Shown piece after piece: positions 1 through 64,000 of a DNA stretch of 64,000 bases. The stretch is from Escherichia phage CMSTMSU. The notes under the pieces were generated by a model. It searched no databases. It was not told where the DNA came from and saw only the letters and a list, made by a program, of their open reading frames with translations. How positions within the stretch are numbered: the stretch's first letter is position 1; each line of letters begins with the position of its first letter. Both the position numbers and the translations under genes were made by a program. The stretch lies in sequence record MH494197.1; one strand, 5' to 3'.

Positions 1-478
1 TCAGCACCGAATTCTTCTTCCGCACCAACTTCAACTTCTTCGTCGTCAGAACCTAGGTCAACTTCATCACCACCGATTTCGTCAAACATTTGTTGTAGGC
101 CACGGAAAGCATCTTGAATAGATTCCCATTGGTCTTCGGAAGGAACTTCTGCACCAACTTCTGCTTCAGCGTCAACTTCTTCGCCATCAGCATCAGCAGA
201 GAATTCAACTTCTTCTTCTGCACTTTCATCTTCTTCACCTAGGGTGTATTCGATTTCAGCATTTAGACCAGCGTCTGGTTGAACATCAAAGTCTTCGTCA
301 AGTTTTTCTTCGTCTTTGACTTCAACTTCACATTCTTCTTCGTCCATGCTTTCTTCTAGTTCTTTATTGATTTCTTGAGCTTGCTCAACAAAGTACTTAC
401 GCATTTTTTATCAGCAACATCTTGTTCGCCGTTTGCAAACGCTTCAATTGCTTCTTGTAGTAGTTTTAAATTCGCCAT
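1..478 (-). CDS. Acidic Asp/Glu-rich protein; C-terminus lies beyond window start. Prohead core/scaffold-like by position downstream of portal.
   Basis: Minus-strand translation MANLKLLQEAIEAFANGEQDVADKK...EEEVEFSADADGEEVDAEAE; ATG at 478..476 preceded by GGAGGA; one frame break near 400-410 at a homopolymer run. Confidence 0.45.
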
Positions 479-595
479 TATATCCTCCATAGATATATTA
501 CATTCATATAAAGTATGATATTATTTAGTACTGAAAAATTTCGCCATTTTAAAAGCTTTAAAAGTGCGATTTTTGTTTACATTAATCCTGAACCA

Positions 596-802
596 TCACC
601 GGATGGTTGCTGCATAAACAACAGCGACAACATTTTTGCGTCGTTGTTCTTCATTAGCTTTAAATTCACGGTACTTTCTTAAATTATTAAGTACTTGTAA
701 TGTTAGTTTTGGTTTTCTGGAATCAGTAATTTTATATACGTTCTGATCATCTTCAGGGTCGTATAAAGAATCACTGCTAGATTCAAAGATGTCCTTTAAC
801 AT
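596..802 (-). CDS. Small hypothetical protein (68 aa), between portal and acidic protein
   Basis: Intact ORF in track; AAAGGAGA Shine-Dalgarno 5 nt upstream of ATG; TAAATA late-promoter-like core on minus strand at 867..872. Confidence 0.5.
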   Translation of the reverse strand: MLKDIFESSSDSLYDPEDDQNVYKITDSRKPKLTLQVLNNLRKYREFKANEEQRRKNVVAVVYAATIR

Positions 803-865
803 TTCATCTCCTTTGAATATGCATTATAATGAGGGCAACTAATGTACCCTCATTCTTATACATTG

Positions 866-2600
866 TTATTTATGATTAAAAGAATCGCCTAAATTATTCG
901 GGTTAAAACCTGCACTTCCTTGTTGTTCTTGGTATTCAGCATCGGCACTTTCTAAGTTACCGTCATCATCAATACCCAAATCCATACCGGGATCGTTAGG
1001 AGCATCTATACCAACAGATTGCAACCCAGCAGCATCTTCTTCACCACTTGACGGAGCGGAACCATCTTGTGGATTTTCTTGGAGCCACATTTGCTCATTC
1101 TTAACAATATCAGCTTTAGAAAGCCCATTTTTCAAGAATAGTTTGTTTTGCCATATATGGCAGATCGTTAAGTGGGAGATAGGTGTTAATTAGTTTAGCA
1201 TCTAGTTCCGCTTTACGATAAGCCAAGTTAATAGGTGGATTCATAATTACTTCAAAAGATGAAGTACTAATGTTATATCCATTTTAACCATAAAACGTTT
1301 AAATTCTGCATCAAATAGTTTTGCAACTAAACGTTGATAACGCATACATTGGTTATTAAAACGTAATTCACTTGCCATTGCTTGTGTTGCACCATCACCA
1401 AATAGTGATACACCACCATCATCTGGACCTTGCGGTAGATATGAAGCTGGGATTTGCAAACCACGAATCAATTTATTGTTGAAGTAACGCAAGTCATCAA
1501 TCTGACCTAAGTTATCACCACCGGAAGTGTTTGTACATCTGAACCACGACCTTCAGAAGTTTGTGGGAAGAAGTAATCTTCTAGAATACTTAATGGATTA
1601 TATGCTGCATCCATTAGAGAAGTACTGCCACCTTTATTTGAAGGAATACGTCTTTGGTGAATTTCATTTTTGAATCGTTCTACGTATGCCATTGCTTGGT
1701 GAGTTTGCATATCACCAACGTCAATTTTAAATACACGACGCTCTGGAGCACGTTGAACACGATAGATAATAATACTATCTTCAAGTAATTCTTTTGTTTA
1801 TAGACTTTGAAAACATCTTCAAGTATACTAGTACCAAAAGGCCAAACTCCATCTTGTCCTGTATTTAGGGTTAGATGAATTACATGTTCTGCACCAACTG
1901 GAATAACATCAAGACGACCGTTAGTACTGAATGGGTCAGCAGAGTTTCCTTGGTTAGTAAAGCCAGATGCACCACCTGCTGCCACTGAACCACCACCACC
2001 TAATGTGGTAGGGATTGCACCGGGTATGCAGTTTTATCAAATCCAACTTGTAAGTTACTAAACACTTTATCTTTAAGATTCAAAGATACGTCACGAATAT
2101 AATAAATTACAGGGTTTTTCCGGTTGCTTCGTTAACGAATACTTGTTCAACGTTTTTGGGCTTACCCAGTACCAGTCAAATGTTTCTGGGTCACGAATGA
2201 AGAATTGGTCACCATATTTTAATAGGCCACGTACAATTTCATACATTCTGGTTTTAAAATCATTTTGTTCAGTCCATGCATCCAAACGGTCTTCAATAGT
2301 AGTTACTTCTGTATCACCAATATCATCTTTATATTTGATTTTATATGGAAGACCAAAATCTTCAGTACTTTGTGTACAGAAGTCAGCAATGATATTAAGT
2401 GCTGTTCTAATTTCAGGATCTTGGTCCATCTGTTCATACTGACTATAACGTTCAGTACGGTTAGCTAAACCATTGTATACTACTGGAAGATAGGAAGCGA
2501 AATTTGTTTTCGTTCCTGTTGATTTGTTGCTATTACTGGACTGATTAGGGACGACCGATAACTTCGATCTCCCCATTGTCATATGTCGTTTCCAACTCAT
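866..2600 (-). CDS. Portal vertex protein (T4 gp20-like), interrupted by several frame breaks
   Basis: ORF fragments 2091..2600, 1680..1985, 1507..1710, 1247..1492, 866..1135 form one reading; segment ...LRFNNQCMRYQRLVAKLFDAEFKRF and ...EDYFFPQTSEGRGSDVQTLP resemble conserved T4 gp20 C-terminal region from memory; acidic C-terminus; SD AAGGACG before ATG at 2600. Confidence 0.8.
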
Positions 2601-2612
2601 TATTGTTCGTCC

Positions 2613-4789
2613 TTAACTGTTTCTCTCACCTTGGGTGTTTTCAGAGATAGTTCTTAGATAATTATTTGTCTGTTGTACAGCAGATAGTGATTGTTCATTA
2701 ACATCGGCAAGCTTTTTGAGTATTTCTTTCATTTCATCAGAAATCGGTGCTGGTGGTCCAGTTCTCGATGTCACTGCACTACCATTATTTATCATCTTCT
2801 TAATTGCCTCTGTATCGTCAGGTTTTGGTGGAACTGGTGGTTCACGGTGCCCATGCAGTTTTATCAAAATCTTTACGAGATACAGTTATTTCTGGAGCAA
2901 CGTTATTGGTTTTCAATAACAGGACGAATACGTTCTACTCGGACGGTTGAATAAACTGTCAGCATAATCAGATGGTAGTGGTTTTGGTTCTTTGTAGTTA
3001 CGTGAGGTGTTCCATTTGTTGAACTTATCCCACATCCCTGCAAAATAATCACTAACACTATTTACACCGTTGTCAATGATGTTGTTTACGCTTTCTGCTG
3101 GGGTTTCAGTACTGTTATTGAGTTTTATATCATTATCAGAACCACCACCGAACCAACTTTTAACAGAATTCCATAGGTTACCGGTAAATCCATTAAGTTA
3201 TTCATAAAGGTATCAAATGCTTCTGACACTTTAGAGTAACCTGAACCGAATATATCTGCACCCAATCCATCCAACCAAGCTGTAAATTCAGCACCAATAC
3301 GATCAAGGTAAGCAATTGCATCTTTAGCAATAGGTACTAACCCAAATCCATCAAGAGCCAATTCCCCAATAAACTCCCATGCACCATCAGTTCTGTCTGC
3401 AATGTCTGAAAGATAATCCACAATTGAATTTTGTGTATTAGCATACATTGTATTAAATGGTTCAGTGAATTCTTTACTAATCCACATATTGAAGCGGTTA
3501 GTAAATTGAGTTAATTTATCAGCGGGATTATTTTTAGGTTCATTTACGGTTGCTTCCATATCCAATAGTTGTTGGTAGAAGGTTGCAGCAGTTGTGTTTC
3601 CTAATTGAATCTGGTTAAGCAAATCTTGCTTAATTAATTCTTTATTCTTTTAACGAATTCTAATTGTTGGCGACGAATTTCTTGTGAATCAGTTACACCA
3701 CTACGTACAAGATTTTCACCTAAATCAGCGAACTGGTTCAGTACTGGAGTGAGTAGGTCATCCGGTACACCACCAATAGACAATCTGTGTGATATCAAAC
3801 GGAGGAAATCTGCACCTGCATCACCCATTGCACCCGCAGCTTCGTTGAACGCCTTAGATGTTGCTACAGCAGCTTTACTGGATAGTCCAGAGTAGTTCTG
3901 CAATGCAATTTGCATAGAACGCGTATCGAGTGATTTATCTAGGTTTTGTGTTTTGTTTAGTAATGCATCAACGGATTCACCCATGCTTTTACTGAATTTA
4001 GTCATGCTCATGATGAATTGTTCAGTACTTTTAGCTTGTCCATACTACGAAGAGCTTCACGACCACCATATTGTTTTGGAACTTAATGTTTCTTGCAGTT
4101 AAATCAGTTAATGTTTTTGAGAAATACCATAAAGGCCAAGTTCATTTTGAGCTTGTTGAACAGTTCCTAATAATTTACCAAAGGTAGCAACACCATCACC
4201 ATATGCCCCATCCAACTGAGCTACTACAGAACTATGTGTTTGTAGAGCTTCACTGAATCATCCATACTCAACATAGATGCACCTGCACCTTTCAGTACTG
4301 AACCATAACCTTCAGCCAATGCAACACCAGCACTGTTAATTCTGGTATATACTTCCAATTGTGCATTAAGTGCGTTATATACAGCAAGACCAGCACCAGT
4401 AACGAGTTTAAATGCTGCTGCCGCTGCACCAATTGGACGGCATCATTGCTAATGAACCAGCAAATGATGATGCACTAACGCCTAATGAGTTTACTACAGT
4501 ACTTACGTTCGTACTGGAGTTCATCATTGTTTTGCTTACATTGGAAACTTCAGAAGATAGTGATTTGAACAATTTACCAAATGCTTTCCCATCATCGGCT
4601 TGTGCACTTCCACGATTACTGGAAGAACTGGAACTGGAACCATTCTTTTTACCATTTGAACCTGATTTTTCTTATCATTCTTTATATTTTCAGCTAATAA
4701 CTCACGGATAGCAGTCAAACTATCATTGTTATCTTTAGTTTGATTAACCAACTGCTGTAGTAGGTAATCACTTGTATTGACAGCCATAA
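2613..4789 (-). CDS. Large Ser/Ala/Gly/Asn-rich virion protein (about 725 codons), heavily frame-broken; function unknown (internal or tape-measure/hub-like is speculation)
   Basis: Fragments 4536..4853, 3634..4011, 3125..3622, 2613..2867 plus sub-60-aa pieces read as one protein when frames are switched; AAAAGGGA SD before ATG at 4789; TAAATA core on minus strand at 4820..4825. Confidence 0.45.
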
Positions 4790-4930
4790 CATTCCCTTTT
4801 AATAGATGTATTATAGAAATATTTATGAATCTATAACGAATAAAAAGACCCATCTATAACATTTGTCCAATTTGTCCCATTTTTGGTAATAAATACTACA
4901 GAGACATTTATTACATGGAGATTTAATAAA

Positions 4931-5787
4931 ATGGCAATGAACCCACTAGCTAAGTATACTAAAATTGAAGAACTTGGTACAAAATTGGTCACAAATGGCG
5001 TGATTCCTTATAAAGAAGGAGTTCTTGGCTCTAAAGGTATCAAATGTGGCATTTGTGCTCGTAGTGCACGCGATGAAATGACACTCAATACACCAGATAT
5101 GCTTCTAAATGGTGATGCAATTGCTCGTGTTATTGAAAACTGCGTACCTAACGTACTTGATGCAGATGAACTTTATGTAAATGACGTAGAGCAACTACTT
5201 ATCGCTATTAAAGTAGCTTCTAAAGAAGAATCATATGATATTAATGTGACATGTCCTGAATGTAACAAAGAAGGCCGTTTTGAGCGTAGCTTATCATATC
5301 TACTAGAAACAGCACAAACTTTCAGTGAAGTTCCTACTGTACAATTGGATAATGGACTAAGTTTAGAGTTTAGACCACTTACTTGGAAGGAATATTCTAA
5401 CTTCGCAGAAAGAATGTTTACAGAACAACAAAAACTAAATTCCTTGAAACTGCCGAAATGGAGCAGGAAGAAAAAGTTAAAGTGTTTGGTGAAGTATTTG
5501 AAAGTATGGCACAACTCAACTTTGATATGATCGCAGGAGTTATTGCTAAAGTAATTACTCCTGAAGGTGATGAAGTAACTGAAAACGAATTCATTGCTGA
5601 ATGGCTAGGTCAGCAGTCCAAAGGAACACTTAAAATAATTCGTGAAAAAATGGATGAAGTACTTGAAATTGGTGTTTCCCATACTATGGAAGTTGAATGC
5701 AGTGACTGTAATCATCAATGGGAAATTAATGGACTGAAATATGACCCAAGTCATTTTTCGCATAATGCTTCTCCACTCATCTCCTGA
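4931..5787 (+). CDS. Zinc-ribbon protein with three CxxC pairs (CGIC, CPEC, CSDC); likely virion/baseplate-associated
   Basis: ORFs 4883..5530 and 5458..5787 overlap in different frames (one frame break); GGAG SD upstream of ATG 4931; TAAATA core at 4890..4895. Confidence 0.5.
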
Positions 5788-6028
5788 AGAAATACAAGAA
5801 GTACTGAAGGAATTTGAGTTGAATAAGTCAGATATTAAAACTGCATTAATGGAGTGTTCTGTTTATATGGAAAGTGTTGATTACGGAACACTACTTAATA
5901 TGCCACTAATTGATAGAGACTTATTAGTTAAGTCTTTTAATAAGAAAATTAAAAACAAAACGAGAAGCACTAACTCACAAGGAGCCAGCACATTGTTGCT
6001 GGTTTTTGGTTTTAAACTACAGAATTGA
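5765..6028 (+). CDS. Small hypothetical protein
   Basis: ORF 5741..6028 in track; start choice uncertain, overlaps end of preceding gene. Confidence 0.3.
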   Translation: MLLHSSPEEIQEVLKEFELNKSDIKTALMECSVYMESVDYGTLLNMPLIDRDLLVKSFNKKIKNKTRSTNSQGASTLLLVFGFKLQN

Positions 6029-6217
6029 TTGAATTGAATTATGAAAGGAATTAATTATTTTATAGTGAACTCATCTAACTCATTTCATTCGTTAGCTGAA
6101 GAATATTCGTTACTACGTAACTCATATTCATTTCTTATAATTAATTATAAAGAACTTTAAAAGATTTAATACTTGACGGGATTTGTTGAAGACATTTTCA
6201 TCCCCACAGGGAATGAA

Positions 6218-6245
6218 GACAATAAAAAGAGACAATTAAGTCTCT
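6218..6245 (-). terminator. Rho-independent terminator, minus-strand orientation
   Basis: Minus-strand hairpin AAGAGAC-TTAATT-GTCTCTT followed by TTTATTG. Confidence 0.45.
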
Positions 6246-6682
6246 TAATTCTTGACGCTGATGGTTTCAGCATTTATTGTATTGCGAATTTCTTAAAATT
6301 CATTAAGAACGAAAGCGGGTTGCTCTGTTTCTCTCTATCGCAGTCATGTGCAACGGTCGTCAGTCTTAATCATCCTGACACTCACCTGAAAGTCTATACA
6401 ATCAAACTTCAGGCTGTTTATTAAATCACTTAATAAACTCCCTTAGCAAATCTGGTAAGGTGCGATCCTTATACATCTATCGAGGAACTCTCTGTATGCT
6501 TATCGGAGTTCTTTATTGAGCCGTGTCGCCGTGAGGGGTTCAAACTATGCCCACATCTAACGGGTTTCTTCTGCTCATCGCACTGTTGAACTGCTCATCT
6601 GCCATCTACATTTTCGATAGGATCAGGTTCTAATTTATATGCATTTCTGCATTCAACAGGATTGTCATCACTACAATTAACA

Positions 6683-6716
6683 TTATAGCACCAAATTCAA
6701 AAGTGTCTCACTATTA
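6683..6716 (-). promoter_or_regulatory. Candidate promoter with extended -10 (TGcTATAAT) on minus strand
   Basis: Minus-strand TTTGGTGCTATAAT; same 13-mer recurs at 11363..11376 upstream of the gp55-like gene. Confidence 0.35.
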
Positions 6717-6802
6717 TGATAAAAATTTATAAAAAGTACATAATTCTTGAACATTGAAGTAACGCATAAATATTTTGATAAGAATTAGTTTAGTGGGGAT
6801 TT

Positions 6803-7263
6803 ATGAAGAAAAGATTAAAAGATAGTAAAGAAGCTGCAAACTATCGAAATGAATTACTAAAGAAGCAAAAGGAATTGATCCTATAATTAAGGAACCAATA
6901 ACTAAGCCAGTACTTGATCACTATCACTTCGAGAATCAACACTGTCGTGAAGTTCTCCAGAACGAAGTGAACGCATGGGAAGGTAAAGTACAGAACAGCT
7001 TTAATCGCTATATGAAGCACTTAACCGATAAACCCTTATACGAGGTACTACGAAATCTTGCGGATTATCTGGAGCGTAATAACAGCATTCCTGAAGATGA
7101 GCAAGTTATACATCACACTGCACTAACAATCGATACGAATAAGTTTAAAAGGCTCCCAGCCGGACAACAGAATGCAATACTGGAAGAGTTAGGTGTTATC
7201 CACGTGCAAACAATGCTGCTCGTGTTAAGCAAGCCAGAAAGCTTATCAAGGAAGGTAAATTAA
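6803..7263 (+). CDS. Endonuclease VII-like (HNH-type) protein, atypical: zinc-ligand cysteines not evident
   Basis: VLDHYHFENQHCREVLQNEVNAWEG resembles Endo VII core HLDHDH...RGLLCNLCNAAEG from memory; N-terminus MKKRLKDSKEAANYRNELLKKQK joins ORF 6967..7263 after one frame break. Confidence 0.4.
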
Positions 7264-7277
7264 ATATGGTAGATATA

Positions 7278-7305
7278 AAAAGGGAGCTAAGGCTCCTTTC
7301 CTTTA
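7278..7305. terminator. Bidirectional rho-independent terminator between convergent genes
   Basis: AAAGGGAGC-TAA-GGCTCCTTTCC hairpin with flanking A/T runs. Confidence 0.6.
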
Positions 7306-7306
7306 A

Positions 7307-9423
7307 TTAGAATACATCATCAAGAGTTGTATACTCAACAGTACTGAAACCATCCTCTTTAACTACTTTTAGGATTTTCTCAGTCTTAGAAAGCAATTCT
7401 TCTCTGTGAGAAATGGCATATACATTCTTACCACGCACAGCAGCCATATCTTGGAAGATAGACCACACGCGAAGAACACCACTTGAATCAAGACCTTGGT
7501 CAATCATCTCATCAATGATAAGAATATTGATACTTTGATACAATGACTCATATGTATCACGGAAAGCACAAGATAAAGCAATGTTTACCCTTGTACGCTC
7601 ACCACGACTAAGCTGTTTATAGTCAAAGTACTGACCACTTTTCTCAATTTCTACACTCAAATCATTCAAGAACACAACATTATGTTCAGAACCACACATA
7701 TCAATGTAATATTGAAGACGTGTATTCAGATACGAAATGTTTTGTTCAATAATACGCTTACGGACATAAGAATCCTTGTTTAACAACAATTTAACCAAGA
7801 AATCTTGGTGATTTGCCATCTTATCAAGGTTATTATAGTCACTATAGTCGATTGGTACTAATGAATCGGTCGTAAGTGTATTAATTTGTCCAATAAATGT
7901 GTTAGTAGTTTTCAATTCACGATCTAATTGCTGTGATAATGAAGTTACTGTCATTTCTAACTCTTTTACTTCAGATTTATTCAATGTATCTGGTACTTCT
8001 TGAAGAACATGTGCGTTCAGTTCTTCATATGATGACATAAGTTCATTAGCATAGATGTTAATTTGCTCTTCTTCACTCTTTTAATAAGTTCTTGAAGCTT
8101 ATGCTCATGCATTTGTGCTTCAGTTAGTGTAGAATAGAATGTCACAGGCTTAGGTGGCATATCAAAAATCTCAATACTATCAATTTCCTGAAGTATTGTT
8201 TCAATTTCAGAAGTGGAACTATCAATTTTCGATTGAAGTTCATTAATAGTATTTTGAATTTTATCTTTAATAGACGAAGTATGTTCATTATGTTCTAATT
8301 CGGACATACAAAGTGGACATTTACTACTCTCCACTGTTGCTAATTTGTCCACCTCAGCACGTAACGAACTCTCATGACCATTTAAAGCCACCTTTAATGC
8401 GTTAAGTTTTGTTCTTTGAAACGTTTTTGGTTATTATTCTCTTTTAGAATACCCTCCAACTGTTTCCATATCTCCAACTCATTGTGATTTTCTAATTCAG
8501 TACTGATATCAATAGTTTTTAGCTTATCAATACTTACATTTAATGCTAATTTTGCTGTTGCTAGTTCACGGTCATATGCATCATACTTCAAAGCTAACTC
8601 TTGCACACGTCTTTCTATTTGATCACGAGCAGCATTATGAATAAGAGCTTTCTCTTTCACTTCTGCCAAATCATAGAGATCGTTGAAGTCTAAAGTTTTG
8701 TAGATATTCAATTCTTCAGTCAACTTAGATACTCTATTATTTTTATCAATCTCAAATTGGTTAGCTTGTTCTTGTAATGATTCAATACTTTTTGAATACG
8801 TTCATTACTTGCAGCCACAGTTTCAATTTTGAACTTTTCTTGTTCAGCTAAACGTTTAGAATCTTTATACATATCCTTTAATAGTTCAGCTTTCTCTGTT
8901 AATTGTGTGATGCCCAGAAGTTCCTCAATCATATCACGTTGTTTCTGTGATGATAATGCAAGAAACGGCTCTACGTTAGCATTAAGTACTACAATATGTT
9001 CAAATAGTAGTTGAGAAATCCCAAGAATCTCGTTTAGATCTTCTTGTGTATCTTTCTTCTCCCCTCTTGACTCATCTTCGACCTTATTATCTTTACCTAA
9101 TGTAATAAAGTTGAAATACGTGGACTTCTCCCACGCTCGACGAGATATTGTACACCATCTTTCTCGAACTCAACAGATACTTCACAGTTTTAGCATTAGT
9201 TTTATTAACTAAGTTTGGAATTTTGATATCGTTACCAATACTTTTCCAAACAAACCAAAACTAAACCTTGAATGATGGCACTTTTACCAACACCATTACG
9301 GCGACCGGAACTATCACCACCTTCAATAACTGCATCATTGTTTTGACCAAGAACTAACGATATATCAGCACCAGACAAATCAATTACTTGTGGTGCATTG
9401 CCAAATGAAAAGAAGTTCCTCAT
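7307..9423 (-). CDS. Recombination nuclease ATPase subunit, SbcC/Rad50-like (T4 gp46-like), frame-broken
   Basis: N-terminal Walker A GRRNGVGKS (ORF 9232..9447); coiled-coil middle (8017..8932 fragments); C-terminal ABC signature LSRGERTRV, Walker B LIIDE, H-loop (ORF 7307..8038). Confidence 0.85.
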
Positions 9424-9459
9424 TGATATACGTGTAATGTTTAGCACAATAAATTTCCC

Positions 9460-10485
9460 TTATAGTGATCTGTAAATTTGGATTAGAAGATTTTTATCGA
9501 ACATAGGTGAATCAATTTCCATGATTTGTTGTAACACAATCTCATCAACTGACTCAGTACTTTCAAAGCTTTCACCATCTTCAATAAGTTCTTTGATACT
9601 TTGCTTGCTAGTAACAACGTTAAACTCACGAATGTTATAAAGTTTAGTAAAAGTATCACGAATAAAACTAATCTCATCAGTAGTGATAGCAATATCAACT
9701 TGAACCTTTGAAATAGTATTGTCTTGAAGATAATAACTTGGATCTGTTAATAGTTCTGAAAGTGTAAATGTTCTATATTTTGGTGCTTCTGACCAAGAAT
9801 GGAAAGTTGGTTCTTTACCATGTTCTAAAATCATCACACCTCTTGCATCATCCCATGTATCAGAAAAGTTATGTGGAAACAGTTACCTGTGTAAATTACA
9901 CGAGTTCCTTTGGATGTTGTTTTGCTTGTCTCTTGTGGAAATGCCCACTAAAAACATACTCACAACCACCAAAAGAACCTTCAGTCTCTTTACCATGATC
10001 TGGCATCTCAACCATTTTATTGAGCAAGTAGCGTAACTCTAAGTGACCAAAACATACTTACTTTTAAGTTGAGGTAGAACTTTGTATTCATCTTCAATCA
10101 TAAATGGAATGAAAGTACAATCATCAAATGTTGTGATTTCATTAATGAACTCGATGTTCTCATAAACTTGTGCCATATTAATACTAGTAATGTCACGTTT
10201 ATTTTTATGATACATGTCATGGTTCCCAACTAAGAAGTAAACCTTATCAAAGTTGTCATTTAGTAATTGTAGAATTTGTAAACCATAGTTTAATGTTTGA
10301 ATGTTAATATTACTGCGGTTATGGAAGTAATCTCCCATAAACACGCATACAGTAATACCATTTTTCTTAGCAAGTTCAATCATAAACTTGATGAAGTTCA
10401 AACAATCTTCGTTGTGCTGCTTGCTGTTATTCTTTAATCCTAAATGAATATCAGTAAATGTAATTGCTTTATCAAATAGAGCCAT
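9460..10485 (-). CDS. Recombination nuclease subunit, SbcD/Mre11-like phosphoesterase (T4 gp47-like), frame-broken
   Basis: Calcineurin-like motifs DIHLG, GDYFH, GNHD in ORF 10039..10503; C-terminal part in ORF 9460..9837. Confidence 0.85.
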
Positions 10486-10509
10486 CTTCGTTTTTCCTTT
10501 CAATCATGT

Positions 10510-11283
10510 TCATTTCAATTTCGATTTGACGAGTGTGTGATGGTGTAAAACCATGCATCTCAAGTAAATCGTCTCGATGTTACGAACATTTTTCTCACTA
10601 TTAAGAATCGAACGGAAACTATTGTTAACGAACGAAGTATAGTAAGAGAAAGGATTCAACTGTACTGCTGGTTTATCTTTTTGTAAAGAATACTCTCTTT
10701 AAAGAGAAGTGCGTTTTAACTAATTGTATTCTGGCATCACCCATCATTTCATCCAAATATGTATAGTTTCTATAGTTGGATTTGTGTGAGATTTCCTCTG
10801 CCAGTTTAATGAACATTTTACCTAGTTCATTAGTGATTTTACCATGAACAGTGCTGAATTCTCCGTCTTCAAGATCACCTTTCCAGTGAGAACGAACGAC
10901 TTCGTACAGAATACCTTCTTCATCTACAATGTAATGTTTGAATGGTTCAAAATTAACTCTTGTATCTGCTGGGATATGTTCATCGGTAATTACACGAATA
11001 ACCACCTCATCGATAGGTACATCAGTCAGTACTAAATTGTGCTCATCTGCGTATTCCTTCGCTTTCTTCGCACTCATACCTTCTTTTCACGAATTGCATC
11101 AAGCATTTCATTGTTGAGACGTTTAATACGTGCTGCTTTAGCTTTATCTAAAAGTTCTGCTGTGATTTCGGATTCATCAAAACGATATAATCGTACATAC
11201 TGTAGCACTTATCAAGTAACCAGCAATATGAGATTTTACTTTTTGTATCTCACGAAGTAAATCAGCATTGTTAAGATACTTTT
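10510..11283 (-). CDS. gp55-like sigma factor for late transcription, frame-broken; N-terminal extent uncertain
   Basis: ELGKMFIKLAEEISHKSNYRNYTYLDEMMGDA and PFSYYTSFVNNSFRSILNSEKNV match my recollection of T4 gp55 conserved blocks; GGAGAG SD before ATG 11283. Confidence 0.5.
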
Positions 11284-11391
11284 ACGCTTCGGCCTATTTG
11301 TCATTATTTCAACTCTCCATGTTTTAAATCCAATAGGTACATTCCTTGTACCATCAATGTTATTATAGCACCAAAACGTCTTTGTCCCACG

Positions 11392-11399
11392 TATAAATA
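11392..11399 (+). promoter_or_regulatory. T4-type late promoter TATAAATA
   Basis: Exact TATAAATA about 35 nt upstream of first structural ORF on + strand. Confidence 0.55.
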
Positions 11400-11432
11400 C
11401 ATCAAATGTTCCTTCTTATGGAGAATCAAAAG

Positions 11433-12115
11433 ATGATTGATCGTAGAATCCGATTAAGACCTAAAACCGCAGGTGCTAACTATGTGTATGGTGATTTTGG
11501 CAACAGTTCAGAGCCAACATTGCTGTCGTTTCTGCGTCCAACAAATGGTTTGGTTTGGACTGTAACCCCAACTGTAACTGAACAAAGGTCGGTTCAATAT
11601 GAAACACAGTCCCTATACATACTAACAGTAACTACAACAACTACAAGAATACAACAAACACAATTTTCACTATCCAAGGTGAGTTTTATGCAAACACTGC
11701 TGCTGAAGCAATGTATGCATTGGCTTGTGTTCATTTTATTCGTTCCGTGTCCTTAATGGACTTTGGTCGTCAAGCAGCATCTGCTAATAATCCCGAACTA
11801 GCAATTGCAGGTGCACCACCGCCAATTTTACTATTAAGTGGGTATGGTCGTTATACATATAATGATATTCCTGTTATTTTGAAAGCATATAATTTTACAT
11901 ATCCAAATGATGTTTCTTACATTCAGGTTCCATTGAATAGTAGTGATAGTACTTTTAATTTATCTGATATGGATAGTCGTCAATTCTTCGAACAGCTTAG
12001 AAGTACTGGATATATGAATCCACAAGATGAGGTATGGGTTCCACAGAAAATATCTGTAATGCTTCAACTTGAAGAACAACCAACATCTGATTACATGACT
12101 AAAAGTTCAACCTAA
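11433..12115 (+). CDS. Baseplate structural protein (tail-tube-fold gp48/gp54-like is a guess)
   Basis: ORFs 11406..11756 and 11711..12115 joined by one frame break; GGAG SD before ATG 11433; position next to gp53-like gene. Confidence 0.45.
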
Positions 12116-12161
12116 ATGCATTTAAGCGTGGTGAACTATTACGTAATGGAGGATTTATCTA

Positions 12162-12476
12162 ATGTCCAATTATAGTCAATACTCTCCTTATGCAAAGGTT
12201 AAACAAACGTGGTATCTTGGTTACAATTTACCACGTGATATGGTTCCTGCTGATACTGACGACTTCTATGTAATTCCATTGAAGTATGAGCATCAACCTT
12301 GGCGTTTAGCATACGAAATGTATGGTAATGAACGTCTGTATTATGTATTTGCCCTATTGAATCCTGATATATTAGGAGAAGACCCAATATACAATTTTAA
12401 TAGTGGTATCACAATTCGTGTTCCCTCAAATCAACGAGTGCAAAACTATTTGAACGGTACTCGTAACATAGGTTAA
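12162..12476 (+). CDS. Baseplate wedge protein, gp53-like (LysM-like fold)
   Basis: YVIPLKYEHQPWRLAYEMYGNERLYYVFALLNPDI resembles gp53 pattern Y.I...P..LA...YGN..LY.V.L..N; intact ORF. Confidence 0.5.
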   Translation: MSNYSQYSPYAKVKQTWYLGYNLPRDMVPADTDDFYVIPLKYEHQPWRLAYEMYGNERLYYVFALLNPDILGEDPIYNFNSGITIRVPSNQRVQNYLNGTRNIG

Positions 12477-12487
12477 TGGAGTAAAGT

Positions 12488-13798
12488 ATGGCAGATTTAC
12501 AAAGTTCTGTTGATAATTTTAAAATGATATTTCAAACATCACAAGTTCTGCAAAGGCAGCAAAAGAAACTGCAACAAGTACTATTGAAAGCTTAAAAGCC
12601 ACTGCTAATACTTTGCAAAATGATCTTGAAAAAGTAAAAACAATTTTAAAGCTAAGGTTAGTAACGTACAGTCTTTACCAAAGCAAAGTGCAAGCGTTGA
12701 CCAAGTGTATGAAGACTTGGATCTAAGTGAGTTTGTTATTCCTTATGACAATAAATTGTTAAAGTATGACAATCCAACTTGGCACTTTTCCCGCATTAGA
12801 CAAGGATGATTTCAAAACTTCTGGCTTTACCCAGATGCTGAAGTTCAACGTCATGTCATCTCTGAAAGTGGTGTAACTGGAAAGTATAATATCACAAGTG
12901 TTCAGATGACACAAGCTGGTCCTTCAACTCGGGATGACAACCAACTATTGCTTCAACACAGCAGTACTGAACCTTTCAGAAAACAATAGTATGAGTTTAT
13001 ATGATGAACTAATTTCTTTAAGTAATAAACTAAGGTATCATAAGTTCATGGACTTACCTTTGATATTAGAATTGAAATTTATTGGATTCAATACTAATGG
13101 TGTACCTGAAACTATACCAGAAACAACTCGTAGATGGTCCGTGAAGATTAACAGTGTTACCGCTAGTGCATCACAAAGTGGTAGTACTATGCTGTATTCT
13201 ATGAGTCTTGTTCATAACCGTGCGGCTCTAGTGGATAATGTGGAATGGACTCTTAAAGAACCATTTACCTGCACAGCAGAAAACTTTGGTGATTTTTGTT
13301 TTGATTTGGAAGATAAATTGAATCAAATGGCAGACCAGCAATATGGTTATTTGCGTTATAAATTTGGTGAGTTAGCAGAAGGGAAGTTCTTTGAATTCAA
13401 AGTTGCACCAGATTTACAGGATTTGTTTATAAACTATGATTCTAAACAGATGGCAGAAGCTGGAGCTACAAAAAGTGGTGCACAGGGTTCTAAAACTTTT
13501 CATGGAATCCAAGTACTCCAATTTCTCGAATTATCGATGACGTAATAGATACCTGTACTGTACAGGCTGATGATAGTACTAGTGTTCGTCAATTTGTTAA
13601 TATAATCCCACTTAAACAGTATGTTGGATTTGATAATTACCGAAACACGTCAGTTTATAAAGTTGTTTTCTATATAGTTCGTTTTAAAATTGGTGATATT
13701 GTTCATGAATCCGATTTACAGCCAGAAAACTTTACATTTGAGTATTTCTTTGAAAATGCCGAGAAATATGTAGACCCAAATGACCAAAACCAAAGATT
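12488..13798 (+). CDS. Structural protein (about 436 codons), frame-broken; function unknown
   Basis: ATG 12488 MADLQSSVDNF...; continues through ORF 12934..13545 and to stop near 13798 via frame switches. Confidence 0.4.
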
Positions 13799-13801
13799 AA
13801 C

Positions 13802-14727
13802 ATGAAAACTTACAATTATCAGTTTAGTGGACTCAATAGTGAGATTCTAGACCTTGATTTGAAGTTTGATCAGCAATTCTTTGTAGCTACAACTCGTAAC
13901 CCGGTCCAATACAGGACGTTGCGAACCATGCTGGTACACACATCACAAGAATTGAATATCCAAGGTGTTCAGTACAACAGTATACCAGATGCGTGGGCAA
14001 AACAAGTGATTTACGCGTCACACGTGATCTTGGTGGTATATTAACACAGGCACAAGAGCAACTTTTAAATCGAGTAGAAACTTTAGCAAGAGAACAAATG
14101 CAGGTTGGTAATGCTGAAGAACAGGATCGTTATAATAACTATCAAGTAAACGTTCTACCACAGTATATTGAAGATTATGTAACCACATATGAAGAAAATG
14201 ACGGTGGAACCGATGGAATTGGTCATCGATATGGTGAAGTATTCACAATGCCAACTGAAGCAACCAATAATGAAACAACATTATCTGCATCATTGAACGA
14301 TAACAGTAGTACATATGAAATGGACCGCCGTAAAATTCGTGACAACTATTACAATCGTCCATTCTTGTGTAAATTGGATATGCGTGTAGTTGGTGACCCA
14401 TATTGGTTAGGTTGGAGTGATTATTCATATATCCAATATCTTGAACAGGTAATTAATGGAGAAGATATGGAAATTAATCCAGAAGATTACCATGTAGCAA
14501 ACTACATTACATCTGAAGCATATCTTTTATTGAAATTACAACCTGTAGTTTCTATAAATGATAACACTGGTGTTCTTGATATTAATACCCCAACTACATT
14601 TAACCAAACTGTTTATCGTGTAAACAAAATTGTTCATGATTTTGGTGCAGGTGGATCATTTACACAACAAATTCAGGCTGCAATTGTAATTCGTGCACTC
14701 AAACGTCACGATAGTATAATTGAATAA
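13802..14727 (+). CDS. Structural protein immediately upstream of spike gene (hub gp27-like role by position only)
   Basis: ORFs 13802..14044 and 13993..14727 joined by one frame break; TAACATG stop/start junction. Confidence 0.4.
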
Positions 14728-14740
14728 GGAATAATTTAAG

Positions 14741-16255
14741 ATGGCAGATACAAGTAAGAAATATGCCCAACAACAGTTGGGTCGTTTTGACCCTTCGTAT
14801 CCACAACTAGCAACCGTGATGGATAACCGTGACCCAACTAAATCCGGTAAGCTAAAAGTGTGGATTCAAGGTTCACAAAGTGATAAAAATTCAAAAGAGT
14901 CATGGATTGAAGCATCATACATGTCTCCATTCGCTGGTAAAACTCGGGATACCAAGTGCTGATGCTTATGGTCAATATCCAAAGGGATATGGTTTTGGGC
15001 AGTTCCACCTGATGTCGGATGTACTGTTGTTGTTATATTTGCACAAGCAAGAACATTCCAAGCGTATTGGATTGGTTGTGTTTATGACCAACGTATGAAT
15101 ACGATGGTTCCGGATGGCTACTGAAATAAGCAATTATGCAGGTACTGATATGCCATTACCCGTAACTGATTATGACCGTAATACAATTTCTACCAGTACT
15201 CAAGACAAATATGCAAACGTTCCAATTATTGCAGGTCTGAAAAACAAAACTTACTTTATGATGAGGAAGCGGGTGTTGCTAACCGTAGCAGTACTCGCCA
15301 AACTACCAGTACTGTTTATGGTCTTTCCTCACCTCGTGGTAACAGTTTTATTATTGATGATGGTTACACAGAAGAAGAATTAACAGCACCTACATGGGAT
15401 CAAGATCCAGATGGTTATCAGGATACCCAATTCAATAACCCAGTGAACGATACTCGTGTTGGTTCTCGTAAAAATGAAGGCGTTGTAATTAAAACACGTA
15501 GTGGTGCACAGTTGTTGTTATCTGAAGCCTCTGGTGATGTTCTTTTAATTAACCGTGATGGTACTGCACGTATTAAATTCACTGGTGAAGGTGACATTGA
15601 AATGCACTGTGATAAGAATATTAACATTCGTGCAGGACAAGATATTAACATGGTTGCGGGTCGCTCATATAATATTGAAAGTGGAGCAGACTTCAATGCT
15701 CGTGTTGGTGCAAACACTAAACTAGATTTGGTTGGTGCATTGGATGCTAAAGTTGGTGGTCAGGTTGTTATTAACGCTGGAGCAGATTTACGTTTAGTAA
15801 CAGCAGCTTCATTACGTATGCAAAGTGGTAGCAGTACTGATATAACTGCTGGTTCTAATGCGTCAATCTCTGCTGCTACCAGTGCTAATCTTATTGGTTC
15901 TTCATCAGCTATTATTAGTGGTGGTGGTCAAACCCTTACTGTTAACAGTGGTGGTAATAGTGGTACTGCTGAATTTAATGCACCAAACTTCCGCACCCCA
16001 TCTGCTGGCTTGAATGATCATATACATGATATATCGGCTTGGGTTGATGCAGAGAATCACGGCAGTACTGTTGAACCTCCACGTCAAGGTGGTGGTAGTG
16101 GGAATAGTGAATCCCCAGTTCAACCCGAACCTGCTAATGATGTAGCTCCAACTTTAGCTCCAGTACAGGACACTGAAGCAATTCAATATGTAAATTATAC
16201 AACAGAAACAGAACAAGTTCAAACACAAGATTTAATGACTTCTGATCCGGCATGA
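14741..16255 (+). CDS. Baseplate central spike protein, gp5-like: N-terminal OB-fold plus C-terminal beta-helix; no lysozyme domain inside
   Basis: YGFWAVPPDVGCTVVVIFA OB-fold-like segment (frame-joined 14741..15098); long Gly/Ser/Ala/Thr beta-helix-like repeats in ORF 15443..16255. Confidence 0.6.
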
Positions 16256-16620
16256 CTGGTTATAGCATTACGTATGAAGGTCTTCATATGTTCATGCCGT
16301 GTAGTGGAACCATTCGCCAATACGGTTATTGGGGAAAGGTGTCCCGACTAGTGGTGGTGGTAAAGCTGATAGAAGTGGCTGGGAAATACAGTGCAAGGGT
16401 GATGTTGTAGCTCCAGATGGCGGTGTAGTTGTTATCACTAATGGTGCTTTATTGGTTCAACATAAGTCTGGATATAAATCTGTATTTTATAATATTCAAT
16501 CAGATTTGCTCAATAAAGACGTTGTTCAAAAGGTCAAGTTATCGGGAAAGCAAATGGTGTTATACAATTTGAAATACGAGTAACTTCTGCCAACGTACTA
16601 GGATTTAGTGGTTCTGTTGA
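16252..16620 (+). CDS. Degenerate LytM/M23-peptidase-like domain (possibly N-terminal part of the following lysozyme-domain protein)
   Basis: APDGGVVVITNGALLVQHKSGYKSVFYNIQ...ANGVIQFEIR resembles M23 fold ending HLHFEIR, but His ligands replaced; two frame breaks. Confidence 0.3.
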
Positions 16621-17393
16621 CCGGATTATTTTATGCATCACAGACTGGCACAGGTTCTGAAGCGGGAAATAAAACATTAATTGCAGGACAAGCAACGAAC
16701 CAAGCAGCACCGAAAGCTGTTGTTCAACCTTCTGTTGATAGTGATGAATTAGTTGTCACAACTAAAATTAAAACTATCGGTACTGGGTATTCTCAACGTG
16801 GTTCTCGTCATGTCCCTCGTCGTAGAAGAACACAACGTTCAGGTGGTACTCCAGTACCTACGGCACAAGAATCATACAATGTGGGTAATGTTGATAAGAC
16901 TGCAATTGATTGGAAAGTTGTTCCGGGTGATTCACAATTTATTTCTGAATTGAAAGAATATGAAGGAACAATGGCGTATCAACAAGCTAAAGGATATTAC
17001 CGCAATGGTAAATTTTGGAGATATTTGGATAGTCGTGGATTCCCAACTATTGGTTACGGTCACTTGATTGTTAGTGGTGAAAACTTCTCTGGTGGGATTA
17101 CCGAACAGGAAGCCAATGATATGTTGGTGCGTGATAGTAGTAAGGCTATATATGACGCAAAATCCATTTACGCTTCTTATAAGATGAAAACACCTTACAT
17201 GGCACAACAAGTTCTATGTCAAATGGTATTCCAGATGGGTAAAGGTGGTGTAATGAAATTTAAGTCAATGCTATCTGAAATGGCAAAAGGTAACTACAAG
17301 CAAGCTGCTGCTCAAATTCGAAATTCAGCTTGGTATCGTCAAACTACACGCCGTGCTGAATTAATGGCACGTAGATTAGAGGCATGTCAATAA
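16605..17393 (+). CDS. T4-lysozyme-family (GH24) muramidase domain with about 100-aa N-terminal extension; likely virion-associated lysin
   Basis: EYEGT...YLDSRGFPTIGYGHL...QMVFQMGKGGVMKFKSMLSEMAKGNY...NSAWYRQTTRRAE matches T4 lysozyme catalytic E/D/T and C-terminal helices. Confidence 0.8.
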   Translation, partial: LVVLLTGLFYASQTGTGSEAGNKTLIAGQATNQAAPKAVVQPSVDSDELVVTTKIKTIGTGYSQRGSRHVPRRRRTQRSGGTPVPTAQESYNVGNVDKTAIDWKVVPGDSQFISELKEYEGTMAYQQAKGYYRNGKFWRYLDSRGFPTIGYGHLIVSGENFSGGITEQEANDMLVRDSSKAIYDAKSIYASYKMKTPYMAQQVLCQMVFQMGKGGVMKFKSMLSEMAKGNYKQAAAQIRNSAWYRQTTRRAELMARRLEACQ

Positions 17394-17405
17394 ATATTTC
17401 AGTAC

Positions 17406-17413
17406 TATAAATA
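17406..17413 (+). promoter_or_regulatory. T4-type late promoter TATAAATA
   Basis: Exact TATAAATA 18 nt upstream of ATG 17431 with GAGGAAA SD between. Confidence 0.55.
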
Positions 17414-17430
17414 ATAATGAGGAAATCTTT

Positions 17431-17914
17431 ATGAGTAAATGGGAAATCAAAAATACCGACGAACAATTTTTAAAGAAATTAAAGAATTTGAAGGTACTAT
17501 TGCGTATCAGAAAAACTTGGTTATTTTAAAAATGATAAGTTTTGGGTATATAAAGACAGTCTAGGTCTTGATACCATTGGTTACGTCACCTTGTACTTAA
17601 GGGTGAAAGTTTCAAAATGGACTCACTGAAGCAGAAGCTGATGCTCTCCTTATAAAAGATGCTCAGACCGCTTACAATGACGCAAAATCAATCTATGATC
17701 AATTTGGAATGACTGCTCCAGTACAGGTTCAGCGTGTATTGTGGTTTATGGTGTTCCAAATGGGTAAATCAAAAGTTTTAAATTTCAAAAAGCGATGGCT
17801 GCTCTCGGTCGTGGTGATTATAAAACTGCTGGTAAAGAAATGCGTGATAGTTCGTGGTACAAACAAACCACATCCAGAGCGGAGAAGATGGCTCGCATCG
17901 TCGAATCCGTATAA
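17431..17914 (+). CDS. e: Stand-alone T4-lysozyme-like endolysin (GH24), frame-broken in this sequence
   Basis: Frame-switched reading MSKWEI...FEGTIAYQ...DTIGYGHLVLKGE...VLWFMVFQMGKSKVLNFKK...SSWYKQTTSRAEKMARIVESV; paralogous to 16605..17393. Confidence 0.75.
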
Positions 17915-17929
17915 TAAAGGAAACACATA

Positions 17930-18321
17930 ATGGCAATTGTTTTAAAGGTTTTTCAACTCCAGTGGTTGGAAGAACTGAAACATTGTATGACAGTGAATTG
18001 GTTCGTCAGGATTTAATGAATCATTTCAATACAAAAAAGGTGAACGTGCATTTGATGCTGATTATGGGTTCATTGCGTGGGATTTGCTATTTGAATTGGA
18101 TGGTTATAATACAATCAACCTTTTGGAAGCAGATGCCCGTAGAATTATTAGCTTGGACCCACGTTTAAGCTTAAAGAAACTTCAAATATCAAGAATTGAG
18201 TACGGTTATCAGATGGATATAGTACTTGAATATGTTATTCTCAATACTCTTGAAGAATTAACTATAGTTTTGATGCAAGAAGTAACAACAGAATGGCTAC
18301 CTATTCTGTATCATCTTTTAA
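17930..18321 (+). CDS. Baseplate wedge protein gp25-like (GPW/gp25 family)
   Basis: ETLYDSELVRQDLMNHFNTKKGERAFDADYGFIAWDLLFELDGYNTINLLEADARRIISLDPRLSL; AAAGGAAA SD; one frame break. Confidence 0.55.
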
Positions 18322-18326
18322 ATTAT

Positions 18327-18356
18327 AAAAGCACTCTTCGGGTGCTTTTCTTTTGG
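18327..18356 (+). terminator. Rho-independent terminator
   Basis: AGCAC-TCTTCGG-GTGCT hairpin followed by TTTTCTTTT. Confidence 0.55.
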
Positions 18357-18421
18357 ATAAATATTTCTATATATAATTCCCAGTACTGAACTAGTACTTT
18401 ACTGATTTAAAGGAATAAATT

Positions 18422-21400
18422 ATGTCACAACAAAAAGGCAATCAAATTTATACGCTGGTGAAGATTGGACTCAAGTATATGAAAGCTTTTATAAGATCAA
18501 TCTAACAGCTTATGACTTTGATACAATCCGTCAAAGTATGATTGACTATCTACGTGCTACGTACCCAGATTCTTTCAACGACTGGATCGAAAACGACCAG
18601 TTCATCTTTATTCTAGATACCATTTCTATGCTAGGACAGAACTTAGCATTCCGTATGGATTTAAACACTCGTGAGAACTTCCTAGATACTGCTACTCGTC
18701 GTGCATCAGTACTGAAACTCGCAAAAATGATTTCTTATTCTCCACGCCGTTCATATCCAAACGCAGTTGCTAAATTAACAGAAATAAAACCAACCAAGAC
18801 GTTCGTAATAGTTTTAACGAATCACTTAAGGATAAAATCATTCGTTGGAATGACCCAATGGACACAAACTGGTATGAGAACTTCATTCTAGTTATGAACA
18901 GTTCATTTGTCAGTACTAACCAGTTTGGTAATCCGGTTAAACGTATCGATATCAATGGTGTTTCTCGTCAGCTATATCGTATGAATACAATTCCAATGTC
19001 AGCACCAAGTCTTCCATTCACAGCTACAGTTAATGGTGAATCGATGACATTTGAAGTTGTCAACCCTGATATTACAGCAGTTGGTGTTGAAGAGCGTCAC
19101 CCTGAACCACAAGAGCAAAAATATATCGTTTATCAGAATGATGGTAACGGATTTAGTTCACCAAATACTGGTTTCTTCGTTTATTTTGTTCAAGGGACAT
19201 TGACATACCAAGATTACCAATATAATATTCGTGAAGAAAACCGTATCCAAGACATCAACGTAGATAATATCAACGAAACTGATGTTTGGGTTCAGGAAAT
19301 CAACGAAGATGGTATTGTACGTACTAAATGGACCAAAGTTCCATCTATGGAAAGTATCGCATACAATACGGTTAACCGTCAACTAAAACAATCTTTGCTG
19401 TCACAACTCGTGATAAAGACCAGATTACTATTAAGTATCCTGATTCTCGTAGTGGTGTTGTTCCTCGTGGACGTATCGTGTATGGTATCGTGTTAGTAAT
19501 GGTGAAACATACAACATTAAAACGTCTGAAATCCAGAACAAAAGTGTAAAATACACCTATAGAACCAAAACACAATCAAGCTATGAATCCAGTACTTTGG
19601 ATATTCGTTTCACATTGCAATATGAATCAGATCGTGCACAAAGTGCAGAAACAATTGAACAAATTAAGGCTCGTGCTCCACAAATGTATTACACTCAAAA
19701 CCGTTTTGTTAACGGCGAAGACTATAACATTGCTCCGTTGAGTTTGGGTAACACAGTTCTTAAATCTAAAGCAATTAACCGTTTATATAGTGGACAGTCA
19801 CGATTCATTGATATTAATGATCCAACTGGTAAGTATCAAAACACTGATGTGTTTAGTGATGATGGTTCAATGTATCAAGAAAACACACAATTTAATAAAT
19901 CTTTACAATTACCAACTACCAAAACAAATGCTAGTATTGTAATTGATAATATTCAGCCATTGATTGGTGAGAATGCTGTAATCCAACGTTATCAAGCATA
20001 TCCACCGAATACAATTGGTATTGAAATTCAACAAAATGGACACCTGAATACAATTCTAATTACGCAACTAATACGTATGGTCGTATTATGGGAGCAACAG
20101 GTAACGTATTCGGAAATTATCAAGTTGGTACGTTGATTAAGTTTTCAAATGCCGGAACCACTGTGTGGGCTAGTATTGTTAGTGTTCTTGATAATGGATA
20201 TTACGTTCTAAGTACTTCAGTTTCATCAAATATGCAAGCACAAGAGTACATTTTACAATACAGAACACGTTTTAATAGTGTCGAAGTGCAAGCAATCGCT
20301 GCAATGCTTGATAAAAAGACAGATTTTGTTATTATTCATGATAAAGAAACAACTTCTTGGATTCCATTAGAAATCAGTACTGATGAAGATACTATTTCTT
20401 ATAATGGAAATGAAGTTCTTGTTATGATTAACATCAAATATACTGCTGAAACATGGGAATTTGATGCGAATGGCGTTGAATATGTGTTCGTTGGTGGTGA
20501 TAAAGTTCGTTTTACTTCGTTTCTTCTAAAAAGATAACTGATATTAGTACTGGTAGTGTTCAAAGTGACAAAATTGAAATTTTATCATCAAATACCACAA
20601 GCAATAGTAATGCTGGGTTAACAAGTAACATTGATTTCCAAATTTATGATACAATTCAACAAGAAAACGGTTATCTTGATGGATCTCGTGTGATTATCAC
20701 CTCTGAAAATGTTGATAGTAATGGCATTCCACTAGAACCTAATCAATTCAGAGAAATTGTACCTAATTGGACTGGTGAAGATGCAGTTAAATATGGTGGT
20801 ATATTGGTTTTCCAAGAAAATGATGACTTCACTATATCAGTACTGTCATTACCGAGCGATACTTTCACTATTCTTGATTCTTCATGGGCTTATACAATGG
20901 ATCAGGCACTTGCAGAAACTAATGCGTATAAGAGAAGTGAATTTGTTCGCAACAATGCTATTCGCTCAACAACATTGAGTGGTATCTATAGTAAAGGTTC
21001 AGGCTTTATGGTTGGCTTTAAATACGATGGTAAATATTACTTCATAGAACAAACTGTTGGTAATAATAATGACCGTTTAAACCAATTAATTGAGAACTTG
21101 ACCTATTCTGATGATACAACTGCTGCAACTCCTGAACTTGCGTTTTATCGTGCTATTGTTAATATCGGTACTAATGCTGATGTTAACCAGAAGTTAGATT
21201 ATTATGGTTATAAAGATGTAACTTCACAATATACCGTAAAACGAATGCAAGAACTGGTATTGACTTCCACTGGAAACATTATGCACCAGATGATAATCGC
21301 ATTGACCCAAGTAGAACAAACTTGATTGACATGTATGTATTAACCAATTCATACAAAACTGAAGTTGATGTATGGTTGAAGAATGGAACACAAGGTAATA

Positions 21401-21872
21401 TGCCTAAACCGCCAACATCTGTTGAATTGAAAGACATTTTTAAAGAAGTTGAACAAAAAATAGTCATCAGTGACAGTATTATTTGGCATAGTGCAGAATA
21501 TCTACCATTATTTGGTGCGAGTGCTGCTGAAGATTATAAAGCAGATTTCAAAGTTGTAAAATTGCCTAACAGTACAATGAGTGATGATGAAATTCGTCAA
21601 AATGTCGTAGCACTAACTAACGAGTATTTTAATGTTGATAACTGGGACTTTGGTGAAAGTTTTATTACACAGACTTGTGTACATACATTCATTCCCAATT
21701 AGGACGACATATTAGTACTATTGTTATCGTAGCTCAAAATCCTAACTCTAAATTTGGTTCACTATTTGAAATACCTTCACGTTCTGACCAGATTTTCTTA
21801 AGTACTGCATCAGTTGATAACGTACAGATAGTCAATTCCTTGGCTAAGAGTAACATTAACATTGGTTCATAA
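18422..21872 (+). CDS. Baseplate wedge protein gp6-like (N-terminal about 700 codons) plus contiguous downstream reading that may hold a second baseplate gene; frame-broken
   Basis: YDFDTIRQSMIDYLRATYPDSF...LDTISMLGQNLAFRMDLNTRENFLDTATRRASVLKLAKMISYSP aligns with T4 gp6 N-terminal block from memory; ORFs 18538..21872 chain by frame switches. Confidence 0.55.
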
Positions 21873-21878
21873 CACATT

Positions 21879-21905
21879 AAGGCGTTCTTCGGAACGTCTT
21901 TTTAT
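21879..21905 (+). terminator. Rho-independent terminator
   Basis: AGGCGTTC-TTCG-GAACGTCT hairpin followed by TTTTTAT. Confidence 0.55.
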
Positions 21906-21938
21906 ATCATAAATAAATCAAATGAATGAACGAATTAT

Positions 21939-23563
21939 ATGGAGTCCAAAATGACTAATAATTTTAAGTTTCAACCTACACAGATGGCTGAAGCAGTACA
22001 GAAGAAGCTTTTCATAAAAAGATTGCCTGAGTGGATGCAAGGCTTAGAAGATATTCAGAAAGTCAGTGATGATGTTATCCAACAATGGTTTAATCCGGCT
22101 GAAAACGAATTAGTTGACGGCTACATTGGTGACATGGGTTCTCCGGCAGCAGCAGGGAACATCTTCTTACACGAGTCAACAGTCGCACGTCAACTATATC
22201 AGTTGTCCTCTGCGTATGTCTCAAGAAATGATGACTCCAGCATTCGTTCAATTCAATTTTATGATGATCTAGTTGGTTATATGAATCATTACGGTGCACT
22301 AACCGAAAATGAAAGCCGTTTGTTTAATGGTAAGTTCTATTCATGGACCCACCAATTAACCCAAATAAAATGAACAACTACAGTTCATACCTATGGGATT
22401 CCAAGAATAGCTATAATATCACAACTCCAGATTATATTGTAATGGAACGTGGTGCAGAAAATGGTAACACTTGGTCACTACAAAACTTCTGGTACACATT
22501 AGGTGAAACTTTAGAAGATGGTACAATCCTAACTGAAGAACTAATGCAAGATTCCGTTTTGTTCGTGCTCGTGCTCCAATTATCGAATACAATAAAAATA
22601 TCGAACTAATGAACTACGGTACTAAATTCCGTGGACAGTTGATTTGTTCTCTGATATTATTAAACCTGAAGATATCGTACAAAAAGATATTAACAGCGGT
22701 ATACGTATTGATGGTATTATTCCACAAGATGGTATGCGTATTCTTTTCACCAGTATTGGTAACAATGGTGAAAACAACCGAATTTATAAAGTATATGTTA
22801 AACGTATGCAAGATGGAACACGTGTGTATGGTCTAGCATTAGACCCAGACGAAGAATCTGAAAGCCGTCCGAGTGGTGAACCACAAGATGGTGACGTAGT
22901 TCTTATTATCAAAGGTAATGAATTTGGTAACAGTTCCATGTATTGGGACGGTTCTCATTGATTCAAGCACAGTCTAAAACTTCTGTGAACGTATTTCCAC
23001 AATTCCAATTGTATGACCGTAATGGTGTTAAACTAAACAACACTACTACCTATCCATCAAGTACTTTTACTGGTTCTTCATTATTTGGTTTTAAAATTAA
23101 CTATAATTATGCAACCGATAGCGTTTATGGTTATAACATTGAACTGGGTGATTACAATTATTACACCTATGAGAATTTCCTACAATCAACTCGTTATACT
23201 TACGAGCATTTGGGTGTGGAAGTTGAAATTGATGGACTATATTACTATAACGTAATTGGTGAAGGTAATACAATGAACCTAGAAACTGATTGGGTTCGTA
23301 GTACTGAATACTCCAAACAATATGTTAAACAAACTCCACAGGTTGAACGTACAGTAATGTTCCGCGTGTTCAGTACTGTTTATGACATGGAAAGTTTCAA
23401 AGAACCAGTTGAAGGAATGTATGCTTATGTAATTGAAGTTGACCGAACTTATCAATATTACAAAGCAGAACGTGAAACATATCTTGATTGGCATGTTATC
23501 GTTGGTGATGGAGTACAAAGCGTTAAGTACAATCATACATTTGAATTGGCACAAAAGTACTAG
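21939..23563 (+). CDS. Baseplate/fiber structural protein segment (boundaries uncertain)
   Basis: ORFs 21939..22373, 22343..22609, 22644..22961, 22943..23563 chain into one reading via frame switches. Confidence 0.4.
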
Positions 23564-23571
23564 ATAATTCT

Positions 23572-26150
23572 GATGATATTATCGAACTAGTTGTTGATGG
23601 TGTGGAAATAAAAGAATACACCAAAACTGTAGTTAATAATCAAGTACAAAGTATTACAATTGATAGCTCTGTTGATTTGGATGAAGATTCTGTTGTACAA
23701 ATCAGAACTTATAGTAGCACTATCACTCCTAATAAAGAGTTGGGTGCATATGAAGTTCCAATTAACCTACAAAATAACCCATATAATTCAAACATTGAAT
23801 ACATCAACCAAGGTGATTACACCTGCACTTCCAAGATATTATTCAAAAGAATATTACATCTGGTTCTGCTGATGACTTTAACAATTACGAAGAACGTTTG
23901 GCTGCTGGTTTGGTTAATAATGGTGTAGGTACTAAAATTATTCAAAACGAAGCGTCTATGCTACCACTAATGGCACATACCGCTAATGAAGATATTGATT
24001 TGTTTGAATCAATCATGTTTATGCAAGCAGAATACTTCCGCTTCATCAACAAGTTCAACACTCAAATGCTTCGTTTGTATGAAGAAGACCCAAGTGCATT
24101 TCTTGGTAATAGTGCATCAAACATCGTAGATGCGATTCTAACAGCTATTAATATGGGACGTGATAGTACATTCCCATTCTACTATGACAACGTTGCAAGC
24201 ACTGCTGGGTTTATTCGTGCATTTGTCCCACCAACTCCACAGTTCTTGGGTATTTTGCAAGCTTATACGCCACAAAAAGCAACATTCTTAACTGCTGGTA
24301 GTAAATCTAGCTGGTATAATATCAGTCATACTGGTATTATTTCAAAAGCATACCGTGTTATCAATGGTGTTGATAAAATGGATGACGTTGTTTTCGAATT
24401 GGAGAATCGTATCTTTAATAGTATTGACCTTACTTTCAAGGATATTGATTATAAACCAGTACTAAACAGTGAAGACCTATTCCCAACTCCATATTTCACT
24501 GGTACTGATTATAGTGCAGAAGAAAAGAAAACTCTATTGCTACGTGGTTACATTAACTTCACAGCAACCAATGGTATTAGTAACAGTACTCATGATTATG
24601 ATGCAAATAACTGGAGAACTTGGAACTATACTGGTAGTTATTATGTTGTTGATGGTCAGCGTACTGAAATTCCTGCTCGTGGTTCATGGCGTGCAATCTA
24701 TACTGATCAATACGGAACATATCGTCCAGCAACCCACCCGTGGGAAATGATGGGCTTCTCTCAACGTCCTACTTGGTGGAACCAAGAATACGAACCAACC
24801 GCAGTTCAAGTTGGTGAACGTGAGGGTGATGTTGTTTATGTGTATGAAGCACTAGTAATGAATGAAAGTGGTGATTTGGTCCCAAGTGGATTGTGGGATA
24901 TTGATGGTACTATCGGTGACAGCAGCACTGGCACTATTTTGTCCGGTGAACGCCGTGGTCAATATGACAAATACAAGCGTTTCGGTGTACAGCCATTTAA
25001 AATCACTAAGACTGGCGAGAAAACCAGTACTGGTATTGATATTTGTGAAGTTGAGTATATTGCACCTGAAGTTTTAGGTCTTGTTAGTGGTAATTTGGAT
25101 CATCGTGCAGAACCGTGGGCTTATGGTGACATGGGTGACATGGAATTCACTTACATGAACACTGCGATGTTTGCTTATGACCAAATGCTTCTTCTATACA
25201 AAGCAAAACCAGCACAGTTTGCAAACTATTACTGGGATACCCGTAATGATAACCTTAAACCAGTTTATACTGATGGTTCACAGTTCCTTTATGGTGAAAC
25301 TCGTAAGCGTCTAAACTTTGACAGTACTACATTAGTACATGGTGAGAAAAACACCCGTACTATCGGTTATCAAATGTTTGTTAGTGACTATTTGATGTAT
25401 CAGAACAAGAACATTACCACCAAATACGGTGACGTTGTTCGTTCTTCTTATGTTAATGTTGCTCACAAAATTGGTGGCTTTACTAAAGCAGACCAATTGA
25501 CATTCACTGCTAAATCTTTCGGTTTGATTTCACAAGAAAACCAAACTATCGGTCTAGTTCGTTCCAATAACATTCGCGATGAGCAAATGAGTGCAGTAAA
25601 AATTACTTGGAATGGTAGTGCATATCAAATTGATGGTTATGATTTAGTTGGTGCTAAATTTAAATATAAAATTCCAGTTAAAAATGGAAGAAAAGTAACT
25701 CTTAAATTGGAAGACAGAACTGTTGTTCATTACAATGAATGGAAATCTGAAGGTACATTAGAATATGGTAAAATATTCAATACATACCAAGAAGTTTATA
25801 CTTTCATTTGTGGATATGGTGAATATCTAAAAGAACATGGCTGGATTTTTGAAGATGTAAATGATAGTGGTGCTCAACAAGACTGGACAACTATTGCTAA
25901 AGACTTTGTTATTTGGAGTCAGAATAATTTAAGTACTGGTGAGTTCATCTCCTGTACTCCAAGTGCAGCTAATGCTAAATTTGGTGCAGATTTTGGTTCA
26001 GTTCAATCTGTTACACAGAACAGTGGTGGTGTTTGGTCATTACTTGATGATGAAAACCAAGGTATCCGTCAATATGAAATCGAAACGTCGCGTATCGGTA
26101 ACGTATTCACAGTGAGAACTACATCCGAATCACAAAACGTATGGCGTTGA
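23572..26150 (+). CDS. Baseplate/fiber structural protein segment (boundaries uncertain)
   Basis: ORF 23898..26150 (750 aa) continuous with upstream 23602..23928 by frame switch; reading continues from previous segment. Confidence 0.4.
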
Positions 26151-26159
26151 TTCGTTTGA

Positions 26160-27530
26160 GCCTAAGTTCATATGAACACGCAGTTGTTTTGATGATAAAA
26201 CTATCTTTGGCGATTACATTTACCAACCAACTTATGGTGCTATTCAAGAATTGATTAAAATGTATGGTTACATTACTGGGTCATGGACTGGTCGCCTACA
26301 AGCACCGGTTTCATTATCCTAGAAGCAGGAACTTTACCATCATTTGAAAAATTAGTAACTGATTTTGAATTATATTATAATAGTGAAACTCCTGTGAGTG
26401 ATGTTCAGCTTCAAGAGTTATCAAATCACTTGATTGGCTATCAAACTCGTGATTATCTACAACGTATGATTAGTAGTGATGTTAGTCGTGTTGATTTCTA
26501 TAAAGGATTCATTCATGACAAAGGTACTAACCAAGTAATGGAAAAAGTACTCGCGTTTCTAAATCTTACGACACTGATGAATATAAAGCACTACAGGAAT
26601 GGGCATTTAAGATTGGCACTTATGGTAATATCAATGGTAAGAAAAATCTACAATTTAAACTAATCAATGACCAATTTAAACAACAACCACAGATGGTTTC
26701 GTTTGATGTTAATGCTACATCAAATGGTACTGGTAATGGTATTGTTTATTACGGTGAACAAGGGGTTGACTCACGCTGGATTACTCGTCCAAATGGTAAG
26801 TTTTCATTCCCAATGCGTAGTGGAAGAAGTGAGAATATCCAACTTCCAGACATTGGTCCTGTAACACTAGATGAAATTTCATACGTTACTAAAGATTTCA
26901 GTACTGCATATAATGATCGTATCAATTATATGAATAACAGTGGTGAAATCCCAGATTCTGTATGGATGTTTAAAGATGGTAATGATTTGTGGAATATTTT
27001 CGAACTAGTAGACACTGAAGTTGAGATGCTCTCTATCGTTCCAATTGAAAATACCGATGTATATGCAGAACAATTCTGTAAAGTAACTCTAAGTGATGAT
27101 ATCCCACTAAATGATGGTGATTATTATTACTTTGTTGATGAAACTAACTTTATGCCAGATACATTGACTATAGAAAGTCAATATTATACTGCGGGTAATG
27201 ACCCTAGAGTTATGGTAGTTCCGTTTGACACTTCAATCACTATTGACTTCACTGATCCTGATACTCGCCCACGCTTGTATCGTTATGTTTCACGATTCAG
27301 TACTGAAGAGATGCGTCAGGAATACATTGACAGAAAATATAGTTTTAAAGCTCCACAAAGTACTTTGTTTGACCGCCCAACCACATATGATGAGCGTACT
27401 AACATTACTGCGTTGTACCTAAACGTGTTTGACCCAATCAACGGTGTTATTCCGGTGCAGCGATGCAGAACGTTACCTACACATCTCCAGTTGACCCAGC
27501 ACAATACAACAGCAATGGTGAATTGATTCA
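26160..27530 (+). CDS. Baseplate/fiber structural protein segment (boundaries uncertain)
   Basis: ORFs 26283..26663 and 26693..27526 joined by frame switches. Confidence 0.35.
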
Positions 27531-30035
27531 AGCATGGGGTGCTGATAAAGTTGGTCAGGTTTGGTGGAACACCAGCACTGCTTTCTACTTAGATTACACT
27601 CGTGCAATCTATGATGCTGATGGTAATGTGGATGTTGATGCAACAAATGAATATAAACGTTATAACTGGGGCAGATTGCTACCGCACAGTACTGTTGATG
27701 TTCTTGAATGGGTATGTTCGCCAGTTGAACCATATAACTGGGACAAATACTGCAAAGACGTTGCTAACAAAAATAAAACAACACTATGTACCTACCAAGT
27801 GGAACCGCATTGGAAGATAATTATAGTACGTTCTTAGAATATGATAGCACAACTGATACTTATGTTACAAAATACTATTTCTGGGTACGTGATACAATCT
27901 ATGTACCACCATTGCATTCCAGAACTAAATCTTGTACTGATATTGCTCGTATTATTAAAGAACCAGCACAGCTTAACATTCCTTGGTTTGCACCAATCAA
28001 TGAAAGCTCGTTCATTCTAAGTAATATGCAATTTGAAGTCAACGATGACACAAGTATTTTAACTGTTTCTTATTACATGGATAATACTGAAGTTATTAAA
28101 CATGACCAGTATCAATTATGTAAAGAAGGTGATAGCTATAACTTCAATCCATCAATCTGGACTTCTATGTGGAATTCTATGATCGGTCAAGAAACTACTG
28201 AATCAGGAACTGTTATTGATTTACTATATCCTTTAGTACCAAACGGTTTAGGTTCTAATAAGACTTGGTTCCAAGATGTAATTGAAGCTCGTAGAAACTT
28301 TGTAGAAAGTGCAAATAACTATTATCGCTCACAGAATATAACAACTAACACTGTTCTAATGGACGAAGTGTTTAATGTTAAAACTACTGAAGTTAACCCG
28401 AATGAAGTATCATATCGTGTACTAACTTACAATAGTGAATTAGTCATTGCACCTGAAAGTGACAAGTTCAAAGAAAACGACGCAGTACTAGTAAGTACTA
28501 GTGGTGTATTACCTAACCCACTATCAACTAGCTCTGTATATTTTGTGCATATTGATGCTAATGGTTATATTCATCTAATGAATAGTCCATCAAGTGCTGG
28601 TAGTGTGGTTACCATTACATTGGAAAACCGTGGTGAAGGTCAACAGAAAATGATTAAACAATCAGACTATGTTGAAGCACTAGGAACTTCATTGGACATG
28701 ACCCAGTACTGGTCACTAGCAGATTGGTATGATATTGGCTACGATAAAAATACTGCATATACACAAGAATCCAGCCTAGAAGATGCAAACACTAAGAACT
28801 ATCAAGTTGGCGACATTATCAGAATTACAGATGTTGATGGCATCTGGACATTGTACATTAAAGCACAATCACGTGATTCAGTTTACTGGAAAGCAATTGG
28901 TCGTGAAAATAGTACAGTTGAATTGAATGATATGTTATACGCTGACTATACAGTTCGTGATGCTAATGGTTCGTTGAGTAATCGTGAGATTAACGTTCGT
29001 AAAGCACTAGCTTTATTGAAGAACTCATTCGACTTACATCAGAGTGAAATTGTGTTTGATATGGTTAAGTATGTTCACGTAGAACAAAGCGTTGTTGATT
29101 GGGTATTCAAAACATCTTACATTTATATTGTAGGTTTAGAACAATCATTAGTACAGAACTATTCCAACGACAACTTGATTAATCAAATCGTTGAGTACTT
29201 TGAAGAAGTTAAACCATATAGAACTAAGATTCGTTCCCAGATTGAACAGAAAACTTCAGATGATGATTTAATTAAAGGTTTGTGTAATGATTTAGATCCT
29301 AATGGCTATATATTTGCAGATGGGACTTGGGTTAAAACGGAAAAAGACATTTGGGATTATGAATATGCTCAATTCAATGAGGTAACTCAACGTTGGGAGC
29401 AAGTTGGTGAATTGCCAAGTGATTTCGTAGCACCTAATCGCCGTTTCCAAGAAATTGATGTTATCATGCACTACGACAACACTCAATGTAAACCAAATGA
29501 TAATTTGGCAAGTGTTGATGTATTGGAAGAAGTGAATAAGAAATATCAATCTAATGCACAAGATGTTGTTAGTAATTTTGAATTACAACGTTACAAATAT
29601 ACATTCCCAGAATACAGTGATGAAGATTTCGACCTATTGGTTGCTTATCAGATGCAATTGTATTACCCAGAATTGAACGTAACTCTAGGGATTGCTTACG
29701 GTGTTAACCAATGGTATGCAGACCATGCAGATGATTTGGTAGCAACCGCAGAATTCACAGAAACGTTGAATCGTGTATATAAAGAATCAACACAAAATGA
29801 AATGTTTAATGACGTAAATCATTACGTTCAGTATAACACACTCTCTAACCGTTTGAAATTGTACACAGGTGCAGATGATGAAGTAATTCATGATGAAGTT
29901 GGATGTGGATTTAGTGGGTTAACCTATGATGATAATCCAAGCACCAGACTACCGTTTGGTTATGCATCCAGTACTGATTATAACTTTGGTTACTTTGAAG
30001 TTAGTAGTGAGTTGTATAAAAGTATGTTTCTTTAA
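27531..30035 (+). CDS. Baseplate/fiber structural protein segment (boundaries uncertain)
   Basis: ORFs 27463..27837 and 27786..30035 (749 aa) joined by frame switch. Confidence 0.4.
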
Positions 30036-30039
30036 TTAA

Positions 30040-31907
30040 AGAAAACAATACTACTGCAACTGATGATGAAGTTAGAATTATACTTGAAGTTGAATATGGT
30101 GTTTATTCATATCGCCATGTAGATGAAGATGGAAATCAACGATTCTACAATGACGCAATTCATGTATTGTCCGGTATGCGTGGTTTGTATGACAAAGATG
30201 CTACCGACCATTATGAAAAGGCTGAAGAAATACTAAGTAGAATGCCTATTGATATTCATGCATTTACTATGATGCCACGAAAATATGTTTATGTTAATGT
30301 TAATGGTGTATACGAGAGTATCCCAGATGACCAAAGCATTGATGATTTCATGGAAGACAAATTCATAACTGACGGTCAACTAGTTCAATTGGCAGAAATA
30401 AATCTTGATGACTTACCTCTTGATAGAAATAACCCAATGTACAGTGATTATCAGCACATCCTAGATAGCATCACCGATGCTAAGTACTACGATGATATGA
30501 ATGCATTTGATAACCTAGCACTTGAATCACAAACTTCCGAGTTAAAATGGGAAGTTGAAGGTGACGAAGTAGATCCGTACATAATCGACATTTCTGATAT
30601 TAACCCATCAGGAAGAAAGATTGGTCAGATTCGCTTCACAGTTGATGGTTATGGATTCAATAGTGTTTCACTAGTTCAATTGAGAGACAATAGTAGATAT
30701 AAAACTGAAGGTATGGTTATTATCAACCCTTATAAAACAACAGAAGCAATTGTTAGTATTCCTTCTTACGCTAAGATTGAAAATGATATTAGTAAATCAT
30801 ACAGTAAGTATGATGAAAAATACTTCTATAAAATTAAATCAATTGTTAGTGATACAGAAGCTGAAGTAATTGACAATACCCTATCTGATGGTGATAAGGT
30901 TATGATATTCACAACTGATGGTGAAGATTATGTGAGATACCAAAACAATGCATGGGAAACCATCTTGAGTGTATCAAAAATCAAAACTGACACCACACCA
31001 ACCTTGTACACAGTAAGAAACACTGCGAACGGAACTGTAGAACTACTAGATAGTACTGGAGTTGTACTTCGTTATGATAACATCACTAAACAACAACAGA
31101 ATGAACCAGCAATACCTCTAGCATTGAACATCGTTCGTATTAGAACCTTTGCTGATCCAGAATTCTTGGTTGATGGTGTTAAGTTGTATGAAACAAATAG
31201 AAACTATGCTATCGACGCAATGAACTATGAAGTATTCTACGACACAACACTATACGGTGGTTCTTATAATGATGGAATTACACCAGATGACGTTGATGTT
31301 TGGGTAGTGTCTAACGAGATATTTGAAGTTGATGGTGTTACCATTGATAACGGATATAACTTACCAATTACTGGTGCAGGTGTTCTTAGTGAGTTAGTGA
31401 GAACCAAAATGACTGATAGTGTGGAAATTAACGTGTTCGAGTATGATGTTGGTATTATTCAACCAGTACTGAATACTGAAGGGGTATGGGAATATGCATA
31501 TCCACTAGTTAGTGATACATATATTGGTGTAGTTGGTGGAACAGTAACTAACATTACTGCTATCAGTGAAGAAAATGCTACTTATGTTTCACAACCAGAT
31601 TCAGTTAGTCCATATAGTGTTACTAATAATGTTCTATCTGGTGCTGGTGCAAGTATGAATGATATTATTTCTCTTGGTTTTGAAAAAGTTGAAGTACGTT
31701 TTGCAAATAACTACTCCGTGGGTAATGTATAGTGCAGAACACGACTTTAAAGAGAATGTGACATATTCATTTAATGGCTTGAACTTAGGTAAAGTTAATT
31801 TACTAAAACGTTATAGTGTTAACAGTTATCCAATCGAACTATCTGTTTACTCCGATAGTTTGCAAATAAGTGGTAATGACATTAAAAATCTATTAGAAGT
31901 TAAATAA
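30040..31907 (+). CDS. Baseplate/fiber structural protein segment (boundaries uncertain)
   Basis: ORF 30167..31732 (521 aa) extended upstream and downstream (31659..31907) by frame switches; ends at terminator. Confidence 0.4.
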
Positions 31908-31908
31908 C

Positions 31909-31935
31909 AAAAGGAGAGCATTTGCTCTCCTTTTC
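31909..31935. terminator. Bidirectional rho-independent terminator
   Basis: AAAAGGAGAGCA-TTT-GCTCTCCTTTTC hairpin between convergent genes. Confidence 0.65.
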
Positions 31936-31938
31936 TTT

Positions 31939-34216
31939 TTACGCAATAACTTTTTCTATTGCTTTAGTTCGTTTAGGTTTGATAGCCAATTTACCATCAA
32001 TCACATCAAACGTTACGTTACCACCATTAACCAGAGAACCACACAACATCTCTTTAGCTAGTGGAACACGGATGTTTTGCTCAATAGTGCGTTTCATTGG
32101 ACGTGCACCCATCCCAACTTTAACACCATTTGTTGCCAACCACTCACGTGCCGCTTTAGTCAGGAAACTTTAACTTTGCGGTCTTTGATTTGTTCATTCA
32201 GACTACCCATGAACTTATCAATGATGCTGTCAATCGCTTCGCTGCTTAGGTCTTTGAATGTCACAATACTATCGATACGGTTGATGAATTCAGGTGGCAA
32301 GAATGCTTTAATCGCTTTATCTTGTGCTGTATCACTACCGCTCATCCCAATACTACGCTTGGTTGAATCTGCTGCACCAAGGTTAGTTGTCATAATAACA
32401 GTTACGTTATTGAAGTAAACAGTTTTACCTTGTGAACCAGTCAAACGTCCTTCGTCCAGAACCTGTAGGAAGGTTAGTAGTACTTTACGATCAGCTTTTT
32501 CGATTTCATCAAGCAACAGTACTGCATTCGGGAACTGCTCAATCTTGTCGAGTAGCAGACCGTTACCGGAATCGTGACCAACATAGCCGGAGGTGAACCA
32601 ATCAGTTTAGCAACAGTATGTTCCTGTGAAAACTCGGACATATCGAAACGAATCAGTTCAGAGCCAGTTGCATCAGCCAGTGCTTTGGTAATTTCAGTTT
32701 TACCAGTACCAGATGGCCCAACAAACATGAATGCACCTTGAACACTTGATTTATCACGCAGACCAGCACGAGCTACCATCACGTTATCAACCAGTTTCTG
32801 TACTGCTTCTTCTTGACCGTATACACGAGAACGTAGTGCATCTGGTAGATTACGCATACGTTCACTTTCAGTGCAAGCAACCACGTTAATATCTAGGTTT
32901 GCGATACCTGCAACAACTTCTTGAATCAGTGCAACAGTGATGATGTTATCATCAGTTTCACGAGAACGTACTTTCGCTGCTGCCGCATCCATTAGGTCGA
33001 TTGCTTTGTCAGGGAAGTGTTTGTTCTTCAGGAACTTATCACTTAGTGTAATAACTGCATCCATTGCTTCAGTACTGAACTCTACGTTATGGAAAGTTTC
33101 ATAAGTAGATTTCAAACCATTCACAATCGCACGGGTTTCATCAATTGTTGGCTCAACTACATCAATTTTCATGAAACGGCGAGTTAGTGCACTATCTTTT
33201 CGATGTTTTACGATATTCATCGTAAGTTGTTGCACCGATTACACGAATCTCACCACGAGATAGTGCAGGTTTGAGCATGTTACTCATATCCATAGAACCG
33301 TTGCTTGCTGAACCAGCACCAACCATAATATGGATTTCATCGATGAACACAATAGTGTTTTCACGTTTCTTCAGTTCTTTGAGTAGGTTATCGATACGTT
33401 CTTCGAACTCACCACGGTACTTAGTACCAGCAGTCAGTGCACCTACGTTCAGAGACAGAATTTCAACATCTTTAAGATGCTCTGGTACTTCACCATCAGC
33501 GATTGCCTGTGCTAGACCATCAATGATTTGAGTTTTACCAACACCAGCTTCACCAGTCAGGATGGCATTCTTCTTAGTCTTACGGGCCAGAGTTTCAATC
33601 AGTGCAGAAAGCTCTTTCTGGCGACCAATCATTGGTCAAGTTTACCTTCTTTGCAAGTGCGGTTAGGTTAGTGGTGTAATCTTCTAAACCTTTTGTTTGG
33701 ACGATGGTTGTTGTTGTGCCACTTTTTCTCCCCAGTTGGCTCATCACTAATGCTTTGAAGGTTGATTCCGTTGTCGATTGCTTCTACGTGCTTCTGTAAA
33801 GTTCGTGCTGCTTCAGTACAAGTGATACCCTCTTCACGCAATGCTGCTTCTAGTGCAGTATTTGGGAATGACAAACACTCAAACAGTACAAAATAAGCAT
33901 CAATTGAGAAATCATCACGTTTAAGTTGCTCAATTACTGATTTCTTAGAAAGTTCCTGAACTACACGGTTCACAAGAAGTGATGTGCGGTTCGCTTCATC
34001 ACCATCAGCACTTTTAGGTGCATGTGGAATGTTGTATTTTTCAGATATGCAATCAAACGACCGTGTAGGTTGTCTGCATCGATGTTCATATCTTCAAATA
34101 CTGCTTTGATGCTATCGATTGTCAGTACTGTAGCACTTAGATGGTCAATAGTCAAGAAGGTATGACCCAGAGAAGTTGCCAGTTCGTCGCTTTTTGAATA
34201 ATTGGGTAAGATTCAT
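31939..34216 (-). CDS. ClpA-like two-ring AAA+ unfoldase (Clp N-domain, D1, D2, C-terminal domain), frame-broken
   Basis: N-domain [12 protein letters not shown]; D1 Walker [25 protein letters not shown], Walker B IVFIDEIH; D2 Walker [19 protein letters not shown], Walker B MLDEIEKA; C-terminal [11 protein letters not shown]; about 758 codons as in E. coli ClpA; AGGAGA SD before ATG 34216. Confidence 0.85.
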
Positions 34217-34254
34217 GTATTCTCCTAAATGAGTAGTCACTCTAATTAATAAAC

Positions 34255-34282
34255 ATTATATCACATTCTTTGCGTTTGTCAA
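34255..34282 (-). promoter_or_regulatory. Strong sigma70-type promoter (TTGACA-16 nt-TATAAT with TGn extended -10), minus strand, upstream of ClpA-like gene
   Basis: Minus-strand TTGACAAACGCAAAGAATGTGATATAAT. Confidence 0.6.
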
Positions 34283-34325
34283 CAAGGTAAATAAAGATAT
34301 ACCCGATTTATTTTGGAGACAAACA

Positions 34326-35810
34326 TGGCATATAGAATGTGGAAAAAGGTAGAACCAATGATTACAAGTTCATTGACTCTGCCATAGCAGAACAATACAA
34401 CATCGGTGGTGTTGACATGTGGCTTTATGCCTATGTCGGACCAAAACAAGTCGCTGATAACACTGATTTATCATATGGCGGTGATTATTATGGATCAGAT
34501 AGTACCGTTGTGTCAAGCATTGGTGATTTAATTTTGGTGACACTCCAAGTCGTAACTATAATCTCGAAGCTATCACCTTAAGTTGCGTCTACCAAGTCCA
34601 AGAAGCAACTCCTGACTTGAAAATCCCGATTGTTCTTCAACTTTAACACTATGGACATCACAATTCATTATAACACAATGATTCAGCGTTTGGGAAGAAA
34701 AATTATGCCGTGACGTAATCGAACTTCCTAACTTACGTGATTTTGATGTACTTGGTAAAGATTCTGGTTTAAACCGCTTCTATGTAGTACAAGATGGGTT
34801 TAGAACGTCAGAAGGTTACTCAGTTACATGGCAACATCACATTTACAAACTCCGTGTTAAACCTCTTACTGATTCACCAGAGTACTCTGACCTTCTAGGT
34901 AACAATAACTACCCTGATGACCCAGATGATCCAAACAACGGCAATGGTAATACTGATGATGGCTCTTCAGAGAACAGCAGCTATGGTAATGAAATGGATA
35001 TTATGAACCGTATCATTATGCAAGCTGATGATGAAGTACCATACATTCATTTTACTAACGAACACTTGTTCGATGACAGACCAGATACTGTTGATTTGTC
35101 TAAGTATATGCTAAATGGATACGAATTACCAGAGGAACCAGCAAATAAAATGTATTTCCTCAAGAAAACTTACCCAGTACTGAAAGAACTATCTAATGAT
35201 ACATGGATTTCTGTAGAAGTCAAGCGTGGAACAATCTTTCCTCGCAAACCGATGGATGGTGACTTCTTCTTTAAAGAAAACGAGGCTGATGTCACTGGCT
35301 TCTCATTGTATCAATACGATAAATCTGCCAAAAGTGGCTAAATTGTGATGTTGAGTATACTACAGAAAGCACACCACCACAAGGGGTTGATGATTTTTAT
35401 ATTGAATACAAAGAACCACACATTTATCAGTACTTAAATGGTAAATGGGGAGAACCAGAAGTAACTTACGTTAATGACCCATTCACTTCTAATAGTGTTT
35501 ATGGAAATATCGATTCACAACAAGATTATCGTCCTAAGATTCCTCCAGCACGAGGTACAGTTCCTGAAGGTAACATGTTCCCAAGTGATGCAGTTGATGG
35601 TGATTACTACTATCGTACCGATTATACACCAGTAACCCTATGGGAATACAGTGCGTCCAAGAATTCTTGGGTGATTTTCGATTACGGTGGTAGAAAACCG
35701 TGGAAGGTGCAGATCTTGCTCTAACAGAATTTGTTAATAGCCCGAACCGTGTGCCATTACATGATGCAGTTAAACCTAATACAGTGTATCGTATACATAA
35801 GGATTCAGAA
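34326..35810 (+). CDS. Large hypothetical protein (about 495 codons), frame-broken
   Basis: GGAGA SD before ATG 34326; fragments 34339..34581, 34994..35341 and sub-60-aa pieces chain to stop near 35810; TAAATA core at 34290..34295. Confidence 0.4.
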
Positions 35811-37132
35811 TGAAAATAGATTATTATTATGATGGTCAATTTCGTCGAGTACTGAAACATCTTATCAGAGTGTTTGGTGAATTTCAAGTACAAAATGGTG
35901 TTGATGCTGACGGAAAACCAAAATATAAGAAAGTTCCTTGCCGCTATGCAGATATTTCACGTATGGCAGCAGCAATTATTAATGGTAACAGTGAGAACGT
36001 GCTTCCAACAGCACCAATCATGACCATTAGTGTAAACCAACTTAAACTAGATCGCAAGTCAGTTCGTTCAAACGCAAATGAAACATTGGTTATGGGGACT
36101 AACAAGTCCCGAATTAACGAATATACTAAAGACTTAGATAAACAGTATAAAGTAACTCGTCATAACCCAGTACCTTGGACATTTACTTTTGATGTTAATA
36201 TTTGGGTTACACAAACACAAACCAAAATGGAACTATTTGAGCAAATTTCAACATTGTTTGCTCCTAGTATTCAATTACAACTCTCCGAGAACCCATTGGA
36301 TTGGACATCATTGAGTGATGTGGAGTTAATTGACTGTCAATTTACTACTCGTGGTTTCCCACAAGGAACCGATAGTGATTTGGATATAATGATTTTGACA
36401 TTTGAAACAACAATTTGGTTCTCTTTGCCAGCTATTGTTGAGAAACCAAAACTTATTCAACAAATTACCACCAATATTAAAGGTGCTCGTGATGAACTTG
36501 ATTTTGAAATTGGTAATTACTCGGATATCATTACTGATGTATTCACACCAAAGAACTTATGTATTAAAGTTGATGAAATAACAAACTCTGAACTTAATAT
36601 TCCAGATACTTACCAACTCACTCTTGTTAGTCAATCACTATCAGAAACATCACCAAATGGTGGAATTTATTCATGGGAAAAATACCTTAAGTACTTGGAC
36701 CCAGAATATGAAGACAAGACGGTTGGTATCAAATTCCAACAAGCTATAGAAGAGGACAACCCACTAAAAGGACACATCTCTTCATTTGGTGAAGGTGCTG
36801 AATCTAACAAGATTGTAGTTCAGCTTGATAATAGTAATTATACTGTTGATTATACAATACATGGATTCATTAGTAAAAGCTCTTTGTTATATAACGCACT
36901 GCCTGAACAATATTATGTAAATAATAGCATACATAACATCATTTACAAAGAGACTGAAATCCCAGCGAACTATTTGTTTAAAATTACCAATGATGGAGCA
37001 GAACTTATTGAGCCATCACTAGTACACAACTATGTTTATAATATGGAAGATAGTGGATATTATAGATATAATGACAAATTCAAATGGCATAAGAGTATTA
37101 TGTCAGTATATCGTCAGGGTATTGGAAAATAA
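35810..37132 (+). CDS. Hypothetical protein, 440 aa, intact (structural by context; tail-tube-fold family is speculation)
   Basis: Uninterrupted ORF; AAGGA SD; overlapping stop/start with upstream gene. Confidence 0.55.
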   Translation: MKIDYYYDGQFRRVLKHLIRVFGEFQVQNGVDADGKPKYKKVPCRYADISRMAAAIINGNSENVLPTAPIMTISVNQLKLDRKSVRSNANETLVMGTNKSRINEYTKDLDKQYKVTRHNPVPWTFTFDVNIWVTQTQTKMELFEQISTLFAPSIQLQLSENPLDWTSLSDVELIDCQFTTRGFPQGTDSDLDIMILTFETTIWFSLPAIVEKPKLIQQITTNIKGARDELDFEIGNYSDIITDVFTPKNLCIKVDEITNSELNIPDTYQLTLVSQSLSETSPNGGIYSWEKYLKYLDPEYEDKTVGIKFQQAIEEDNPLKGHISSFGEGAESNKIVVQLDNSNYTVDYTIHGFISKSSLLYNALPEQYYVNNSIHNIIYKETEIPANYLFKITNDGAELIEPSLVHNYVYNMEDSGYYRYNDKFKWHKSIMSVYRQGIGK

Positions 37133-37161
37133 CTTTCACTGACAAATAAGGAGGTGTTGTT

Positions 37162-37623
37162 ATGAATGAAGCAGTAGGTGCTATATTTTTATCTAAAAGT
37201 ACTGGACATATGATGTTAAACTTGAGATCAGAAAGAAGTACGTATTCTAACAACTGGGCATTTGTTGGTGGGAAGCTTGAGTATAATGAAACTCCGTTAC
37301 AGGGTCTTATGCGTGAGATTAAAGAAGAGCTAGGTGATTCTATTCCAACGATAATAGATATTATACCATTTGATGTATTCTGTACGAAGAATGGTAAATT
37401 TAAATATTATTCATTTGTCATTGTAGTTGAAAATGAATTCGTACCTACTTTAAATCATGAGAGTTCGGGTTATGCATGGGTTAAGATTGGCTCATGGCCC
37501 AAACCATTACATCCGTGCAAAAACACATTACTTAACACAAATTTAATGAAGGATTTCTATTCATTGTGGGAAAGTATACGACAAGGTACACAGTTTGTCA
37601 ACAGCTTACCATATCGATATTAA
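37162..37623 (+). CDS. Nudix hydrolase
   Basis: Nudix box GGKLEYNETPLQGLMREIKEELG (GX5EX7REUXEEXGU); AGGAGGT SD; intact ORF. Confidence 0.85.
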   Translation: MNEAVGAIFLSKSTGHMMLNLRSERSTYSNNWAFVGGKLEYNETPLQGLMREIKEELGDSIPTIIDIIPFDVFCTKNGKFKYYSFVIVVENEFVPTLNHESSGYAWVKIGSWPKPLHPCKNTLLNTNLMKDFYSLWESIRQGTQFVNSLPYRY

Positions 37624-37624
37624 T

Positions 37625-37650
37625 AAAAAGGAGCCAATGGCTCCTTTTTC
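37625..37650. terminator. Bidirectional rho-independent terminator
   Basis: AAAAAGGAGCC-AAT-GGCTCCTTTTT between convergent genes. Confidence 0.65.
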
Positions 37651-37651
37651 T

Positions 37652-38325
37652 TTATACCCCAATTAGTGGGATACCTGTTATGTTAAGTAGAACAGATGCT
37701 TGAAGCTTAACTGACTCACCTGCCGAAAGGTTGTTTACTATACCATCGACGCGGAACCCTAAGTTTTTATTAGAGTTGAGAGAGTTAATCACCCAGTTTT
37801 CGTAATCCGCTTTTGTAATACCATTCGGATTTGGGAGAGTTGGATCAACATCATTAATTACCATAGAAACATCCCAATTCGGGCGACTACTTGTAATTAC
37901 ATCCTTGATTGATTCTAGTTGTGTAATGCGACGTGGATCTGGAATCTGACTTGCACCAATTGAACCGAAAAATGTACCTTGGTTATCAACATAGAACTGA
38001 CCTTTAATGAAAAATGTTTTGAATTATACGGAAGAGAAACAATTTCACCTGATGAATCACTAACTTCACGAATCATAATTTTCAATTCATAAAAATAGTT
38101 ACTACCAAATTCAAACACACCAGTACCATTTGTGAATGTTGTCCAGTTATTTGAATCAACCTGTGAAGTACCACCCATATTGAAGTACGCTAATGGCTTA
38201 GTACTGTTACTTTGTGTAAATTCAATATATTTCTTACCTGTATCATAGTTGATATCAAGTAGTGTTGAGTACTCTTTATTTTCTGGACGAGATGTTTGAA
38301 TTTCACGCCATTCTTTATTTTTCAT
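37652..38325 (-). CDS. Hypothetical virion/fiber-associated protein, frame-broken
   Basis: ORFs 37915..38325 and 37652..37864 joined by one frame break; TAATG overlap with upstream gene. Confidence 0.4.
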
Positions 38326-38745
38326 TAGGACACGAAGGAATCACCATTACTGGTAAGAACCATACGACCCATAATACTATTTTCACCATCTGGTACTGTG
38401 TTGAAAATTGAAATCATTGGGATAGATGCCCAGTCAGCTTCAGATGCAGTATCTACTGGCTGACGAGCATTATCAACTAATGCAAGAAGTAGTTCGCCAG
38501 TGTTGCCAGTATTTCTGTACCAAATCTGACCATTAACGTTACCACGAGGTGCAGTAGCTCCACTGAAGTTCTCAACCAAGTGGAGGAAGTTTTCGTTCCA
38601 TGCTTGACCGTAACCAACTTTATTTCGACCTGCAAAGTTTAACGGTACTGGGTTACTACCGTTGGTTTGGTCCTAATATTACGTTATTTGGAATGGTAGC
38701 ATAAACGCTACCATTACTTCTATAAATTGTATAACTTACACTCAT
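38325..38745 (-). CDS. Hypothetical protein (about 140 codons), frame-broken
   Basis: MSVSYTIYRSNGSVYATIPNNVI... joins ORF 38325..38579 (NENFLHLVENFSGATAPRGNVNGQIWYRNTG). Confidence 0.4.
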
Positions 38746-38757
38746 ATCATCACCTTA

Positions 38758-39363
38758 TTATTGTAGTTGGACACGAACTGTGTATTTGATTTGCAAAACA
38801 CGGTTAGCACTTTTCTCAACTGGGTGAAAAATAATATGGGTAAGTGGAATACCGCTATCACCATTTGTATATAAACCCAATTCGTCAAATACATATGTCC
38901 CATCCATGCTAGTACCAGAGCTAACACCTTGGTCAGATGGCTCACCTAAACCTAATGTGCAAATACAGACGATATCAGTGTAAGCTTGGCACGGAATGTG
39001 AACAGTTGTAATGTTGTTATATTGTGAATCAATACCAGCAGAGATACGTGGGTTGATTTTTTCAGATAAGTCTGAGAATATAGACCACCGAAAGAAGTAA
39101 CGCGTGGTTTCTTGTATGTGATACGACCAGTACTCAAAACTACTGTTCCACCATTACCAAAACGCATCTCACTAATAGATCCAATAGGAATACCAGTACT
39201 ATCTTGATTATAAGCCAACGCATTAGCAATAGCAGTACTCATATTTTCAGGGTGAATTGCGTTTGATTTATCCAAAACGATTTTTGGTTAGATGGATCAG
39301 TAACGTCAGTAATTAGTACATGACCCTTAACAAATAGTTTTGGTTGTTCTGTTTCTAATTTCA
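38758..39363 (-). CDS. Hypothetical protein (about 200 codons), frame-broken
   Basis: MKLETEQPKLF... joins ORF 38952..39275 and a C-terminal frame ending QIKYTVRVQLQ. Confidence 0.4.
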
Positions 39364-39408
39364 TTTCTAATCCTTAGTAGTTAATTAAAATTTGTTCTAA
39401 CTTACCAG

Positions 39409-39870
39409 CTAAACTTTTTGTACATCAGATGGATACTTGCTAATGTAATCACGGTCAATACCGACTTTCAGATAGGTAAAGTTTCCGGTTAAGGTTTCAG
39501 CGAATGTACCAGTTGTACCTTGTTCTCTAATAAGGTCACCGCCATTTGGGTTAAGAATGACATTATCAGTAAATTCAAGATAGAAGTTGCAGCTTTCGGT
39601 AAATTTAATTGGGAACCAATCATCGTCAGATGGATTACTTGCCAGTGTAGCGAGTACGTAAATTCTACCAATGAAGTTACGTAGGGTAAAGGATATTGTA
39701 TGTAATCCTGTAGTACTACCATAATAGCCGCCACTAGCTAATGGTAATGTTTGTTCGTTCCAATGATAATCTAAGTTAGCAGGATACCAGCTATCTGATT
39801 CAGGAAATTCTTGCCATGAACCATCTTTAGTTTTTCTTTTGAAGAGGAAGTCTTTTGATCTTAATGCCAT
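39409..39870 (-). CDS. Hypothetical protein, 153 aa, intact
   Basis: ORF 39409..39870; AAAAGGG SD; TAAATA core on minus strand in divergent intergenic region 39871..39979. Confidence 0.5.
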   Translation of the reverse strand: MALRSKDFLFKRKTKDGSWQEFPESDSWYPANLDYHWNEQTLPLASGGYYGSTTGLHTISFTLRNFIGRIYVLATLASNPSDDDWFPIKFTESCNFYLEFTDNVILNPNGGDLIREQGTTGTFAETLTGNFTYLKVGIDRDYISKYPSDVQKV

Positions 39871-39979
39871 TGTTAAGCCCTTTTAGTAGTGAACTTTCAT
39901 TTATTTATTAATGGCAACGAAATGTATTTTGTACTGATAAATATTGGTATATGACATTAACTCATACAAGGGAAATATT

Positions 39980-41105
39980 ATGACAATTTCATTCAACAAT
40001 GGGTCAGGTGGTTCATGTAATAATTCTGGCATCAAAAGTTTAGTTATTAACGCTGCTGGACATTTAATTGTAACCTATTCCGACAATACAATCCAAGACC
40101 TAGGTCTAGTGGTTGGACAAAATGGTGCTAACGGTAGAAACTTTTATCCAAATGAGATAGGTTTTGAAGTTCCTAATGAACTCTTCCGTGTTGGTGAAGA
40201 ACTAGGGTGGTGTTATCTTAGTCTTGCAAACGGCACTAGTACTTTATATTTTAAATCAAACGATGCCCAAGAAACAATTAGTACTTGGAACCGTGTAGAG
40301 TTTGGTAAAGGTGATACTGGTGAAGCTGGTAAACCATTCCACATTGACAGTTCTGGTACGGCGTTTCCAACAACTGGTCTTTTCGATAATTACACATTCT
40401 ATAATACTGAAGATGGTAAATTATATTTCTATCAAAGCGTAACTGCAACATGGAGTGATGGTATTCCTTTCCGTGGTGAACAAGGTCTACGTGGTCGTTT
40501 CCATATTGATAGTACTGGTAGTCAATTCCCAAGCATTGATAATCTACCACAAGATTATTGCTTCTATAACACGACAGATGGTAATTTGTATTATGTCGAT
40601 ATCGTAACTACATCATCAACCCCAACTAAAGAGTGGAGTGCTGGTATCTTATTCCGTGGAAAAGACGGTGAAGAAGGTAAGCAAGGTGAACAAGGTATTC
40701 AGGGTGAACGGTAAAGATACAGTTGTTATCATCAACACTATTGATCATTCATGGACTAACGCATTGTTAGTTATTGGTACATGCCCTGCTGGATACCTAG
40801 TAACTAATATCGAAGTTGATATTAACCAAGCATATGATGAACCAGTAAATGAAATGTTTGTACGTTTCGGTGGTGAAGCACAAGAAGATATTGGTGGTAC
40901 TGTAATTGCACCTGTTGATTATTTCGATATCAACCGCAAAATGCGTTACATTGTTAACGAAACCAACCACGAAGTATCAAGTAAAGATGAAATCATTTCT
41001 TGTGTATTCAATGATTCCGTAAACAACAGTTCATTTGGTGAAATGAAGATCGTTTGTACTTTATCATGGCAAGCACCTATTCAGCCTATTCAAGATAACA
41101 TTTAA
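39980..41105 (+). CDS. Fiber-like protein with internally duplicated module and short collagen-like G-X-Y run
   Basis: Two copies of FHID..G..FP...Y.FYNT.DG.LY...FRGEQG; GKDGEEGKQGEQGIQGE; joined to ORF 40638..41105 by one frame break; AAGGGA SD before ATG 39980. Confidence 0.5.
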
Positions 41106-41116
41106 AGAGGGTTGAT

Positions 41117-43207
41117 AAATGGCAGTTTTTCCAATTTAGAAGGGACCATGATGCCAACATTCAAGTTGGGTAAACGTGGTGCTTCTATTAATTTTGTAAA
41201 CGATTCTGTCGCAATCAAAGACTTTTAGGCGAAACGTTCCTACCTGTTAAGGTGGGAACTCCTAATGACGATGATTCCGCAGTAAACGTTAGGTATCTTG
41301 AAGATAACCCAAATGCTTTATTTGGCGTACTTCCACCAACAAATGACATTGGTAAAAATAACAACACTTATTTTCAAGTTGATTCTGAGGGTATTGTTGA
41401 TATCTTTGCAAAACAAATGATGTTTGGGTAAAATCATTATACATTAATAAAAATGTCCTTTCCAGTGTTAACGGTGCTGATTATATCGGACTTATTACTG
41501 GAGGAACACTTCAACAGGCACAGTTTTACATAACACCAGAAGAGTTTGGTGCAAAGGTGATGGCATCACTGATGACACGGCGGCGTTAACGCATGTGCAG
41601 TTTATGCTAAAGAACACAAAATCCAAATTCAAGCTGGTGGTAATTATCGTATCAGAACTGCTGTTTATTTGAATGATATTCAATGGTTTGGTGGTACAAT
41701 CACTGGTAACGGTGGCACAATGGTATCGGTACTGAATAGTACAATCCAACAAGCAACATTAACAGGATGTTATTTAAAATTCTTTGGTGGTAATGGTAAA
41801 TTTTATTTTAATAAATTTATTAATATTACAAGTACTGCTGCATTTCTAATGCAAGGTATGACTGAATCAGGTACTATCGACTTCTGCTTTAATGAAATGA
41901 CACAATGTAAGTACGGTGTTCTTCAGCAAGGCACTGGTGAAAAATGACAGTTGGGCGTTATTCATACAACCACATCCATGATATATATGGTGATGCAATT
42001 GAATTGAACGTAGTCAACTCACATTACCCAGACGGATTTGTAATAGAAGGCAACTTGATTGAAAACGTAGATGGTACAAATGCACCAATTCCTCTTTCAA
42101 ACTGGGGTATTGGTATCGGTGTTGCAGGTTCTGGTCCTTATGATGTGAATGCTGATGATTCACAATATGTAAAAAATTCGTTATAAAAATAACCGCTTGT
42201 ACAATGTCCGTCAATGTATTCACGTTGAGTTGGGTAAAGACTTTAAAATTCTCAATAATGAAGTTTATCCATCAACGTTGGTATCAATTGGTACTGGTTT
42301 GACAACCGCTGGTGTAATTACTTATGGTTCTGTTGATTTTATTATTGATGGCCTATCTGGGCATCTATTAAATGATCCATCAGTAACTAACCGTATGGTT
42401 TCTATTAACTGGGGCGTAACATCTGGTAAATTTGCTGGTCCTCCACGAAACTTTAAATTATGTAATCTCCACATTCCTGAGTCGTCTATTATTGTGTATA
42501 CTTCAGGCTCTGATAATTGGCTAAATACTACTGAACTTTCTAATATTACATGTAGTAGAATTCAATGGCGTGGATTGCCGTCATCTTCCAAGTTTAATAA
42601 TATCAGTACTAAAGAACTTGATGTTATTGGACAACACCTTGCAACTGAAGGTGAAGGAGGGGCTTATATACTCGCTCTAAATATACATATACCAACTGGA
42701 CTAATTGTGTTGTTCAAGATGATTGTAACATATCAAAATATAGTTTCTCAAGAATGTATGTTGACCGTATTGACCAATCATCTAATAACTTTAAAGTAAC
42801 CACTGCAATTGATGGAACGGGTCATCGTGGACCTGTAGTAATACCTGTAGTTGAACAGTATTACGTGCCTTATGATGTTTTTCCGGTGGGAGATATTTCC
42901 CAACAGGAACAATTATCCATAAACAATCAGGTGGAAAATTTATTGTTACAGTAGGTGGTTCTTTCTTTGGTCGATATGACACAATTAGACAAACAGTTGC
43001 AGGACAAACTTATATCGAAGCATTGGGTGTATCATGGGGTGATAATCAATATGCTAAAGCTGCTGGAACCGAAATCCTAATCACAGGAGCAGGGGAAAAT
43101 GGCGAAGATTTAAAACATATATCACTAGAGCAGTTTATGTTGTTAATAATGCGTATCGTATCGATATTGCCGATCCGATTGTTACTGCTACCGCAGCAGG
43201 GCATTAT
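41117..43207 (+). CDS. Tail fiber/tailspike with pectate-lyase-type beta-helix (depolymerase-like) motif; frame-broken
   Basis: PEEFGAKGDGITDDTAAL motif typical of right-handed beta-helix polysaccharide depolymerases; N-terminus MAVFSNLEGTM restored by one homopolymer correction. Confidence 0.5.
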
Positions 43208-43262
43208 TGAAAGCTGCTCAACCAATAACATATATCACCCTATCTTAAAGGAGATTATAAAA

Positions 43263-44157
43263 ATGGCAGTTTTTCTAATTTAGAAGGAACCATGAAGAAG
43301 ACCTTCATACTTGGTAAAAATGGTGCACAAATTGCCACTAATGGTAATGTTGTTCAAATCCAGAACTACACGGGTACACAACTTCTTCCTGTTTCAGCAG
43401 GTGACCCAACCGCAAATACACACTTGGTTACATTGGGTTATTTGAATACACATAGCGGTGGTGGTGGCGGTTCCGGTATTTTACGTGGAACTATTGCACC
43501 ATCTGAATCAATCGGTGTAGATGGTGACGCTTACTTCTTAGTTGACAGTACTAATATTATTCAGATCTATATTAAAGACCTTGGTGTTTGGAAGCCTCTC
43601 CAAAGCACAACTCCGTACTGATAGTTCTTACGTTACTACTGAAATCGTTCCTGTATCGGCATTTACATTAGTTCACGGAACAACAGATCAATATACTTAT
43701 TCTTTACCTGAATCAGTACATGGTCGTGGTCCAGATATTATGGTTCAGCTACAGGGTGATCCCGGTAACATCCCACTTGACACTGTATTCCAAACTAACG
43801 TCACTGTGAGTGGTATTGGTGACATTACGATTGATGTTATTGGTCAAATTACTGAATACACAAGTGTCAAAGTCAACATCATAGGAGCAACAACAATGAC
43901 AGTACCTTATAGTAAATTAATTAATATAGCAGATTGGGTAGCATCTGGTGATGATTACACCATTACTGTTCCAGCGTCAGAACATAACCAAACACCTGAC
44001 AATTTGTATATTTCTATATATTCAAATAAAACACCGCAGTACAGCAGCATCACCATTTGAACTGGTAATAACCGAAACTCAAATTGATGCAAGTGGTAAT
44101 GTTACATTCACTTCTGATGAAGCGTTTAGTGGTAAAATAGTAATTTCCGGTAAATAA
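43263..44157 (+). CDS. Second fiber protein sharing the MAVFSNLEGTM N-terminus, divergent C-terminal part
   Basis: ORFs 43292..43621, 43542..44060, 43948..44157 chain by frame switches; leader nearly identical to 41103..41152. Confidence 0.5.
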
Positions 44158-44164
44158 AAAATAA

Positions 44165-44196
44165 TCCAGACTGCGTTCCATCGAGTCTGGATTTTT
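44165..44196 (+). terminator. Rho-independent terminator
   Basis: ATCCAGACT-loop-AGTCTGGAT hairpin followed by TTTTTAT. Confidence 0.6.
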
Positions 44197-44271
44197 ATAT
44201 TAATAACTAAATATATGTATATTAACAAGGTCAAATGTATTTTATGCTTTTGCCTATTTGGAGGGAACTAA

Positions 44272-47200
44272 ATGTACTCGATTAAAACAGATCTAGATAT
44301 AACTGGTGGTGCAACGGTTGGTAAAGATCTTCTTGTGAAAGGCGATGCAGTATTCAATAAAAATCTAACAGTTAATGGAACTGTAACTTTTGCTGACGCT
44401 GTATTCACTGCAATTGAAGCAGGAACTGTAGACATTTCATCTACACTAGATGTTGCTGGTAAAGCATCATTGAATGGTGGAATTGAAGTTCATGGTAATT
44501 CCGTAATTGGTAATTTGCCTGTTGGCTCTGATACTGCAACGATTAATTCTAATGCACAATTCCAAAGCCCAGTATCAATGGCAGGTAACCTAACACAAAC
44601 CGCTGGCACTGCTGTACTAAAAGATACCCAAGTGGCATCAATGGATGTTCTTGGAACTTCTTCATTTAAAGGTAATATTACTGCTGAAACTGGCACTACC
44701 GCAGCATTTGACAAAATAACTGCAACTGATGCAACATTCACAAACACTGCAACTACTGATATCACATCAACTGGAACTGCAAACTTTAAAGATGTGAATA
44801 TTTCCGGTACACTAGGTGGAACATTTAGTCTATCTGATGTTAATGCAACAACTCTAACTGTTTCTGGTTTAACCAGTCTACAAGGTGGTGTTACATTAGG
44901 TTCCAACATTACTGGTGTGAATAGTAGTGCAAACTTCCGTGATATTAAAATTGGTTCCAATGCTGCAAACACTAACTACCGTTTGAGCTTTAACTATTCT
45001 GCTCCAAGTCTTCGCCCAACTGTAATTCTACAGAACGAAATCCAATCAGAATTGATGTCTCCAGCTACCCTAAGTGTATTGAAAACTGCATCTTTTGGTG
45101 ATTCGTCATTATCCACTTTTGGTATTACTGGTAATGGTCTAAACAAACTAGATTACCTAACAGTATCTGGTAACTCTGTTCAAGATCCAGCAACTCCACT
45201 ATTACAAGTAACTTCAGGTAAAACTAAAGTTCATGATTTCGAAGTAACAGGAACTGCAACTATTCCTAACATTGAAAGTACTGGTACTGCTAATTTTAAT
45301 AACATCAACGTATCTGGTACACTCGGCGGTACTTTCAGTCTTGATGATATTGAAGCAAACACTCTAACTGTTTCTGGATTAACTAGCCTTGTTGGTGGTG
45401 TAACTTTAGGTGCTGATATTTCCGGTGCTAATAGTACTGCTAATTTTAAAGCAGTAAGTTTAGGACAAAACGCAGCCGATGCTAACGTTAAGTATGGTTT
45501 TGCTTATTCTGCCCGGTGCTCGTCCAACTGTAATTCTACAAAATGAAATTCAGTCTGAACTAGTATCTCCAGCAGTACTAAATGTACAAAAACTGCTACC
45601 TTTGGTGATGCATCTCTTGCAACCTATGGTATCACAGGTAACGGTCTAAACAAACTAGATTATCTATCTATTACTGGTAATGGTACACAAAGTCCAGCTA
45701 CCCCACAACTACAAGTAGCTGGTAAATCAGTACTAAATGATGTTGAATTCACTGGTACTGTAACTGGTCTAACTGTTGATGTGAGTGGACAAGATCTAAC
45801 TCCTAAATCAGTAGTTGCTGCTGAAGCAATCAAAGGTCAAACCCTTGAATCAGTTGGTCAAACCACCGTAGGAACTAACCTACAAGTTGGTGGAACTGCT
45901 AATGTTGTTGGTGCACTAACTGGTACTGCTGCTACCTTCACTGGTGATGTAAGTGCTGCTAAAGGTACTTTCAGTGGTGATGTTAGCGTTACTGGTCAAA
46001 CTGTAACTGTACGTGATTTAGTAGTAACTGGTACAACTACTGGTGTAACTGCCCAAGCTGATGTTGATGGTCTTGATATCGCCCCAAATAAAGTTGATGT
46101 TACAACAACACTATCTGTTGCTGGGGACACTACTTTAGCTGGCCTAACTGCTAGTTCAGTAACCAGTACTGGTGATGTTACTGGTGCGTCTGTATCTGGT
46201 AATACAGTAACTGCGGCTGGTGCACTATCTGGTGGTTCTCTTGCAGTAACTGGTGCTGGTTCTATGGCTTCACTAACTGTTCCAAGTATTACTGGTGACA
46301 CTACTTTTGCTAATAACGTAACTATTACTGGAACACTAACTCCGAGTAGTATAGATTTAAGCACTACTGATGTAAGTGCTGCTTCTTTAACAACTACTGG
46401 TAACGTAACTGTTGGTGGTTCTCTTGCAGTAACTGGTGCTATTGATTTGTCTGCTGCTGATGTAGTAACAAAATCAGTTAGTGCAACTAACCCAAGTACA
46501 TTTGGTGTAATTAATGCATCTTCTGTTGTCGCAACTGGTGACGTTTCAGGTGGCACTCTAACTACTACTGGTGCAGCGAAAGTAGGAACACTAACTAGTA
46601 CTGGTGTAGTATCTGGTTCGCGTTTGTCTTCTGGTACTGCAACAATCTCAACTTCTGTAACAGTTCCAACTTTACAAGCTGAAGCTGCTGGTGCTGGTAC
46701 ACTAAATCTAGCAAGTAATGTTGTCGCGGCAAAGATCTAACTGTCACTGGTGTATTCAAACCTGAAGGTGGTCTTGACCTAACAACTGTTGATATTACTG
46801 CAAACTCACTAACTACTACTGCTGATGTTAATGTTGGTGGAAACTTAGTAGTTGATGGTACTTTTGACCTAAGTGCTGCTGATGTGTCTGTGAAATCTCT
46901 TGCAAGTGCAGAGACAATTACAAGTGCTGGTGTTATTACCGTTACCGATTCAACCAATACTAGTTCGTTACCTAAAATTACTTCAACTGATGCAACACTC
47001 TTTACAGTAAATGCAGGTACTATTAATGCAACTGGCAACAGTGTACTACAAAGTGTATCAGCTACTCAAGTAACTGCAACTAGTGCTGAATTGACTGGTG
47101 TTGGTCTTGGTCTTCAAGTCGATAATGATGCAAACGTTGGTGGTGCATTATCTGTTGGTGGAATCGCAACTGTTGGTTCTTTAACAACAACTGCTGCTTC

Positions 47201-49201
47201 TCTTAATATTGCAAAAATACTGCAATCACTGGTGATTTAGCTGTATCTGGCACACTAACTGCTGGTTCAATCGACCTAAGCAATACTGATGTAACCGTTA
47301 AATCTCTTGATTCACTAGGTAACGCACACATTGCTGGTGACCTAACTGTAGATGGTGCATTCGACTTAAGTGCAACTAACCTTGTAGCTGCAAGTCTAGC
47401 AAGTACTGGTTCTACTACTGTTGGAACTGATCTAGTACTAACAACTGGTGTTGTGACTGGTAGCCCAGCTATCTCTGGTAATACAACAATCGGTGGAACT
47501 CTTGGTGTAACTGGTGCTGTTAACCTAACTGATATTGTTAATATCGGTAAGAAAGTAACAGTGAGTACTGGTGGTATTCAGGTAGTTGATGGTGGTATCA
47601 ATACTAACACAATTAACGTTTCTGGTGCTTCTACTCTAGCAGGAACTTCCATTACTGGAACTTTAGGTGTAACTGGTGCTTCTACTCTAGCAGGTGTATC
47701 TGCGACATCACTAACAGTTTCTGGTGACAGTACTGTTCAGAAACTAACTGTCCAAGGTGAATTGATCCCACAAGGTGGTCTTGACCTAAGCGGTGCAGAC
47801 ATTACTGCTAATAGTCTAACTACTGCAACAACTATCAATGCAACTGGCCTAAGTACTCTAAGTGGTGGTGTTAGTACTTCTACTGTGACTGCATCTGGTC
47901 TAGCAACTGTTGGAAGTTTAACTTCTACTGCAAACGCATCAGTTGGTGGCAATTTGGGTGTAACTGGAACTCTAGATGTTACTGGTGCTACTACTGTATC
48001 TTCACTAACAGCTACTGGTGCAGTGAAAACTGGCACAACCCTAACTGTTGGTACTCCAGTTGGTGAACAACCTGAAACTGTACAGATCATTCCAGATACT
48101 TATATTGCTGGTAAATTGCGTGTAATCGGCGGTATTAACGCTGAAATCGACGTAAGTGGTCAAACACTAGAACCATATGCAATTGAAGCTGCTGCAACAC
48201 TATCTGCTGTTGGTAACATTACTTCTGGTGCAACCATCGTTTCTAAAGCTGCAACAATTGGTGATGTTGGTTCACAAAACAACAACCTAACTGTTAATGG
48301 TAACGTAGTAACTAATGGTGACTTCACCGTTACTGGTGTACTAAATGCACAATTGAACCAAGCAGATTCCGATGTAGCTGTTAAATCTTTAACTGCAACT
48401 AATAACGTTGCGGCTGGTACTTCAATCACTGCTGGAACATCCATCACTGCATCAGGCTTACTAAAAGGTAATTCGTTAGAAGTCACCACTACTGGTTCAT
48501 TTGGTGGTGCAGTAACTATGTCAAGTGGTGCAAACATCACTGGTACTGTTGGTATCACTGCTGGTGACCTAACAGTAGGTGGTAATATCTCTGCAACTGG
48601 GACTGCTGGATTCGGTGCAACAACCGTTTCTACCATTACAACATCAGGTTTAGCTACACTTGCAAGTGCATCTGTAACTGGTGCTCTAACTGTAGGTGGT
48701 ACATTAACTGCAAATGGTAACACTGTGATTGGTGATGCTGCTGCTGATACTTTAACTGTAAATGCAACATCGACATTTAAAGAGAACGCAACATTTGATA
48801 AGAACCTAACAGTGACTGGTTCTATTAACACCACCACTGCAAACTTCACCACAAACAACATGGTAACTAAGAAATATTCTGTTATCCCTGCTAGTGTTAC
48901 TGCTTCTACTGCTGCTGTAGGTGGTACTTGGACACCAGATGGTACTACTAACGTATATCGCTTAACTCTTGACCAAAGTGTTACAATGGATTCCATCGCG
49001 GGTCTAATTGGTAGTGGTCAAGCATGTTCAGTGTATATCTATGTAACTCCATCTGTTGCTGATACTACTTTCACCTTCGGTGGTGCATACTCTGTAGTTT
49101 CTGGTACAGTAAGTGCTGTAGTTGGTCAAACAAGTATTATCCAAGTAATCTATGATGGTTTCAGTACTGTGTTTGATACCTTCGTTGCACAACGTGTATA
49201 A
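44272..49201 (+). CDS. Giant repetitive fiber protein A (about 1640 codons), Thr/Gly/Val/Ala/Ser-rich, frame-broken
   Basis: ORFs 44272..45546, 45781..46740, 46884..47240, 47453..49201 chain; GGAGGGA SD; starts MYSIKTDLD; ends ...VIYDGFSTVFDTFVAQRV. Confidence 0.6.
45781..46140 (+). repeat. Segment of fiber A nearly identical at nucleotide level to 50701..51130 in fiber B
   Basis: GTGAGTGGACAAGATCTAACTCCTAAATCAGTAGTTGCTGCTGAAGCAATCAAAGGTCAAAC... present in both genes. Confidence 0.7.
48040..49201 (+). repeat. C-terminal module of fiber A, paralogous to 53860..55050 of fiber B
   Basis: Long near-identical runs, e.g. CCTGAAACTGTACAGAT...TTCACAAAACAACAACCTAA...CATCACTGGTAC. Confidence 0.65.
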
Positions 49202-49220
49202 CATTTTAAATTAATAATTA

Positions 49221-49250
49221 AAGCCAACTAAAATAGTTGGCTTTTTCTTT
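49221..49250 (+). terminator. Rho-independent terminator
   Basis: AAGCCAACTA-AAAT-AGTTGGCTT followed by TTTTCTTT. Confidence 0.65.
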
Positions 49251-49347
49251 GTATTAGATAATAGTGTTTTGTGAATTAAACTAAATATAAGTATATTAAC
49301 AAAAGATGGGTTATGAATATATAGTTCATCGTTATAGGAGGGACTCT

Positions 49348-52300
49348 ATGTACTCGATTAAAACGGATCTTGATGTATCTGGTAATTCCACGGTAGGTAA
49401 GGATCTTTTGGTCAAAGGTAATGCAGTATTCAGTAATGACCTAACGGTTAATGGGGAAGTGTCTTTTGCTAACGCAGTATTCACTGCAATTACCGCTGGT
49501 TCTGTGAATGTCACAGGTGCATTGGATGTTGCTGGTAAGGCAACCTTATCCGGTGGTGCTGATGTTTCAGGTGCTGCGACATTTGCAGGAAACATTACTG
49601 CTGCTGACGGCACAACTGCAAAATTTGATAACTTAGAAGCTAATTCAGGATCATTTAATTCTGTTGAATCAACTGATATTACTTCAACTGGCACAGCAAC
49701 TTTTAAAGATGTAAACATTTCTGGTACACTTGGTGGTACTTTTAATCTTTCTGATATTAATGCTACAACACTTAATGTGTCTGGTGCTTCAGCACTAACT
49801 GGTTCAGTCACATTGGGTGCAAATATCACTGGTCTTGCAAGTACTGCAAACTTCCGTGATATTCGTATCGGGCCTAATGAAGAAGGTCAAGCATATAGAC
49901 TAAACTTTGGTTACACCGTTCGGACAACGACCAACCGTTCTTCTACAGAACGAAGTTCAATCCGAACTAATGTCTCCTGCTAAGTTGAATGTTCTACAAA
50001 CTGCAACATTTGGTGATTCTTCACTTTCAACTTACGGTATTACAGGTAATGGTTTAAACAAATTAGATTATGTAACTATTTCTGGTAACGCAATTCAATC
50101 ACCAACCACTCCTTTACTTGAAGTAACTAAAGGTAAAACTAAAGTTGTTGATTTAGAAGTGACTGGCGTAGCAACTATTCCTAATATCGAAAGTTCTGGT
50201 ACTGCAAACTTTAACAACATCAACGTATCTGGTACTATTGGTGGTAGTTTTGATTTAGATGATATCCAAGCAACAACATTATCAGTATCCGGTGCTTCAG
50301 CACTAACTGGTGCAGTTACATTGGGTGCAAACATCACTGGTCTAGCAAGTACTGCAACATTCAAAGCAATCAATTTGGGTCAAAATACCGCTGATGCTAA
50401 CGTTAAGCTAGGTTTTGCATATACTGCACCTAGTGCACGTCCAACAGTCTTGTTAGCAAACGAAGTTCAATCTGAACTAATGTCTCCTGCTAAGTTGAAC
50501 GTTCTACAAACTGCAACCTTCGGTTCTGCTGCACTATCTACCTATGGTATTACTGGTAATGGTCTAAACAAATTAGATTATCTAACAATTACTGGTAACG
50601 CAACACAAAACCCTGCTACTCCACAACTTCAAGTTGGTGGTAAAGCAATTCTTAATGATGTTGAATTTACAGGTACTGTAACTGGCCTAACTGTTGATGT
50701 GAGTGGACAAGATCTAACTCCTAAATCAGTAGTTGCTGCTGAAGCAATCAAAGGTCAAACTCTTGAATCAGTTGGTCAAACAACTGTAGGTTCATCTCTA
50801 CAAGTTGGTGGTACTGCAACTGTTACTGGTGCATTATCTGCTGCCGCTGGTACTTTCAGTGGTGATGTTAGTGGTTCTAAAGGTATCTTCAGTGATAGCG
50901 TATCCGGTACAAGTGCAACCTTTACTGGGGATGTTAGCGGTGATAACGCAACCTTTAGTGGCGATTTATCTGCTGTAGCTGGCACTTTCAGTGGTGATGT
51001 AACCGTAACTGGTCAAACAATCACTGTTAAAGACTTGGTAGTAACTGGAACTTCAACTGGTGTAACTGCAATCGCTGACGTTGACGGTCTTGATATTGCT
51101 CCAAACAAAGTTGATGTTACAACAACTCTATCTGTTGCTGGTGAATCAACTCTTGCTGGTGTTACAGCAACTTCAATCAATAGTACTGGTGCAATTGCAG
51201 GTACTGCAATTTCTGGCTCTACTATTACAGCAACTGGTGAAATTTCTGGTGCATCATCTGTAGTAACTGGTCTTTCTAAATCTGGTAGCGTTGAAACTGG
51301 TGCTCTAAAGGCATCTTCTGTTGAAACTGCAATCATTAGCAACACTGCTGGTGTGTCAATAACAAACAACACTTCAATTGCAGGTAATCTATCTGTAACT
51401 GGAACTGTTACCCCGTGCAATTGACCTAAGTACTACTGATATTGATGCTAAGTCTCTAACAACTACTGAAGGTGCTAACATTGGTGGTGACCTAGTTGTT
51501 GCAGGTACAGTTGATCTAAGTGCTGCTGACGTTGCTGTTAAATCTCTAACCAGTACTGGTGCAGTTATTAGTTCTGAAGGTACAGTAAGTAGTGTTCTAC
51601 CTAAACTTTCCAGTACTGAAGCTAATATTACCACAGTAACTGCAACCACTGCAAATGCTACCACACTAAATGTAACTGGTACATCAACTCTAGCTGGTGT
51701 TAACGCTTCTGGTGCTATTACTTCTGCAACTAACATTACCGCTACTGGTGTATTAAAGGTGCATCTGTTGAAACTGCGTCAATCAGCAATGCTGATGGTG
51801 TAGCAATTAACAATAACACTACAATCACTGGTAATTTGGACGTATCTGGGACATTGACCCGTGCAATTGACCTAAGTACTACTGATATTAGTTCTAAGTC
51901 TCTAACCACAACTGAAGGTGCTACAATTGGTGGCGATCTTGTGGTAGCAGGTACTGTTGATCTAAGTGCTGCTGATGTGTCGGTGAAATCTCTTGCAAGT
52001 GCAGAGACAATTACAAGTGCTGGTGTTATTACAGTTTCGGATACAGTGAATTCTAGCACTCTACCAAAACTAATTACTACTGATGCAACTATTGGTGCTG
52101 TCCATGCAGCTACTATTGAAACAACTGGTTCAAGTACACTAAAACAAGTATCTGCTACTGAAGTAACAGCTACAAGTATTGTACTAAATTCAGTTGGTGA
52201 AGGTTTACGTGTTGACAATAATGCAAACATTAATGGTATATTAAGTGTTAATAATATTACTTCTACCAATGATACTATTGCAATTGCGAAAAGTGCTGCT

Positions 52301-55050
52301 ATTACTGGTGATCTGACCGTATCTGGAACTGTTACCCCGGTGCAATTGACCTAAGTACTACCGATATTAGTTCTAAATCCTAAGTACTACTGAAGGTGCT
52401 ACAATTGGTGGTGACCTAGTTGTTAATGGTTCAATTGATTTAAGTTCTTCCAATGTTTCAGCAATTACCCTTGCTAGTTCTGGTAATACTACCGTTGGTG
52501 GTAACCTAGTACTAACAACTGGTGTTGTGACTGGCAGCCCATCTGTATCTGGTAACCTTTCAGTTGCAGGTACTGCGGCAGTAACTGGTGCAACTACCTA
52601 ACTGATATCGTAAATATCGGTAAGAAAGTAACTGTAAGCACTGGTGGTATTCAAGTAGTTGCAGGTGGTATTAATACCGACGCTATATTAGTATCCGGTG
52701 ATACAACTTTAAACAACACTACTGTAAACACTACCTTAAATGTAACTGGTCAAAGTACAGTTGCTGCACTAAGTGCTGCATCTTTGAATGTATCTGGTGA
52801 TAGTACTGTTCAAAACTAACAGTTGAAGGTGAATTGGTTCCACAAGGTGGTATCGACCTAACTGGTGCAGATATTTCTGCTAATAGTCTTGCAACTGCTT
52901 CAACAATCACTGCAACTGGACTAAGCACACTAAGTGGTGGTGTAAGTACTACTAATGTTACTGCATCTGGTACAGTGAATGCTGGTAGTTTGGATGTTAC
53001 TAACAACGCAACCGTTGGTGGTAATTTGGGTGTAACTGGTTCATTAACTTCTGGACCATTGAGTGTAACAGGCATTGCGAATATTACTGGTGTAACAACT
53101 GTTGGTTCATTGGTTTCCGGTGCTGTATCTGGTAGTACTGGTACATTTAGTTCAACATTAGGTGTAACTGGTGCAGCTACATTTGACAATGACGTAACTG
53201 TTGAAGGTGTATTCACCCCAGCAGGTGGTTTAGACCTAACAACTTCTGATATTACAGCTAAGAGTTTGTCAGTATCTGAAACTATTCACTCTGATGGTGC
53301 AGCTTCCTTTGGTGGTAACACAACAGTAGGTGGTACATTGGGTGTAACTGGTGCAGTAACTGCTCCATCGGCAACCCTAAGCGGTACTGGTACTGCACTA
53401 GCAGTAACTAATAATGCAACTATTGGTGGTACATTGGGTGTAACTGGTCAAGCAACACTTGGTTCTATAGTAACTTCTGGTGTATCTGCAACAAGTGGCT
53501 CTTTCAGTACTACTCTTGGCGTTACTGGTGCTGCGACATTTGGAAACGATGTAACTGTAGTTGGAACACTAACTCCGGTAGCTTAGATCTAACTGGTGCA
53601 GATATCTCTGCTAAAACACTAACTCTATCTGAAACATTAAATGCGACAGGTAATACTACCCTTGGTGGAACATTAGGTGTAACTGGTTTAGCAACAATTG
53701 GTGGAACACTAACGTCTGGTGCAGTAACTGCTCCATCTGCAACCTTGAATGGTTCAGGAACTGGTCTAGCAGTAACTAACAACGCAACCGTTGGTGGTAC
53801 ATTAGGTGTAGTTGGTCAAACAACACTAGGTTCTGTTAAAACTGGTGCAACTCTAACAGTTGGTACACCATTAGGTGAGCAGCCTGAAACTGTACAGATT
53901 ATGCCAGACACTTATATTGCTGGTAAACTACGTGTTGAGGGTGGTATTAACGCAGATATCGATGTTGGTGGACAAACACTAGAACCGTTTGCAGTAATAG
54001 CATCTGATTCTTTATCTTCTGCTGGTAATATTACTGCTGGTGCGGCAATTATTTCAAGTTCTGCAACAATTGGTGAAGTCGGTTCACAAAACAACAACCT
54101 AATCGTTAATGGTAACGTTGTAAACAACGGTAACTTCACTGTTACTGGTGTACTAAATGCACAATTGAACCAAGCAGATTCCGATGTAGCTGTTAAGTCT
54201 TTGACTGCAACTAACAACGTAGCTGCTGGAACCACATTAAGTGCAGGTACTGCAATTACTGCTGGTACTTCCATCACTGCAACTGGATTACTTAAAGGTA
54301 ATACTTTATTACTACTACTGGTTCATTTGGTGGTGCAGTAACTATGTCAAGTGGTGCAAACATCACTGGTACAGTGGGTATTACTGCTGGTAACCTAACA
54401 GTGGGTGGTGATATCTCTGCAACTGGCACTGCTGGATTCGGTGCAACAACCGTTTCTACAATTACAACATCAGGTTTGGCTACACTTGCAAGTACATCCG
54501 TTACTGGTAACGCAACAGTAGGTGGAACACTAGCAGTAACAGGAGCACTAACTGCGAATGGTAACGTAACATTAGGTGACGCAGCGGCTGACGTTCTAAC
54601 CGTTAATGCAACTTCATCATTTAAAGAAAATGCTGTGTTTGATAAGGCAGTAACAGTAACTGGTGAACTAACCACTACTAATGCTAACTTAACTACTACA
54701 ACAGTAACTACCAAAAGTATGATGTAATCCCAACTCAAGTTACATCATCAGTAATTGCTCCAACCGGAACATGGACTCCAGATGGTACAAGTAACGTGTA
54801 CTTCATCACTCTAGACCAAGATACCACGTTGGCTCCAATTACTGGCCTAATTGGTGGCGGTAAAGCTGCATCAGTATACATCTATGTTAAACAAGATACA
54901 ACTGGTAACAGAAACTTTACAACTGATGGTACTTATGCTGTTGTTGATGGTGAACTAAACAAAACTGCTGGTAGCGTGACCATTTACCAAGTAATTTATG
55001 ATGGTGTAAGTCCAGTTACTGATTTGTTCATTGCACAACGTACTGCTTAA
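49348..55050 (+). CDS. Giant repetitive fiber protein B (about 1900 codons), paralog of fiber A, frame-broken
   Basis: ORFs 49306..49983, 49907..51424, 51836..52354, 52834..53586, 53745..54341, 54344..54727, 54796..55050 chain; AGGAGGGA SD; starts MYSIKTDLD; ends ...VIYDGVSPVTDLFIAQRTA. Confidence 0.6.
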
Positions 55051-55066
55051 TAATTATAATAAAAAA

Positions 55067-55090
55067 CGGTGTCATCAATTATGGTGACAC
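55067..55090. terminator. Stem-loop after fiber B (orientation ambiguous)
   Basis: GGTGTCA-N10-TGACACC perfect 7-bp stem; A-run upstream, no T-run downstream. Confidence 0.35.
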
Positions 55091-55114
55091 CATCTTAACA
55101 AGTGAGGTAGTTAT

Positions 55115-55891
55115 ATGTTTACATATGTAAAAGGTAGTTCTAAAGAAAATTATGAATTGGGTAACATCATCTCCAACCCAGTTGGTGTTAAGGGTTTAAA
55201 AGAACGCCGGGCAACTCCAGATGATGAACAAACATATCGTTATTTGTACAGTGATATTCGTGCACTTTATGGTATTTCAAGTAAAGATGGTTCTGAAATT
55301 GAACCTAATAACGCTGTTCGCAAAGAAGAGGGTTTCTGGTGGTTGGAATATAAGAATGTTGGTAATGTGAACGCAATTAATGAGAATTTGGAATATATTA
55401 AACTACAAGATAGTAATCAACCAGTCATCACATTCTTAGAAGAAGCAGAAGGTGAATATAAAGAGTTAACAGTACTGAAAACTTATAATTATGTTGATAT
55501 GGACATTGCAGCAGTTAAATCTGATCTGAAAGCACGCACAGTATCATCTCGTAGTGATCGTATTAATGCTGGTTATATGTTTAACGGTCATCGTTATAGT
55601 ACTGATCTAGCTGGTCGTCAAATGCTTCTTAATTATTATACACAAGTAACTTCCGGTTCAGATAGCGTTTCGATTTTCCTTGATGACGCAATTGTAAAAC
55701 TATCTGCTGCTGAAATGACTCAACTATACACTGAAGCATTTGCTATGGTTGAATCCCTATTTGCAGAGTGTAATAAGCAATGTGCTGACATTGATGCAGT
55801 TCCTGATGCTGATGAAGATGCAATTTATAAAGCACAACAGGCGGCTGTATGGGTATATGAAGGTATTGATATTCCTGAGCGTACTCGTTAA
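55115..55891 (+). CDS. Hypothetical protein, 258 aa, intact; possible fiber assembly/accessory protein by position
   Basis: Uninterrupted ORF between fiber genes; functional call is positional only. Confidence 0.5.
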   Translation: MFTYVKGSSKENYELGNIISNPVGVKGLKERRATPDDEQTYRYLYSDIRALYGISSKDGSEIEPNNAVRKEEGFWWLEYKNVGNVNAINENLEYIKLQDSNQPVITFLEEAEGEYKELTVLKTYNYVDMDIAAVKSDLKARTVSSRSDRINAGYMFNGHRYSTDLAGRQMLLNYYTQVTSGSDSVSIFLDDAIVKLSAAEMTQLYTEAFAMVESLFAECNKQCADIDAVPDADEDAIYKAQQAAVWVYEGIDIPERTR

Positions 55892-55904
55892 TTTATATTT
55901 TTTT

Positions 55905-55935
55905 AAAGGTCAACTATGGTTGGCCTTTTCTTTTA
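55905..55935 (+). terminator. Rho-independent terminator
   Basis: AAAGGTCAAC-TATG-GTTGGCCTTT then TTCTTTT. Confidence 0.5.
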
Positions 55936-55982
55936 TCTAAAATAAATACTTAATATATAATCTATTCTGAGGAAATATTTAA

Positions 55983-57943
55983 ATGAGTATAAATCGAATT
56001 AGAGGTGATGGTGGTGTAATTATAGATAGTCAGGCATTTCTAGAATTACCTAAAGCACCGACTAAAGAAACCGCTGATGTGGTTAGATCAGGGATGATTA
56101 GATACAATAAAGGATGGAAAGCATTTGAAGGTGTACTAGACTTTGAAGATGGTTCAATGGCATATCGACGTTTTGCAAACCTAGATGCAAACGGTAAACT
56201 TCTTACTTCCCAATTACCAGATTCAGTAACTAGTGGTTTACAATTTGTTGGTACATATAATCCCATCCCAGATGATATCGATCCACCTTTAGCACAAACT
56301 CCACTACCAGCACCATCACCATCGCTTAATGGTGATTATTATGTCGTTCGTGGTATAATGGATGCCGCACAAGCACATTATGAAGCAAATAATCCACAAA
56401 CAAGTCCTGTTACATTTACACCTACAAATCCAACTGGACAAGGTAATTGGATTGAAATTTTATATTATGTTGACTCTAATCCAAATATATCTGGTGCTAA
56501 ACTAGTAACATACGCTTTTGCTAGAATTATTACTGCATCTATTCCCAGTACTGGACATGATGGCCTTGAAAATTTAGCAACAGATACTGACTTGACCAAA
56601 CCATTTGCATCTGGTGTTCCAATGAACCAAACTGCACTTTCAGATGGCGATTGGATTATTATAACTGAAGATAAGAATATACGTCTTCGTCAGTCAAGAA
56701 CAAGCATTTCCGCTGCTTCAGTATTATATGACAATACTGTAATGATTGCAAATCATCGTCAATTTAGAACAAACGCAGGGACCGTTCAAACATCCATAGA
56801 TAACGTTGTGATTGAGTGTTTACGTAGAACTGGCGATTCCATGTATAATGATGGAACAGACGGCTCTGGGCGTTTTGGGGTGGTGTATGGCAGTGCAGCA
56901 GCACCAGCATTGACATTTAATAATAATCCGTTTGACCCAACGAACAACCCGTAATGACCCAACTAAGTGGTCCGATGCTAATACTGGTATATTCCATCCA
57001 GCAGATGATGCAATTGGTTTTACAACAGCCGGAACTGAGCGTGTTCGAATTAATAATGGAACACTAACATTATTCCAAACTACCGCTACACCAGCAGCTA
57101 CGCCAGTAATACGTTTTGATAATGCATCAAACACAAACGTAGGGATAAGTGCAAGTAGTAATATTATTTCTTTAAGTTCAATGAATAAAATTCAAGTTGA
57201 ATTTAAAAATGGTGAATCACATTTTCATGGAAATATTATTGTAGATGGATCAACATCACTAACAGGTGATTTAAACGCAGGTAACATCACTGCCAGCGGA
57301 ATTTAGTTGTTAAAGGTAATACAACACTAGGCGACACTACTGGCGACACTATTACAGTTAATGGTGTTAGTACTTATAATGCAAATACTAATTTCAATGG
57401 AACTAATAACAAATTCAAAACATAAACTTACTAGAGAATGGTGTATTCACATTAGAAAGTACTACAAACCAAAGTGATATAAAACTACTTGGTGCAGACT
57501 TACGTTTCACTATGGGAAGTTATGCTGATGTAAGTATATATGATAACGGTGTTATTCGTACTCGTTTCAACCGATATGGTATTCAATTACCAGTACTGGC
57601 TACAATTGATAACTCAGTTGGTGTTGATGGTATGATTGCATACTCAAATACCGAACGTACATCGATGCAGAAGGTCCAAGGACAATGGGTTCCAATTGGT
57701 TCTGGTTCTGTACGTACTGACCCGTTTACTGCGTCAGCGTGGGTTTTAAACGGCTCATATTACACATTAACAGTAACTGCTAGTAACATAGTAACTGCTG
57801 AAATTCAAGAACTCGTAAGTACTGGTGTTTACACTCGTGTTGAAGTTGATAGTGTCACATTCAATGGAACAAGCGTAGTGTTCAGTATTCCTGCAACTCC
57901 TGATGTGAGATTTGCCGGACGTACACTGGTTACATTAAGATAA
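55983..57943 (+). CDS. Fiber-like protein (about 650 codons), frame-broken
   Basis: ORFs 55983..56954, 56932..57306, 57512..57943 chain; Gly/Thr/Asn-rich; ends at bidirectional terminator. Confidence 0.5.
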
Positions 57944-57944
57944 T

Positions 57945-57971
57945 AAAAAGGAGACTTATGTCTCCTTTTCT
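57945..57971. terminator. Bidirectional rho-independent terminator
   Basis: AAAAAGGAGAC-TTAT-GTCTCCTTTTC between convergent genes. Confidence 0.65.
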
Positions 57972-58899
57972 TTATACAGCCATTGGTGCTTTGATCGTTG
58001 GCATTGGATCGTAATTAACTAATTTGAAAGAATCCATAGTGAAATCTTCAATATCAGTAATAGTAGGATCTAACCATAATTCTGGTAATGTACGTGGTTC
58101 ACGTTGGAGTTGCTCTTTTACTTGTTCAATATGGTTTTGATAGATATGGCAGTCGCCACCATTCCAAATAAATTCACCAACATCTAACCCTGTAATTTGT
58201 GCAATCATATGAGTTAGTAGTGAGTAACTACTAATATTAAATGGCACACCAAGGAATAGATCAGCACTACGTTGATGAAGAATACAACTTAGTTTACCCT
58301 GTACAACACAAAACTGCACAAAGCTATGACAGGGTGGCAAAGTCATAGCATCAAGCTCACCAACGTTCCATGCACTTAGAATGTGACGACGACCATATGG
58401 ATCAGTATTGATACCTTCAATAACTTGTTTTAGCTGGTCAGTTACGACGCATAATAACACCATGTGAACCAGTATAATCAATAACTTTATACCCTTTATC
58501 TTTTAGTTCTTGAATTTCTTCAGTACTGGAACTGAATTTATAATCTTCCCATTCACGCCATTGTTTACCATAAACTGGGCCAAGCTCACCATCAGAATAC
58601 CCAAGGCTTACACCTTGATTAAGGTAGTTGTCTGTCCAAATTGTTTTCTTTTCTACATCACGTGTCCCGTGTAAAATTTCACACAGACGACGCTCATCGT
58701 GAGAACCTTCAATAAACCATAACAATTCTGAAGTCATTGCTTTCCAAGCTAAACGTTTAGTAGTTACTGCTGGGAAACCTTCTTTTAGGTCAAAACGCAT
58801 TTGTTGTCCGATTAGCTTGATAGTGCCAACACCAGTACGATCAACGCTTTCGACACCTTGATCCAGAATTCTTTGATATAGTTCTTGTAGTTGTTTCAT
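57972..58899 (-). CDS. td: Thymidylate synthase (ThyA/td), one frame break, no intron evident
   Basis: N-terminal half in ORF 58438..58962 ([31 protein letters not shown]), C-terminal half in 57972..58481 with active-site LPPCH; halves overlap at 58438..58481. Confidence 0.9.
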
Positions 58900-58900
58900 T

Positions 58901-59390
58901 TTACGTCCTTGAAAAATGTAATAAAGTGTTCCATGTGTTTTGTGTAGCATTACGTGAACCAATCCCAGTCCAGTTACCGTGTGGTGCTGGTATTGAGAAT
59001 GTTTCAGTAAACTCTTTCAGTACTGTATCATAATAAAATACAGAGCGAGTGTTCATATCATAACAATATATTTCTGGATTGTCAACTGAATCCATATACA
59101 TCTGTACGGCCCATGCAGTTCCACCTGAAACTTGCGTAGGTGATGTAATATTTGCAATACAATATACTCTTTTGTATTAAGTATCTGGTAACTATTCCTT
59201 GCAAGTAAGTTATATACATACGAACCGCTTAGGAACTTTACGGCGTAAAGAGTAACATGCAATGTTTAATTGTTTTAATATTGAACTATCACAAAGGATA
59301 TTGGGTGGAATTTCTAATATAGTATTTTCATCTACGCTGCTTTGGTGACCCTTGAATGAAAAATTTATTACTTCAAATCCATTGTCTTTT
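58901..59390 (-). CDS. Disrupted/uncertain coding region upstream of td (hypothetical)
   Basis: Only short ORF fragments (58901..59101, 59053..59262) in different frames; no recognisable motif. Confidence 0.25.
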
Positions 59391-59403
59391 GCATAGATAG
59401 AAA

Positions 59404-59432
59404 AAGGCGGTCAGCACCTGCTGCCCGCCACT
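59404..59432 (-). terminator. GC-rich rho-independent terminator, minus strand
   Basis: Minus-strand GGCGGGCAGC-AGGT-GCTGACCGCC followed by TTTTTCTATC. Confidence 0.5.
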
Positions 59433-59492
59433 GAAACATACATTAGATAAACCATTGATTGCTTCATCTAATTCTATTTTATTCATTTATAT

Positions 59493-60143
59493 TATTTTGC
59501 TTTACGTTCTGCAAATGCCTGTTTAACTTTCTCAATTGCTTTGGTTTGTGAAATTCCTTCTGGGATTTCAATATAGAAAGTTTTGCTATCAGGTGCTACA
59601 GGTGTTGCTTGAACTTGTGGACGTAGAGATGGTTCTAAGTTGTAAGCACGTTCAAAGTGCTCTTTAGCCAACTGCTCATAACGTTGTGCATCTTTAAGTA
59701 GTTGCTCAACAATGGTAGCTTCTTCAACAGAAGTATCAACTTCTTGTGGCTTGAATGGGTTGTATTCTTTAACTTTACCATCTTCATGTTTTTAGCATCA
59801 TTATCATTGATTGCGTTGTTTAGAACATCAAGAGAAATCTTACTGTTTCCACCAACATGCATATCAATATCACAAGTACGTGCACGACGCAAATGTTGTA
59901 GATTATGAAGAACATCTAGCATTTTGCGACCGTCTAGATGACCAATCTTATGCATAACTTCCCACAAATCTACATTCGATTGACCTTGATTCATTACTAA
60001 ATCTGCAACAGATTGAGCATATGCTTCAGGAAGTGAGTCGCGATAAACAATGAGACAATGTTCTGGATCATCAGGAGTGAACGCCATACCACAAATACTC
60101 GTGAACCCGTATTACGTACTACACCAACGTGACGAATAGCCAT
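59493..60143 (-). CDS. Hypothetical protein (about 215 codons), frame-broken
   Basis: MAIRHVGVVRNTGSRVFVV... joins ORF 59635..60087 and C-terminal frame ending KQAFAERKAK; AAGGAGA SD. Confidence 0.5.
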
Positions 60144-60146
60144 TAT

Positions 60147-60389
60147 TATTCTCCTTTATTTTGTTCAGCAGCAGCTTGTGCAGCATCAGCTTCTTCTTGT
60201 GCTTTGATATCTTCGAGTGCAGAGTTAGCAAACTCAACAAACTTAGATACGACTGGAGCAACATCAACAAGTTCTTCGACTTTAAATGAATTACGAGCCA
60301 CAGCAGCTTCCATGATTTTAGCAGCGTTGATTAGGTCGATTAGTGTTAGTTGAATTTTTCTGGTTCTTGTTCCATTTTAATACTCTCCA
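60147..60389 (-). CDS. Small acidic hypothetical protein
   Basis: MESIKMEQEPEKF...LIDLINAAKIMEAAVARNSFKVEEL...AEQNKGE with one homopolymer frame break; stop overlaps SD of downstream gene. Confidence 0.4.
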
Positions 60390-60475
60390 TGTATGTTGTT
60401 ACAAATATAATTATATCACCTTTTTCCAAGCTGTCCCGCTGAAAAAGTAGAAACGGAATTTTCCGTTCTCATTAT

Positions 60476-61889
60476 TTAGTACTTAGCTACGTTGACGCTT
60501 TTGTCAGCTTCATATTCGTAGTGTACAGTTTCGCCAAATGGTGCTTGTTTGTTAGGATTGCTGTGGATAACAAACAGTGTCTTACAGTAATCAGGATCAC
60601 CCCATGACTGCCACGGCTCACCATCGGTAAACATAATAAGCTGTTTAGGCTTATAGTTGTCATGCTTCATATGAACCCATACTGCTTCAAAGTCAGTACC
60701 ACCACCACCTTTCACTGGATATTCGAGAATCTTACTCTCTTCACCAGTTTTGTAATCTTTCACAGTATAAACTTCAGTATCGAACGTCATGATACGGATT
60801 TTAAATTGTTTAAACTGCTTAGTGATACCCAGTACTTCACTGATGAAATCACGGAGCATATCTTCAGAGATAGAACCGGATGCATCTAGTGCAATTGCAA
60901 TATCAATATCATCATCTGGTTTCATACCGGGAAGATTGGATTCCCGTAGAATGAACCAGAACTACCAAAACCAGCACCCCATGAACGACGATTAGGATTT
61001 TGATAAGTTGCATCAGACTTCAACCAGCTACGCAGTGTGCGGTGAAGTTTAGAACGCCAGTCAATCTTAGGTTCTTTGAAGTTGTTAATCATACGTGCGA
61101 TTTCAGCAGGAGTACCACCTGCACGAGCAGCATTCATCATTGCTGTTTTGAAATCATCCATATAATCACGTTTTTGTTTCTCACTTGAACCACCCTCTTG
61201 ACCTTCTTGTGGAACGTCATGCTGGTCGATTGTTGTACCTTTGCCTTTACCATCTTTGATATCACCAAAAGTACCGCGTGATTTACCTTCACCCTCACCA
61301 CTACCAGCCTGTGGATTTCCTTCACCTTCTCCGTCTTGATCCTGCTTATCTTCTTCTTCGAGAATATTATAAATCTCTTCAGCAGTCATACCATCGTACT
61401 TTTTATCGTACAGCCATTGGCTTTGGATTTTACCAATTTTATCACGAACAAGAATCTGGTTAATTGCATAGTCAGCAGCACGGTTATAACGCTGCGGGTC
61501 ACGCATACCACGACGCAAGAAGTGGTCATATGCACAGTGAAGAATTTCATGACAAATAACTGCAATCAGGTTTTCATCAGTCAAACCTTCTGTCATTTCT
61601 TTAAGTTGTTCTTCAGTTACTTCAGGATGTTTCTCACGAATTGCTTCTTCGTATGCTGACTTTTGGATTGGTCCTGAATACCCATGATGAATTCTACGTT
61701 GTAGAATAAATGCTTACCATCTACAGCCAAAGTACGACACCATGTGTTGTTTGCAACTGGACGCAGACGAGAAGCCAGTACACCAAAGAATGGGAATGTT
61801 AGCATTAAAGATGTGCGAGCTAAGATCAGACGATCTTGACATTCTTTCTGGAGAGCCGGAGTAACATCACTGAAACGTTTATCTGACAT
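60476..61889 (-). CDS. Two-domain protein: N-terminal HExxH metallopeptidase-like domain plus C-terminal VWA-like domain with MIDAS DxSGS; frame-broken
   Basis: ICHEILHCAYDH in ORF 60922..61596; ALDASGSI and Gly-rich GGGGTD in ORF 60476..60925; N-terminal piece 61617..61889. Confidence 0.6.
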
Positions 61890-61962
61890 TTGTATTTCCT
61901 CGTTTAGTTAAGATAAAGAAGGATACCATGTGGTATCCTCCTTGTCAACACTCTTTTAATTA

Positions 61963-63288
61963 TTAACCAAGAGAGCGTGCTTTACGTACTAGGTCAGAGT
62001 ACTTCATAACGAAGTCTTTAAACGCTGGTACATCTTTAATCGTAATCGCTACTTTATGAAGCGTGATGGTACGAATCGCCAGTACTGCCAGTTCTGCTTG
62101 AGTTGCAGAGAAGTTATGGTCTAGGAAGGTGATGAAGTTGTTGCACAGCTTACCCCAATCTTCCACTGGTAGACGTTGTTCTTGCTTCTCATTGTAGAGG
62201 TCGATAATTTTGTAAACCAGATTCAGAGTGATGAAGTAGTTCGCGGAAATATCGAGCGAAGCATCAATCTCTTTAATCTCACCCTGTAGGATGGACATGG
62301 TATCTGGTAGTTTAGCTACGTTATCAACATACTCGATGTATTCAGTTGCTACGCCTTCACCAACACGACCTGCAATCATCGCACGGAACACTTCTTTATC
62401 AATGTTCTTAACTTTCTTCAGATCTTCGTAGCGTGCTACTGCTTCCCATGAACGTGGAGAAGTACCACCACAGTGAGAAGGATCTTGTGGGCTAAGGGTG
62501 TTGAAGTGTTTAGCACCAGTGTTGTTGATGAACGCTACAGTTGCTGGGTTCAAACGCTTGCCAATCGCATAATCGTTAATCCAATCTTGATGATAAGGAA
62601 TCATTTCGATGTGGGTCATACGGTCACGCAGTGGTGTAGCTAGAGAGAACGTTACACCGCCATCAGTTTCACGGTTACCTGCTGCGAGAATCAGTGCAGT
62701 CTTAGGTAGCTTCATCTCACCAACACAACGGTCGAGGATTAGCTGATAAGACGCTGCCTGTACAATCGGCATTGCAGAGTTGATTTCGTCAAACAGAATA
62801 ACACCTTTCCAATCTGGAGACAGTTTCAGTACTTTAGGTGCTGCCCACACAACTGCTGTTTCAGCGATGTAATCTTGTGCACTAGCCAGTTCAGATTCAA
62901 TCAGTTGCTTACCATCCATATCAAGGAACACTTTCTCTGGAACTGGGATACCACGAAGGTCACTTGGTTCAATCTGAGACAAACGGAAATCGATAAAGTT
63001 AGTGTCTTGGTCGATTAGTTTGGCTTCAAACGCTGCCAGTTCACGGCGAAGTTGATCAGCATTTTCAGTATCAGCTTCGATTTGTTGTTTCATGAACTCA
63101 ATTTTGCCACGTTATCTTTACGCAGTGGGTAGTTCTCATCAGCGTATTGACGTGCGATAGCAGATTTACCGATACGGGCTACCCCAAATCATCAGGCTAT
63201 CTTGAATCATGTCAGCCAGTGCCATTGCTTCTTTAGCTTTCTTAGGAGTCAGTTTTACGTTCAGGATATCGTTGTTTTGAGTAGACAT
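61963..63288 (-). CDS. AAA+ ATPase of MoxR/CobS type, partner of the VWA protein; frame-broken near N-terminus
   Basis: Walker B ILFDEIN, sensor region LILAAGNRETDGG in ORF 61963..63093; Walker A-like IGKSAIARQYA in upstream frame; AAAGGAAA SD before ATG 63288. Confidence 0.7.
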
Positions 63289-63455
63289 GTATATTTTCCT
63301 TTTGTTGGATAAAATCGTTTAGGTTTCTATTATAGCCAATCCGTGGGCAAAGTAAAGGAACTGTGTTAAAAGAATTTTAACTTATCAGTTCCTTTGTTAC
63401 TTCATGAATCATCCGTGTATTTAAAAGGCATTTCTCTTTGCCGTCTTGATGTGTC

Positions 63456-63483
63456 ATTATATCACATCGTTCAGGCTTGTCAA
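63456..63483 (-). promoter_or_regulatory. Strong sigma70-type promoter (TTGACA-16 nt-TATAAT, TGn extended -10), minus strand
   Basis: Minus-strand TTGACAAGCCTGAACGATGTGATATAAT. Confidence 0.6.
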
Positions 63484-63546
63484 CAACTTTTTTATTTCTT
63501 TTCAATCTCACATCTTGTGATTTTGAAAACTTGCTTCGTGGTGGTC

Positions 63547-63574
63547 ATTATAACACATCATTCGGCGTTGTCAA
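63547..63574 (-). promoter_or_regulatory. Second tandem sigma70-type promoter (TTGACA-16 nt-TATAAT), minus strand
   Basis: Minus-strand TTGACAACGCCGAATGATGTGTTATAAT; about 90 bp direct repeat of 63456..63483 unit. Confidence 0.6.
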
Positions 63575-63597
63575 CATCTTTTTCTTTATTTTCGAAG

Positions 63598-63974
63598 CTA
63601 CATGTGCATCGAAAATAACATTCTAAAATCATCACCACACAATGTTAACTCTGTAACTATCATTTGCGTCGAGAGGTATATGTACTGCCCTTCTACATAG
63701 TAGGGTGAAGTACATATCCTATCAAGCGATGTAAAGATTATAGAACTTTTGAACTCTCTTTGCAAGGGGATTTTTGTAAATTCGTAAAGAATGTTTTCTT
63801 TACAAATTGTATATCCAAACTTGCTAAGTCTTAAACCACCGCCAGTTCTGAAATTTTCAAAATTGACATCAGAAGCATACGGTCTGTTAATTCAGCGTCT
63901 GATCCATGTACTTCTCTAACTTTTAAAAGTACATCGTTTTGAAATTCAGTACTGTTGTGTGGTTCAGGAATCAT
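63598..63974 (-). CDS. Hypothetical small protein at window edge (frame-broken)
   Basis: MIPEPHNSTEFQNDVLLKVREVHGSDAELTDRML...; weak SD; one frame break. Confidence 0.3.
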
Positions 63975-64000
63975 AAATTACATCCCCACGAAACCCTGTC

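What the first reader, a model, noticed from the sequence alone, without database searches (positions are those of the whole stretch)
21939..31907. About 10 kb of uninterrupted structural reading: one giant protein or an array of unresolvable baseplate/fiber genes
From 21939 to the terminator at 31909 I found no clean intergenic gap; every apparent stop is bridged by a continuing frame. Total length (about 3300 codons, or 3800 with the tail of the gp6-like reading) is close to the summed sizes of T4 gp7-gp12 plus wac as I recall them, so these are probably several genes whose boundaries are hidden by indels.
Basis: inference. Interest (0 to 1): 0.45.

Follow-up and report, generated by a model that had tools for sequence, protein, structure and literature searches.

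The report
One giant phage gene, broken by errors
The 10-kb stretch is a single, already catalogued gene for a 3,323-residue (380 kDa) virion protein of a jumbo E. coli phage. It looks like many small genes only because the assembly has dropped 15 single bases inside it.

Summary
Between 21951 and 31907 (+) there is no intergenic gap, and coding continues across every stop in another frame. The preferred interpretation, several T4 gp7-gp12/wac-like genes, does not hold.

All ten large ORF fragments match one 3,324-position profile (phrog_10938, "virion structural protein") in collinear order. Relatives 99.3% identical in DNA carry one uninterrupted CDS of 3,323-3,333 codons. Restoring 15 single-base deletions gives one ORF of 3,323 codons, 3,320/3,323 identical to a database protein.

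The breaks are assembly errors, not biology:
- 38 of 42 genes in the window are frameshifted.
- There are 230 deletion events against 10 insertion events.
- All 44 CCWGG (Dcm) sites are hit.
- The deletion rate rises from 1% in 3-base runs to 93% in 6-base runs, a nanopore-type signature.

The ortholog phAPEC6 gp245 (381.9 kDa) was detected in virions by mass spectrometry.

Function is inferred, not shown. The gene follows hub/lysozyme, gp25-like and gp6-like genes, also in three homologs at roughly 24-29% identity. That is the gp7/gpI slot of contractile-tail baseplate modules. No significant sequence or fold match to gp7, gpI or any solved structure was found. The result is ordinary and of low interest.

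The parts
21879..21900 (+). Terminator-like hairpin after the gp6-like gene (stop at 21870-21872), inside the 78-nt gap before the giant gene
   Evidence: 9 pairs, 4 G-C pairs, loop of 4, T-run; sequence
21908..21915 (+). cATAAATA, resembling the T4-type late promoter TATAAATA (inference only)
   Evidence: Sequence. A late sigma factor gene is annotated in the relative. Not tested.
21941..21944 (+). GGAG Shine-Dalgarno site, 6 nt before the ATG in the window and 7 nt in relatives
21951..31907 (+). Single gene for a giant virion structural protein: 3,323 codons after repair, 380.4 kDa, pI 4.5. In the window it is split into 16 frame segments.
   Evidence: Collinear hits to phrog_10938. One CDS in WPEC3, EC.P1 and phAPEC6. 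Repaired ORF is 3,320/3,323 identical to P0001. Mass and pI.
22347..22347 (+). Missing base 1 (C of CCCC)
22553..22553 (+). Missing base 2 (C of CCC)
22632..22632 (+). Missing base 3 (G of GGG)
22959..22959 (+). Missing base 4 (G of GG)
23552..23552 (+). Missing base 5 (A of AAAAA)
23821..23821 (+). Missing base 6 (C of CCC; no CCWGG site here)
26133..26133 (+). Missing base 7 (A of AAAAA)
26186..26186 (+). Missing base 8 (T of TTTTT)
26304..26304 (+). Missing base 9 (C in a C run; the other relative, EC.P1, reads CCTGG here)
26551..26551 (+). Missing base 10 (A; neither homopolymer nor CCWGG)
27453..27453 (+). Missing base 11 (T of CCTGG, a Dcm site)
27774..27774 (+). Missing base 12 (A of AAAAA)
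30017..30017 (+). Missing base 13 (A of AAAAA)
31712..31712 (+). Missing base 14 (T)
31719..31719 (+). Missing base 15 (G of GGGG)
21951..29438 (+). Residues 1-2,500: scaffold conserved in all family members, including marine and megaphage homologs of 3.1-5.6 thousand residues
   Evidence: AF2 models of residues 1-1,200 (pLDDT 85.7, pTM 0.80) and 1,141-2,340 (pLDDT 76.1)
26127..26740 (+). Residues 1,395-1,600: the most conserved segment of the family (EH..FDN.T.F, W.GRL.APGF, HLIGYQ.R.YL, FY.G.I..KGT, EEWA..G.YG). Helical but low-confidence in the monomer model. Candidate gp7/gpI-like core (unproven).
   Evidence: Conservation. Low pLDDT. Best but non-significant profile hits of T4 gp7 and P2 gpI fall at residues 1,432-1,538.
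29439..31904 (+). Residues 2,501-3,323: less conserved C-terminal third, with significant matches only within the 72 closer homologs and replaced by other sequence in distant ones. Not modelled.
31909..31934 (.). Bidirectional intrinsic terminator shared with the convergent ClpA-like gene
14741..17393 (+). Context: baseplate hub with lysozyme domain (gp5-like), also frameshifted in the window
17930..18321 (+). Context: gp25-like wedge gene
   Evidence: Pfam GPW_gp25 1.5e-08, phrog_43, mapping
18422..21872 (+). Context: gp6-like wedge gene (1,153 aa)
   Evidence: phrog_10646 and phrog_219 'baseplate wedge subunit', 3.5e-21 on residues 26-125; mapping
31939..34216 (-). Context: convergent ClpA-like ATPase gene, also frameshifted

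Best explanation
Window 21951-31907 (+) is one real gene of a jumbo E. coli myophage. The phage is 99.3% identical in DNA to EC.P1, fEgEco12 and WPEC3/5, and 82% identical to the Asteriusvirus phages 121Q, PBECO4 and phAPEC6. The gene encodes a single 3,323-residue, 380-kDa virion protein.

Shown: its apparent break-up into about a dozen ORFs is an assembly artefact. Fifteen single bases are missing, mostly from A5/T5/G3-4/C3-4 runs, with one at a CCTGG (Dcm) site. The same error process affects the whole window. The protein family is conserved as one polypeptide in many jumbo phages, and the ortholog is physically present in virions.

Inferred (about 0.55): the protein is a baseplate component occupying the gp7 (T4) / gpI (P2) slot of the conserved order hub - gp25 - gp6 - [gp7/gpI] - fibres. 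On this view it joins two copies of the upstream gp6-like protein through its most conserved segment (about residues 1,400-1,600). Its many beta-rich domains build the baseplate periphery and the docking sites for the fibres. Its variable C-terminal third and lineage-specific insertions (CBM_5_12, FG-GAP, LamG in distant homologs) face the host surface.
For: Single gene:
- Ten fragments hit phrog_10938 collinearly, covering profile positions 1 to 3,263 of 3,324.
- There is one CDS of 9,972-10,002 nt in WPEC3, EC.P1 and phAPEC6. 34 phage records cover at least 80% of the stretch.
- More than 50 protein clusters of 3,310-3,361 aa exist down to 44% identity.
- Filling 15 deletions gives one ORF, 3,320/3,323 identical to P0001.

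Artefact:
- 230 deletion events against 10 insertion events across 64 kb.
- 38 of 42 CDS are frameshifted, including portal and hub.
- All 44 CCWGG sites carry a deletion or mismatch.
- Deletion frequency is 1%, 5%, 47% and 93% for runs of 3, 4, 5 and 6 bases.

Virion protein: phAPEC6 gp245 (381.88 kDa) gave 17 unique peptides in purified particles (PMC7247149). CBB_236, which sits next to the wedge gene CBB_237 with matching low coverage, gave 21 peptides (PMC5259590; its equivalence was not checked against the genome).

Baseplate slot:
- The upstream genes are hub/lysozyme, gp25-like (Pfam 1.5e-08) and gp6-like (phrog_219, 3.5e-21).
- The order gp25-like, then a gp6-like protein of about 1,130-1,150 aa (DUF8360), then the giant gene with an abutting or overlapping start, holds in 3 of 3 homologs at roughly 24-29% identity. 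In two of them genes with fibre-type domains follow.
- The AF2 model of residues 1-1,200 is a confident monomeric multi-domain fold (pTM 0.80). Its domain-level resemblances are to tailspike and tail-fibre anchor domains and to phiKZ peripheral baseplate proteins.
- The best profile-profile hits of T4 gp7 (helical/core region) and of P2 gpI both land in residues 1,432-1,538.
Against: Nothing weighs against the single-gene-plus-artefact part.

Against the gp7-slot function:
- No Pfam hit to Gp7_helical, Gp7_5th, Gp7_6th, Baseplate_wedge or Tail_P2_I.
- No PDB hit by sequence or by profile.
- The hhalign matches are not significant (P 0.02-0.09). A reversed-sequence control also lands in the same segment (P 0.26), so that region attracts hits.
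- The PHROG category is 'head and packaging'.
- Residues 2,341-3,323 were not modelled.
- No stoichiometry or localisation data exist for any family member in the papers read.
Confidence: 0.85

Rival explanations
1. One reading: the stretch is an array of several genes equivalent to T4 gp7, gp8, gp9, gp10, gp11, gp12 and wac, with boundaries blurred by indels.
For: The summed T4 sizes (3,489 aa) are close to 3,323 aa, and the region follows a gp6-like gene as in T4.
Against: One uninterrupted CDS in all close and distant relatives. The repaired window gives one ORF. There are no internal intergenic gaps. No PHROG, Pfam or pairwise similarity to any of the seven T4 proteins.
Confidence: 0.01
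2. The frameshifts are biological: a decaying pseudogene, or a gene expressed through programmed frameshifting.
For: The raw sequence does contain 15 frame changes.
Against: The same lesions hit 38 of 42 genes, including portal, hub and late sigma factor; a phage with those would not be viable. The changes are deletion-only, depend on run length and are tied to CCWGG. Relatives at 99.3% identity have the intact frame. The giant gene has the lowest frameshift density among the genes longer than 2 kb (1.5 per kb).
Confidence: 0.02
3. The single giant protein is real but is an adhesin or fibre (a baseplate fibre, or the tail 'hairs' seen on phAPEC6 and CBB) rather than the gp7-slot wedge scaffold.
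Against: There are no internal repeats. The N-terminal 1,200 residues fold confidently as a monomer (pTM 0.80), unlike trimeric fibres. 2,500 residues are conserved across very distant hosts, which is unusual for receptor-binding fibres. The family is not restricted to hairy phages. Separate fibre genes lie downstream. The fibre-type matches cover under 10% of the query (TMq 0.07-0.09).
Confidence: 0.25
4. The giant protein is an encapsidated or ejected protein (like N4 vRNAP or phiKZ inner-body proteins) that merely lies next to baseplate genes.
For: The PHROG category is 'head and packaging'. Giant virion proteins of about 3,500 aa are known to be packaged in N4-like phages (own knowledge).
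Confidence: 0.05

Closest known systems
Orthologous giant 'virion structural protein' of Asteriusvirus and related jumbo phages (phAPEC6 gp245, 121Q gp582, WPEC3_CDS390, EC.P1 XOD30135.1; more distantly the CBB 'virion structural protein'; PHROG phrog_10938)
   Same: Same gene: 99.3% DNA identity and 3,320/3,323 aa to the nearest, 82% DNA identity to 121Q, PBECO4 and phAPEC6. Same length, same neighbours and same terminator. Detected in virions (PMC7247149; a structural protein next to the wedge gene in PMC5259590).
   Different: Only the 15 missing bases in this assembly, plus 3 amino-acid substitutions. In the papers found here, no family member has an assigned function, copy number or location.
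T4 gp7 / P2 gpI / T6SS TssG (the third chain of the (gp6)2-gp7 baseplate wedge core)
   Same: Same gene slot directly after the gp6/J-like gene, with hub and gp25/W-like genes upstream and fibre genes downstream. Like T4 gp7, any conserved core would lie inside a much larger multi-domain protein: the T4 core starts at about residue 640. The best, weak profile matches fall in the family's most conserved segment.
   Different: 3 to 19 times longer. No significant sequence, HMM or fold match. Membership is not established.
Large peripheral baseplate proteins of other jumbo phages (phiKZ PHIKZ027 and PHIKZ087, PDB 9xqd and 9xqs)
T4gp10-like / tailspike N-terminal anchor domains (CBA120 TSP4, T7 gp17 N-terminus, Dpo31)
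   Different: Weak, single-domain resemblance only. No trimerisation evidence and no sequence similarity to T4 gp10.

Membership tests
phrog_10938 / giant virion structural protein of Rak2-like and related jumbo phages | Full-length collinear match to the 3,324-position family profile | tested here: met
   Ten fragments cover profile positions 1-3,263 in order, E from 3.6e-25 to 0
phrog_10938 / giant virion structural protein of Rak2-like and related jumbo phages | One uninterrupted ORF of about 3,320-3,340 codons | tested here: met
   Met after repair of 15 one-base deletions. The raw window does not meet it, but the cause is shown to be assembly error.
phrog_10938 / giant virion structural protein of Rak2-like and related jumbo phages | Position directly downstream of the gp25-like and gp6-like wedge genes | tested here: met
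   also in distant homologs
phrog_10938 / giant virion structural protein of Rak2-like and related jumbo phages | Physical presence in the virion | not testable with these tools
   Shown for the ortholog phAPEC6 gp245 by mass spectrometry (PMC7247149). A low-coverage structural protein next to the wedge gene in CBB (CBB_236, PMC5259590) is probably the same gene; this was not checked.
T4 gp7 / P2 gpI / TssG wedge-core family | Gene immediately follows the gp6/J-like gene in the baseplate module | tested here: met
   reference orders in T4 and P2
T4 gp7 / P2 gpI / TssG wedge-core family | Match to Pfam Gp7_helical, Gp7_5th, Gp7_6th, Baseplate_wedge (PF23786) or Tail_P2_I (PF09684) | tested here: not met
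   No hit at E <= 1 for the whole protein, nor at E <= 10 for 19 diverse core segments. T4 gp7 and other wedge proteins do hit these models.
T4 gp7 / P2 gpI / TssG wedge-core family | Profile-profile similarity to the gp7/gpI core | tested here: inconclusive
   The best hits of both families fall in giant residues 1,432-1,538, but with P 0.02-0.09. The best of 31 sliding windows gives P 0.009. The reversed control gives P 0.26 in the same place. HMM against 79 gp7-family proteins gives a best E of 0.02.
T4 gp7 / P2 gpI / TssG wedge-core family | Fold similarity to gp7 in solved baseplates | tested here: inconclusive
T4 gp7 / P2 gpI / TssG wedge-core family | Forms a heterotrimer with two gp6 chains (core bundle and trifurcation unit) | not testable with these tools
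   Needs multimer prediction or cryo-EM
   phmmer and BLASTP give E > 0.1 for all, against 4e-16 for the gp5 lysozyme control. No PHROG other than phrog_10938. No Pfam hit.
Trimeric tail fibre / tailspike | Repetitive fibrous or beta-helix architecture, with recognised fibre domains | tested here: not met
   No internal repeats. No fibre Pfam domains. The N-terminal 1,200 residues form a confident globular multi-domain monomer. Only small-domain matches to fibre anchors.
Tail tape measure protein | Mostly alpha-helical, with length proportional to tail length | tested here: not met
   The models are beta-rich. By the usual figure of about 1.5 A per residue (own knowledge), 3,323 residues would imply a tail of about 500 nm, against 94-128 nm reported (PMC7247149, PMC3622015).

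The most novel reading that the evidence does not exclude
The giant protein is a hyper-expanded gp7/gpI homolog. One 380-kDa chain per wedge would carry the conserved (gp6)2-gp7 core at about residues 1,400-1,600, in the middle of the chain, and would replace the whole set of separate peripheral baseplate proteins (the roles of T4 gp7, gp8, gp10 and gp11). Lineage-specific carbohydrate-binding insertions would make the baseplate itself an adhesin. This would define a widespread 'single-chain peripheral baseplate' architecture in jumbo and megaphages (3.1-5.6 thousand residues, from enterobacterial to marine).
Probability: 0.4. Interest if true: 0.45.

Novelty: already known. Interest (0 to 1): 0.15.

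Why it matters
For this finding the value is mainly corrective. The window comes from an unpolished long-read assembly in which nearly every gene is frameshifted. Gene calls on it are therefore unreliable, and 'many small ORFs' should not be read as new genes. Fragments of exactly this broken gene already sit in UniProt/BFVD as separate proteins.

Biologically, the gene belongs to a conserved family of the largest proteins of jumbo phages, and no function has been assigned. If it is the gp7-slot baseplate scaffold, it would explain how these phages build their large baseplates and anchor complex fibre sets. It would also be a target for host-range engineering. That remains a hypothesis.

Tried and rejected
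1. Pfam on all fragments and on the intact ortholog: no hits.
2. PDB sequence search with the protein, with a 28-sequence full-length profile and with a 19-sequence core profile: only chance hits, E >= 0.088.
4. Foldseek against BFVD: found only family members and weak fibre-type matches.
5. Direct comparison with T4 gp6-gp12, wac, gp53 and gp5: nothing for the giant protein.
6. HHalign of the T4 gp7 family (78 representatives) and the P2 gpI family against the giant family: suggestive co-location but not significant, and the controls show regional bias.
7. The P2 gpI search returned only homologs of at least 70% identity, so that profile was shallow.
9. One Pfam call exceeded the residue limit.
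10. Literature: no paper in the library assigns a function, copy number or location to this protein.
11. Self-comparison for internal repeats: none.

Full report
**1. Observation**

In window 19000-34000 the + strand carries a chain of overlapping or abutting ORFs of 65-750 aa from 21939 to 31907. It has an 11-pair stem (5 G-C pairs), a 4-nt loop and a T-run at 31909-31934, scored on both strands, directly after the TAA at 31905-31907. So the description is correct: there is no clean gap, and every stop is bridged by another frame.

Two details need correcting.
- The true start is the ATG at 21951 (MTNNFKF...), preceded by GGAG at 21941-21944. The ATG at 21939 is in frame only because an A5 run lost one A.
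- A clean 78-nt gap (21873-21950) with a terminator-like hairpin (21879-21900) separates the region from the gp6-like gene.

**2. Identity**

All ten ORF fragments longer than about 100 aa hit one PHROG, phrog_10938. This is a 3,324-position profile annotated 'virion structural protein'. The hits are in strict collinear order, from profile position 1 to 3,263, with E-values from 3.6e-25 down to 0. No fragment hits any other PHROG, and none hits Pfam.

Megablast of 21900-31950 against 50,697 phage records finds 49 records, and 34 cover at least 80% of the query. Eight are at least 99% identical (EC.P1, fEgEco12, WPEC5, WPEC3 and others). The Asteriusvirus phages 121Q, PBECO4 and phAPEC6 are at 82%.

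In WPEC3, EC.P1 and phAPEC6 the stretch is one CDS of 10,002 or 9,972 nt. It lies between a 1,153-aa 'baseplate wedge' gene and a convergent ClpA-like ATPase gene. In the 5.8-billion-protein collection the family has 240 hits. More than 50 clusters, down to 44% identity, all measure 3,310-3,361 aa, and more distant members reach 5,638 aa. It is a single, genuinely giant protein.

**3. Why it looks broken**

Aligned to WPEC3, the region lacks 15 single bases. Filling them gives one ORF of 3,323 codons (21951-31907). It is 3,320/3,323 identical to database protein P0001 and runs through 16 frame segments.

The same comparison over all 64 kb (98.8% identity) points to one error process.
- There are 230 deletion events against 10 insertion events, and 9 of the 10 insertions sit in one divergent patch at 48552-48590.
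- 38 of 42 annotated CDS carry at least one frameshifting indel: portal 9, hub 8, late sigma factor 8, gp6-like 10. The giant gene has 15, which at 1.5 per kb is the lowest density among the genes longer than 2 kb.
- All 44 CCWGG sites show a deletion (38) or a mismatch.
- The fraction of homopolymers with a deletion is 1.1%, 4.7%, 47%, 93% and 89% for runs of 3, 4, 5, 6 and 7 bases.

From general knowledge, this is the signature of nanopore consensus errors on Dcm-methylated DNA. Pseudogenisation and programmed frameshifting are excluded by the genome-wide spread and by the intact frame in relatives at 99.3% identity.

**4. The multi-gene (T4 gp7-gp12 plus wac) idea**

The T4 proteins sum to 3,489 aa, which is close to 3,323, but there is no homology. 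phmmer and BLASTP of gp6-gp12, wac and gp53 against the giant protein give only E > 0.1. The positive control, gp5 lysozyme against the hub protein, gives 4e-16.

**5. What the protein is**

*Shown.* It is a virion component in the ortholog. phAPEC6 gp245 (381.88 kDa) gave 17 unique peptides and 7.6% coverage in purified particles (PMC7247149). In phage CBB a low-coverage structural protein, CBB_236, lies next to the wedge gene CBB_237 and gave 21 peptides (PMC5259590). It is probably the same gene, but I did not check this against the genome. The CBB authors used 'the largest gene' of each Rak2-like phage as the anchor for genome comparison.

The repaired protein is 380.4 kDa, acidic (pI 4.5), and has no internal sequence repeats.

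Conservation is modular.
- Residues about 1-2,500 are shared by all homologs, with insertion hot-spots near residues 160, 500, 1,000, 1,715-1,820 and 2,150-2,250.
- The last 820 residues or so have significant matches only within the 72 closer homologs.
- Distant homologs carry CBM_5_12, FG-GAP_2 and Laminin_G_3 modules.

*Structure.* AF2 with a 23-row alignment gave two models.
- Residues 1-1,200: a confident model (pLDDT 85.7, pTM 0.80).
- Residues 1,141-2,340: a moderate one (pLDDT 76.1, pTM 0.48).

Foldseek against BFVD recovers family members in other jumbo phages, for example Agrobacterium phage Atu_ph07 'Structural protein' (E 3.6e-78, 22% identity). Beyond the family it finds only fibre-type proteins at E 2e-5 to 1e-3, covering less than 10% of the query. 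PDB searches with the sequence, a full-length profile and a core profile find nothing.

*Context (shown).* The gene order in the window is as follows.
- Hub with lysozyme domain (gp5-like), 14741-17393.
- A second lysozyme.
- gp25-like gene, 17930-18321 (Pfam GPW_gp25, 1.5e-08).
- gp6-like gene, 18422-21872 (phrog_219 'baseplate wedge subunit', 3.5e-21, on its N-terminal 100 residues).
- The giant gene.

In three homologs at roughly 24-29% identity the order is also conserved: gp25-like, then a protein of about 1,130-1,150 aa (DUF8360), then the giant gene with an abutting or overlapping start. These come from a phage contig whose longest copy is listed at 512 kb, a Tara Oceans scaffold and a JGI metagenome contig. 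In two of them genes with fibre-type domains follow (Gp34_trimer, Peptidase_S74, Collar). This matches the P2 order V-W-J-I-H and the T4 order 6-7, with the giant gene in the gpI/gp7 slot.

*Test of gp7/gpI homology (inconclusive).* A search of 1.84 billion representatives with T4 gp7 shows that its residues about 640-830 correspond to the N-termini of shorter wedge proteins (Pfam Gp7_helical 643-689; PF23786). The conserved core of T4 gp7 is therefore internal.

- HHalign of the gp7 family against the giant family puts the best hit at gp7 662-749 against giant 1,466-1,538 (P 0.086; 0.02 with the core-only profile).
- It is the best of 31 sliding windows (P 0.009), which is not significant after multiple testing.
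- The P2 gpI profile independently puts its best hit at giant 1,432-1,500 (P 0.051).
- An HMM of the giant core against 79 gp7-family proteins gives its best hits (E 0.02-0.06) on the N-terminal core of PF23786-type wedge proteins, in a consistent register.
- Reversed-sequence controls score worse (P 0.26 and 0.55), but the reversed core also lands at 1,461-1,502, so this segment attracts hits.

This segment (residues about 1,395-1,600) is the most conserved part of the family. Yet it is modelled as low-confidence helices in the monomer (pLDDT below 50 for residues 1,444-1,552). That would fit a region that folds only against partners; this is an inference.

**6. Most likely mechanism**

I put the baseplate role at about 0.55. 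On this reading, one chain per wedge binds two gp6-like chains through the conserved central segment. Its many beta-domains form the large baseplate periphery and the docking sites for the downstream fibre proteins. The variable C-terminal third and the lineage-specific carbohydrate-binding insertions face the cell surface.

Rival functional readings:
- A fibre, adhesin or tail 'hair' protein (about 0.25).
- A packaged or ejected protein (about 0.05).

The multi-gene and pseudogene readings are effectively excluded.

**7. Novelty and interest**

The gene is already deposited many times, is annotated as a virion structural protein, and has been detected in virions. What made it conspicuous here is sequencing error. 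Interest in the finding as posed is low (0.15).

The open question is the function and location of this family of 3-5.6 thousand-residue proteins. It is moderately interesting to phage structural biologists and can be tested by multimer prediction, cryo-EM and quantitative proteomics.

Noticed in passing
window 1-64000: The whole window carries a systematic error signature relative to phage WPEC3: 230 deletion events against 10 insertion events, and 38 of 42 CDS frameshifted. All 44 CCWGG sites carry a deletion or mismatch. Deletion frequency rises from 1% in 3-base runs to 93% in 6-base runs. This implies an unpolished nanopore-type assembly of Dcm-methylated phage DNA, so no ORF call in this window can be trusted without correction.
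   Followed up: yes
window 22644-22961 and 23898-26150 (and neighbouring fragments): BFVD/UniProt holds separate entries that are 99-100% identical to pieces of the giant gene: A0A2Z5HGI1 (750 aa), A0A2Z5HGJ1 (105 aa), A0A2Z5HHJ0 (201 aa) and A0A2Z5HI07 (112 aa). The first two have exactly the lengths of the broken ORFs in this window. The fragmented annotation appears to have been deposited and copied into protein databases.
   Followed up: partly
window 48552-48590, and 44755-54358: Nine of the ten insertion events relative to WPEC3 cluster in one 40-nt patch. The surrounding region maps to two large genes annotated as tail fibre proteins in WPEC3. Those genes contain paralogous segments of 77-84% identity to each other, seen as secondary BLAST alignments. 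This looks like real divergence or recombination in fibre genes rather than sequencing error.
   Followed up: no
window 31909-34216: A ClpA-like ATPase gene ('ATP-dependent protease', 31939-34216, - strand) converges on the giant gene and shares its bidirectional terminator. The adjacency is conserved in WPEC3, EC.P1 and phAPEC6. A chaperone role for folding a 380-kDa protein is conceivable but untested.
   Followed up: no
window 21873-21950: The short gap before the giant gene holds a terminator-like hairpin (21879-21900), a cATAAATA motif resembling the T4 late promoter (21908-21915) and a GGAG Shine-Dalgarno site. The giant gene may therefore have its own late transcription start rather than being read only from the wedge operon.
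   Followed up: partly
L008 10001-23680 (P0096) and related marine homologs; corresponds to window about 26330: Marine homologs carry a CBM_5_12 carbohydrate-binding module of about 50 residues inserted in the middle of the family's most conserved segment (after the W.G...PGF motif, before PNFE). They also carry very large insertions, up to about 1,700 residues, near residue 1,800. The conserved core therefore tolerates surface-exposed insertions.
   Followed up: partly
window 35810-37149: The 447-aa gene annotated 'tail sheath' in WPEC3 also matches the PHROG 'tail sheath stabilizer' (gp15-like, 5.9e-18). The phAPEC6 paper assigns the sheath to a different 97-kDa protein (Gp277). The 'tail sheath' label here is probably wrong.
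   Followed up: partly

Follow-up and report, generated by a model that had tools for sequence, protein, structure and literature searches.

A ClpA-like unfoldase gene of Rak2-like jumbo phages, frameshifted by assembly errors in one genome record and likely part of a phage-encoded ClpAP(S) protease

The DNA analysed here, a window of 64,000 nucleotides from Escherichia phage CMSTMSU (sequence record MH494197.1), encodes on its minus strand a protein of ClpA architecture, with an N-domain, two AAA+ modules (D1 and D2) and a D2-small domain, and without an M-domain. We consider a phage-encoded ClpAP(S) protease to be the likeliest function of this clpA locus, with a probability of roughly 0.6. 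The source phage is an Asteriusvirus-like (Rak2/121Q-like) jumbo myovirus. A reading of the sequence alone (the sequence-only reading) had set the gene against the T4 core set, which is the wrong frame of reference for a jumbo phage clade in which clpA is conserved and already annotated. ClpA-like annotations go back to 2012-2014 and cover dozens of relatives besides 121Q, RaK2 and GAP32. The product of 121Q, gp581, is labelled 'ClpA-like', and the gene family constitutes a PHROG of its own (4871). The conservation of ClpA in jumbo phages has been remarked on in two papers (PMC6102473, PMC7824862). In the searchable literature we found genome-annotation remarks alone, with no experimental work on phage ClpA or ClpP and no expression, interaction or activity data on any phage ortholog. 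Together with ClpP and a ClpS-fold adaptor, clpA forms a clade-wide trio, found in about 70 genomes each and apparently characterised by nobody so far. Given the existing annotations, the discovery value is small; a ClpAP(S) machine encoded by a virus would be a concrete and testable system for the reshaping of infected-cell proteolysis by giant phages.

The sequence-only reading had described a full-length gene of about 758 codons. No ORF of this size is present in the window, and no single uninterrupted frame runs from the ATG (34214-34216) to the TAA stop (31939-31941) on the minus strand. In the window, 10 deletion events (11 nt in total) leave the gene as about seven ORF pieces spread over three frames, the longest on the minus strand having 253 aa, and the earlier reading had passed through ten artefactual frameshifts. 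The Clp/Hsp100 homology that it reported on this strand was nevertheless borne out by Pfam, NCBIfam and solved-structure matches. The coding sequence and the deletions are as follows.

31939 to 34216, minus strand: clpA-like coding sequence of 2278 nt as it stands in the window; restoring 11 missing bases gives 2289 nt (762 codons)
32163 to 32165, no strand: artefactual loss of 1 nt (GGG to GG) that shifts the frame
32587 to 32590, no strand: artefactual 1-nt deletion in a CCWGG site (CCTGG to CCGG), causing a frameshift and destroying the GYVG codons
33197 to 33210, no strand: two artefactual 1-nt deletions in adjacent T5 runs
33634 to 33653, no strand: two 1-nt deletions, both artefactual, one in a GGG run and one in a T4 run
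33691 to 33728, no strand: two 1-nt deletions, both artefactual, one in a T5 run and one in a T6 run
34026 to 34028, no strand: artefactual 1-nt deletion, GGG to GG
34191 to 34196, no strand: artefactual 2-nt deletion in a T7 run, causing a frameshift 8 codons into clpA

After repair, the translation is 762 aa long with zero internal stops and differs at 2 residues from XMR01227.1 of phage Turkey3, the two genes being separated by 6 synonymous and 2 nonsynonymous differences. All nine close relatives carry an intact 2289-nt coding sequence, in a segment of 2817 nt that corresponds to 2801 nt in the window. At the protein level, the gene in the window differs from Turkey3 XMR01227.1 solely by the artefactual frameshifts and two amino-acid substitutions.

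The ten clpA frameshifts are assembly errors of the long-read type, consisting of homopolymer and CCWGG deletions, and do not reflect decay. Compared with the 99%-identical Turkey3, the window shows 251 indels, of which 230 are deletions on the window side. The probability of a deletion rises with homopolymer length from 0.2% at length 1 to 4.9% at 4, 45% at 5 and about 88% at 6, and 33 of the 40 CCWGG sites across the window carry a deletion. The frameshifts in clpA are artefactual because their rate and context equal those of the rest of the window: 10 deletion events were observed and 9.2 were expected from the flanking rate. A genuine pseudogene, in an isolate without clpA function, would account for ten frameshifting deletions in one gene and for the short surviving ORFs. 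However, clpA has its deletions at homopolymers and CCWGG sites and nowhere else, and the essential flanking virion genes, encoding the giant virion protein, the gp15-like protein and a 498-aa structural protein, are broken equally. Nonsense substitutions are also absent from clpA, which is under strong purifying selection (dN/dS against 121Q of 0.04, at dS 1.08). The match of indel rate and context to the flanks, together with the substitution pattern of a constrained gene, rules out the pseudogene for practical purposes and leaves it a very small probability. Programmed frameshifting was likewise rejected, given that the ten sites are all error-prone homopolymers or CCWGG sites and that none of the nine 99%-identical genomes has any of the frameshifts. 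The window is an uncorrected long-read-type assembly with about 4 indels per kb, enough to disrupt most of its long genes, and therefore an ORF-based reading of it is unreliable. The error pattern at CCWGG sites hints that the sequenced DNA was cytosine-methylated.

The gene lies between virion genes, as the sequence-only reading had noted. Its neighbours are the gene of a giant virion protein (3323 aa) on one side and structural and gp15-like tail-sheath-stabilizer genes on the other, and clpA is oriented opposite to both flanking virion genes. The segment has a GC content of 42%, compared with about 35% in the flanks, which could point to host contamination, a chimeric join or a recent capture of a host clpA. 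However, clpA occurs with the same flanks in 35 phage records, the synteny extends to RaK2 and GAP32, and a megablast search of the segment against 5,426 complete E. coli genomes returned no match. These results rule out contamination and a chimera, so that the gene survives as phage-resident the refutation that the earlier reading had named. The repaired protein is 99.7% identical to ClpA of Turkey3, 92.5% to that of 121Q, 75% to that of RaK2 and 61% to that of GAP32. Its overall identity to E. coli ClpA is 43.7%, and a clear gap sets the phage ClpA clade (at least 53% identity) apart from cellular ClpAs (about 40-42%). The GC excess resides in first codon positions (0.565), while GC3 is phage-like (0.322), and the MCP and MoxR genes are as GC-rich as clpA. 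Recent horizontal capture, as might be read from the GC bump, is ruled out by this codon-position pattern and by the distance to cellular ClpAs (about 40-44% identical). As judged from these sequence comparisons, clpA is not a recent capture from the host, and we regard an origin of the segment by contamination, chimerism or such capture as having next to no probability.

The same gene, synteny, promoter and terminator are shared with the annotated ClpAs of Rak2-like phages (121Q gp581, RaK2 ORF069, GAP32_229, PBECO4, phAPEC6 and Turkey3 XMR01227.1). The signals for expression in the window are the following.

34277 to 34282, minus strand: -35 hexamer TTGACA, also TTGACA in Turkey3 and RaK2, and TAGACA in 121Q
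34255 to 34263, minus strand: extended -10 element TGATATAAT, with TG at 34263-34262 and TATAAT at 34260-34255, after a 16-nt spacer
34221 to 34226, minus strand: Shine-Dalgarno sequence AGGAGA, identified by eye in the sequence and separated by 4 nt from the downstream ATG (34216-34214)
31909 to 31934, both strands: bidirectional intrinsic terminator with an 11-bp stem, a 4-nt loop and T-runs on both strands

The TTGACA-16-TATAAT promoter of the sequence-only reading was recovered at 34282-34255 with a 12/12 match and an upstream TG. The TGnTATAAT element is invariant among the window, Turkey3, 121Q, RaK2 and GAP32. Three perfect TTGACA-16-TATAAT sites occur in the 64 kb, compared with 0.13 expected. 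The genome contains 31 perfect sigma70 sites, clustered in early small-ORF regions; four of them lie within the 80-kb structural region, and the clpA promoter is one of these four. The purine-rich Shine-Dalgarno motif is kept in relatives. The bidirectional terminator, also claimed earlier, was found as a hairpin (dG -18.5 and -16.5 kcal/mol; z of about -5.9 for either strand) located where clpA and the giant virion-protein gene end facing each other, between their stop codons. 121Q, RaK2 and GAP32 all retain this hairpin, and the changes seen in GAP32 are compensatory. With its extended -10 sigma70 promoter, Shine-Dalgarno sequence, 762-codon coding sequence and bidirectional terminator, clpA is best explained as a transcription unit of a single gene, conserved in the clade. 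Its promoter, being of host type, suggests that unmodified host RNA polymerase transcribes it. Transcription of clpA is probably early and independent of the flanking late structural genes.

The best solved-structure match of the repaired protein is E. coli ClpA, aligned in one contiguous stretch (17-741 against 20-734, E = 7e-178). ClpA is also the best-scoring family in the HMM comparison with the ClpA, ClpB and ClpC families that the sequence-only reading had proposed. The top NCBIfam model is TIGR02639 (ClpA), with 751 bits and an alignment beginning at residue 3, and the PHROG 4871 profile (phage 'ATP-dependent protease') matches with 1018 bits (residues 2-756 against positions 11-761 of 764). 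However, the protein stays below the NCBIfam ClpA equivalog cut-offs (TIGR02639, 751 against 993; NF008263, 648 against 1350). Such scores speak against the protein being a strict functional equivalent of bacterial ClpA; they leave its membership of the family untouched. Pfam detected the AAA, AAA_lid_9, AAA_2 and ClpB_D2-small domains. The AF2 model (pLDDT 78.9) matches ClpA and ClpC chains at TM 0.7-0.8. The modules map to the window as follows.

33770 to 34216, minus strand: Clp N-domain in diverged form, from aa 1 to about aa 150, with two repeats of four helices (Pfam Clp_N, TIGR02639, AF2 model)
32906 to 33687, minus strand: D1 AAA+ module, aa about 179-440, with Walker A GEAGVGKT at 33531-33554, pore loop KYRG, Walker B FIDEIH and RR arginine fingers
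32005 to 32905, minus strand: D2 AAA+ module and D2-small, aa about 441-741, with Walker A GPSGTGKT at 32696-32719, pore loop GYVG, sensor-1 TTN and sensor-2 GARP
32343 to 32351, minus strand: codons for I626-G627-M628, equivalent to IGL of E. coli ClpA (KRSIGM paired with RKSIGL in the alignment)

Both AAA+ modules with their Walker A and B motifs, the D2-small C-terminal domain and the GARP sensor-2, all of which had been described earlier, were found. The Walker A/B motifs of D1 and D2, the latter with Walker B LLLDEIEKA, are invariant among 26 aligned homologs, in which TKYRG, PPGYVG, RRF, NRID, TTN and GARPM are also conserved. On the basis of these motifs, the sites predicted for ATP binding and hydrolysis, the arginine fingers, the sensors and the substrate-gripping pore loops are all intact in the repaired protein. 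In the raw window, the deletion at 32589 disrupts the codons for GYVG, the D2 pore loop. The Clp N-domain claimed by the sequence-only reading stood as a fold: the AF2 model shows the expected eight helices in two repeats (aa 3-148, pLDDT 52-89). Its sequence signal was much weaker than had been implied, as the Pfam Clp_N match lies just above its threshold (21.1 bits, cut-off 20.7) and covers the first repeat alone (aa 11-59), and the N-domain is 22.6% identical to that of E. coli ClpA.

The phage protein shares with E. coli ClpA (PDB 1ksf/1r6b, 6w1z, 7uiv) the domain order, the absence of an M-domain, a similar length (762 against 758 aa) and identical Walker A/B motifs, KYR and GYVG pore loops, RR and NR arginine fingers, TTN and GARP. 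It differs from E. coli ClpA in being virus-encoded under a consensus sigma70 promoter. ClpB/Hsp104 and ClpC/ClpE are class-I double-ring Hsp100 ATPases with D1/D2 cores similar to those of the phage protein (Foldseek TM 0.7-0.8; HMMER E-values of about 1e-150 for ClpB and ClpC/ClpE). However, they carry a coiled-coil M-domain inserted in D1, and ClpB, ClpC and Hsp104 align to the phage protein in two stretches, the ClpB alignment skipping its M-domain. The single-stretch ClpA alignment and the near-equal lengths show that no coiled coil is inserted between the D1 large and small subdomains, and a ClpB-like disaggregase was ruled out for lack of the M-domain insertion.

The check for a clpP partner had a positive outcome outside the window region: no ClpP gene was found within the 64-kb window, and close relatives encode a ClpP of their own. 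Turkey3 ClpP matches Pfam CLP_protease with 142.9 bits, and its Ser-His-Asp triad, aligned to S97, H122 and D171 of E. coli ClpP, is intact and invariant in 21 homologs. A phage ClpP with an intact triad occurs in every clade member examined. In the phage ClpP, the positions that we take to form the IGF-binding pocket of E. coli ClpP have diverged and include K44 and G114, both specific to the clade; this comparison serves as no more than a lead. Turkey3 also encodes a 181-aa ClpS-like protein (E = 6e-5 in a profile comparison with E. coli ClpS; 89% probability in hhalign). The AF2 core of this protein superimposes on ClpS (TM 0.83-0.90, rmsd 1.3-1.8 A), and its top 35 PDB hits are all ClpS. 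It keeps the DD motif and the Glu79 equivalent, and the His66 equivalent is Asn. E. coli ClpS has a short flexible N-terminal extension, whereas the phage protein has an extra N-terminal domain. As in the E. coli ClpAP/ClpS system, matching ClpP and ClpS-fold genes are therefore present in the same phage genome, as seen in the relatives. ClpA (at least 60% identity), ClpP and the ClpS-like protein occur in 70, 69 and 71 phage records, respectively, all of the same clade. The three genes are about 85 kb from one another and form no operon. ClpP was detected with one peptide in CBB virions (PMC5259590), and the phage ClpP may have a head-related role instead.

The further 'Clp protease' annotations of Turkey3 were set aside. 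XMR01118.1 gave a marginal ClpP-superfamily match (21 bits) with no PDB hit and with the catalytic Ser and Asp unaligned; XMR01120.1 gave a faint HslV-like match and nothing more, and XMR01418.1 gave no match.

The sequence-only reading had also proposed a check of D2 for the ClpP-docking IGF/L loop. The window has IGM at this position, a hydrophobic-Gly-hydrophobic tripeptide as in E. coli ClpA, but one that varies within the phage clade. Among 22 sampled clade members, 13 have hydrophobic-Gly-M/L/F, three hydrophobic-Gly-V, three IGA and one IGG, and two lack the Gly (MNM, MSM), while cellular ClpAs keep [IM]GF. The AF2 model has low confidence at residues 624-630, the position of the docking loop, and the predicted loop is probably flexible.

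In a ClpAP(S) protease, a ClpA hexameric unfoldase would thread substrates via its KYR and GYVG pore loops into the ClpP chamber. The likeliest ClpP partner would be the phage's own, which is co-inherited with clpA, and the phage ClpS-fold adaptor would dock on the diverged N-domain. The phage would thereby bring its own ClpAP(S) protease, acting on host or phage proteins. In weighing this reading, for which the ClpP and ClpS-like parts were seen in the genomes of relatives, we counted against it the unconserved docking tripeptide, the scores below the equivalog cut-offs, the distance of about 85 kb between the genes without an operon, the diverged pocket positions and the ClpP peptide in CBB virions.

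From Asteriusvirus to RaK2 and GAP32, clpA occupies strictly the same place, between the gene of the giant virion protein and the structural/gp15-like genes. ClpA might therefore act without ClpP, as a chaperone that folds, disassembles or translocates phage proteins in morphogenesis, for example the 3323-aa virion protein, with the phage ClpP serving another role. E. coli ClpA alone can remodel RepA. The relaxed docking tripeptide, including IGG, MNM and MSM, would also fit a chaperone, and translocase or virion-assembly roles have been proposed by Iyer et al. (PMC7824862). PA5oct gp298 and gp292 of Agrobacterium phage Atu_ph07, from more distant jumbo phages, are also phage ATPases of ClpA architecture, in genomes with ClpP- and ClpS-type genes; they are about 41% identical to the protein studied here, no closer than cellular ClpA, and in both phages a DnaJ-like chaperone gene lies directly upstream (PMC6102473). 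However, clpA is opposite in orientation to its structural neighbours and has a host-type promoter of its own, and synteny alone is no proof of a functional link because the clade genomes are collinear overall. ClpA is not MS-flagged in PA5oct virions although its neighbours are, and it is absent from the CBB virion proteome list. The co-inheritance of ClpP and a ClpS-fold adaptor across the clade also argues for the protease, and we regard the chaperone as possible but rather unlikely.

The phage ClpA could also dock on host ClpP, compete with host ClpA and ClpX and redirect host proteolysis, the phage ClpP being independent of it. The IGM of the window is a conservative variant of E. coli IGL in a similar KRSIG context, D2 alone is 46% identical to that of E. 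coli ClpA, and a promoter of host type points to expression at a time when host ClpP is plentiful. However, a phage ClpP with an intact triad is co-inherited in every clade member examined, and differing tripeptides occur in phages that all infect hosts with a canonical ClpP. We therefore consider this use of host ClpP improbable.

As a tentative and doubtful extension of the ClpAP(S) reading, Rak2-like jumbo phages may carry a self-contained ClpA-ClpP-ClpS protease insulated from that of the host. The diverged ClpA N-domain would pair with the ClpS-fold adaptor bearing the extra N-terminal domain, and the variable docking tripeptide would pair with the phage-specific ClpP pocket. If so, the phage could target chosen host proteins early, with no cross-talk with host ClpAP or ClpXP. 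Candidate targets would be defence or stress proteins, or N-degron substrates made by the phage itself.

By megablast, the segment belongs to a Rak2/121Q-like jumbo coliphage, with 98.3-99.1% identity to Turkey3 (the reference genome used here), WPEC5, EC.P1, fEgEco12 and others, and 84% identity to 121Q, PBECO4 and phAPEC6 (genus Asteriusvirus). The sequence-only reading had set the gene against T4, which is not the group concerned, and its impression of novelty came from that comparison. As a gene, clpA is already known, since its product matches PHROG 4871 over the full length (1018 bits), it is annotated in GenBank records of 121Q, RaK2, GAP32 and others, and its conservation has been remarked on: most Rak2-like phages have a highly conserved ClpA (Attai et al. 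2018; PMC6102473), and jumbo-phage functions include ClpA, ClpX, ClpP and ClpS (Iyer et al. 2021; PMC7824862). No experimental characterisation of the gene was found in the literature searched. The gene order, namely a giant virion protein, clpA on the opposite strand, a 498-aa virion protein, a gp15-like protein and NUDIX, is identical in 121Q, RaK2 and GAP32.

Clp/Hsp100 coding potential was clear on the minus strand at 31939-34216. A gene of about 758 codons had been proposed here, but no single ORF exists: the ORF listing gave seven pieces (61, 101, 50, 146, 253, 118 and 66 aa) across all three minus frames, with 10 indel events in clpA, and tblastn placed the repaired protein in frames -1, -3, -3, -2 and -1. 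The segment measures 2801 nt in the window versus 2817 nt in nine of nine close relatives. Restoration of 11 bases yielded 762 codons with no internal stops. The repaired gene differed from that of Turkey3 by six synonymous and two nonsynonymous changes, D335A and I757V being the only residue differences, and its dN/dS against 121Q was 0.04 at a dS of about 1.08.

The window aligns collinearly to Turkey3 202,916-138,646 (reverse strand). Over this span we counted 251 indels, 230 of them deletions in the window; 154 were in homopolymers of at least 3 and 38 at CCWGG sites. The probability of homopolymer shortening rose with reference length (0.2% for 1, 0.4% for 2, 1.1% for 3, 4.9% for 4, 45.5% for 5, 88% for 6 and 89% for 7), and 33 of the 40 CCWGG sites window-wide carried a deletion (e.g. 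26307, 27454, 32589, 34628, 34710 and 38661). When error rates measured outside clpA were applied to clpA's own homopolymer content, 9.2 events were predicted versus 10 observed. The clpA frameshifts are assembly artefacts. Counterparts of the 3323-aa virion protein, the 498-aa virion protein and the gp15-like tail-sheath stabilizer, which flank clpA, are broken alike, and long structural genes are frameshifted throughout. A phage in which every long structural gene is frameshifted is not viable; therefore, both pseudogenisation and programmed frameshifting of clpA are ruled out. The error profile is presumably that of an uncorrected nanopore-type assembly of Dcm-methylated DNA.

Relative to the 99%-identical genome, indels average about 4 per kb over window 1-64000, and frameshifts affect most long genes; nearly all of these indels are deletions at homopolymers of at least 4 or at CCWGG (e.g. 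26134, 27775, 30018, 31712, 34343, 35330 and 37117). ORF-based reading of the window is unreliable before indel correction. The CCWGG deletions suggest that the sequenced DNA carried 5-methylcytosine at Dcm sites. A candidate source is the C5 cytosine methyltransferase of Turkey3 (TIGR00675, 118.6 bits), but host Dcm would account for the putative methylation equally well.

Protein analyses were performed on the intact ortholog, which shares 99.7% identity with the repaired product of the window. Pfam domains were AAA (D1), AAA_lid_9, AAA_2 (D2) and ClpB_D2-small. ClpA was both the best NCBIfam model (TIGR02639, 751 bits, aligned over 3-741, under the equivalog cut-off of 993) and the best solved-structure match (E. 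coli ClpA, E=7e-178, one contiguous alignment), which places the protein where the first reading had put it among the Clp families. In contrast, ClpB, ClpC and Hsp104 aligned in two pieces, because the phage protein lacks an M-domain. Identity to E. coli ClpA was 43.7% overall, 51.5% in D1, 46.0% in D2 and 22.6% in the N-domain. The claimed Clp N-domain was thus weak in sequence (Clp_N barely detected, Pfam 21.1 bits), but the AlphaFold model (pLDDT 78.9) folds it, as expected, into two repeats with eight helices in all. Low-confidence flexible loops were the linker, the pore loops and residues 624-630, and Foldseek returned ClpA, ClpC and ClpB chains at TM 0.7-0.8. Across an alignment of 26 homologs (22 from the phage clade, 4 cellular), both AAA+ rings had the claimed Walker A and B motifs, and these were invariant, as were the KYR and GYVG pore loops, the RR and NR arginine fingers, TTN and GARP. 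We put at about 95% the probability that the product is a working ATPase of the ClpA family and that its frameshifts are artefacts.

In the protein database, the phage homologs, on contigs of about 350 kb, group coherently down to 53% identity, after which the figure drops to 40-42% for cellular ClpAs. The segment had no match among 5,426 complete E. coli genomes. The GC content of clpA (42%) reflects an excess in first codon positions (0.565), and its GC3 (0.322) lies near the values of other phage genes; those for MCP and MoxR match clpA in GC richness. Host-derived acquisition had been suggested for checking; recent capture of a host clpA is ruled out by the phage-like GC3, the lack of an E. 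coli match and the identity gap. clpA has long been resident in this phage lineage.

The promoter and bidirectional terminator of the sequence-only reading were exact. The signals around clpA are as follows.
34282-34277, minus strand: -35 element TTGACA, with a 16-nt spacer to the extended -10
34263-34255, minus strand: extended -10 element TGATATAAT, matching, with the -35, 12 of 12 consensus positions
5' of the ATG at 34216-34214, minus strand: Shine-Dalgarno sequence AGGAGA
31909-31934, both strands: 11-bp hairpin with a T-run on each strand, between the convergent stops of clpA and its neighbour

The hairpin has dG values of -18.5 and -16.5 kcal/mol (z about -5.9 on each strand) and is kept among relatives, with compensatory changes in GAP32. 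Across five phages compared, the extended -10 TGnTATAAT was invariant and the -35 was TTGACA or TAGACA. Perfect sigma70 sites number three in the window versus 0.13 expected. Turkey3 has 31, clustered where small ORFs prevail (0-20 kb and 280-320 kb); the structural region (130-210 kb) has only four, preceding a MoxR-like AAA+ gene (two), clpA (one) and a DUF4379 gene (one). In the related phage PA5oct, host RNA polymerase is needed throughout infection (PMC7318152). Our inference is that unmodified host polymerase transcribes clpA, and does so independently of the surrounding late genes. The MoxR-like pair is a tandem of perfect TTGACA-N16-TATAAT promoters at window 63456-63483 and 63547-63574 (minus), upstream of the counterpart of Turkey3 139368-140696, and shares the extended -10 ATGTG[A/T]TATAAT with clpA; three of the four consensus host-type promoters of the structural region drive AAA+ chaperone-type genes.

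A ClpP partner had been proposed for checking. Neither ClpP nor ClpS was found in the 64-kb window, but Turkey3 encodes a 231-aa ClpP at 82.6 kb (Pfam CLP_protease, 142.9 bits; about 37% identity with E. coli ClpP), whose Ser, His and Asp align with S97, H122 and D171, a triad invariant in 21 homologs. This ortholog (L005:32572-33267 in our Turkey3 stretches) is labelled 'head maturation protease' by RefSeq and several submitters (PHROG 94 label), probably a transfer error because a T4 gp21-like 'prohead core protein protease' is encoded separately, with the portal gene on one side and the major capsid gene on the other (L008:3303-3923). Two further Turkey3 'protease' annotations were marginal and were set aside. 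At 253 kb, Turkey3 encodes a 181-aa protein annotated as Clp adaptor (XMR01312.1, L009:2965-3510). Its single-sequence Pfam ClpS score was weak (17 bits); a 19-member family profile matched the whole core of E. coli ClpS (E=6e-5; hhalign probability 89%). The AlphaFold model (pLDDT 82, core 88-95) superimposed on ClpS structures with TM 0.83-0.90 and rmsd 1.3-1.8 A, and the top 35 PDB matches were all ClpS. The DD motif and the Glu79 equivalent are kept, whereas Asn occupies the His66 position, and a confidently predicted N-terminal domain of about 64 residues (aa 1-64: three strands, two helices) is without bacterial ClpS counterpart. GenBank phage records numbered 70 for ClpA (at least 60% identity), 69 for ClpP and 71 for the ClpS-like protein, all in one Rak2-like clade infecting Escherichia, Klebsiella, Salmonella, Erwinia, Yersinia, Serratia, Cronobacter, Pectobacterium and Xanthomonas. 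Across this clade, divergence is much faster in the ClpS-like protein (GAP32: 35% identity) than in ClpA (61%) and ClpP (70%).

In the best-supported reading, a hexameric ClpA-type unfoldase would feed substrates into a ClpP chamber, and the ClpS-fold protein may act as an adaptor on the diverged ClpA N-domain. Where an IGF/L docking loop was to be sought, IGM (codons 32351-32343) occupies the position of the E. coli IGL. However, the tripeptide varies in the phage clade (IGM, LGL, LGM, IGF, MGM, VGM, IGV, IGA, IGG, MNM and MSM), whereas cellular ClpAs keep [IM]GF; coupling to ClpP is therefore plausible and not secured by the motif. The main rival, an assembly chaperone working independently of ClpP, is favoured by this relaxation and by the conserved structural neighbourhood. 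ClpA carries no MS-detected flag in the PA5oct record, where its neighbours are flagged, and the CBB virion proteome has ClpP with a single peptide and ClpA unlisted (PMC5259590). We consider coupling of the phage ClpA to a ClpP somewhat probable. The co-inherited phage ClpP would be the likeliest partner, and its assignment in preference to host ClpP is tentative, at a little under even chances. A DnaJ-like chaperone gene immediately precedes the clpA homolog in PA5oct (L014:3284-6202) and, by report, in Atu_ph07; none was seen there in the Asteriusvirus/RaK2/GAP32 group.

Elsewhere in the window, 3535-4265 (about 730 bp) gave no megablast alignment to Turkey3 199362-198622, both flanks being about 98% identical; this variable segment falls within the 734-aa hypothetical protein XMR01242.1, adjoining the portal gene. 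Several stretches of 0.2-1.2 kb at about 44750-54260 matched secondary Turkey3 positions (148-158 kb) at 72-84% identity, which indicates internally repetitive or paralogous segments in XMR01216 and XMR01217, two hypothetical proteins of very large size. Outside the window, Turkey3 337-357 kb (L010:37098-50000 and L011:1-7400) holds an array of about 17 paralogs, annotated as 'E3 ubiquitin-protein ligase HERC1', 'regulator of chromosome condensation' or 'NS1A-binding protein'. Their products are probably beta-propeller repeat proteins of the RCC1 or kelch type.

Follow-up and report, generated by a model that had tools for sequence, protein, structure and literature searches.

Do the near-perfect consensus promoters on the minus strand of the Escherichia phage CMSTMSU genome form an early promoter class dedicated to accessory genes? 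An initial annotation of the window (the whole 64,000-nucleotide stretch of MH494197.1 analysed here) had proposed this from three sites. The window is ~99% identical to fEgEco12, an Escherichia jumbo phage (Asteriusvirus, 121Q/RaK2 group), and no report of Asteriusvirus promoters, transcription starts or timing was found in the literature searched. The sites are exactly as described (34282-34255, 63483-63456 and 63574-63547), each with 16 nt between TTGACA and TATAAT, the last of them ATGTG[A/T]:

34255..34282, minus strand: predicted promoter of a ClpA-like gene; TTGACA, 16 bp, TGTGA TATAAT; the -10 ends 38 nt before the ATG at 34216
63547..63574, minus strand: predicted distal tandem promoter; TTGACA, 16 bp, TGTGT TATAAT; A-rich tract just upstream at 63575-63600
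63456..63483, minus strand: predicted proximal tandem promoter; TTGACA, 16 bp, TGTGA TATAAT, then ACATCAAG; 91 bp downstream of its distal paralogue

All three are intergenic and oriented towards genes. The window has four occurrences of TTGACA-N15-18-TATAAT where 0.18 would be expected, a count that none of 100 shuffles reached, and three of the fuller motif TTGACA-N11-TGTGn-TATAAT, for an analytic expectation of 1.4e-4 per window. A TTGACA-15-TATAAT at 19200 is intragenic. Site 34255 falls in intergenic DNA between two divergent genes (fEgEco12 numbering), one the structural g326 and the other ClpA-like g327, the latter a ClpA/ClpB-type AAA+ gene with AAA, AAA_2 and ClpB_D2-small domains. 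Only this site lies immediately upstream of an accessory gene, as had been claimed for all three; the 63.5-kb sites are ~160 and ~250 nt from the ATG (63288) of a MoxR-like ATPase gene, itself paired with a VWA-DUF2201 gene, with a conserved hairpin and T-run between. The GAC said to follow the -10 is found at the 63.5-kb pair but not at site 34255, which reads TATAATGTT. Frameshifts, probably sequencing indels, break the window's copies of both downstream genes, which are unbroken in relatives.

The three sites are not independent members of a family of their own, since the 63.5-kb pair is a tandem duplication and the genome-wide class is far larger. As judged by alignment, 63547 and 63456 are a recent 91-bp tandem duplication (score 24 for the two ~100-nt units, shuffle maximum 7). 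All Asteriusvirus relatives have the proximal copy, which is missing or degenerate in RaK2, Munch and CBB. The distal one keeps 12/12 hexamer positions in RaK2, where the intergenic region is 73% identical overall, and has orthologues with GGGACA in Munch and TGAAAC(G/A) in CBB, GAP32 and Yen9-03. Orthologues of site 34255 read TAGACA-16-TGTGATATAAT in G17, A4 and UE-S1 and GGGACA-16-TGTGATATAAT in Munch, and its RaK2 counterpart is a displaced TTGACA-18-TGATATAAT. The orthologous position thus keeps a promoter across genera while its sequence turns over.

In a motif search of the whole fEgEco12 genome, all 41 occurrences of GACA-N16-TATAAT lay on the coding strand and none on the opposite one, and 43 of the 45 genome-wide sites matching all 12 hexamer positions were likewise on the coding strand. 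Two classes could be distinguished. Class A is a dense early class of the terminal repeat, in which AGTACTG precedes the -10 and ACATCAAG follows it. Class B is dispersed and reads G[G/A]GACA, 16 bp, GTGnTATAAT (in broader form [G/T/A][G/A]GACA, 16 bp, GTG[A/C]TATAAT), most members having G[G/A]GACA as the -35. It lies in intergenic DNA, always on the coding strand and even ahead of non-structural islands within the late structural module, and precedes replication and accessory genes (including ATPases), the gp55-like late sigma gene and structured RNA genes; structural genes carry a separate TAAATA late motif. With the hexamers excluded, the three sites scored +1.7, +13.8 and +11.7 bits against the class-B matrix and -4.8, -15.4 and -9.9 bits against that of the terminal-repeat class. 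Because of this fit, and because the -35 in their orthologues is TAGACA, GGGACA or TGAAACG, the three sites are assigned to class B, with the host consensus as their -35. A dedicated promoter class therefore exists and includes them, but it is much larger than had been proposed and TTGACA is not its defining feature.

The initial annotation missed three other promoters on the minus strand of the window that have this geometry (60437-60410 and 11388-11362 with GGGACA, 6709-6682 with GAGACA), the last heading a non-coding unit:

60410..60437, minus strand: predicted class-B promoter at the head of the g310-to-td operon; GGGACA, 16 bp, GGTGA TATAAT
11362..11388, minus strand: predicted class-B promoter before the gp55-like late sigma gene; GGGACA, 15 bp, GGTGC TATAAT
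6682..6709, minus strand: predicted class-B promoter of the non-coding unit; GAGACA, 16 bp, GGTGC TATAAT
6173..6674, minus strand: structured non-coding RNA gene of ~500 nt, with predicted transcription from the 6709-6682 promoter
59057..59085, minus strand: TTGACA-17-TATGAT within a DprA-like/DUF2493 coding sequence, ~150 nt before the td ATG

The spacer of the sigma-gene promoter is 16 bp in fEgEco12 (site 190988), the window being one T short in a T-run, and the Munch orthologues of this promoter and of that at 60410..60437 are GGGACAAactggaaaaaTGTGATATAAT and ttGGGACAAactgagaaaaaTGTGATATAAT, respectively. The site at 59057..59085 had been added to the family as the td promoter. Its sequence is present, but we rejected it as td promoter and family member given its coding-region location and the decay of its hexamers, neither of which is conserved in A4 or RaK2 (in relatives the -35 is TTGAAA, CTGATA or AAGAAC and the -10 TATGAC or TACGAC). 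The site at 60410..60437 is the real candidate for the promoter of td.

The ~500-nt RNA includes a terminator-like hairpin (~6246-6220) and a conserved GC hairpin, and its strand holds no ORF of at least 40 aa over 6173..6674. The gene is 95% identical to 121Q-type phages against a background of 82-85%, occurs in 4-5 copies per genome (four paralogues in fEgEco12) and has homologues traceable as far as Yersinia and Erwinia phages. In a consensus of 83 pairs from 24 distinct copies, 96.3% of cells pair, compared with 40-44% in slid controls, and 310 cells are compensatory, compared with 31-52. No match to the RNA was found in Rfam, and by nhmmer it is not homologous to ncRNAs 001 and 002 of phage PA5oct, two of the four ncRNAs reported there by RNA-seq (Lood et al., 2020; PMC7318152). 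With strong covariation support, it appears to be an undescribed structured RNA family.

The likely explanation of the three sites, as far as sequence can indicate, is that they are functional sigma-70-type promoters, members of class B that the host would recognise, probably early. In each, both hexamers are consensus, the spacer is 16 bp and TGTGn extends the -10; the 63.5-kb pair adds an A-rich UP-like tract upstream. In this phage lineage, exact host TTGACA replaces GRGACA at these three members, so host E-sigma70 should recognise them without a phage factor; the perfect -35 argues that host RNA polymerase could use them unaided, probably from the start of infection. Early timing is something we infer, since the terminal-repeat family is distinct from class B and the more obvious candidate for immediate-early transcription. 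Site 34255 would then drive the ClpA/ClpB-type AAA+ gene through a 38-nt leader.

Sigma-70 hardly varies among enterobacteria, while the -35 at orthologous class-B positions tracks phage genus (GRGACA in Asteriusvirus, GGGACA in Munch, TG(A/G)AAC(G/A) in CBB, GAP32, Yen9-03 and BF), which suggests a phage-specified recognition factor and counts against the early reading, since class B overall could be 'middle' rather than 'early'. It is conceivable, though doubtful, that the three sites are themselves middle-phase promoters, used by host core polymerase when partnered by g519, the RpoD-like sigma of the phage, or by an AsiA/MotA-like appropriator, TTGACA being a tolerated GRGACA variant and the genes coming on after early proteins. 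As with T4 middle promoters, the targets of class B include replication genes and the late sigma gene. The phage also encodes in g519 a sigma-70-family protein with regions 2 and 3, and a plain TTGACA-16-TATAAT promoter at 301299 stands at the head of its operon. However, g519 lacks region 4 by Pfam, and Gp519 is reported absent from Ecwhy_1 (97% ANI; fEgEco12 paper), whose intergenic region with the tandem promoters is 98.3% identical. Established promoter biology also holds that a 12/12 hexamer promoter with an extended -10 requires no activator for E-sigma70. The two readings are compatible, as the same sites might be active in both phases.

Three elements lie in the leader that separates the tandem promoters from the ATPase gene:

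63349..63395, minus strand: conserved terminator-like hairpin and T-run; AAAGGAACTG...CAGTTCCTTT
63335..63348, minus strand: small hairpin with GGA in the loop; GCC-CACGGATT-GGC; ~45 nt before the Shine-Dalgarno
63329..63356, minus strand: weaker promoter-like site; TTTACT, 16 bp, TATAAT (17-bp spacer in relatives); shares positions with the terminator tail and GGA hairpin

The first appears in the minimum-free-energy fold of 9/9 phages tested, with compensatory changes in its stems (GGAACTG/CAGTTCC, GGACTG/CAGTCC, GGCACTG/CAGTGCC, AGCACTGA/TCAGTGCT), and its position between the 63.5-kb sites and their supposed target gene is a point against the early-promoter reading. The GGA loop is constant on varying stems (GCC/GGC, GCUU/AAGC, CAAA/UUUG, ACAAA/UUUGU). 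The TTTACT site is probably not what is conserved in this leader: Asteriusvirus phages retain its -10, RaK2 has a weaker TATCAT, and in Munch, CBB and GAP32 it has gone.

The tandem promoters might instead mainly make an RNA of ~105 or ~195 nt ending at the hairpin and T-run, sRNA or sponge-like rather than ATPase mRNA, with the ATPase transcribed from the TTTACT-TATAAT site or through read-through; we regard this as rather unlikely. The arrangement of promoter, 35-110 nt, and covarying hairpin with T-run is shared by Asteriusvirus and phages as distant as CBB and Yen9-03, whose ATPases are only 58-60% identical, UAAGAC and GGAU motifs are conserved within the short segment, and the G17 annotation gives the hairpin as an ARNOLD terminator. 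But the hairpin could equally terminate the upstream late operon, and an Rfam search returned no matching family. Munch, CBB and GAP32 do not conserve the promoter-like site beyond the hairpin, so their ATPase gene needs read-through, and the conserved GGA-loop hairpin 3' of the terminator implies a functional read-through leader. If the tandem sites are sigma-70-type promoters of the ATPase, as we prefer, they would fire into a 160-250-nt leader with the terminator-like hairpin, the GGA-loop hairpin and then the MoxR-like ATPase/VWA-DUF2201 pair, and their output to these genes would probably be attenuated or otherwise controlled at the RNA level.

That the three matches are fortuitous consensus-like sequence in AT-rich intergenic DNA with no promoter function is very improbable: loose sigma-70-like sites are no commoner than in shuffles (23 vs 22.2 and 31 vs 30.4) and the match at 19200 is intragenic, but the full-motif expectation, the perfect genome-wide strand bias, the intergenic gene-facing positions and the conservation of place despite sequence turnover all speak against it.

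Phage T4 uses host core polymerase, with strong sigma-70-type early promoters; its late TATAAATA-like promoters are read with a gp55-type sigma, and its second class pairs an excellent extended -10 with a non-host -35-region element before replication genes. The likeness lies in this background of host core polymerase, early and second promoter classes and a gp55-type late sigma. Unlike T4, the present phage has the non-host element at the -35 position with fixed 16-bp spacing, and its own RpoD-like sigma; no MotA box or T4 early consensus was seen. The three sites also resemble E. coli extended -10 promoters with UP elements, having TG at -15/-14, consensus TATAAT and TTGACA and, at the two 63.5-kb sites, A-tracts at ~-40 to -50. 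They differ in that all elements are consensus at once, a combination natural host promoters seldom show, and in a spacer of 16 bp rather than the optimal 17 bp, which is a point against the early-promoter reading (for UP elements see Estrem et al., 1998, as cited in PMC5259590).

In CBB and GAP32, of the same supergroup, three kinds of promoter have been predicted: RpoD-like ones accompanied by UP elements, 'divergent RpoD-like' ones with TGAAACG, and late ones with ATAAATA (Buttimer et al., 2017, PMC5259590; Abbasifar et al., 2014, as cited there). The three-class logic is the same: consensus sigma-70 promoters with UP-like tracts occupy an early region, DNA-metabolism genes and the gp55-like sigma gene are preceded by a second class in which the -10 is normal and the -35 odd, and the late class is ATAAATA; the CBB/GAP32 orthologue of the window's tandem sites is of TGAAACG type. 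Here the second-class -35 is instead G[G/A]GACA, with exact host TTGACA in three cases, all of these being predictions, and the 16-bp spacing and GTGn extended -10 are defined in the present analysis. For PA5oct, a distant relative in the same jumbo-phage clade, 32 promoters were described, their TTGAC and TATAATA motifs lying around start sites located by RNA-seq, and a rifampicin experiment led the authors to conclude that the phage depends on the host's RNA polymerase (Lood et al., 2020; PMC7318152); unlike the present phage, it infects Pseudomonas, and its motifs were given without class subdivision. The CBB/GAP32 and PA5oct findings favour the sigma-70 reading of the three sites. The phage promoter class to which the three sites belong is not a new kind of phage regulation but an expected one.

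Three promoter-like sites stand on the minus strand exactly where the initial annotation had placed them:

34282-34255, minus strand: site before a ClpA-like gene
63574-63547, minus strand: distal site before a MoxR-like ATPase gene
63483-63456, minus strand: proximal site before the same ATPase gene

They have in common the sequence gTTGACAa-N10-(g)ATGTG[A/T]TATAATG, in which both the -35 element (TTGACA) and the -10 element (TATAAT) match the sigma-70 consensus at six of six positions, the spacer is 16 bp, within the sigma-70 rule of 17 +/- 1 bp, and a TGTGA or TGTGT abutting TATAAT provides an extended -10. The GAC that had been described as following the -10 is present at two of the sites and missing at the third. 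As possible UP elements, A-tracts (gaaaataaagaaaaag, gaaaagaaataaaaaag) are present upstream of the two 63.5-kb sites, whereas the region upstream of 34255 is T-rich, not A-rich. Four matches to TTGACA-N15-18-TATAAT were seen in the window against 0.18 expected, and for the full motif the number expected analytically is 1.4e-4 per window. A loose generic sigma-70 scan of the window performed no better than it did on shuffles; the promoter signal is confined to the perfect sites.

The sites had been said to lie immediately upstream of a gene, which holds for 34255 only. Its distance to the start codon (ATG at 34216) is 38 nt, and the 108-bp intergenic region that holds it is flanked by divergent genes, one structural and the other coding for a 762-aa ClpA/ClpB-type double-AAA+ protein. 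The other two are in a 316-bp intergenic region, with a small gene from the structural operon upstream on one side and the MoxR-like AAA ATPase gene, followed by a gene for a DUF2201/VWA protein, on the other. These two sites are the cores of a tandem duplication of about 91 bp (alignment score 24, shuffle maximum 7) that includes both the A-rich tracts on the upstream side and roughly the first 20 transcribed bases.

Megablast assigned the window to the Asteriusvirus (121Q-PBECO4) group of jumbo myoviruses, with genomes of about 350-380 kb. It is collinear with and about 99% identical to fEgEco12 (PP777464.1), EC.P1, WPEC3 and WPEC5, and 82-85% identical to 121Q-type phages; Klebsiella phage RaK2 and others gave weaker matches. 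In the window several large genes are broken into strings of short ORFs, among them the following, each a single long ORF in all close relatives:

57972-58962: td
49306-55050: tail fibre
31930-34216: ClpA-like gene
61963-63288: ATPase

Over 24 kb the window is 81 nt (about 0.3%) shorter than its relatives, and homopolymers are short by single bases, for example in the T-run of a promoter spacer at 11388, the TTTT tail of a leader hairpin, and the CCCC/GGGGGG of a GC hairpin in the RNA of about 500 nt described below. Because of the split ORFs and these homopolymer losses the window seems to carry many indel errors, and the split ORFs look like products of sequencing or assembly, not real pseudogenes. 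All three promoter sites are untouched by the indels.

A genome-wide motif search was run on the complete fEgEco12 genome, joined from nine pieces, whose predominant coding strand corresponds to the minus strand of the window. All twelve hexamer positions were matched at 45 sites (33 without the second terminal repeat), 43 of them on the coding strand, and GACA-N16-TATAAT occurred 41 times on the coding strand and never on the other. The proposal that the sites form a dedicated early promoter class was half right: a dedicated class exists, but it is larger than claimed and differently defined, and its early timing is no more than putative.

The genome-wide matches separated into three groups, namely two classes and the three window sites. 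The first, here class A, is dense and fills the 21-kb terminal repeat (fEgEco12 1-21000), standing before nearly every small early gene. In one form TTGACA and a 16-bp spacer are combined with a palindrome, (C)AGTACT(G), that abuts TATAAT as AGTACTG, sometimes with another AGTACT a short way 5' of the -35; the other form is aaaaagtaCTTGCA-17-gcgTATAAT (CTTGCA-17-gcgTATAAT). Both continue after the -10 with (gt)tttACATCaag or ACATCAAG. The palindrome could be an operator that shuts off early transcription. The second, class B, has its members scattered over the region from 58 to 320 kb and reads [G/T/A][G/A]GACA, 16 bp, (G/T)GTG(A/C)TATAAT. The GACA-N16-TATAAT search returned 21 such sites in which the first two bases are not TT; their 16-bp spacing holds by construction, and a scan for [G/T/A][G/A]GACA-N15-19-TATAAT found the 16-bp spacer in 21 of 24 sites. 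Class-B sites precede the genes for the sliding clamp, a gp32-like SSB, primase, an exonuclease, a nudix protein, a protease and a gp55-like sigma factor, and 3 of the 21 precede stretches without genes. Besides the three sites, class-B sites in the window were:

60437-60410, minus strand: class-B site heading the operon of which td is the last gene
11388-11362, minus strand: class-B site
6709-6682, minus strand: class-B site with an RNA gene of about 500 nt behind it

The combination of TTGACA with the TGTGn ending of class B is found at only three sites genome-wide, and these are the three in the window. Scored with position-weight matrices outside the hexamers, they gave +1.7, +13.8 and +11.7 bits for class B, where class-B members left out in turn themselves scored 2.4 +/- 8.1 bits, and -4.8, -15.4 and -9.9 bits for class A, and on these scores we file all three with class B. 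Their gene context also agrees with the placement of that class on the coding strand, between genes, and before non-structural or RNA genes. The class A spacer motif is absent from them, and they are located at 138-168 kb, outside the terminal repeat; ACATCAAG, a feature of class A, occurs at the proximal site 63456 alone among the three. They are variants of class B and not typical members, because they carry TTGACA in place of the genus-specific, non-host -35 of the class (G[G/A]GACA here); their orthologues do have a class element.

Late promoters of the gp55 type, which consist of TAAATA or a TATAAATA-like -10, lack a -35 and precede structural genes, form a third class. Of 23 structural genes sampled in fEgEco12, 18 have TAAATA 35-65 nt ahead of their start; the motif does not precede the ClpA-like or ATPase genes. 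The TAAATA next to the ClpA-like gene belongs to the structural gene that diverges from it and is on the opposite strand (34283-34330, plus), with 3 nt between the motif and the -35 of site 34255, and early or middle and late polymerases may compete at this divergent pair.

Of the four sites in the initial annotation, three are real in this sense. The fourth, TTGACA-17-TATGAT at 59085-59057, had been read as the promoter of td and a relative of the other three; it is intragenic, in a DprA-like/DUF2493 coding sequence, and in phages A4 and RaK2 both of its hexamers have degenerated through what look like ordinary codon changes, so that it was rejected on both counts. The only perfect match on the plus strand of the window, TTGACA-15-TATAAT at 19200-19226, has a short spacer and no TG, and is inside a baseplate-wedge gene. 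About one chance match per genome is expected, and this one, treated here as fortuitous, is probably just that.

Comparison with related jumbo phages showed turnover in the sequence of these promoters. The distal ATPase promoter is preserved in RaK2 at all twelve hexamer positions, in an intergenic region that is 73% identical, and the proximal one is restricted to Asteriusvirus. At the position of site 34255, phages G17, A4 and UE-S1 have TAGACA-16-TGTGATATAAT, and RaK2 has a displaced TTGACA-18-cTGaTATAAT in its place. Salmonella phage Munch carries ttGGGACAAa-N9-aTGTGATATAAT before its ClpA-like gene, a g310 homologue, its gp55-like sigma gene and its ATPase gene. The ATPase promoter of CBB, GAP32 and Yersinia phage fHe-Yen9-03 is TGAAAC(G/A)-16-TGgTATAAT, of the type described for CBB and GAP32 as "divergent RpoD-like" (PMC5259590), a class that we treat as equivalent to class B. 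By these alignments the predicted promoters are conserved in position while the -35 follows the phage genus (GGGACA, GAGACA or TGGAACG), and the persistence of position through turnover of the -35 supports their function. Given the -35 elements of their orthologues, the three sites are lineage-specific TTGACA versions of a class whose -35 is usually not that of the host.

Downstream of the two 63.5-kb sites is a leader in which the following were found:

63289-63455, minus strand: leader of the MoxR-like ATPase gene
63395-63349, minus strand: terminator-like hairpin with a T-run, with compensatory stem changes among nine phages
63348-63335, minus strand: small hairpin with GGA in the loop, 3' of the terminator-like hairpin

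A hairpin with a T-run, 35-110 nt after the promoter, is present in the minimum-free-energy fold of every one of the nine phages. Its stem varies among GGAACTG/CAGTTCC, GGACTG/CAGTCC, GGCACTG/CAGTGCC and AGCACTGA/TCAGTGCT, with compensatory substitutions and a compensatory pair deletion; stems were compared from the folds, as MAFFT misaligned the 5' arms, which enclose loops of unequal size. The stems of the GGA-loop hairpin also vary, and a Shine-Dalgarno sequence, AAGGAA, follows about 45 nt further on. Another GGAU motif is found upstream in the leader (ACACGGATGA). The GGA motifs may resemble CsrA-type binding sites. An overlapping TTTACT-16/17-TATAAT (63356-63329) was considered as the true ATPase promoter and rejected, as Munch, CBB and GAP32 have lost the -10, and a mini-ORF, ATG-AAG-TAA, is not conserved in A4. 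Conservation of the TTTACT-TATAAT stops at Asteriusvirus and RaK2, and the arrangement is therefore best read as tandem promoters predicted to feed a structured leader, which may act as an attenuator, as a source of a short RNA, or also as a terminator of the upstream late operon.

E. coli E-sigma70 needs no activator at promoters that combine a consensus -35, a consensus -10 and TGn, and these phages are not reported to have an RNA polymerase of their own. In PA5oct, a distant relative, TTGAC and TATAATA motifs surround start sites mapped by RNA-seq, and its authors concluded that it relies on the host polymerase (PMC7318152). On these grounds the three sites are taken to be readable by the host enzyme, with activity probably beginning as soon as infection does. 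In the rest of class B the -35 is specific to the genus, which suggests a factor specified by the phage. One conceivable arrangement, kept as a rival reading and not as a conclusion, is a cascade in which host sigma-70 leads to a phage sigma factor, that factor to class B, and class B to the gp55-like sigma and the late genes. Pfam recognizes regions 2 and 3 in an RpoD-like protein of the sigma-70 family that the phage encodes (the product of fEgEco12 g519), and at the head of the g519 operon stands a plain TTGACA-16-TATAAT promoter, at fEgEco12 301299; however, Pfam did not detect region 4 in it, and the fEgEco12 paper gives Gp519 as absent from Ecwhy_1, a relative at 97% ANI. A bolder reading, given somewhat less than even probability, takes the three sites for host-readable "escapes" from a promoter regulon that is specific to the phage and more unusual than it seems. 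On this reading the covariation of the -35 with genus implies a phage-encoded specificity factor, and the same regulon drives a new family of structured RNAs, each about 500 nt long, possibly a trans-acting ribonucleoprotein RNA or an origin or primer RNA in the manner of ColE1 RNA II or T4 oriF/oriG.

Members of this RNA family were located as follows:

6173-6709, minus strand, window: structured RNA gene of about 500 nt, with the class-B promoter 6709-6682
59909-60275, fEgEco12: paralogue
110615-111168, fEgEco12: paralogue
307170-307553, fEgEco12: paralogue

The minus strand of the stretch behind 6709-6682 has no ORF of at least 40 aa. The stretch is 95% identical to 121Q-type phages, against the background of 82-85% and far above the flanking genes, and blastn matched it at 73% in Munch, 70% in CBB and GAP32, and 66% in Yersinia, Erwinia and Serratia phages. 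Each genome has four to five diverged copies spread around the chromosome and mostly unannotated. fEgEco12 has four, at 59.9, 110.6, 195.7 and 307.2 kb, the first three directly behind the class-B promoters that lack a gene, and nearly every copy across the family is preceded by a class-B promoter of its own genus. A scan of IMG/VR with a conserved 23-base pattern returned 20 loci, every one of them on a jumbo-phage contig or a fragment of one, and the family has so far been found only in RaK2-like jumbo phages.

An RNAalifold consensus from 24 distinct copies has 83 pairs in 16 helices. In it 96.3% of cells pair (40-44% with partners slid), both sides have changed in 310 cells (31-52 slid), and the covariation score of 0.457 (against 0.06-0.08) was reached by none of 500 shuffles. 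The family has no match in Rfam 15; Rfam at the gathering score matched nothing anywhere in the window, and at relaxed E-values gave no credible match to the leader or to the RNA gene, either as they stand in the window or at four orthologous loci. ARAGORN found no tRNA or tmRNA, and nhmmer detected no homology to ncRNA001 or ncRNA002 of PA5oct. The RNA could be a trans-acting structured RNA or an origin or primer RNA; GC skew tracks gene orientation and is therefore uninformative on the origin hypothesis.

Promoter classes of the sigma-70 type are already on record as predictions for related jumbo phages, and three such promoters alone are what would be expected of a phage dependent on host RNA polymerase. 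No description of promoters or ncRNAs and no transcriptome for Asteriusvirus was found in the literature searched, and the three classes (terminal-repeat early, dispersed GRGACA-16-TGnTATAAT, and TAAATA late) offer a clean, testable map for these jumbo phages, in which orthologous promoters vary naturally between TT and GG at the -35, a ready-made test of the need for a phage factor. The interest of the promoters themselves is modest. Tracing class B led to a multi-copy family of RNA genes, unannotated and strongly covarying, that outweighs them for the annotation and engineering of therapeutic jumbo phages, and the class-B regulon with its RNA genes is the part most worth taking further.

What the first reader, a model, noticed from the sequence alone, without database searches (positions are those of the whole stretch)
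37162..37623. Nudix hydrolase at the end of a late-gene block
A canonical Nudix box protein with a strong SD sits directly after two large late genes and before a bidirectional terminator; its substrate is unknown.
Basis: partly seen in the sequence, partly recalled or inferred. Interest (0 to 1): 0.3.

Follow-up and report, generated by a model that had tools for sequence, protein, structure and literature searches.

The report
Known jumbo-phage Nudix hydrolase gene
This is a real, well-conserved Nudix (MutT-like) pyrophosphatase gene at the end of a tail-gene operon of an E. coli jumbo phage; public genomes already annotate it as such, so it is ordinary, and only its substrate remains unknown.

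Summary
The ORF at 37162-37623 (+) is real. It encodes a 153-aa protein with a complete Nudix box (G37x5E43x7R51E52I53xE55E56xG58). It matches Pfam NUDIX at E=8e-15 and PHROG 1198 "MutT/NUDIX hydrolase" at E=2e-43.

The window is an Asteriusvirus-type E. coli jumbo phage, 98.9% identical to phage Turkey3 and 82% to 121Q. The same gene is already annotated as MutT/NUDIX hydrolase in more than 30 public genomes.

The strong ribosome-binding site (TAAGGAGGT), the two upstream virion genes and the bidirectional terminator are all confirmed. The window carries nanopore-type deletions. After correction the protein is 154 aa (HPGAK, not HPCK), all catalytic Glu residues remain, and the upstream stop lies only 12 nt before the ATG.

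The gene is a deeply conserved member of the tail-completion block, with dN/dS of 0.016. The linkage to the gp15-like gene holds down to 41% identity. Four relatives with virion-protein data do not report it as a virion protein.

Its closest characterised relatives, by profile and by fold, are MutT, NudI and NudG, which hydrolyse (d)NTPs. It is not an orthologue of T4 NudE.1. It meets no equivalog threshold, so the substrate stays unknown. My best guess is a (d)NTP-type substrate.

The parts
34288..34295 (+). Possible late-promoter-like element (TAAATAAA), about 30 nt upstream of the first gene of the block
   Evidence: It aligns with an ATAAATA site at the homologous position in CBB. ATAAATA is the late-promoter motif proposed for Rak2-like phages (PMC5259590). 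The window version is not an exact match, so this is inference only.
34325..35813 (+). Virion structural protein gene, 497-498 aa in relatives; broken into fragments in the window by 1-2 nt deletions
   Evidence: It corresponds to Turkey3 XMR01226 and 121Q gp580 'structural protein'. PHROG 11591, virion structural protein. Deletions are listed.
35810..37149 (+). T4 gp15-like tail sheath stabiliser / completion protein gene. The true stop is TAA at 37147-37149; in the raw window the ORF ends early at 37132 because of a G deletion at 37117.
   Evidence: PHROG 11196 E=4e-213. The Turkey3 orthologue matches Pfam T4-gp15_tss at E=4.7e-22. Flagged ESI-MS/MS in the PA5oct record.
37147..37155 (+). 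Shine-Dalgarno sequence TAAGGAGGT, overlapping the stop codon of the upstream gene, 6 nt before the ATG
   Evidence: Sequence. A gap of 9-13 nt with an SD-like sequence is conserved in Turkey3, 121Q, RaK2, CBB and Vibrio phage 2.275.O.
37162..37623 (+). Nudix hydrolase gene (153 aa as read; 154 aa after correction)
   Evidence: AlphaFold2 model with mean pLDDT 93 and a Nudix fold. dN/dS = 0.016.
37270..37338 (+). Nudix box (G37 to D59) with the catalytic residues R51, E52, E55 and E56
   Evidence: Regex match. These residues are invariant across 56 family members.
37515..37519 (+). Site of three single-base deletions (CCTGGTGCAAAAAA read as CCGTGCAAAAA) that turn the conserved HPGAK into HPCK; a probable sequencing artefact at a Dcm site and a homopolymer
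   Evidence: G119 is invariant in the family.
37625..37653 (.). Bidirectional intrinsic terminator: A5, GGAGCC, AAT, GGCTCC, T5CTTT
   Evidence: Fold energy -14.8 / -18.8 kcal/mol with z about -5 on both strands. Conserved in Turkey3 and 121Q. The G17 record lists a 'terminator' feature among the features under the 4-kb match.
37652..38745 (-). Convergent virion structural protein gene (366 aa in relatives; fragmented in the window) that ends at the same terminator
   Evidence: It corresponds to Turkey3 XMR01223 and 121Q gp577 'structural protein'. PHROG 14394.

Best explanation
The ORF is a functional Nudix pyrophosphohydrolase. It belongs to a phage-specific clade (PHROG 1198) that is a fixed member of the tail-completion block of Rak2-like and PA5oct-like jumbo phages. 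It is most likely transcribed with the two upstream virion genes from a late-type promoter. It is probably translated by re-initiation, because the upstream stop lies inside its ribosome-binding site. The message ends at the two-way terminator. The enzyme stays in the infected cell rather than entering the virion. The Glu-rich Nudix helix (R51, E52, E55, E56) together with E100 should bind divalent metal and cleave a pyrophosphate bond. The most likely substrate class is a nucleoside triphosphate, either non-canonical or pyrimidine (d)NTP, giving (d)NMP + PPi. This would be a 'house-cleaning' reaction like those of MutT, NudG and NudI, protecting or adjusting the nucleotide pool while the 350-kb genome is replicated and packaged. 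Shown here: the gene, the motif, the predicted fold, the purifying selection, the synteny and the terminator. Inferred: late timing, translational coupling, absence from virions, and above all the substrate. The confidence of 0.4 refers to the substrate class; that this is a real, selected Nudix hydrolase gene of this phage clade I hold at above 0.95.
For: Identity and activity. Pfam NUDIX E=8e-15 and PHROG 1198 E=2e-43. All Nudix-box catalytic residues plus E100 are invariant in 56 homologues. The AlphaFold2 model has mean pLDDT 93.

Selection. dN/dS is 0.016, against 0.04-0.05 for the flanking structural genes. Protein identity to RaK2, CBB, Vibrio phage and PA5oct is 80, 73, 62 and 50%, against 59, 62, 42 and 32% for the gp15-like protein.

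Operon structure. The order structural gene, gp15-like gene, Nudix gene, with a 9-13 nt gap, is found in Turkey3, 121Q, RaK2, CBB and Vibrio phage 2.275.O. The order also holds in PA5oct, where the Nudix ORF overlaps the end of the gp15-like gene. The linkage to a T4-gp15_tss gene persists in metagenomic relatives at 41-49% identity. Terminator fold.

Not a virion protein. The gene is not flagged in the MS-annotated PA5oct record, nor marked 'structural' in the CBB and 121Q records, while its neighbours are. The word Nudix does not occur in the phAPEC6 virion-proteome paper, which reports 62 virion proteins.

Confidence: 0.4

Rival explanations
1. RNA 5'-end enzyme. The protein removes pyrophosphate (RppH-like) or a nucleotide-metabolite cap such as NAD (like T4 NudE.1 or NudC) from transcripts. 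This marks host or earlier phage mRNAs for RNase E-dependent decay late in infection.
Confidence: 0.25
2. NDP-X small-molecule hydrolase. The protein would act on ADP-ribose, NAD(H), FAD, ApnA, (p)ppGpp or a nucleotide-derived immune signal, tuning NAD/ADPR metabolism or blunting a host defence, as proposed in general for jumbo-phage Nudix domains.
For: Comparative-genomics reviews place most phage Nudix domains in NAD/ADPR conflict networks. They note T4-NudE-like genes in late clusters (PMC9503650; PMC7824862). Rak2-like phages carry NAD-salvage genes (PMC5259590). In phiRSL1 the homologue lies three genes from a nicotinamide phosphoribosyltransferase. A PADLOC defence-candidate Nudix profile (PDC-S07) matches at 3e-13.
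Against: No ADPRase, NudC, NadM or Ap4A-hydrolase family ranks near the top by sequence profile. The NadM-type equivalog scores 18 bits against a cut-off of 409. The protein is not in the T4 NudE clade. It has no fusion or adjacency to Macro, NADAR, SLOG or ART domains in any locus examined. The PADLOC match is at superfamily level only.
Confidence: 0.2
3. A virion-packaged enzyme that is injected with the DNA and acts at the very start of the next infection. Its place in the structural operon would then reflect co-assembly.
For: The gene is embedded between MS-verified virion genes and is tightly coupled to the gp15-like gene. Packaging has been suggested for some late-cluster phage Nudix proteins (PMC9503650).
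Against: It is not reported among virion proteins in any of four related phages: the MS-annotated PA5oct record, the CBB and 121Q records, and the phAPEC6 virion-proteome paper. It has no fusion to a portal, MuF or other head protein and no N-terminal extension or propeptide. The 154 aa are essentially the Nudix fold alone.
Confidence: 0.05

Closest known systems
MutT/NUDIX hydrolase of Rak2-like jumbo phages (PHROG 1198; e.g. 121Q gp578 AIT14468, RaK2_00066, CBB_232, Turkey3 XMR01224)
   Same: The corrected protein is 100% identical to the Turkey3, TH47, EC.P1, vB_Ec-M-J and WPEC5 proteins. It is 97% identical to 121Q and PBECO4, 78% to RaK2 and 72% to CBB and GAP32. Genomic position, ribosome-binding-site spacing and terminator are the same.
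   Different: Nothing biological. The window copy differs only by an apparent sequencing artefact (HPCK for HPGAK). None of these proteins has been characterised experimentally, as far as the searchable literature shows.
E. coli / Salmonella / Klebsiella NudI (YfaO), nucleoside triphosphatase (PDB 3oga, 3n77, 6dt3)
   Different: The NCBIfam NudI equivalog scores 32.5 bits against a cut-off of 95. The phage clade has its own invariant residues (Y82, E92, F93, W106, H117, G119) and a PLHPGAK motif. NudI's own physiological substrate is not firmly established: a review lists it with NudG for 'modified pyrimidines' (PMC5270733).
MutT (8-oxo-dGTP diphosphatase) and NudG (CTP / 5-methyl-dCTP pyrophosphohydrolase)
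   Same: They share the N-terminal pattern R...W-x-F-x-G-G-K-x-E, the Nudix box and an extra Glu (E100) about 45 residues after the box. Profile E-values are 2e-12 to 2e-10. Public records name the phage gene 'MutT-like'.
   Different: Equivalog cut-offs are missed by a factor of three to five. Alignments mostly cover the N-terminal two thirds only. In my hand alignment to E. coli MutT (sequence from memory), the region that reads the base in MutT, around N119, is replaced by the clade-specific PLHPGAK motif.
T4 NudE.1 (e.1), the only biochemically characterised phage Nudix of this size
   Same: Both are roughly 150-aa stand-alone phage Nudix proteins. Each is the only Nudix gene found, in the T4 genome and in this window respectively. 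T4 NudE.1 hydrolyses ADPR, Ap3A, FAD and NAD, and decaps NAD-RNA in vitro.
   Different: It belongs to a different PHROG family, 1185 rather than 1198. Identity is 24% over 103 residues, BLASTP E=0.01. hhalign probability is 94% but only over the Nudix-box half. The context also differs: T4 nudE lies next to the lysozyme gene e, not next to a tail gene.

Membership tests
Nudix hydrolase superfamily (Pfam PF00293) | Nudix box GX5EX7REUXEEXGU | tested here: met
   GKLEYNETPLQGLMREIKEELGD, residues 37-59. All specified positions match except the final U, which is D.
Nudix hydrolase superfamily (Pfam PF00293) | Profile score above the Pfam gathering threshold | tested here: met
   55.4 bits against a cut-off of 21.1, E=8.4e-15.
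Nudix hydrolase superfamily (Pfam PF00293) | Nudix fold with the catalytic helix | tested here: met
Nudix hydrolase superfamily (Pfam PF00293) | Metal-dependent pyrophosphohydrolase activity | not testable with these tools
   This needs an enzyme assay.
PHROG 1198 / Rak2-like phage MutT-NUDIX clade | Full-length profile match and near-identity to annotated members | tested here: met
   E=2.4e-43 over residues 1-152. 97-100% identical to annotated Asteriusvirus proteins.
PHROG 1198 / Rak2-like phage MutT-NUDIX clade | Position immediately downstream of the gp15-like tail sheath stabiliser gene | tested here: met
   Looser linkage is seen in metagenomic relatives.
MutT, 8-oxo-dGTP diphosphatase (TIGR00586 / NF008044) | Equivalog score at or above the curated cut-off | tested here: not met
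   34.4 bits against 97.9, and 35.7 against 148.
MutT, 8-oxo-dGTP diphosphatase (TIGR00586 / NF008044) | 8-oxo-guanine-reading Asn (E. coli N119) in the C-terminal loop | tested here: inconclusive
   HMM alignments to 1mut stop at about residue 70-80. By hand alignment, with the MutT sequence taken from memory, the corresponding stretch is the clade motif PLHPGAK(N/S). No conserved Asn is evident.
NudI nucleoside triphosphatase (NF012016) | Equivalog score at or above the curated cut-off | tested here: not met
   32.5 bits against 95, although NudI is the best structural neighbour.
NudG pyrimidine (d)NTP diphosphatase (NF007834) | Equivalog score at or above the curated cut-off | tested here: not met
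   31.4 bits against 156.
RppH RNA pyrophosphohydrolase (NF001934-NF001938) | Equivalog score at or above the curated cut-off | tested here: not met
   Best score 25.3 bits against 118.
T4 NudE.1 family (PHROG 1185) | Best PHROG assignment to 1185 and full-length similarity to T4 NudE | tested here: not met
   PHROG 1185 scores 18.7 bits (E=0.0019) against 149.7 bits for PHROG 1198. BLASTP to T4 NudE gives 24% identity, E=0.01.
NadM-type NMN adenylyltransferase / Nudix (NF003791) | Fusion to an adenylyltransferase domain and equivalog score | tested here: not met
   The protein is a single 154-aa domain. It scores 18.2 bits against 409.

The most novel reading that the evidence does not exclude
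The clade-specific C-terminal motif (PLHPGAK plus an extra helix), the exceptional conservation and the deep linkage to the tail-completion gene could mean that this is not a MutT-like house-cleaner. It could instead be a dedicated late-phase enzyme of an entire jumbo-phage lineage with a new specificity, for example removing non-canonical RNA caps or destroying a nucleotide-derived host immune signal just before assembly and lysis.
Probability: 0.12. Interest if true: 0.55.

Novelty: already known. Interest (0 to 1): 0.18.

Why it matters
As it stands it matters little. The gene is a correctly recognisable Nudix hydrolase that public records of more than 30 related jumbo phages already annotate. 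What remains open is the substrate, and why a soluble pyrophosphatase has been kept, under stronger constraint than its structural neighbours, at the end of the tail-completion operon across phages of Escherichia, Klebsiella, Pectobacterium, Vibrio and Pseudomonas. A biochemical answer would add a second characterised phage Nudix family beside T4 NudE.1. A practical point also follows: the window is an unpolished long-read assembly, so any ORF-level reading of it needs correction against relatives.

Tried and rejected
1. T4 NudE.1 orthology is rejected. The two proteins belong to different PHROG families and share only Nudix-box-level similarity.

2. The idea that this Nudix replaces T4 gp56/Dut as the dCTPase-dUTPase feeding dCMP deaminase and thymidylate synthase is weakened. 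It was attractive because NudI is the best structural hit and because deaminase genes lie near the distant homologues. However, 121Q already has a MazG-like nucleotide pyrophosphohydrolase next to nrdAB.

3. No T4-type late promoter (TATAAATA) or Rak2-type motif (ATAAATA) occurs upstream of the block in the window. Only a variant, TAAATAAA, aligns with CBB's ATAAATA.

4. The simple terminator scan did not report the hairpin. Direct folding did.

5. The supplementary expression tables of the PA5oct RNA-seq paper are not held, so the temporal class of the PA5oct orthologue could not be read.

6. Literature searches for an anti-defence role of a phage Nudix of this kind found nothing specific.

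7. The first profile (A2) included bacterial MutT-like sequences that inflated the match to 5x1x. I repeated the search with a phage-only alignment (A4) and the ranking held.

8. Recent horizontal acquisition is rejected. The synteny is deep, dN/dS is low, and the gene's GC content (34%) is close to that of the window (37%).

Full report
**Observation.** The ORF at 37162-37623 on the + strand exists as described. It encodes 153 aa. The sequence GKLEYNETPLQGLMREIKEELGD at residues 37-59 satisfies the Nudix box GX5EX7REUXEEXGU at every specified position except the last, where D replaces the hydrophobic residue. R51, E52, E55 and E56 are all present. It is the only such box in any frame of the 64-kb window. 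The match is far beyond chance: Pfam NUDIX scores 55.4 bits against a cut-off of 21.1, E=8e-15, and PHROG 1198 'MutT/NUDIX hydrolase' gives E=2e-43 over the full length. TAAGGAGGT, a perfect 9-nt complement of the 16S rRNA 3' end (established knowledge), ends 6 nt before the ATG. Seven bases after the stop codon comes the hairpin GGAGCC-AAT-GGCTCC, flanked by A5 and T5 runs. It folds at -14.8 kcal/mol on the + strand and -18.8 on the - strand, with z about -5 on both strands. A minus-strand structural gene ends on its other side.

**Source and sequence quality.** The region is 98.9% identical to Escherichia phage Turkey3, 98.6% to fEgEco12 and 82% to 121Q. These are jumbo myoviruses of 350-380 kb; the 121Q record places it in the genus Asteriusvirus. 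Against Turkey3, over 16 kb, the window shows 58 deletion events and no insertions. Forty-five lie in homopolymers and most of the others at CCWGG sites. That is the pattern expected of an unpolished nanopore assembly (own knowledge). It explains why the neighbouring genes appear as strings of short ORFs. Two of these defects touch the finding.

- A missing G at 37117 truncates the upstream gene. Its real stop is the TAA at 37147-37149, inside the Shine-Dalgarno sequence and 12 nt before the Nudix ATG.
- Three single-base losses at 37515-37519 remove one codon net. They turn HPGAK into HPCK. G119 is invariant in 56 family members, and every close relative has HPGAK. The true product is therefore almost certainly the 154-aa protein that is identical to those of Turkey3, TH47, EC.P1, vB_Ec-M-J and WPEC5.

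**Context.** The two upstream genes are a virion structural protein and a T4 gp15-like tail sheath stabiliser. The first is about 497 aa in relatives and is marked 'structural protein' in the 121Q and CBB records. The second matches PHROG 11196 at E=4e-213, and its Turkey3 orthologue matches Pfam T4-gp15_tss at 5e-22.

The order structural gene, gp15-like gene, Nudix gene, with a gap of only 9-13 nt before the Nudix ATG, recurs in Turkey3, 121Q, RaK2, CBB and Vibrio phage 2.275.O. The order also holds in Pseudomonas phage PA5oct. There the annotated Nudix CDS starts at an internal Met inside the Nudix box. The real ORF extends upstream and overlaps the end of the gp15-like gene.

In uncultured relatives at 41-49% identity a T4-gp15_tss gene is still upstream, with inserted genes in between. 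Only in very distant homologues (34-37% identity) is the context different. In phiRSL1 the gene lies between topoisomerase IB and homospermidine synthase, near nicotinamide phosphoribosyltransferase and dCMP deaminase. In BcepSauron it lies near a deaminase.

The block is preceded by TAAATAAA at 34288-34295. This aligns with an ATAAATA in CBB, which is the late-promoter motif proposed for Rak2-like phages (PMC5259590). The window has no exact copy of that motif there, so late timing rests mainly on the nature of the neighbours.

**Selection and localisation.** Between Turkey3 and 121Q the Nudix gene has dN/dS of 0.016 (dS about 1.1), against 0.04-0.05 for the flanking structural genes. Across genera it is consistently better conserved than the gp15-like protein: 80, 73, 62 and 50% identity against 59, 62, 42 and 32%. 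It is therefore a constrained, long-resident gene and not recent cargo. The MS-annotated PA5oct record flags the neighbours but not this gene, and the CBB and 121Q records mark the neighbours, but not this gene, as structural. The phAPEC6 virion-proteome paper, which reports 62 virion proteins, never mentions a Nudix protein. This is absence of evidence, but it is consistent across four phages.

**What kind of Nudix enzyme.** The AlphaFold2 model built on 57 sequences is confident (mean pLDDT 93, pTM 0.87). It shows the Nudix fold plus a C-terminal helix pair. Three independent comparisons point the same way.

- A phage-only profile searched against the PDB ranks a MutT-like protein (5x1x, 2e-12), NudI (2e-11), Aliivibrio MutT (3e-11) and NudG (2e-10) first. 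BdRppH and Dcp2 follow at about 1e-9. No ADP-ribose, NADH or ApnA hydrolases rank near the top.
- Foldseek ranks NudI first.

The nearest cellular proteins in the large database are 133-aa proteins named 8-oxo-dGTP diphosphatase. There is a sharp gap between the phage clade (E at most 1e-25) and these proteins (E at least 1e-9). No NCBIfam equivalog comes close to its cut-off. The clade also has its own invariant residues outside the box: Y82, E92, F93, E100, W106, H117 and G119, including a PLHPGAK motif. T4 NudE.1 hydrolyses ADPR, Ap3A, FAD and NAD, and decaps NAD-RNA in vitro. It belongs to a different PHROG family (1185) and aligns only over the Nudix-box half.

**Mechanism.** I commit to a soluble, late-made pyrophosphohydrolase acting on a nucleoside-triphosphate-type substrate, in the manner of MutT, NudG and NudI. 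Confidence in that substrate class is about 0.4. I considered the sharper idea that it supplies dCMP and dUMP in place of T4 gp56. I downgraded it because 121Q already encodes a MazG-like nucleotide pyrophosphohydrolase beside nrdAB and DHFR.

The main rivals are these.

- An RNA 5'-end enzyme. Support comes from the full-length Dcp2 alignments, the BdRppH hit, and Nudt16-like Pfam hits in some family members. Against it are the neutral pI of 6.8 and the very low RppH scores.
- An NDP-X or immune-signal hydrolase of the NAD/ADPR network. No sequence, fold or neighbourhood link to that network was found.

**Novelty.** The gene is already annotated as MutT-like or NUDIX hydrolase in 121Q, PBECO4, RaK2, CBB, GAP32, PA5oct and many newer genomes. 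It is grouped in PHROG 1198. I found no experimental study of this clade. The finding is correct but ordinary. Only the unknown substrate and the unusually stable place in the tail-completion operon give it residual interest.

Noticed in passing
window 29022-44974 (probably the whole window): Against Turkey3 there are 58 deletions and no insertions in 16 kb. 45 lie in homopolymers and most of the others at CCWGG (Dcm) sites. This is an unpolished-nanopore error signature. It fragments the ClpA-like gene (about 31925-34215, minus strand), the structural genes at 34325-35813 and 37652-38745, and others into short ORFs.
   Followed up: yes
window 37573-37601, minus strand (inside the 3' end of the Nudix gene): A near-consensus sigma-70-type promoter, TTGACA-17-TATACT (11 of 12), points antisense into the Nudix gene just past the terminator. 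Hexamers and spacing are identical in Turkey3, 121Q and RaK2 despite saturated synonymous divergence. The element is absent in CBB and the Vibrio phage. The window has 8 sites scoring at least 11 of 12, against 4.2 +/- 2.1 in simulations. It may be an antisense or early promoter, or it may be chance.
   Followed up: partly
window 34255-34282, minus strand: A perfect 12 of 12 sigma-70 promoter with an extended -10 TG lies upstream of the ClpA-like chaperone gene. It diverges from the structural block. This suggests that host-RNAP-driven (early or middle) and late units sit back to back here.
   Followed up: no
L004 (PA5oct MK797984) 4872-5420: The PA5oct Nudix CDS (EST35_0161, L004 5103-5420) is annotated from an internal Met inside the Nudix box, which cuts off the N-terminal third of the fold. 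The homologous ORF is open from L004 4872 (second Met at 4929). It overlaps the last ~65-120 nt of the gp15-like gene in another frame, with no canonical start codon near the point where homology begins.
   Followed up: partly
L011/L012 (metagenomic, 1671-4001) and L013 (1775-3685): In uncultured relatives the gp15-like and Nudix genes are separated by insertions. One is a 2.3-kb minus-strand cassette of five or six small ORFs. The other is a 636-aa DUF7487 protein with a faint restriction-endonuclease-like (MTES_1575) hit. The junction appears to be an insertion hotspot.
   Followed up: no
L016 (121Q KM507819) 28070-28807: 121Q gene 37 is a MazG-like nucleotide pyrophosphohydrolase sitting directly after nrdA/nrdB and before DHFR. 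It is a second, unrelated NTP pyrophosphatase in the same genome type and is relevant to what the Nudix enzyme is not needed for.
   Followed up: no
window 39902-39908 (-) and 39937-39943 (+): Two copies of ATAAATA, the proposed Rak2-like late-promoter motif, face outwards in the divergent intergenic region at 39870-39944. The minus-strand copy would drive the operon that converges on the terminator after the Nudix gene.
   Followed up: no

What the first reader, a model, noticed from the sequence alone, without database searches (positions are those of the whole stretch)
41103..44157. Pair of fiber genes sharing a conserved leader and N-terminus, one with a depolymerase-like motif
Both genes are preceded by an almost identical 45-nt leader, ATGGCAGTTTTTC[C/T]AATTTAGAAGG[G/A]ACCATG. 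Adding one T to the T5 run makes both begin MAVFSNLEGTM, after which they diverge. The first carries PEEFGAKGDGITDDTAAL, a hallmark of pectate-lyase-fold tailspike depolymerases. Either the same homopolymer is miscalled in both copies, or a conserved upstream mini-ORF (MAVFPI/MAVFLI) with SD precedes the true ATG.
Basis: partly seen in the sequence, partly recalled or inferred. Interest (0 to 1): 0.6.

Follow-up and report, generated by a model that had tools for sequence, protein, structure and literature searches.

The report
Sequencing-error frameshifts in two tail genes
The odd "leader plus mini-ORF" in front of two phage tail genes is a nanopore sequencing error: a run of six T's was read as five in both copies. 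The genes underneath are an already-known colanic-acid-degrading tailspike and a conserved virion protein that share the same N-terminal module.

Summary
The repeated 32-nt string with a T5 run is really present at 41119-41150 and 43263-43294. T5 is an under-call of T6. Ten gene copies from seven related jumbo phages read MA(V/I)FSN(L/F)EGTM in one frame from the upstream ATG. Across the window there are 225 deletions against 3 insertions relative to phage Ecwhy_1. 39 of 42 A/T 6-mers are shortened and 46 of 46 CCWGG (Dcm) sites are miscalled. Two error-truncated ORFs exactly match proteins of Escherichia phage CMSTMSU (MH494197). That genome was published as a MinION/Albacore/Canu assembly with no polishing step described.

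After restoring 12 and 5 bases:
- Gene 1 (41119-43248) is a 713-aa tailspike. Residues 96-712 match the solved phi92 gp150 colanidase (PDB 6E0V, E=1e-233).
- Gene 2 (43263-44157) is a 299-aa virion protein conserved in all Rak2-like jumbo phages.

The two share a module of about 105 aa, not just 11 aa. The colanidase is an Asteriusvirus-specific chimera of that module with a phi92-type enzyme body. There is no upstream mini-ORF. The finding is ordinary and low in interest. The one modest point is the module swap and an N-terminal peptide that is nearly invariant across genera.

The parts
41119..43248 (+). Gene 1: colanidase tailspike, 713 aa after 12 missing bases are restored. It is the orthologue of Ecwhy1_205 and 121Q gp573. 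In the window it is broken into many short ORFs.
   Evidence: Reference-guided correction gives 712/713 identity to Ecwhy1_205. PDB 6E0V phi92 gp150 matches at E=1e-233 over residues 96-712. PHROG 6117 'colanic acid degradation' matches at E=2.5e-252. ORF fragmentation is shown.
41126..41130 (+). T5 run in gene 1 (codons 3-5). The true length is T6, and the under-call creates the false MAVFPI* mini-ORF.
   Evidence: T6 in Ecwhy_1, vB_Ec-M-J, EC.P1 and Turkey5. 121Q has GTA TTT TCT in the same frame. 39 of 42 reference A/T 6-mers are shortened in the window.
41119..41430 (+). Shared N-terminal module of gene 1 (about residues 1-105), homologous to the N-terminus of gene 2.
   Evidence: blastp of g1 against g2 aligns residues 1-104 with 1-110. 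Alignment A1 has 22 invariant columns. phi92-type colanidases lack this part; their alignments start at residue 96.
41536..41590 (+). PEEFGAKGDGITDDTAAVNA motif at the start of the beta-helix/pectate-lyase-like domain. In the window it is interrupted by two single-base deletions (A at about 41552, G at about 41584).
   Evidence: It aligns to FGAIGDGVTDDTQA of 6E0V. Pfam PF12708 scores 17 bits, below the cut-off of 27.
43263..44157 (+). Gene 2: 299-aa conserved virion structural protein, the orthologue of Ecwhy1_206 and 121Q gp572. It is broken by 3 deletion events totalling 5 bases.
   Evidence: 298/299 identity to Ecwhy1_206 after correction. PHROG 10468 matches at E=4e-92. 66 homologues were found. 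The AF2 model has pLDDT 80.9, with the N-terminal module followed by two beta-sandwich domains.
43270..43274 (+). T5 run in gene 2. The true length is T6, and the under-call creates the false MAVFLI* mini-ORF.
   Evidence: T6 in all gene-2 orthologues examined, including RaK2, fHe-Yen9-04, CBB and XaC1.
41104..41111 (+). Shine-Dalgarno-like AAAGAGGG, 7 nt upstream of the true start of gene 1.
   Evidence: Read directly from the sequence. Relatives annotate the CDS from this ATG.
43247..43253 (+). Shine-Dalgarno AAAGGAG upstream of the true start of gene 2. It overlaps the last base of gene 1's stop codon.
   Evidence: GGAG is conserved upstream of the gene-2 orthologues.
44163..44193 (+). Hairpin followed by a T-run directly after gene 2. 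It is a probable intrinsic terminator closing the gene 1/gene 2 transcription unit.
   Evidence: RNA fold gives -15.8 kcal/mol, z=-6.4, with 0 of 200 shuffles as stable. The T-run is T6 in relatives. The simple terminator scan missed it.
39980..41105 (+). Upstream 'tail protein' gene (orthologue of Ecwhy1_204 and 121Q gp574), also fragmented. It lies upstream of the gene-2 orthologue in all Rak2-like phages examined, immediately so in all but XaC1.
   Evidence: The phAPEC6 orthologue gp253 was detected in virions with 65.6% coverage (PMC7247149).

Best explanation
The T5 runs, the MAVFPI*/MAVFLI* mini-ORFs and the apparent 'leader' are consensus errors of an unpolished Oxford Nanopore assembly. 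The window matches Escherichia phage CMSTMSU (MH494197). In the real phage both runs are T6, and both genes start at the upstream ATG with MAVFSNLEGTM.

Gene 1 is a 713-aa tailspike. Its N-terminal module of about 105 aa is specific to Rak2-like jumbo phages. That module is fused to a phi92 gp150-type beta-helix colanidase, which degrades the colanic-acid exopolysaccharide of E. coli.

Gene 2 is a 299-aa virion protein found in all Rak2-like jumbo phages. It has the same N-terminal module followed by two Ig-like beta-sandwich domains.

What is shown: the artefact, the homologies and the synteny.

What is inferred: the shared module is the part that docks both proteins to the same kind of site on the tail or baseplate, and the Asteriusvirus lineage gained a colanidase by joining a copy of that module to an imported enzyme body.
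For: - Close relatives: three relatives at 98.7-98.8% identity have T6 at both sites and annotate both CDSs from the upstream ATG.
- Distant orthologues: more distant Asteriusviruses and four other lineages (Alcyoneusvirus, Eneladusvirus, Mimasvirus and the unclassified phage XaC1) keep the same frame. 121Q gp573 has GTA TTT TCT, a synonymous break of the run.
- Whole-window census against Ecwhy_1: 225 deletion events against 3 insertions. 39 of 42 A/T 6-mers and 70 of 148 A/T 5-mers are shortened. 46 of 46 CCWGG sites are altered, against 1-5% for three control 5-mers and 6 of 27 for GGWCC.
- Source record: window ORFs 43292-43621 (109 aa) and 43542-44060 match GenBank proteins AXC39373.1 and AXC39374.1 of phage CMSTMSU exactly, including their error-derived ends.
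- Published method: MinION FLO-MIN106, Albacore 2.1.3 and Canu, with no polishing step described (PMC6256653).
- Known error class: ONT consensus errors of that era concentrate at Dcm motifs and homopolymers (PMC6591954).
- Corrected ORFs are 712/713 and 298/299 identical to Ecwhy_1 proteins.
- Gene 1 residues 96-712 match PDB 6E0V at E=1e-233. 6E0V is described as a colanidase and beta-helix hydrolase (PMC11126041; PMC10190282).
- phi92 gp150 is 804 aa, and the homology starts at about its residue 189.
- Gene order: tail protein upstream (adjacent except in XaC1), then the gene-2 orthologue, then a large gene annotated as tail fibre in fHe-Yen9-04 and CBB. The colanidase is inserted only in Asteriusvirus.
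Against: - No raw reads or second-technology data for this isolate were examined. T6 is inferred from relatives and from the error statistics.
- Virion association of gene 1 and gene 2 is not established here. In the phAPEC6 virion proteome the neighbours gp253 and gp256 were detected, but the proteins inferred by gene order to be the colanidase and gene 2 (gp254, gp255) are not listed.
- The docking role of the N-terminal module is inference. It has no Pfam family and no significant structural match.
- Colanidase activity has not been tested for any Asteriusvirus protein as far as I found.
Confidence: 0.96

Rival explanations
1. A conserved upstream mini-ORF (MAVFPI / MAVFLI) with its own stop precedes each gene and regulates it. 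The true start is the downstream ATG (Met11), served by the AAGGG/AAGGA motif.
For: As written, the window gives a 6-codon ORF, then a stop, then an SD-like AAGG(G/A) 4-5 nt before an ATG, in both copies.
Against: - No relative has the stop. All ten gene copies from seven phages read through in one frame.
- The SD-like motif is made of the codons of the near-invariant L-E-G-T.
- A canonical SD sits upstream of the first ATG.
- 93% of 6-mer A/T runs in this window are under-called.
Confidence: 0.01
2. The T-run is a real, biologically used slippery or phase-variable tract, through programmed frameshifting or tract-length variation that switches both fibre genes on and off together.
For: A T6 run lies at codons 3-5 of both genes and is conserved across genera, including at synonymous positions.
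Against: - No tract-length variation was seen among the ten gene copies examined in seven phages.
- 121Q gp573 lacks the run but keeps the frame.
- The shifted frame ends after 2 codons with no alternative product.
- T5 in the window is fully explained by the global error profile.
- T6 is shorter than tracts known to slip at useful rates. This last point is from general knowledge and was not tested here.
Confidence: 0.02
3. The phage really carries many frameshift mutations: a degenerate or defective genome with pseudogenised tail genes.
For: Almost every structural gene in the window is fragmented.
Against: - The phage was isolated as a lytic plaque former (PMC6256653).
- The errors are one-directional and depend on run length.
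- They hit 46 of 46 Dcm motifs, which is a signature of the sequencing technology and not of mutation (PMC6591954).
Confidence: 0.01
4. The near-identity of the first 33 nt of the two genes reflects recent gene conversion between the paralogues, not selection on the peptide.
For: 30 of 32 nt are identical between the copies, while the rest of the module is only about 40% identical at the protein level.
Against: The same 11 codons are almost identical in single-copy orthologues of RaK2, fHe-Yen9-04, CBB and XaC1, which have no second copy to convert against. Long-term constraint therefore explains the identity better.
Confidence: 0.1

Closest known systems
Phage phi92 gp150 colanidase tailspike (PDB 6E0V/6E0W; PHROG 6117)
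   Same: Residues 96-712 of gene 1 align end to end with the solved chain (E=1e-233; 56% identity by tblastn). This includes the FGAxGDGxTDDT start of the beta-helix domain.
   Different: phi92 gp150 is 804 aa with an unrelated N-terminal part of about 188 aa. Gene 1 instead has the 95-105-aa module of Rak2-like phages.
Asteriusvirus orthologues: Ecwhy1_205/206, 121Q gp573/gp572, and the same pair in about 30 deposited jumbo coliphage and Salmonella phage genomes
   Same: Same gene pair, order, lengths (713/299 aa) and N-termini, at 77-99.9% identity. They are already annotated as 'colanic acid-degrading protein' and 'virion structural protein'.
   Different: In the window both genes are broken by sequencing errors. 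The shared N-terminal module is not noted in the annotations I saw.
Gene-2 family of Rak2-like jumbo phages (PHROG 10468; RaK2 ORF061w, fHe-Yen9-04 g219, CBB gp227, GAP32 gp221)
   Same: Same N-terminal module with the near-invariant MA(V/I)FSNLEGTM, and the same position downstream of the 'tail protein' gene.
   Different: RaK2 ORF061w is the module alone (115 aa). Genera other than Asteriusvirus have one detectable copy, not two.
Modular tailspikes and receptor-binding proteins with a conserved N-terminal anchor and exchangeable enzymatic body (for example CBA120 TSP1-4, G7C gp63.1/gp66, K64-1/RaK2 depolymerase sets). This comparison is from general knowledge and was not tested here.
   Same: A conserved N-terminal part is shared between otherwise unrelated virion proteins, and the C-terminal depolymerase is shared with an unrelated phage (phi92).
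   Different: The partner and docking site of this module are unknown. The module has no Pfam family and no significant structural match.
Oxford Nanopore R9.4 consensus errors at homopolymers and Dcm (CCWGG) motifs (Wick et al. 2019, PMC6591954)
   Same: One-directional homopolymer deletions that rise with run length, and errors at every CCWGG site. The published method of the matching record was MinION, Albacore 2.1.3 and Canu.
   Different: Nothing differs. This is a textbook case.

Membership tests
Nanopore homopolymer/Dcm consensus artefact | Indels against close relatives go in one direction (deletions) and sit in homopolymers, with frequency rising with run length. | tested here: met
   225 deletions against 3 insertions. 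A/T runs shortened: 0/1826 (3-mers), 10/451 (4-mers), 70/148 (5-mers), 39/42 (6-mers), 7/8 (7-mers).
Nanopore homopolymer/Dcm consensus artefact | Errors concentrated at the Dcm methylation motif CCWGG. | tested here: met
   46 of 46 CCWGG sites are altered, against 1/80, 4/106 and 5/101 for three control 5-mers and 6/27 for GGWCC. The known behaviour is described in PMC6591954.
Nanopore homopolymer/Dcm consensus artefact | The sequence derives from an unpolished nanopore-only assembly. | tested here: met
   Two error-truncated window ORFs match AXC39373.1 and AXC39374.1 of phage CMSTMSU exactly. Its paper reports MinION, Albacore 2.1.3 and Canu only. The record itself could not be fetched.
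phi92 gp150-type colanidase tailspike | Full-length sequence homology to the solved catalytic body (6E0V). | tested here: met
   E=1e-233, with query residues 96-712 aligned to chain residues 11-623. PHROG 6117 matches at E=2.5e-252.
phi92 gp150-type colanidase tailspike | Right-handed beta-helix / pectate-lyase-like fold. | tested here: inconclusive
   No model of gene 1 was made. The fold is inferred from the 6E0V homology and from the literature description 'hydrolase/colanidase; beta helix' (PMC10190282). Pfam PF12708 scores only 17 bits against a cut-off of 27.
phi92 gp150-type colanidase tailspike | Enzymatic degradation of colanic acid. | not testable with these tools
   Needs the recombinant protein and a halo or reducing-sugar assay on colanic-acid-overproducing E. 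coli.
phi92 gp150-type colanidase tailspike | Presence in the virion as a tail appendage. | not testable with these tools
   In the phAPEC6 virion proteome the flanking gp253 and gp256 are listed, but gp254 and gp255 are not. The numbering is inferred from gene order and molecular weights.
Rak2-like conserved virion protein (PHROG 10468) | Full-length homology and conserved position downstream of the 'tail protein' gene. | tested here: met
   PHROG 10468 matches at E=4e-92 over residues 1-299. 66 homologues at 45-99% identity. Gene order is shown.
Regulatory upstream ORF / leader peptide | The short ORF with its own stop codon is conserved in relatives. | tested here: not met
   No stop in any of the 10 gene copies from 7 related phages. 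All read through as one ORF.
Programmed frameshift / phase-variable homopolymer | Tract-length polymorphism among isolates, or a productive alternative frame. | tested here: not met
   The run is T6 in nine of the ten copies and is interrupted synonymously in 121Q gp573. The shifted frame stops after 2 codons.

The most novel reading that the evidence does not exclude
The first 11 codons (ATG GCA GTT TTT TCT AAT TTA GAA GGA ACC ATG) are almost identical at the DNA level, synonymous sites included, in both paralogues and in orthologues from Klebsiella, Yersinia, Pectobacterium and Xanthomonas jumbo phages whose proteins are otherwise only 50-60% identical. This could mark a functional nucleotide-level element. 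One possibility is a recombination handle that lets new receptor-binding bodies, such as the phi92-type colanidase, be grafted onto the Rak2-like docking module. Another is a translation-initiation signal, acting on top of an uncharacterised docking peptide that is nearly invariant across these genera.
Probability: 0.15. Interest if true: 0.35.

Novelty: already known. Interest (0 to 1): 0.08.

Why it matters
It matters mainly as a warning. This window comes from an unpolished nanopore-only assembly, so homopolymer-linked oddities in it should be presumed artefacts until checked against relatives. That includes frameshifts, mini-ORFs, split genes and apparently slippery runs.

Biologically, the corrected locus shows an ordinary but tidy case of receptor-binding-protein modularity. 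Asteriusviruses carry a colanic-acid depolymerase built from a lineage-specific N-terminal module and an enzyme body shared with the unrelated phage phi92. That could guide engineering of jumbo-phage tailspikes.

Tried and rejected
- Pfam on both corrected proteins gave only sub-threshold hits: PF12708 at 17 bits and PF12218 at 16.5 bits on gene 1, and nothing meaningful on gene 2 or on the N-terminal module.
- PDB sequence search with gene 2 found no match.
- The simple terminator scan missed the hairpin after gene 2. Direct folding found it.
- Fetching MH494197 from the phage collection failed, and so did the exact-protein contig look-up. Identity of the window with CMSTMSU therefore rests on two exact protein matches.
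- I did not run a structure prediction of gene 1, because a solved homologue at E=1e-233 makes it redundant.
- The uORF, programmed-slippage and real-pseudogene readings were considered and rejected, for the reasons given under the rival explanations.
Full report
**1. What is in the sequence**

The string ATGGCAGTTTTTC[C/T]AATTTAGAAGG[G/A]ACCATG occurs exactly twice in the 64-kb window, at 41119-41150 and 43263-43294 on the + strand. The two copies differ at 2 positions, and no match is expected by chance. Both copies contain a T5 run. As written, both translate to a 6-codon ORF (MAVFPI*/MAVFLI*) followed by an ATG.

So the core observation is real. Three details are not:
- The shared string is 32 nt, not 45.
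- The region is not otherwise intact. The ORF list between 39.9 and 44.2 kb is a mosaic of 30-200-aa fragments in alternating frames.
- The quoted motif PEEFGAKGDGITDDTAAL does not exist in any one frame of the window.

**2. The window is a jumbo coliphage, and its relatives have T6**

The region is 97.4-98.8% identical to nine Asteriusvirus (Rak2/121Q-like) jumbo coliphages, and their matching stretch is about 22 nt longer.

In Ecwhy_1, vB_Ec-M-J and EC.P1 the two genes are annotated from the upstream ATG. Except for the split in vB_Ec-M-J noted in section 7, they are a 713-aa 'colanic acid-degrading protein / colanidase tailspike' and a 299-aa 'virion structural protein'.

A four-way alignment shows about 20 one- or two-base gaps in 41000-44300. 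Every one is a deletion in the window. They include T6->T5 at both leaders.

More distant Asteriusviruses (121Q, Turkey5) and single-copy orthologues in RaK2, Yersinia phage fHe-Yen9-04, Pectobacterium phage CBB and Xanthomonas phage XaC1 all read MA(V/I)FSN(L/F)EGTM in one frame from the same ATG. Only the first gene of Turkey5 differs, beginning MSVFSN. 121Q gp573 has GCA GTA TTT TCT, which breaks the T-run synonymously and keeps the frame. That is direct comparative evidence for the coding frame and against a conserved mini-ORF.

**3. The cause is a technology-specific error profile, and the source record is identifiable**

I aligned the whole window to Ecwhy_1. The result was 503 substitutions, 225 deletion events and only 3 insertion events. 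Two of those three insertions, 3 and 18 nt long, lie in a fibre gene and preserve the frame.

Deletion frequency rises steeply with A/T run length:

| A/T run length | Shortened in window |
|---|---|
| 3-mers | 0/1826 |
| 4-mers | 10/451 |
| 5-mers | 70/148 |
| 6-mers | 39/42 |
| 7-mers | 7/8 |

In addition, 46 of 46 CCWGG sites are altered, against 1-5% for three control pentamers and 6 of 27 for GGWCC. Homopolymer under-calls plus Dcm-motif errors are the documented consensus-error signature of ONT R9.4-era basecallers (Wick et al. 2019, PMC6591954).

Two error-truncated window ORFs are exact matches, including their frameshift-derived ends, to GenBank proteins AXC39373.1 and AXC39374.1 of Escherichia phage CMSTMSU, a 386,442-bp record flagged UNVERIFIED_ORG. 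These are the 109-aa ORF at 43292-43621 and the ORF at 43542-44060. The genome announcement states that CMSTMSU (MH494197) was sequenced on MinION FLO-MIN106, basecalled with Albacore 2.1.3 and assembled with Canu. It describes no polishing step (PMC6256653).

With a 93% per-site under-call rate for 6-mers, T5 at both leaders is the expected outcome, not a coincidence.

**4. The genes after correction**

I filled the window's gaps with the reference bases. Gene 1 needed 12 bases, and gene 2 needed 5 bases in 3 events, two of them at CCAGG sites. This gives single ORFs of 713 aa (41119-43248) and 299 aa (43263-44157). They are 712/713 and 298/299 identical to the Ecwhy_1 proteins.

Gene 1:
- Residues 96-712 match the solved structure of phage phi92 gp150 (PDB 6E0V) at E=1e-233 over the whole chain. 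The PEEFGAKGDGITDDTAAVNA motif falls inside this match.
- PHROG 6117 'colanic acid degradation' matches at E=2.5e-252.
- The literature calls 6E0V the 'tailspike colanidase gp150' and a beta-helix hydrolase (PMC11126041; PMC10190282).
- Pfam PF12708 is hit only below threshold, 17 bits against 27.
The beta-helix fold is taken from the homologue and was not modelled here.

Gene 2:
- It belongs to PHROG 10468 'virion structural protein' (E=4e-92). It has 66 homologues in the large protein database and no solved relative.
- An AF2 model (pLDDT 80.9) shows the N-terminal module followed by two well-predicted beta-sandwich domains, at residues 125-208 and 217-298.

**5. The shared N-terminus is a module of about 105 residues, and the colanidase is a chimera**

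The two proteins align over residues 1-104 and 1-110. Across ten sequences, 22 columns are invariant. They include M1, F4, S5, N6, E8, G9, T10, M11, F15, G18, K19, G21, P43, Y85 and W104.

A tblastn search with the module finds two places per genome in E. coli and Salmonella Asteriusviruses. It finds one place in every other Rak2-like genus.

In those other genera the 'tail protein' gene lies upstream of the gene-2 orthologue. It is adjacent except in XaC1, where one small reverse-strand gene intervenes. A large downstream gene follows, annotated as a tail fibre protein in fHe-Yen9-04 and CBB. The colanidase sits between the tail protein and gene 2 only in Asteriusvirus. In RaK2 the orthologue (ORF061w) is the module alone, at 115 aa.

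Conversely, phi92-type colanidases align only from residue 96 onward. phi92 gp150 is 804 aa with an unrelated N-terminal part of about 188 aa.

What is shown: gene 1 combines the module of the Rak2-like lineage with an enzyme body shared with Justusliebigvirus and other coliphages.

What is inferred: the module is the virion-docking part, so both proteins attach to the same kind of site. Shared N-terminal anchors are usual in tailspike systems; that is general knowledge and was not tested here.

A caveat on virion association comes from the phAPEC6 virion proteome (PMC7247149). The neighbours gp253 and gp256 were detected. The proteins that should be the colanidase and gene 2 by gene order are not in the list of 62.

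**6. Other anatomy**

Each gene has a Shine-Dalgarno sequence about 7 nt upstream of the true ATG: AAAGAGGG at 41104-41111 and AAAGGAG at 43247-43253. The gaps between genes are 13-14 nt.

A stable hairpin plus T-run follows gene 2 at 44163-44193 (-15.8 kcal/mol, z=-6.4). This suggests that the unit ends there.

**7. Rivals, novelty and score**

The uORF, programmed-slippage and real-pseudogene readings all fail. The relatives contradict them, and the errors are global, one-directional and motif-specific.

Gene conversion is a weak explanation for the identical first 33 nt. Single-copy genomes in other genera carry nearly the same 33 nt.

One point is left over and only partly followed up. In invariant amino-acid columns, codons 4-21 show a dominant codon in 8-10 of 10 sequences, against 5-7 of 10 for most later columns. 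This could be a 5'-end constraint. The sample is ten related sequences and is not conclusive.

In vB_Ec-M-J the colanidase is annotated as two CDSs. That record has one extra A in the A-run at about window 42170.

Verdict: the anomaly is a sequencing artefact, and the genes are already known and annotated in about 30 related genomes. Interest is 0.08.

Noticed in passing
whole window (for example 42884, 43614, 44035): All 46 CCWGG sites present in the Ecwhy_1 reference are miscalled in the window, mostly as 1-2-base deletions. This implies the phage DNA carried Dcm 5-methylcytosine when it was sequenced, so it was grown on a dcm+ host. Any CCWGG-linked 'mutation' in this record is suspect.
   Followed up: yes
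window 41119-41181 and 43263-43325; L008-L011 positions 3001/4001 onward: The first 11 codons are nearly identical at the DNA level across five lineages of jumbo phages (four named genera plus XaC1), synonymous sites included. Dominant-codon share in invariant columns is 8-10 of 10 for codons 4-21, against 5-7 of 10 for most later columns. Unexplained; it may be a 5'-end constraint or a recombination handle.
   Followed up: partly
L002 3121-5263 (vB_Ec-M-J, OQ718158), about window 42170: In vB_Ec-M-J the colanidase is annotated as two CDSs (EcMJ_308 and EcMJ_307). That record has one extra A in the A-run (A8 against A7 in Ecwhy_1 and EC.P1), so another deposited genome probably has a homopolymer error in the same gene.
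   Followed up: partly
L008 4001-4348 (RaK2 ORF061w): The RaK2 orthologue of gene 2 is only 115 aa. It is the shared N-terminal module alone, followed after 165 nt by a 510-aa hypothetical protein. The module can therefore exist as a stand-alone virion protein, or the RaK2 gene is split.
   Followed up: no
window 44755-47967 versus 49672-53039, and 48026-49044 versus 53838-54887: The two very long downstream fibre genes (Ecwhy1_207/208 orthologues, annotated 'long tail fiber proximal subunit') cross-match each other at 69-78% DNA identity, so they are a diverged tandem duplication. The real in-frame indels against Ecwhy_1 (an 18-nt and a 3-nt insertion at 54528 and 54377) also lie here.
   Followed up: no
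window 44163-44193: A strong hairpin (-15.8 kcal/mol) followed by a T-run lies right after gene 2. It is a probable intrinsic terminator, and the simple scan missed it.
   Followed up: yes
phAPEC6 proteome (PMC7247149, Table 1): The published virion mass spectrometry of the related phage phAPEC6 lists gp253 and gp256. It does not list the two genes between them, which by gene order are the colanidase and gene 2. Their presence in the virion is therefore not yet documented there.
   Followed up: partly
window 6003 and 37625: The longest reference homopolymers are the most compressed: T11 becomes T5 at about 6003, and A8 becomes A5 at about 37625. Intergenic and regulatory A/T tracts in this record are therefore also unreliable.
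   Followed up: partly
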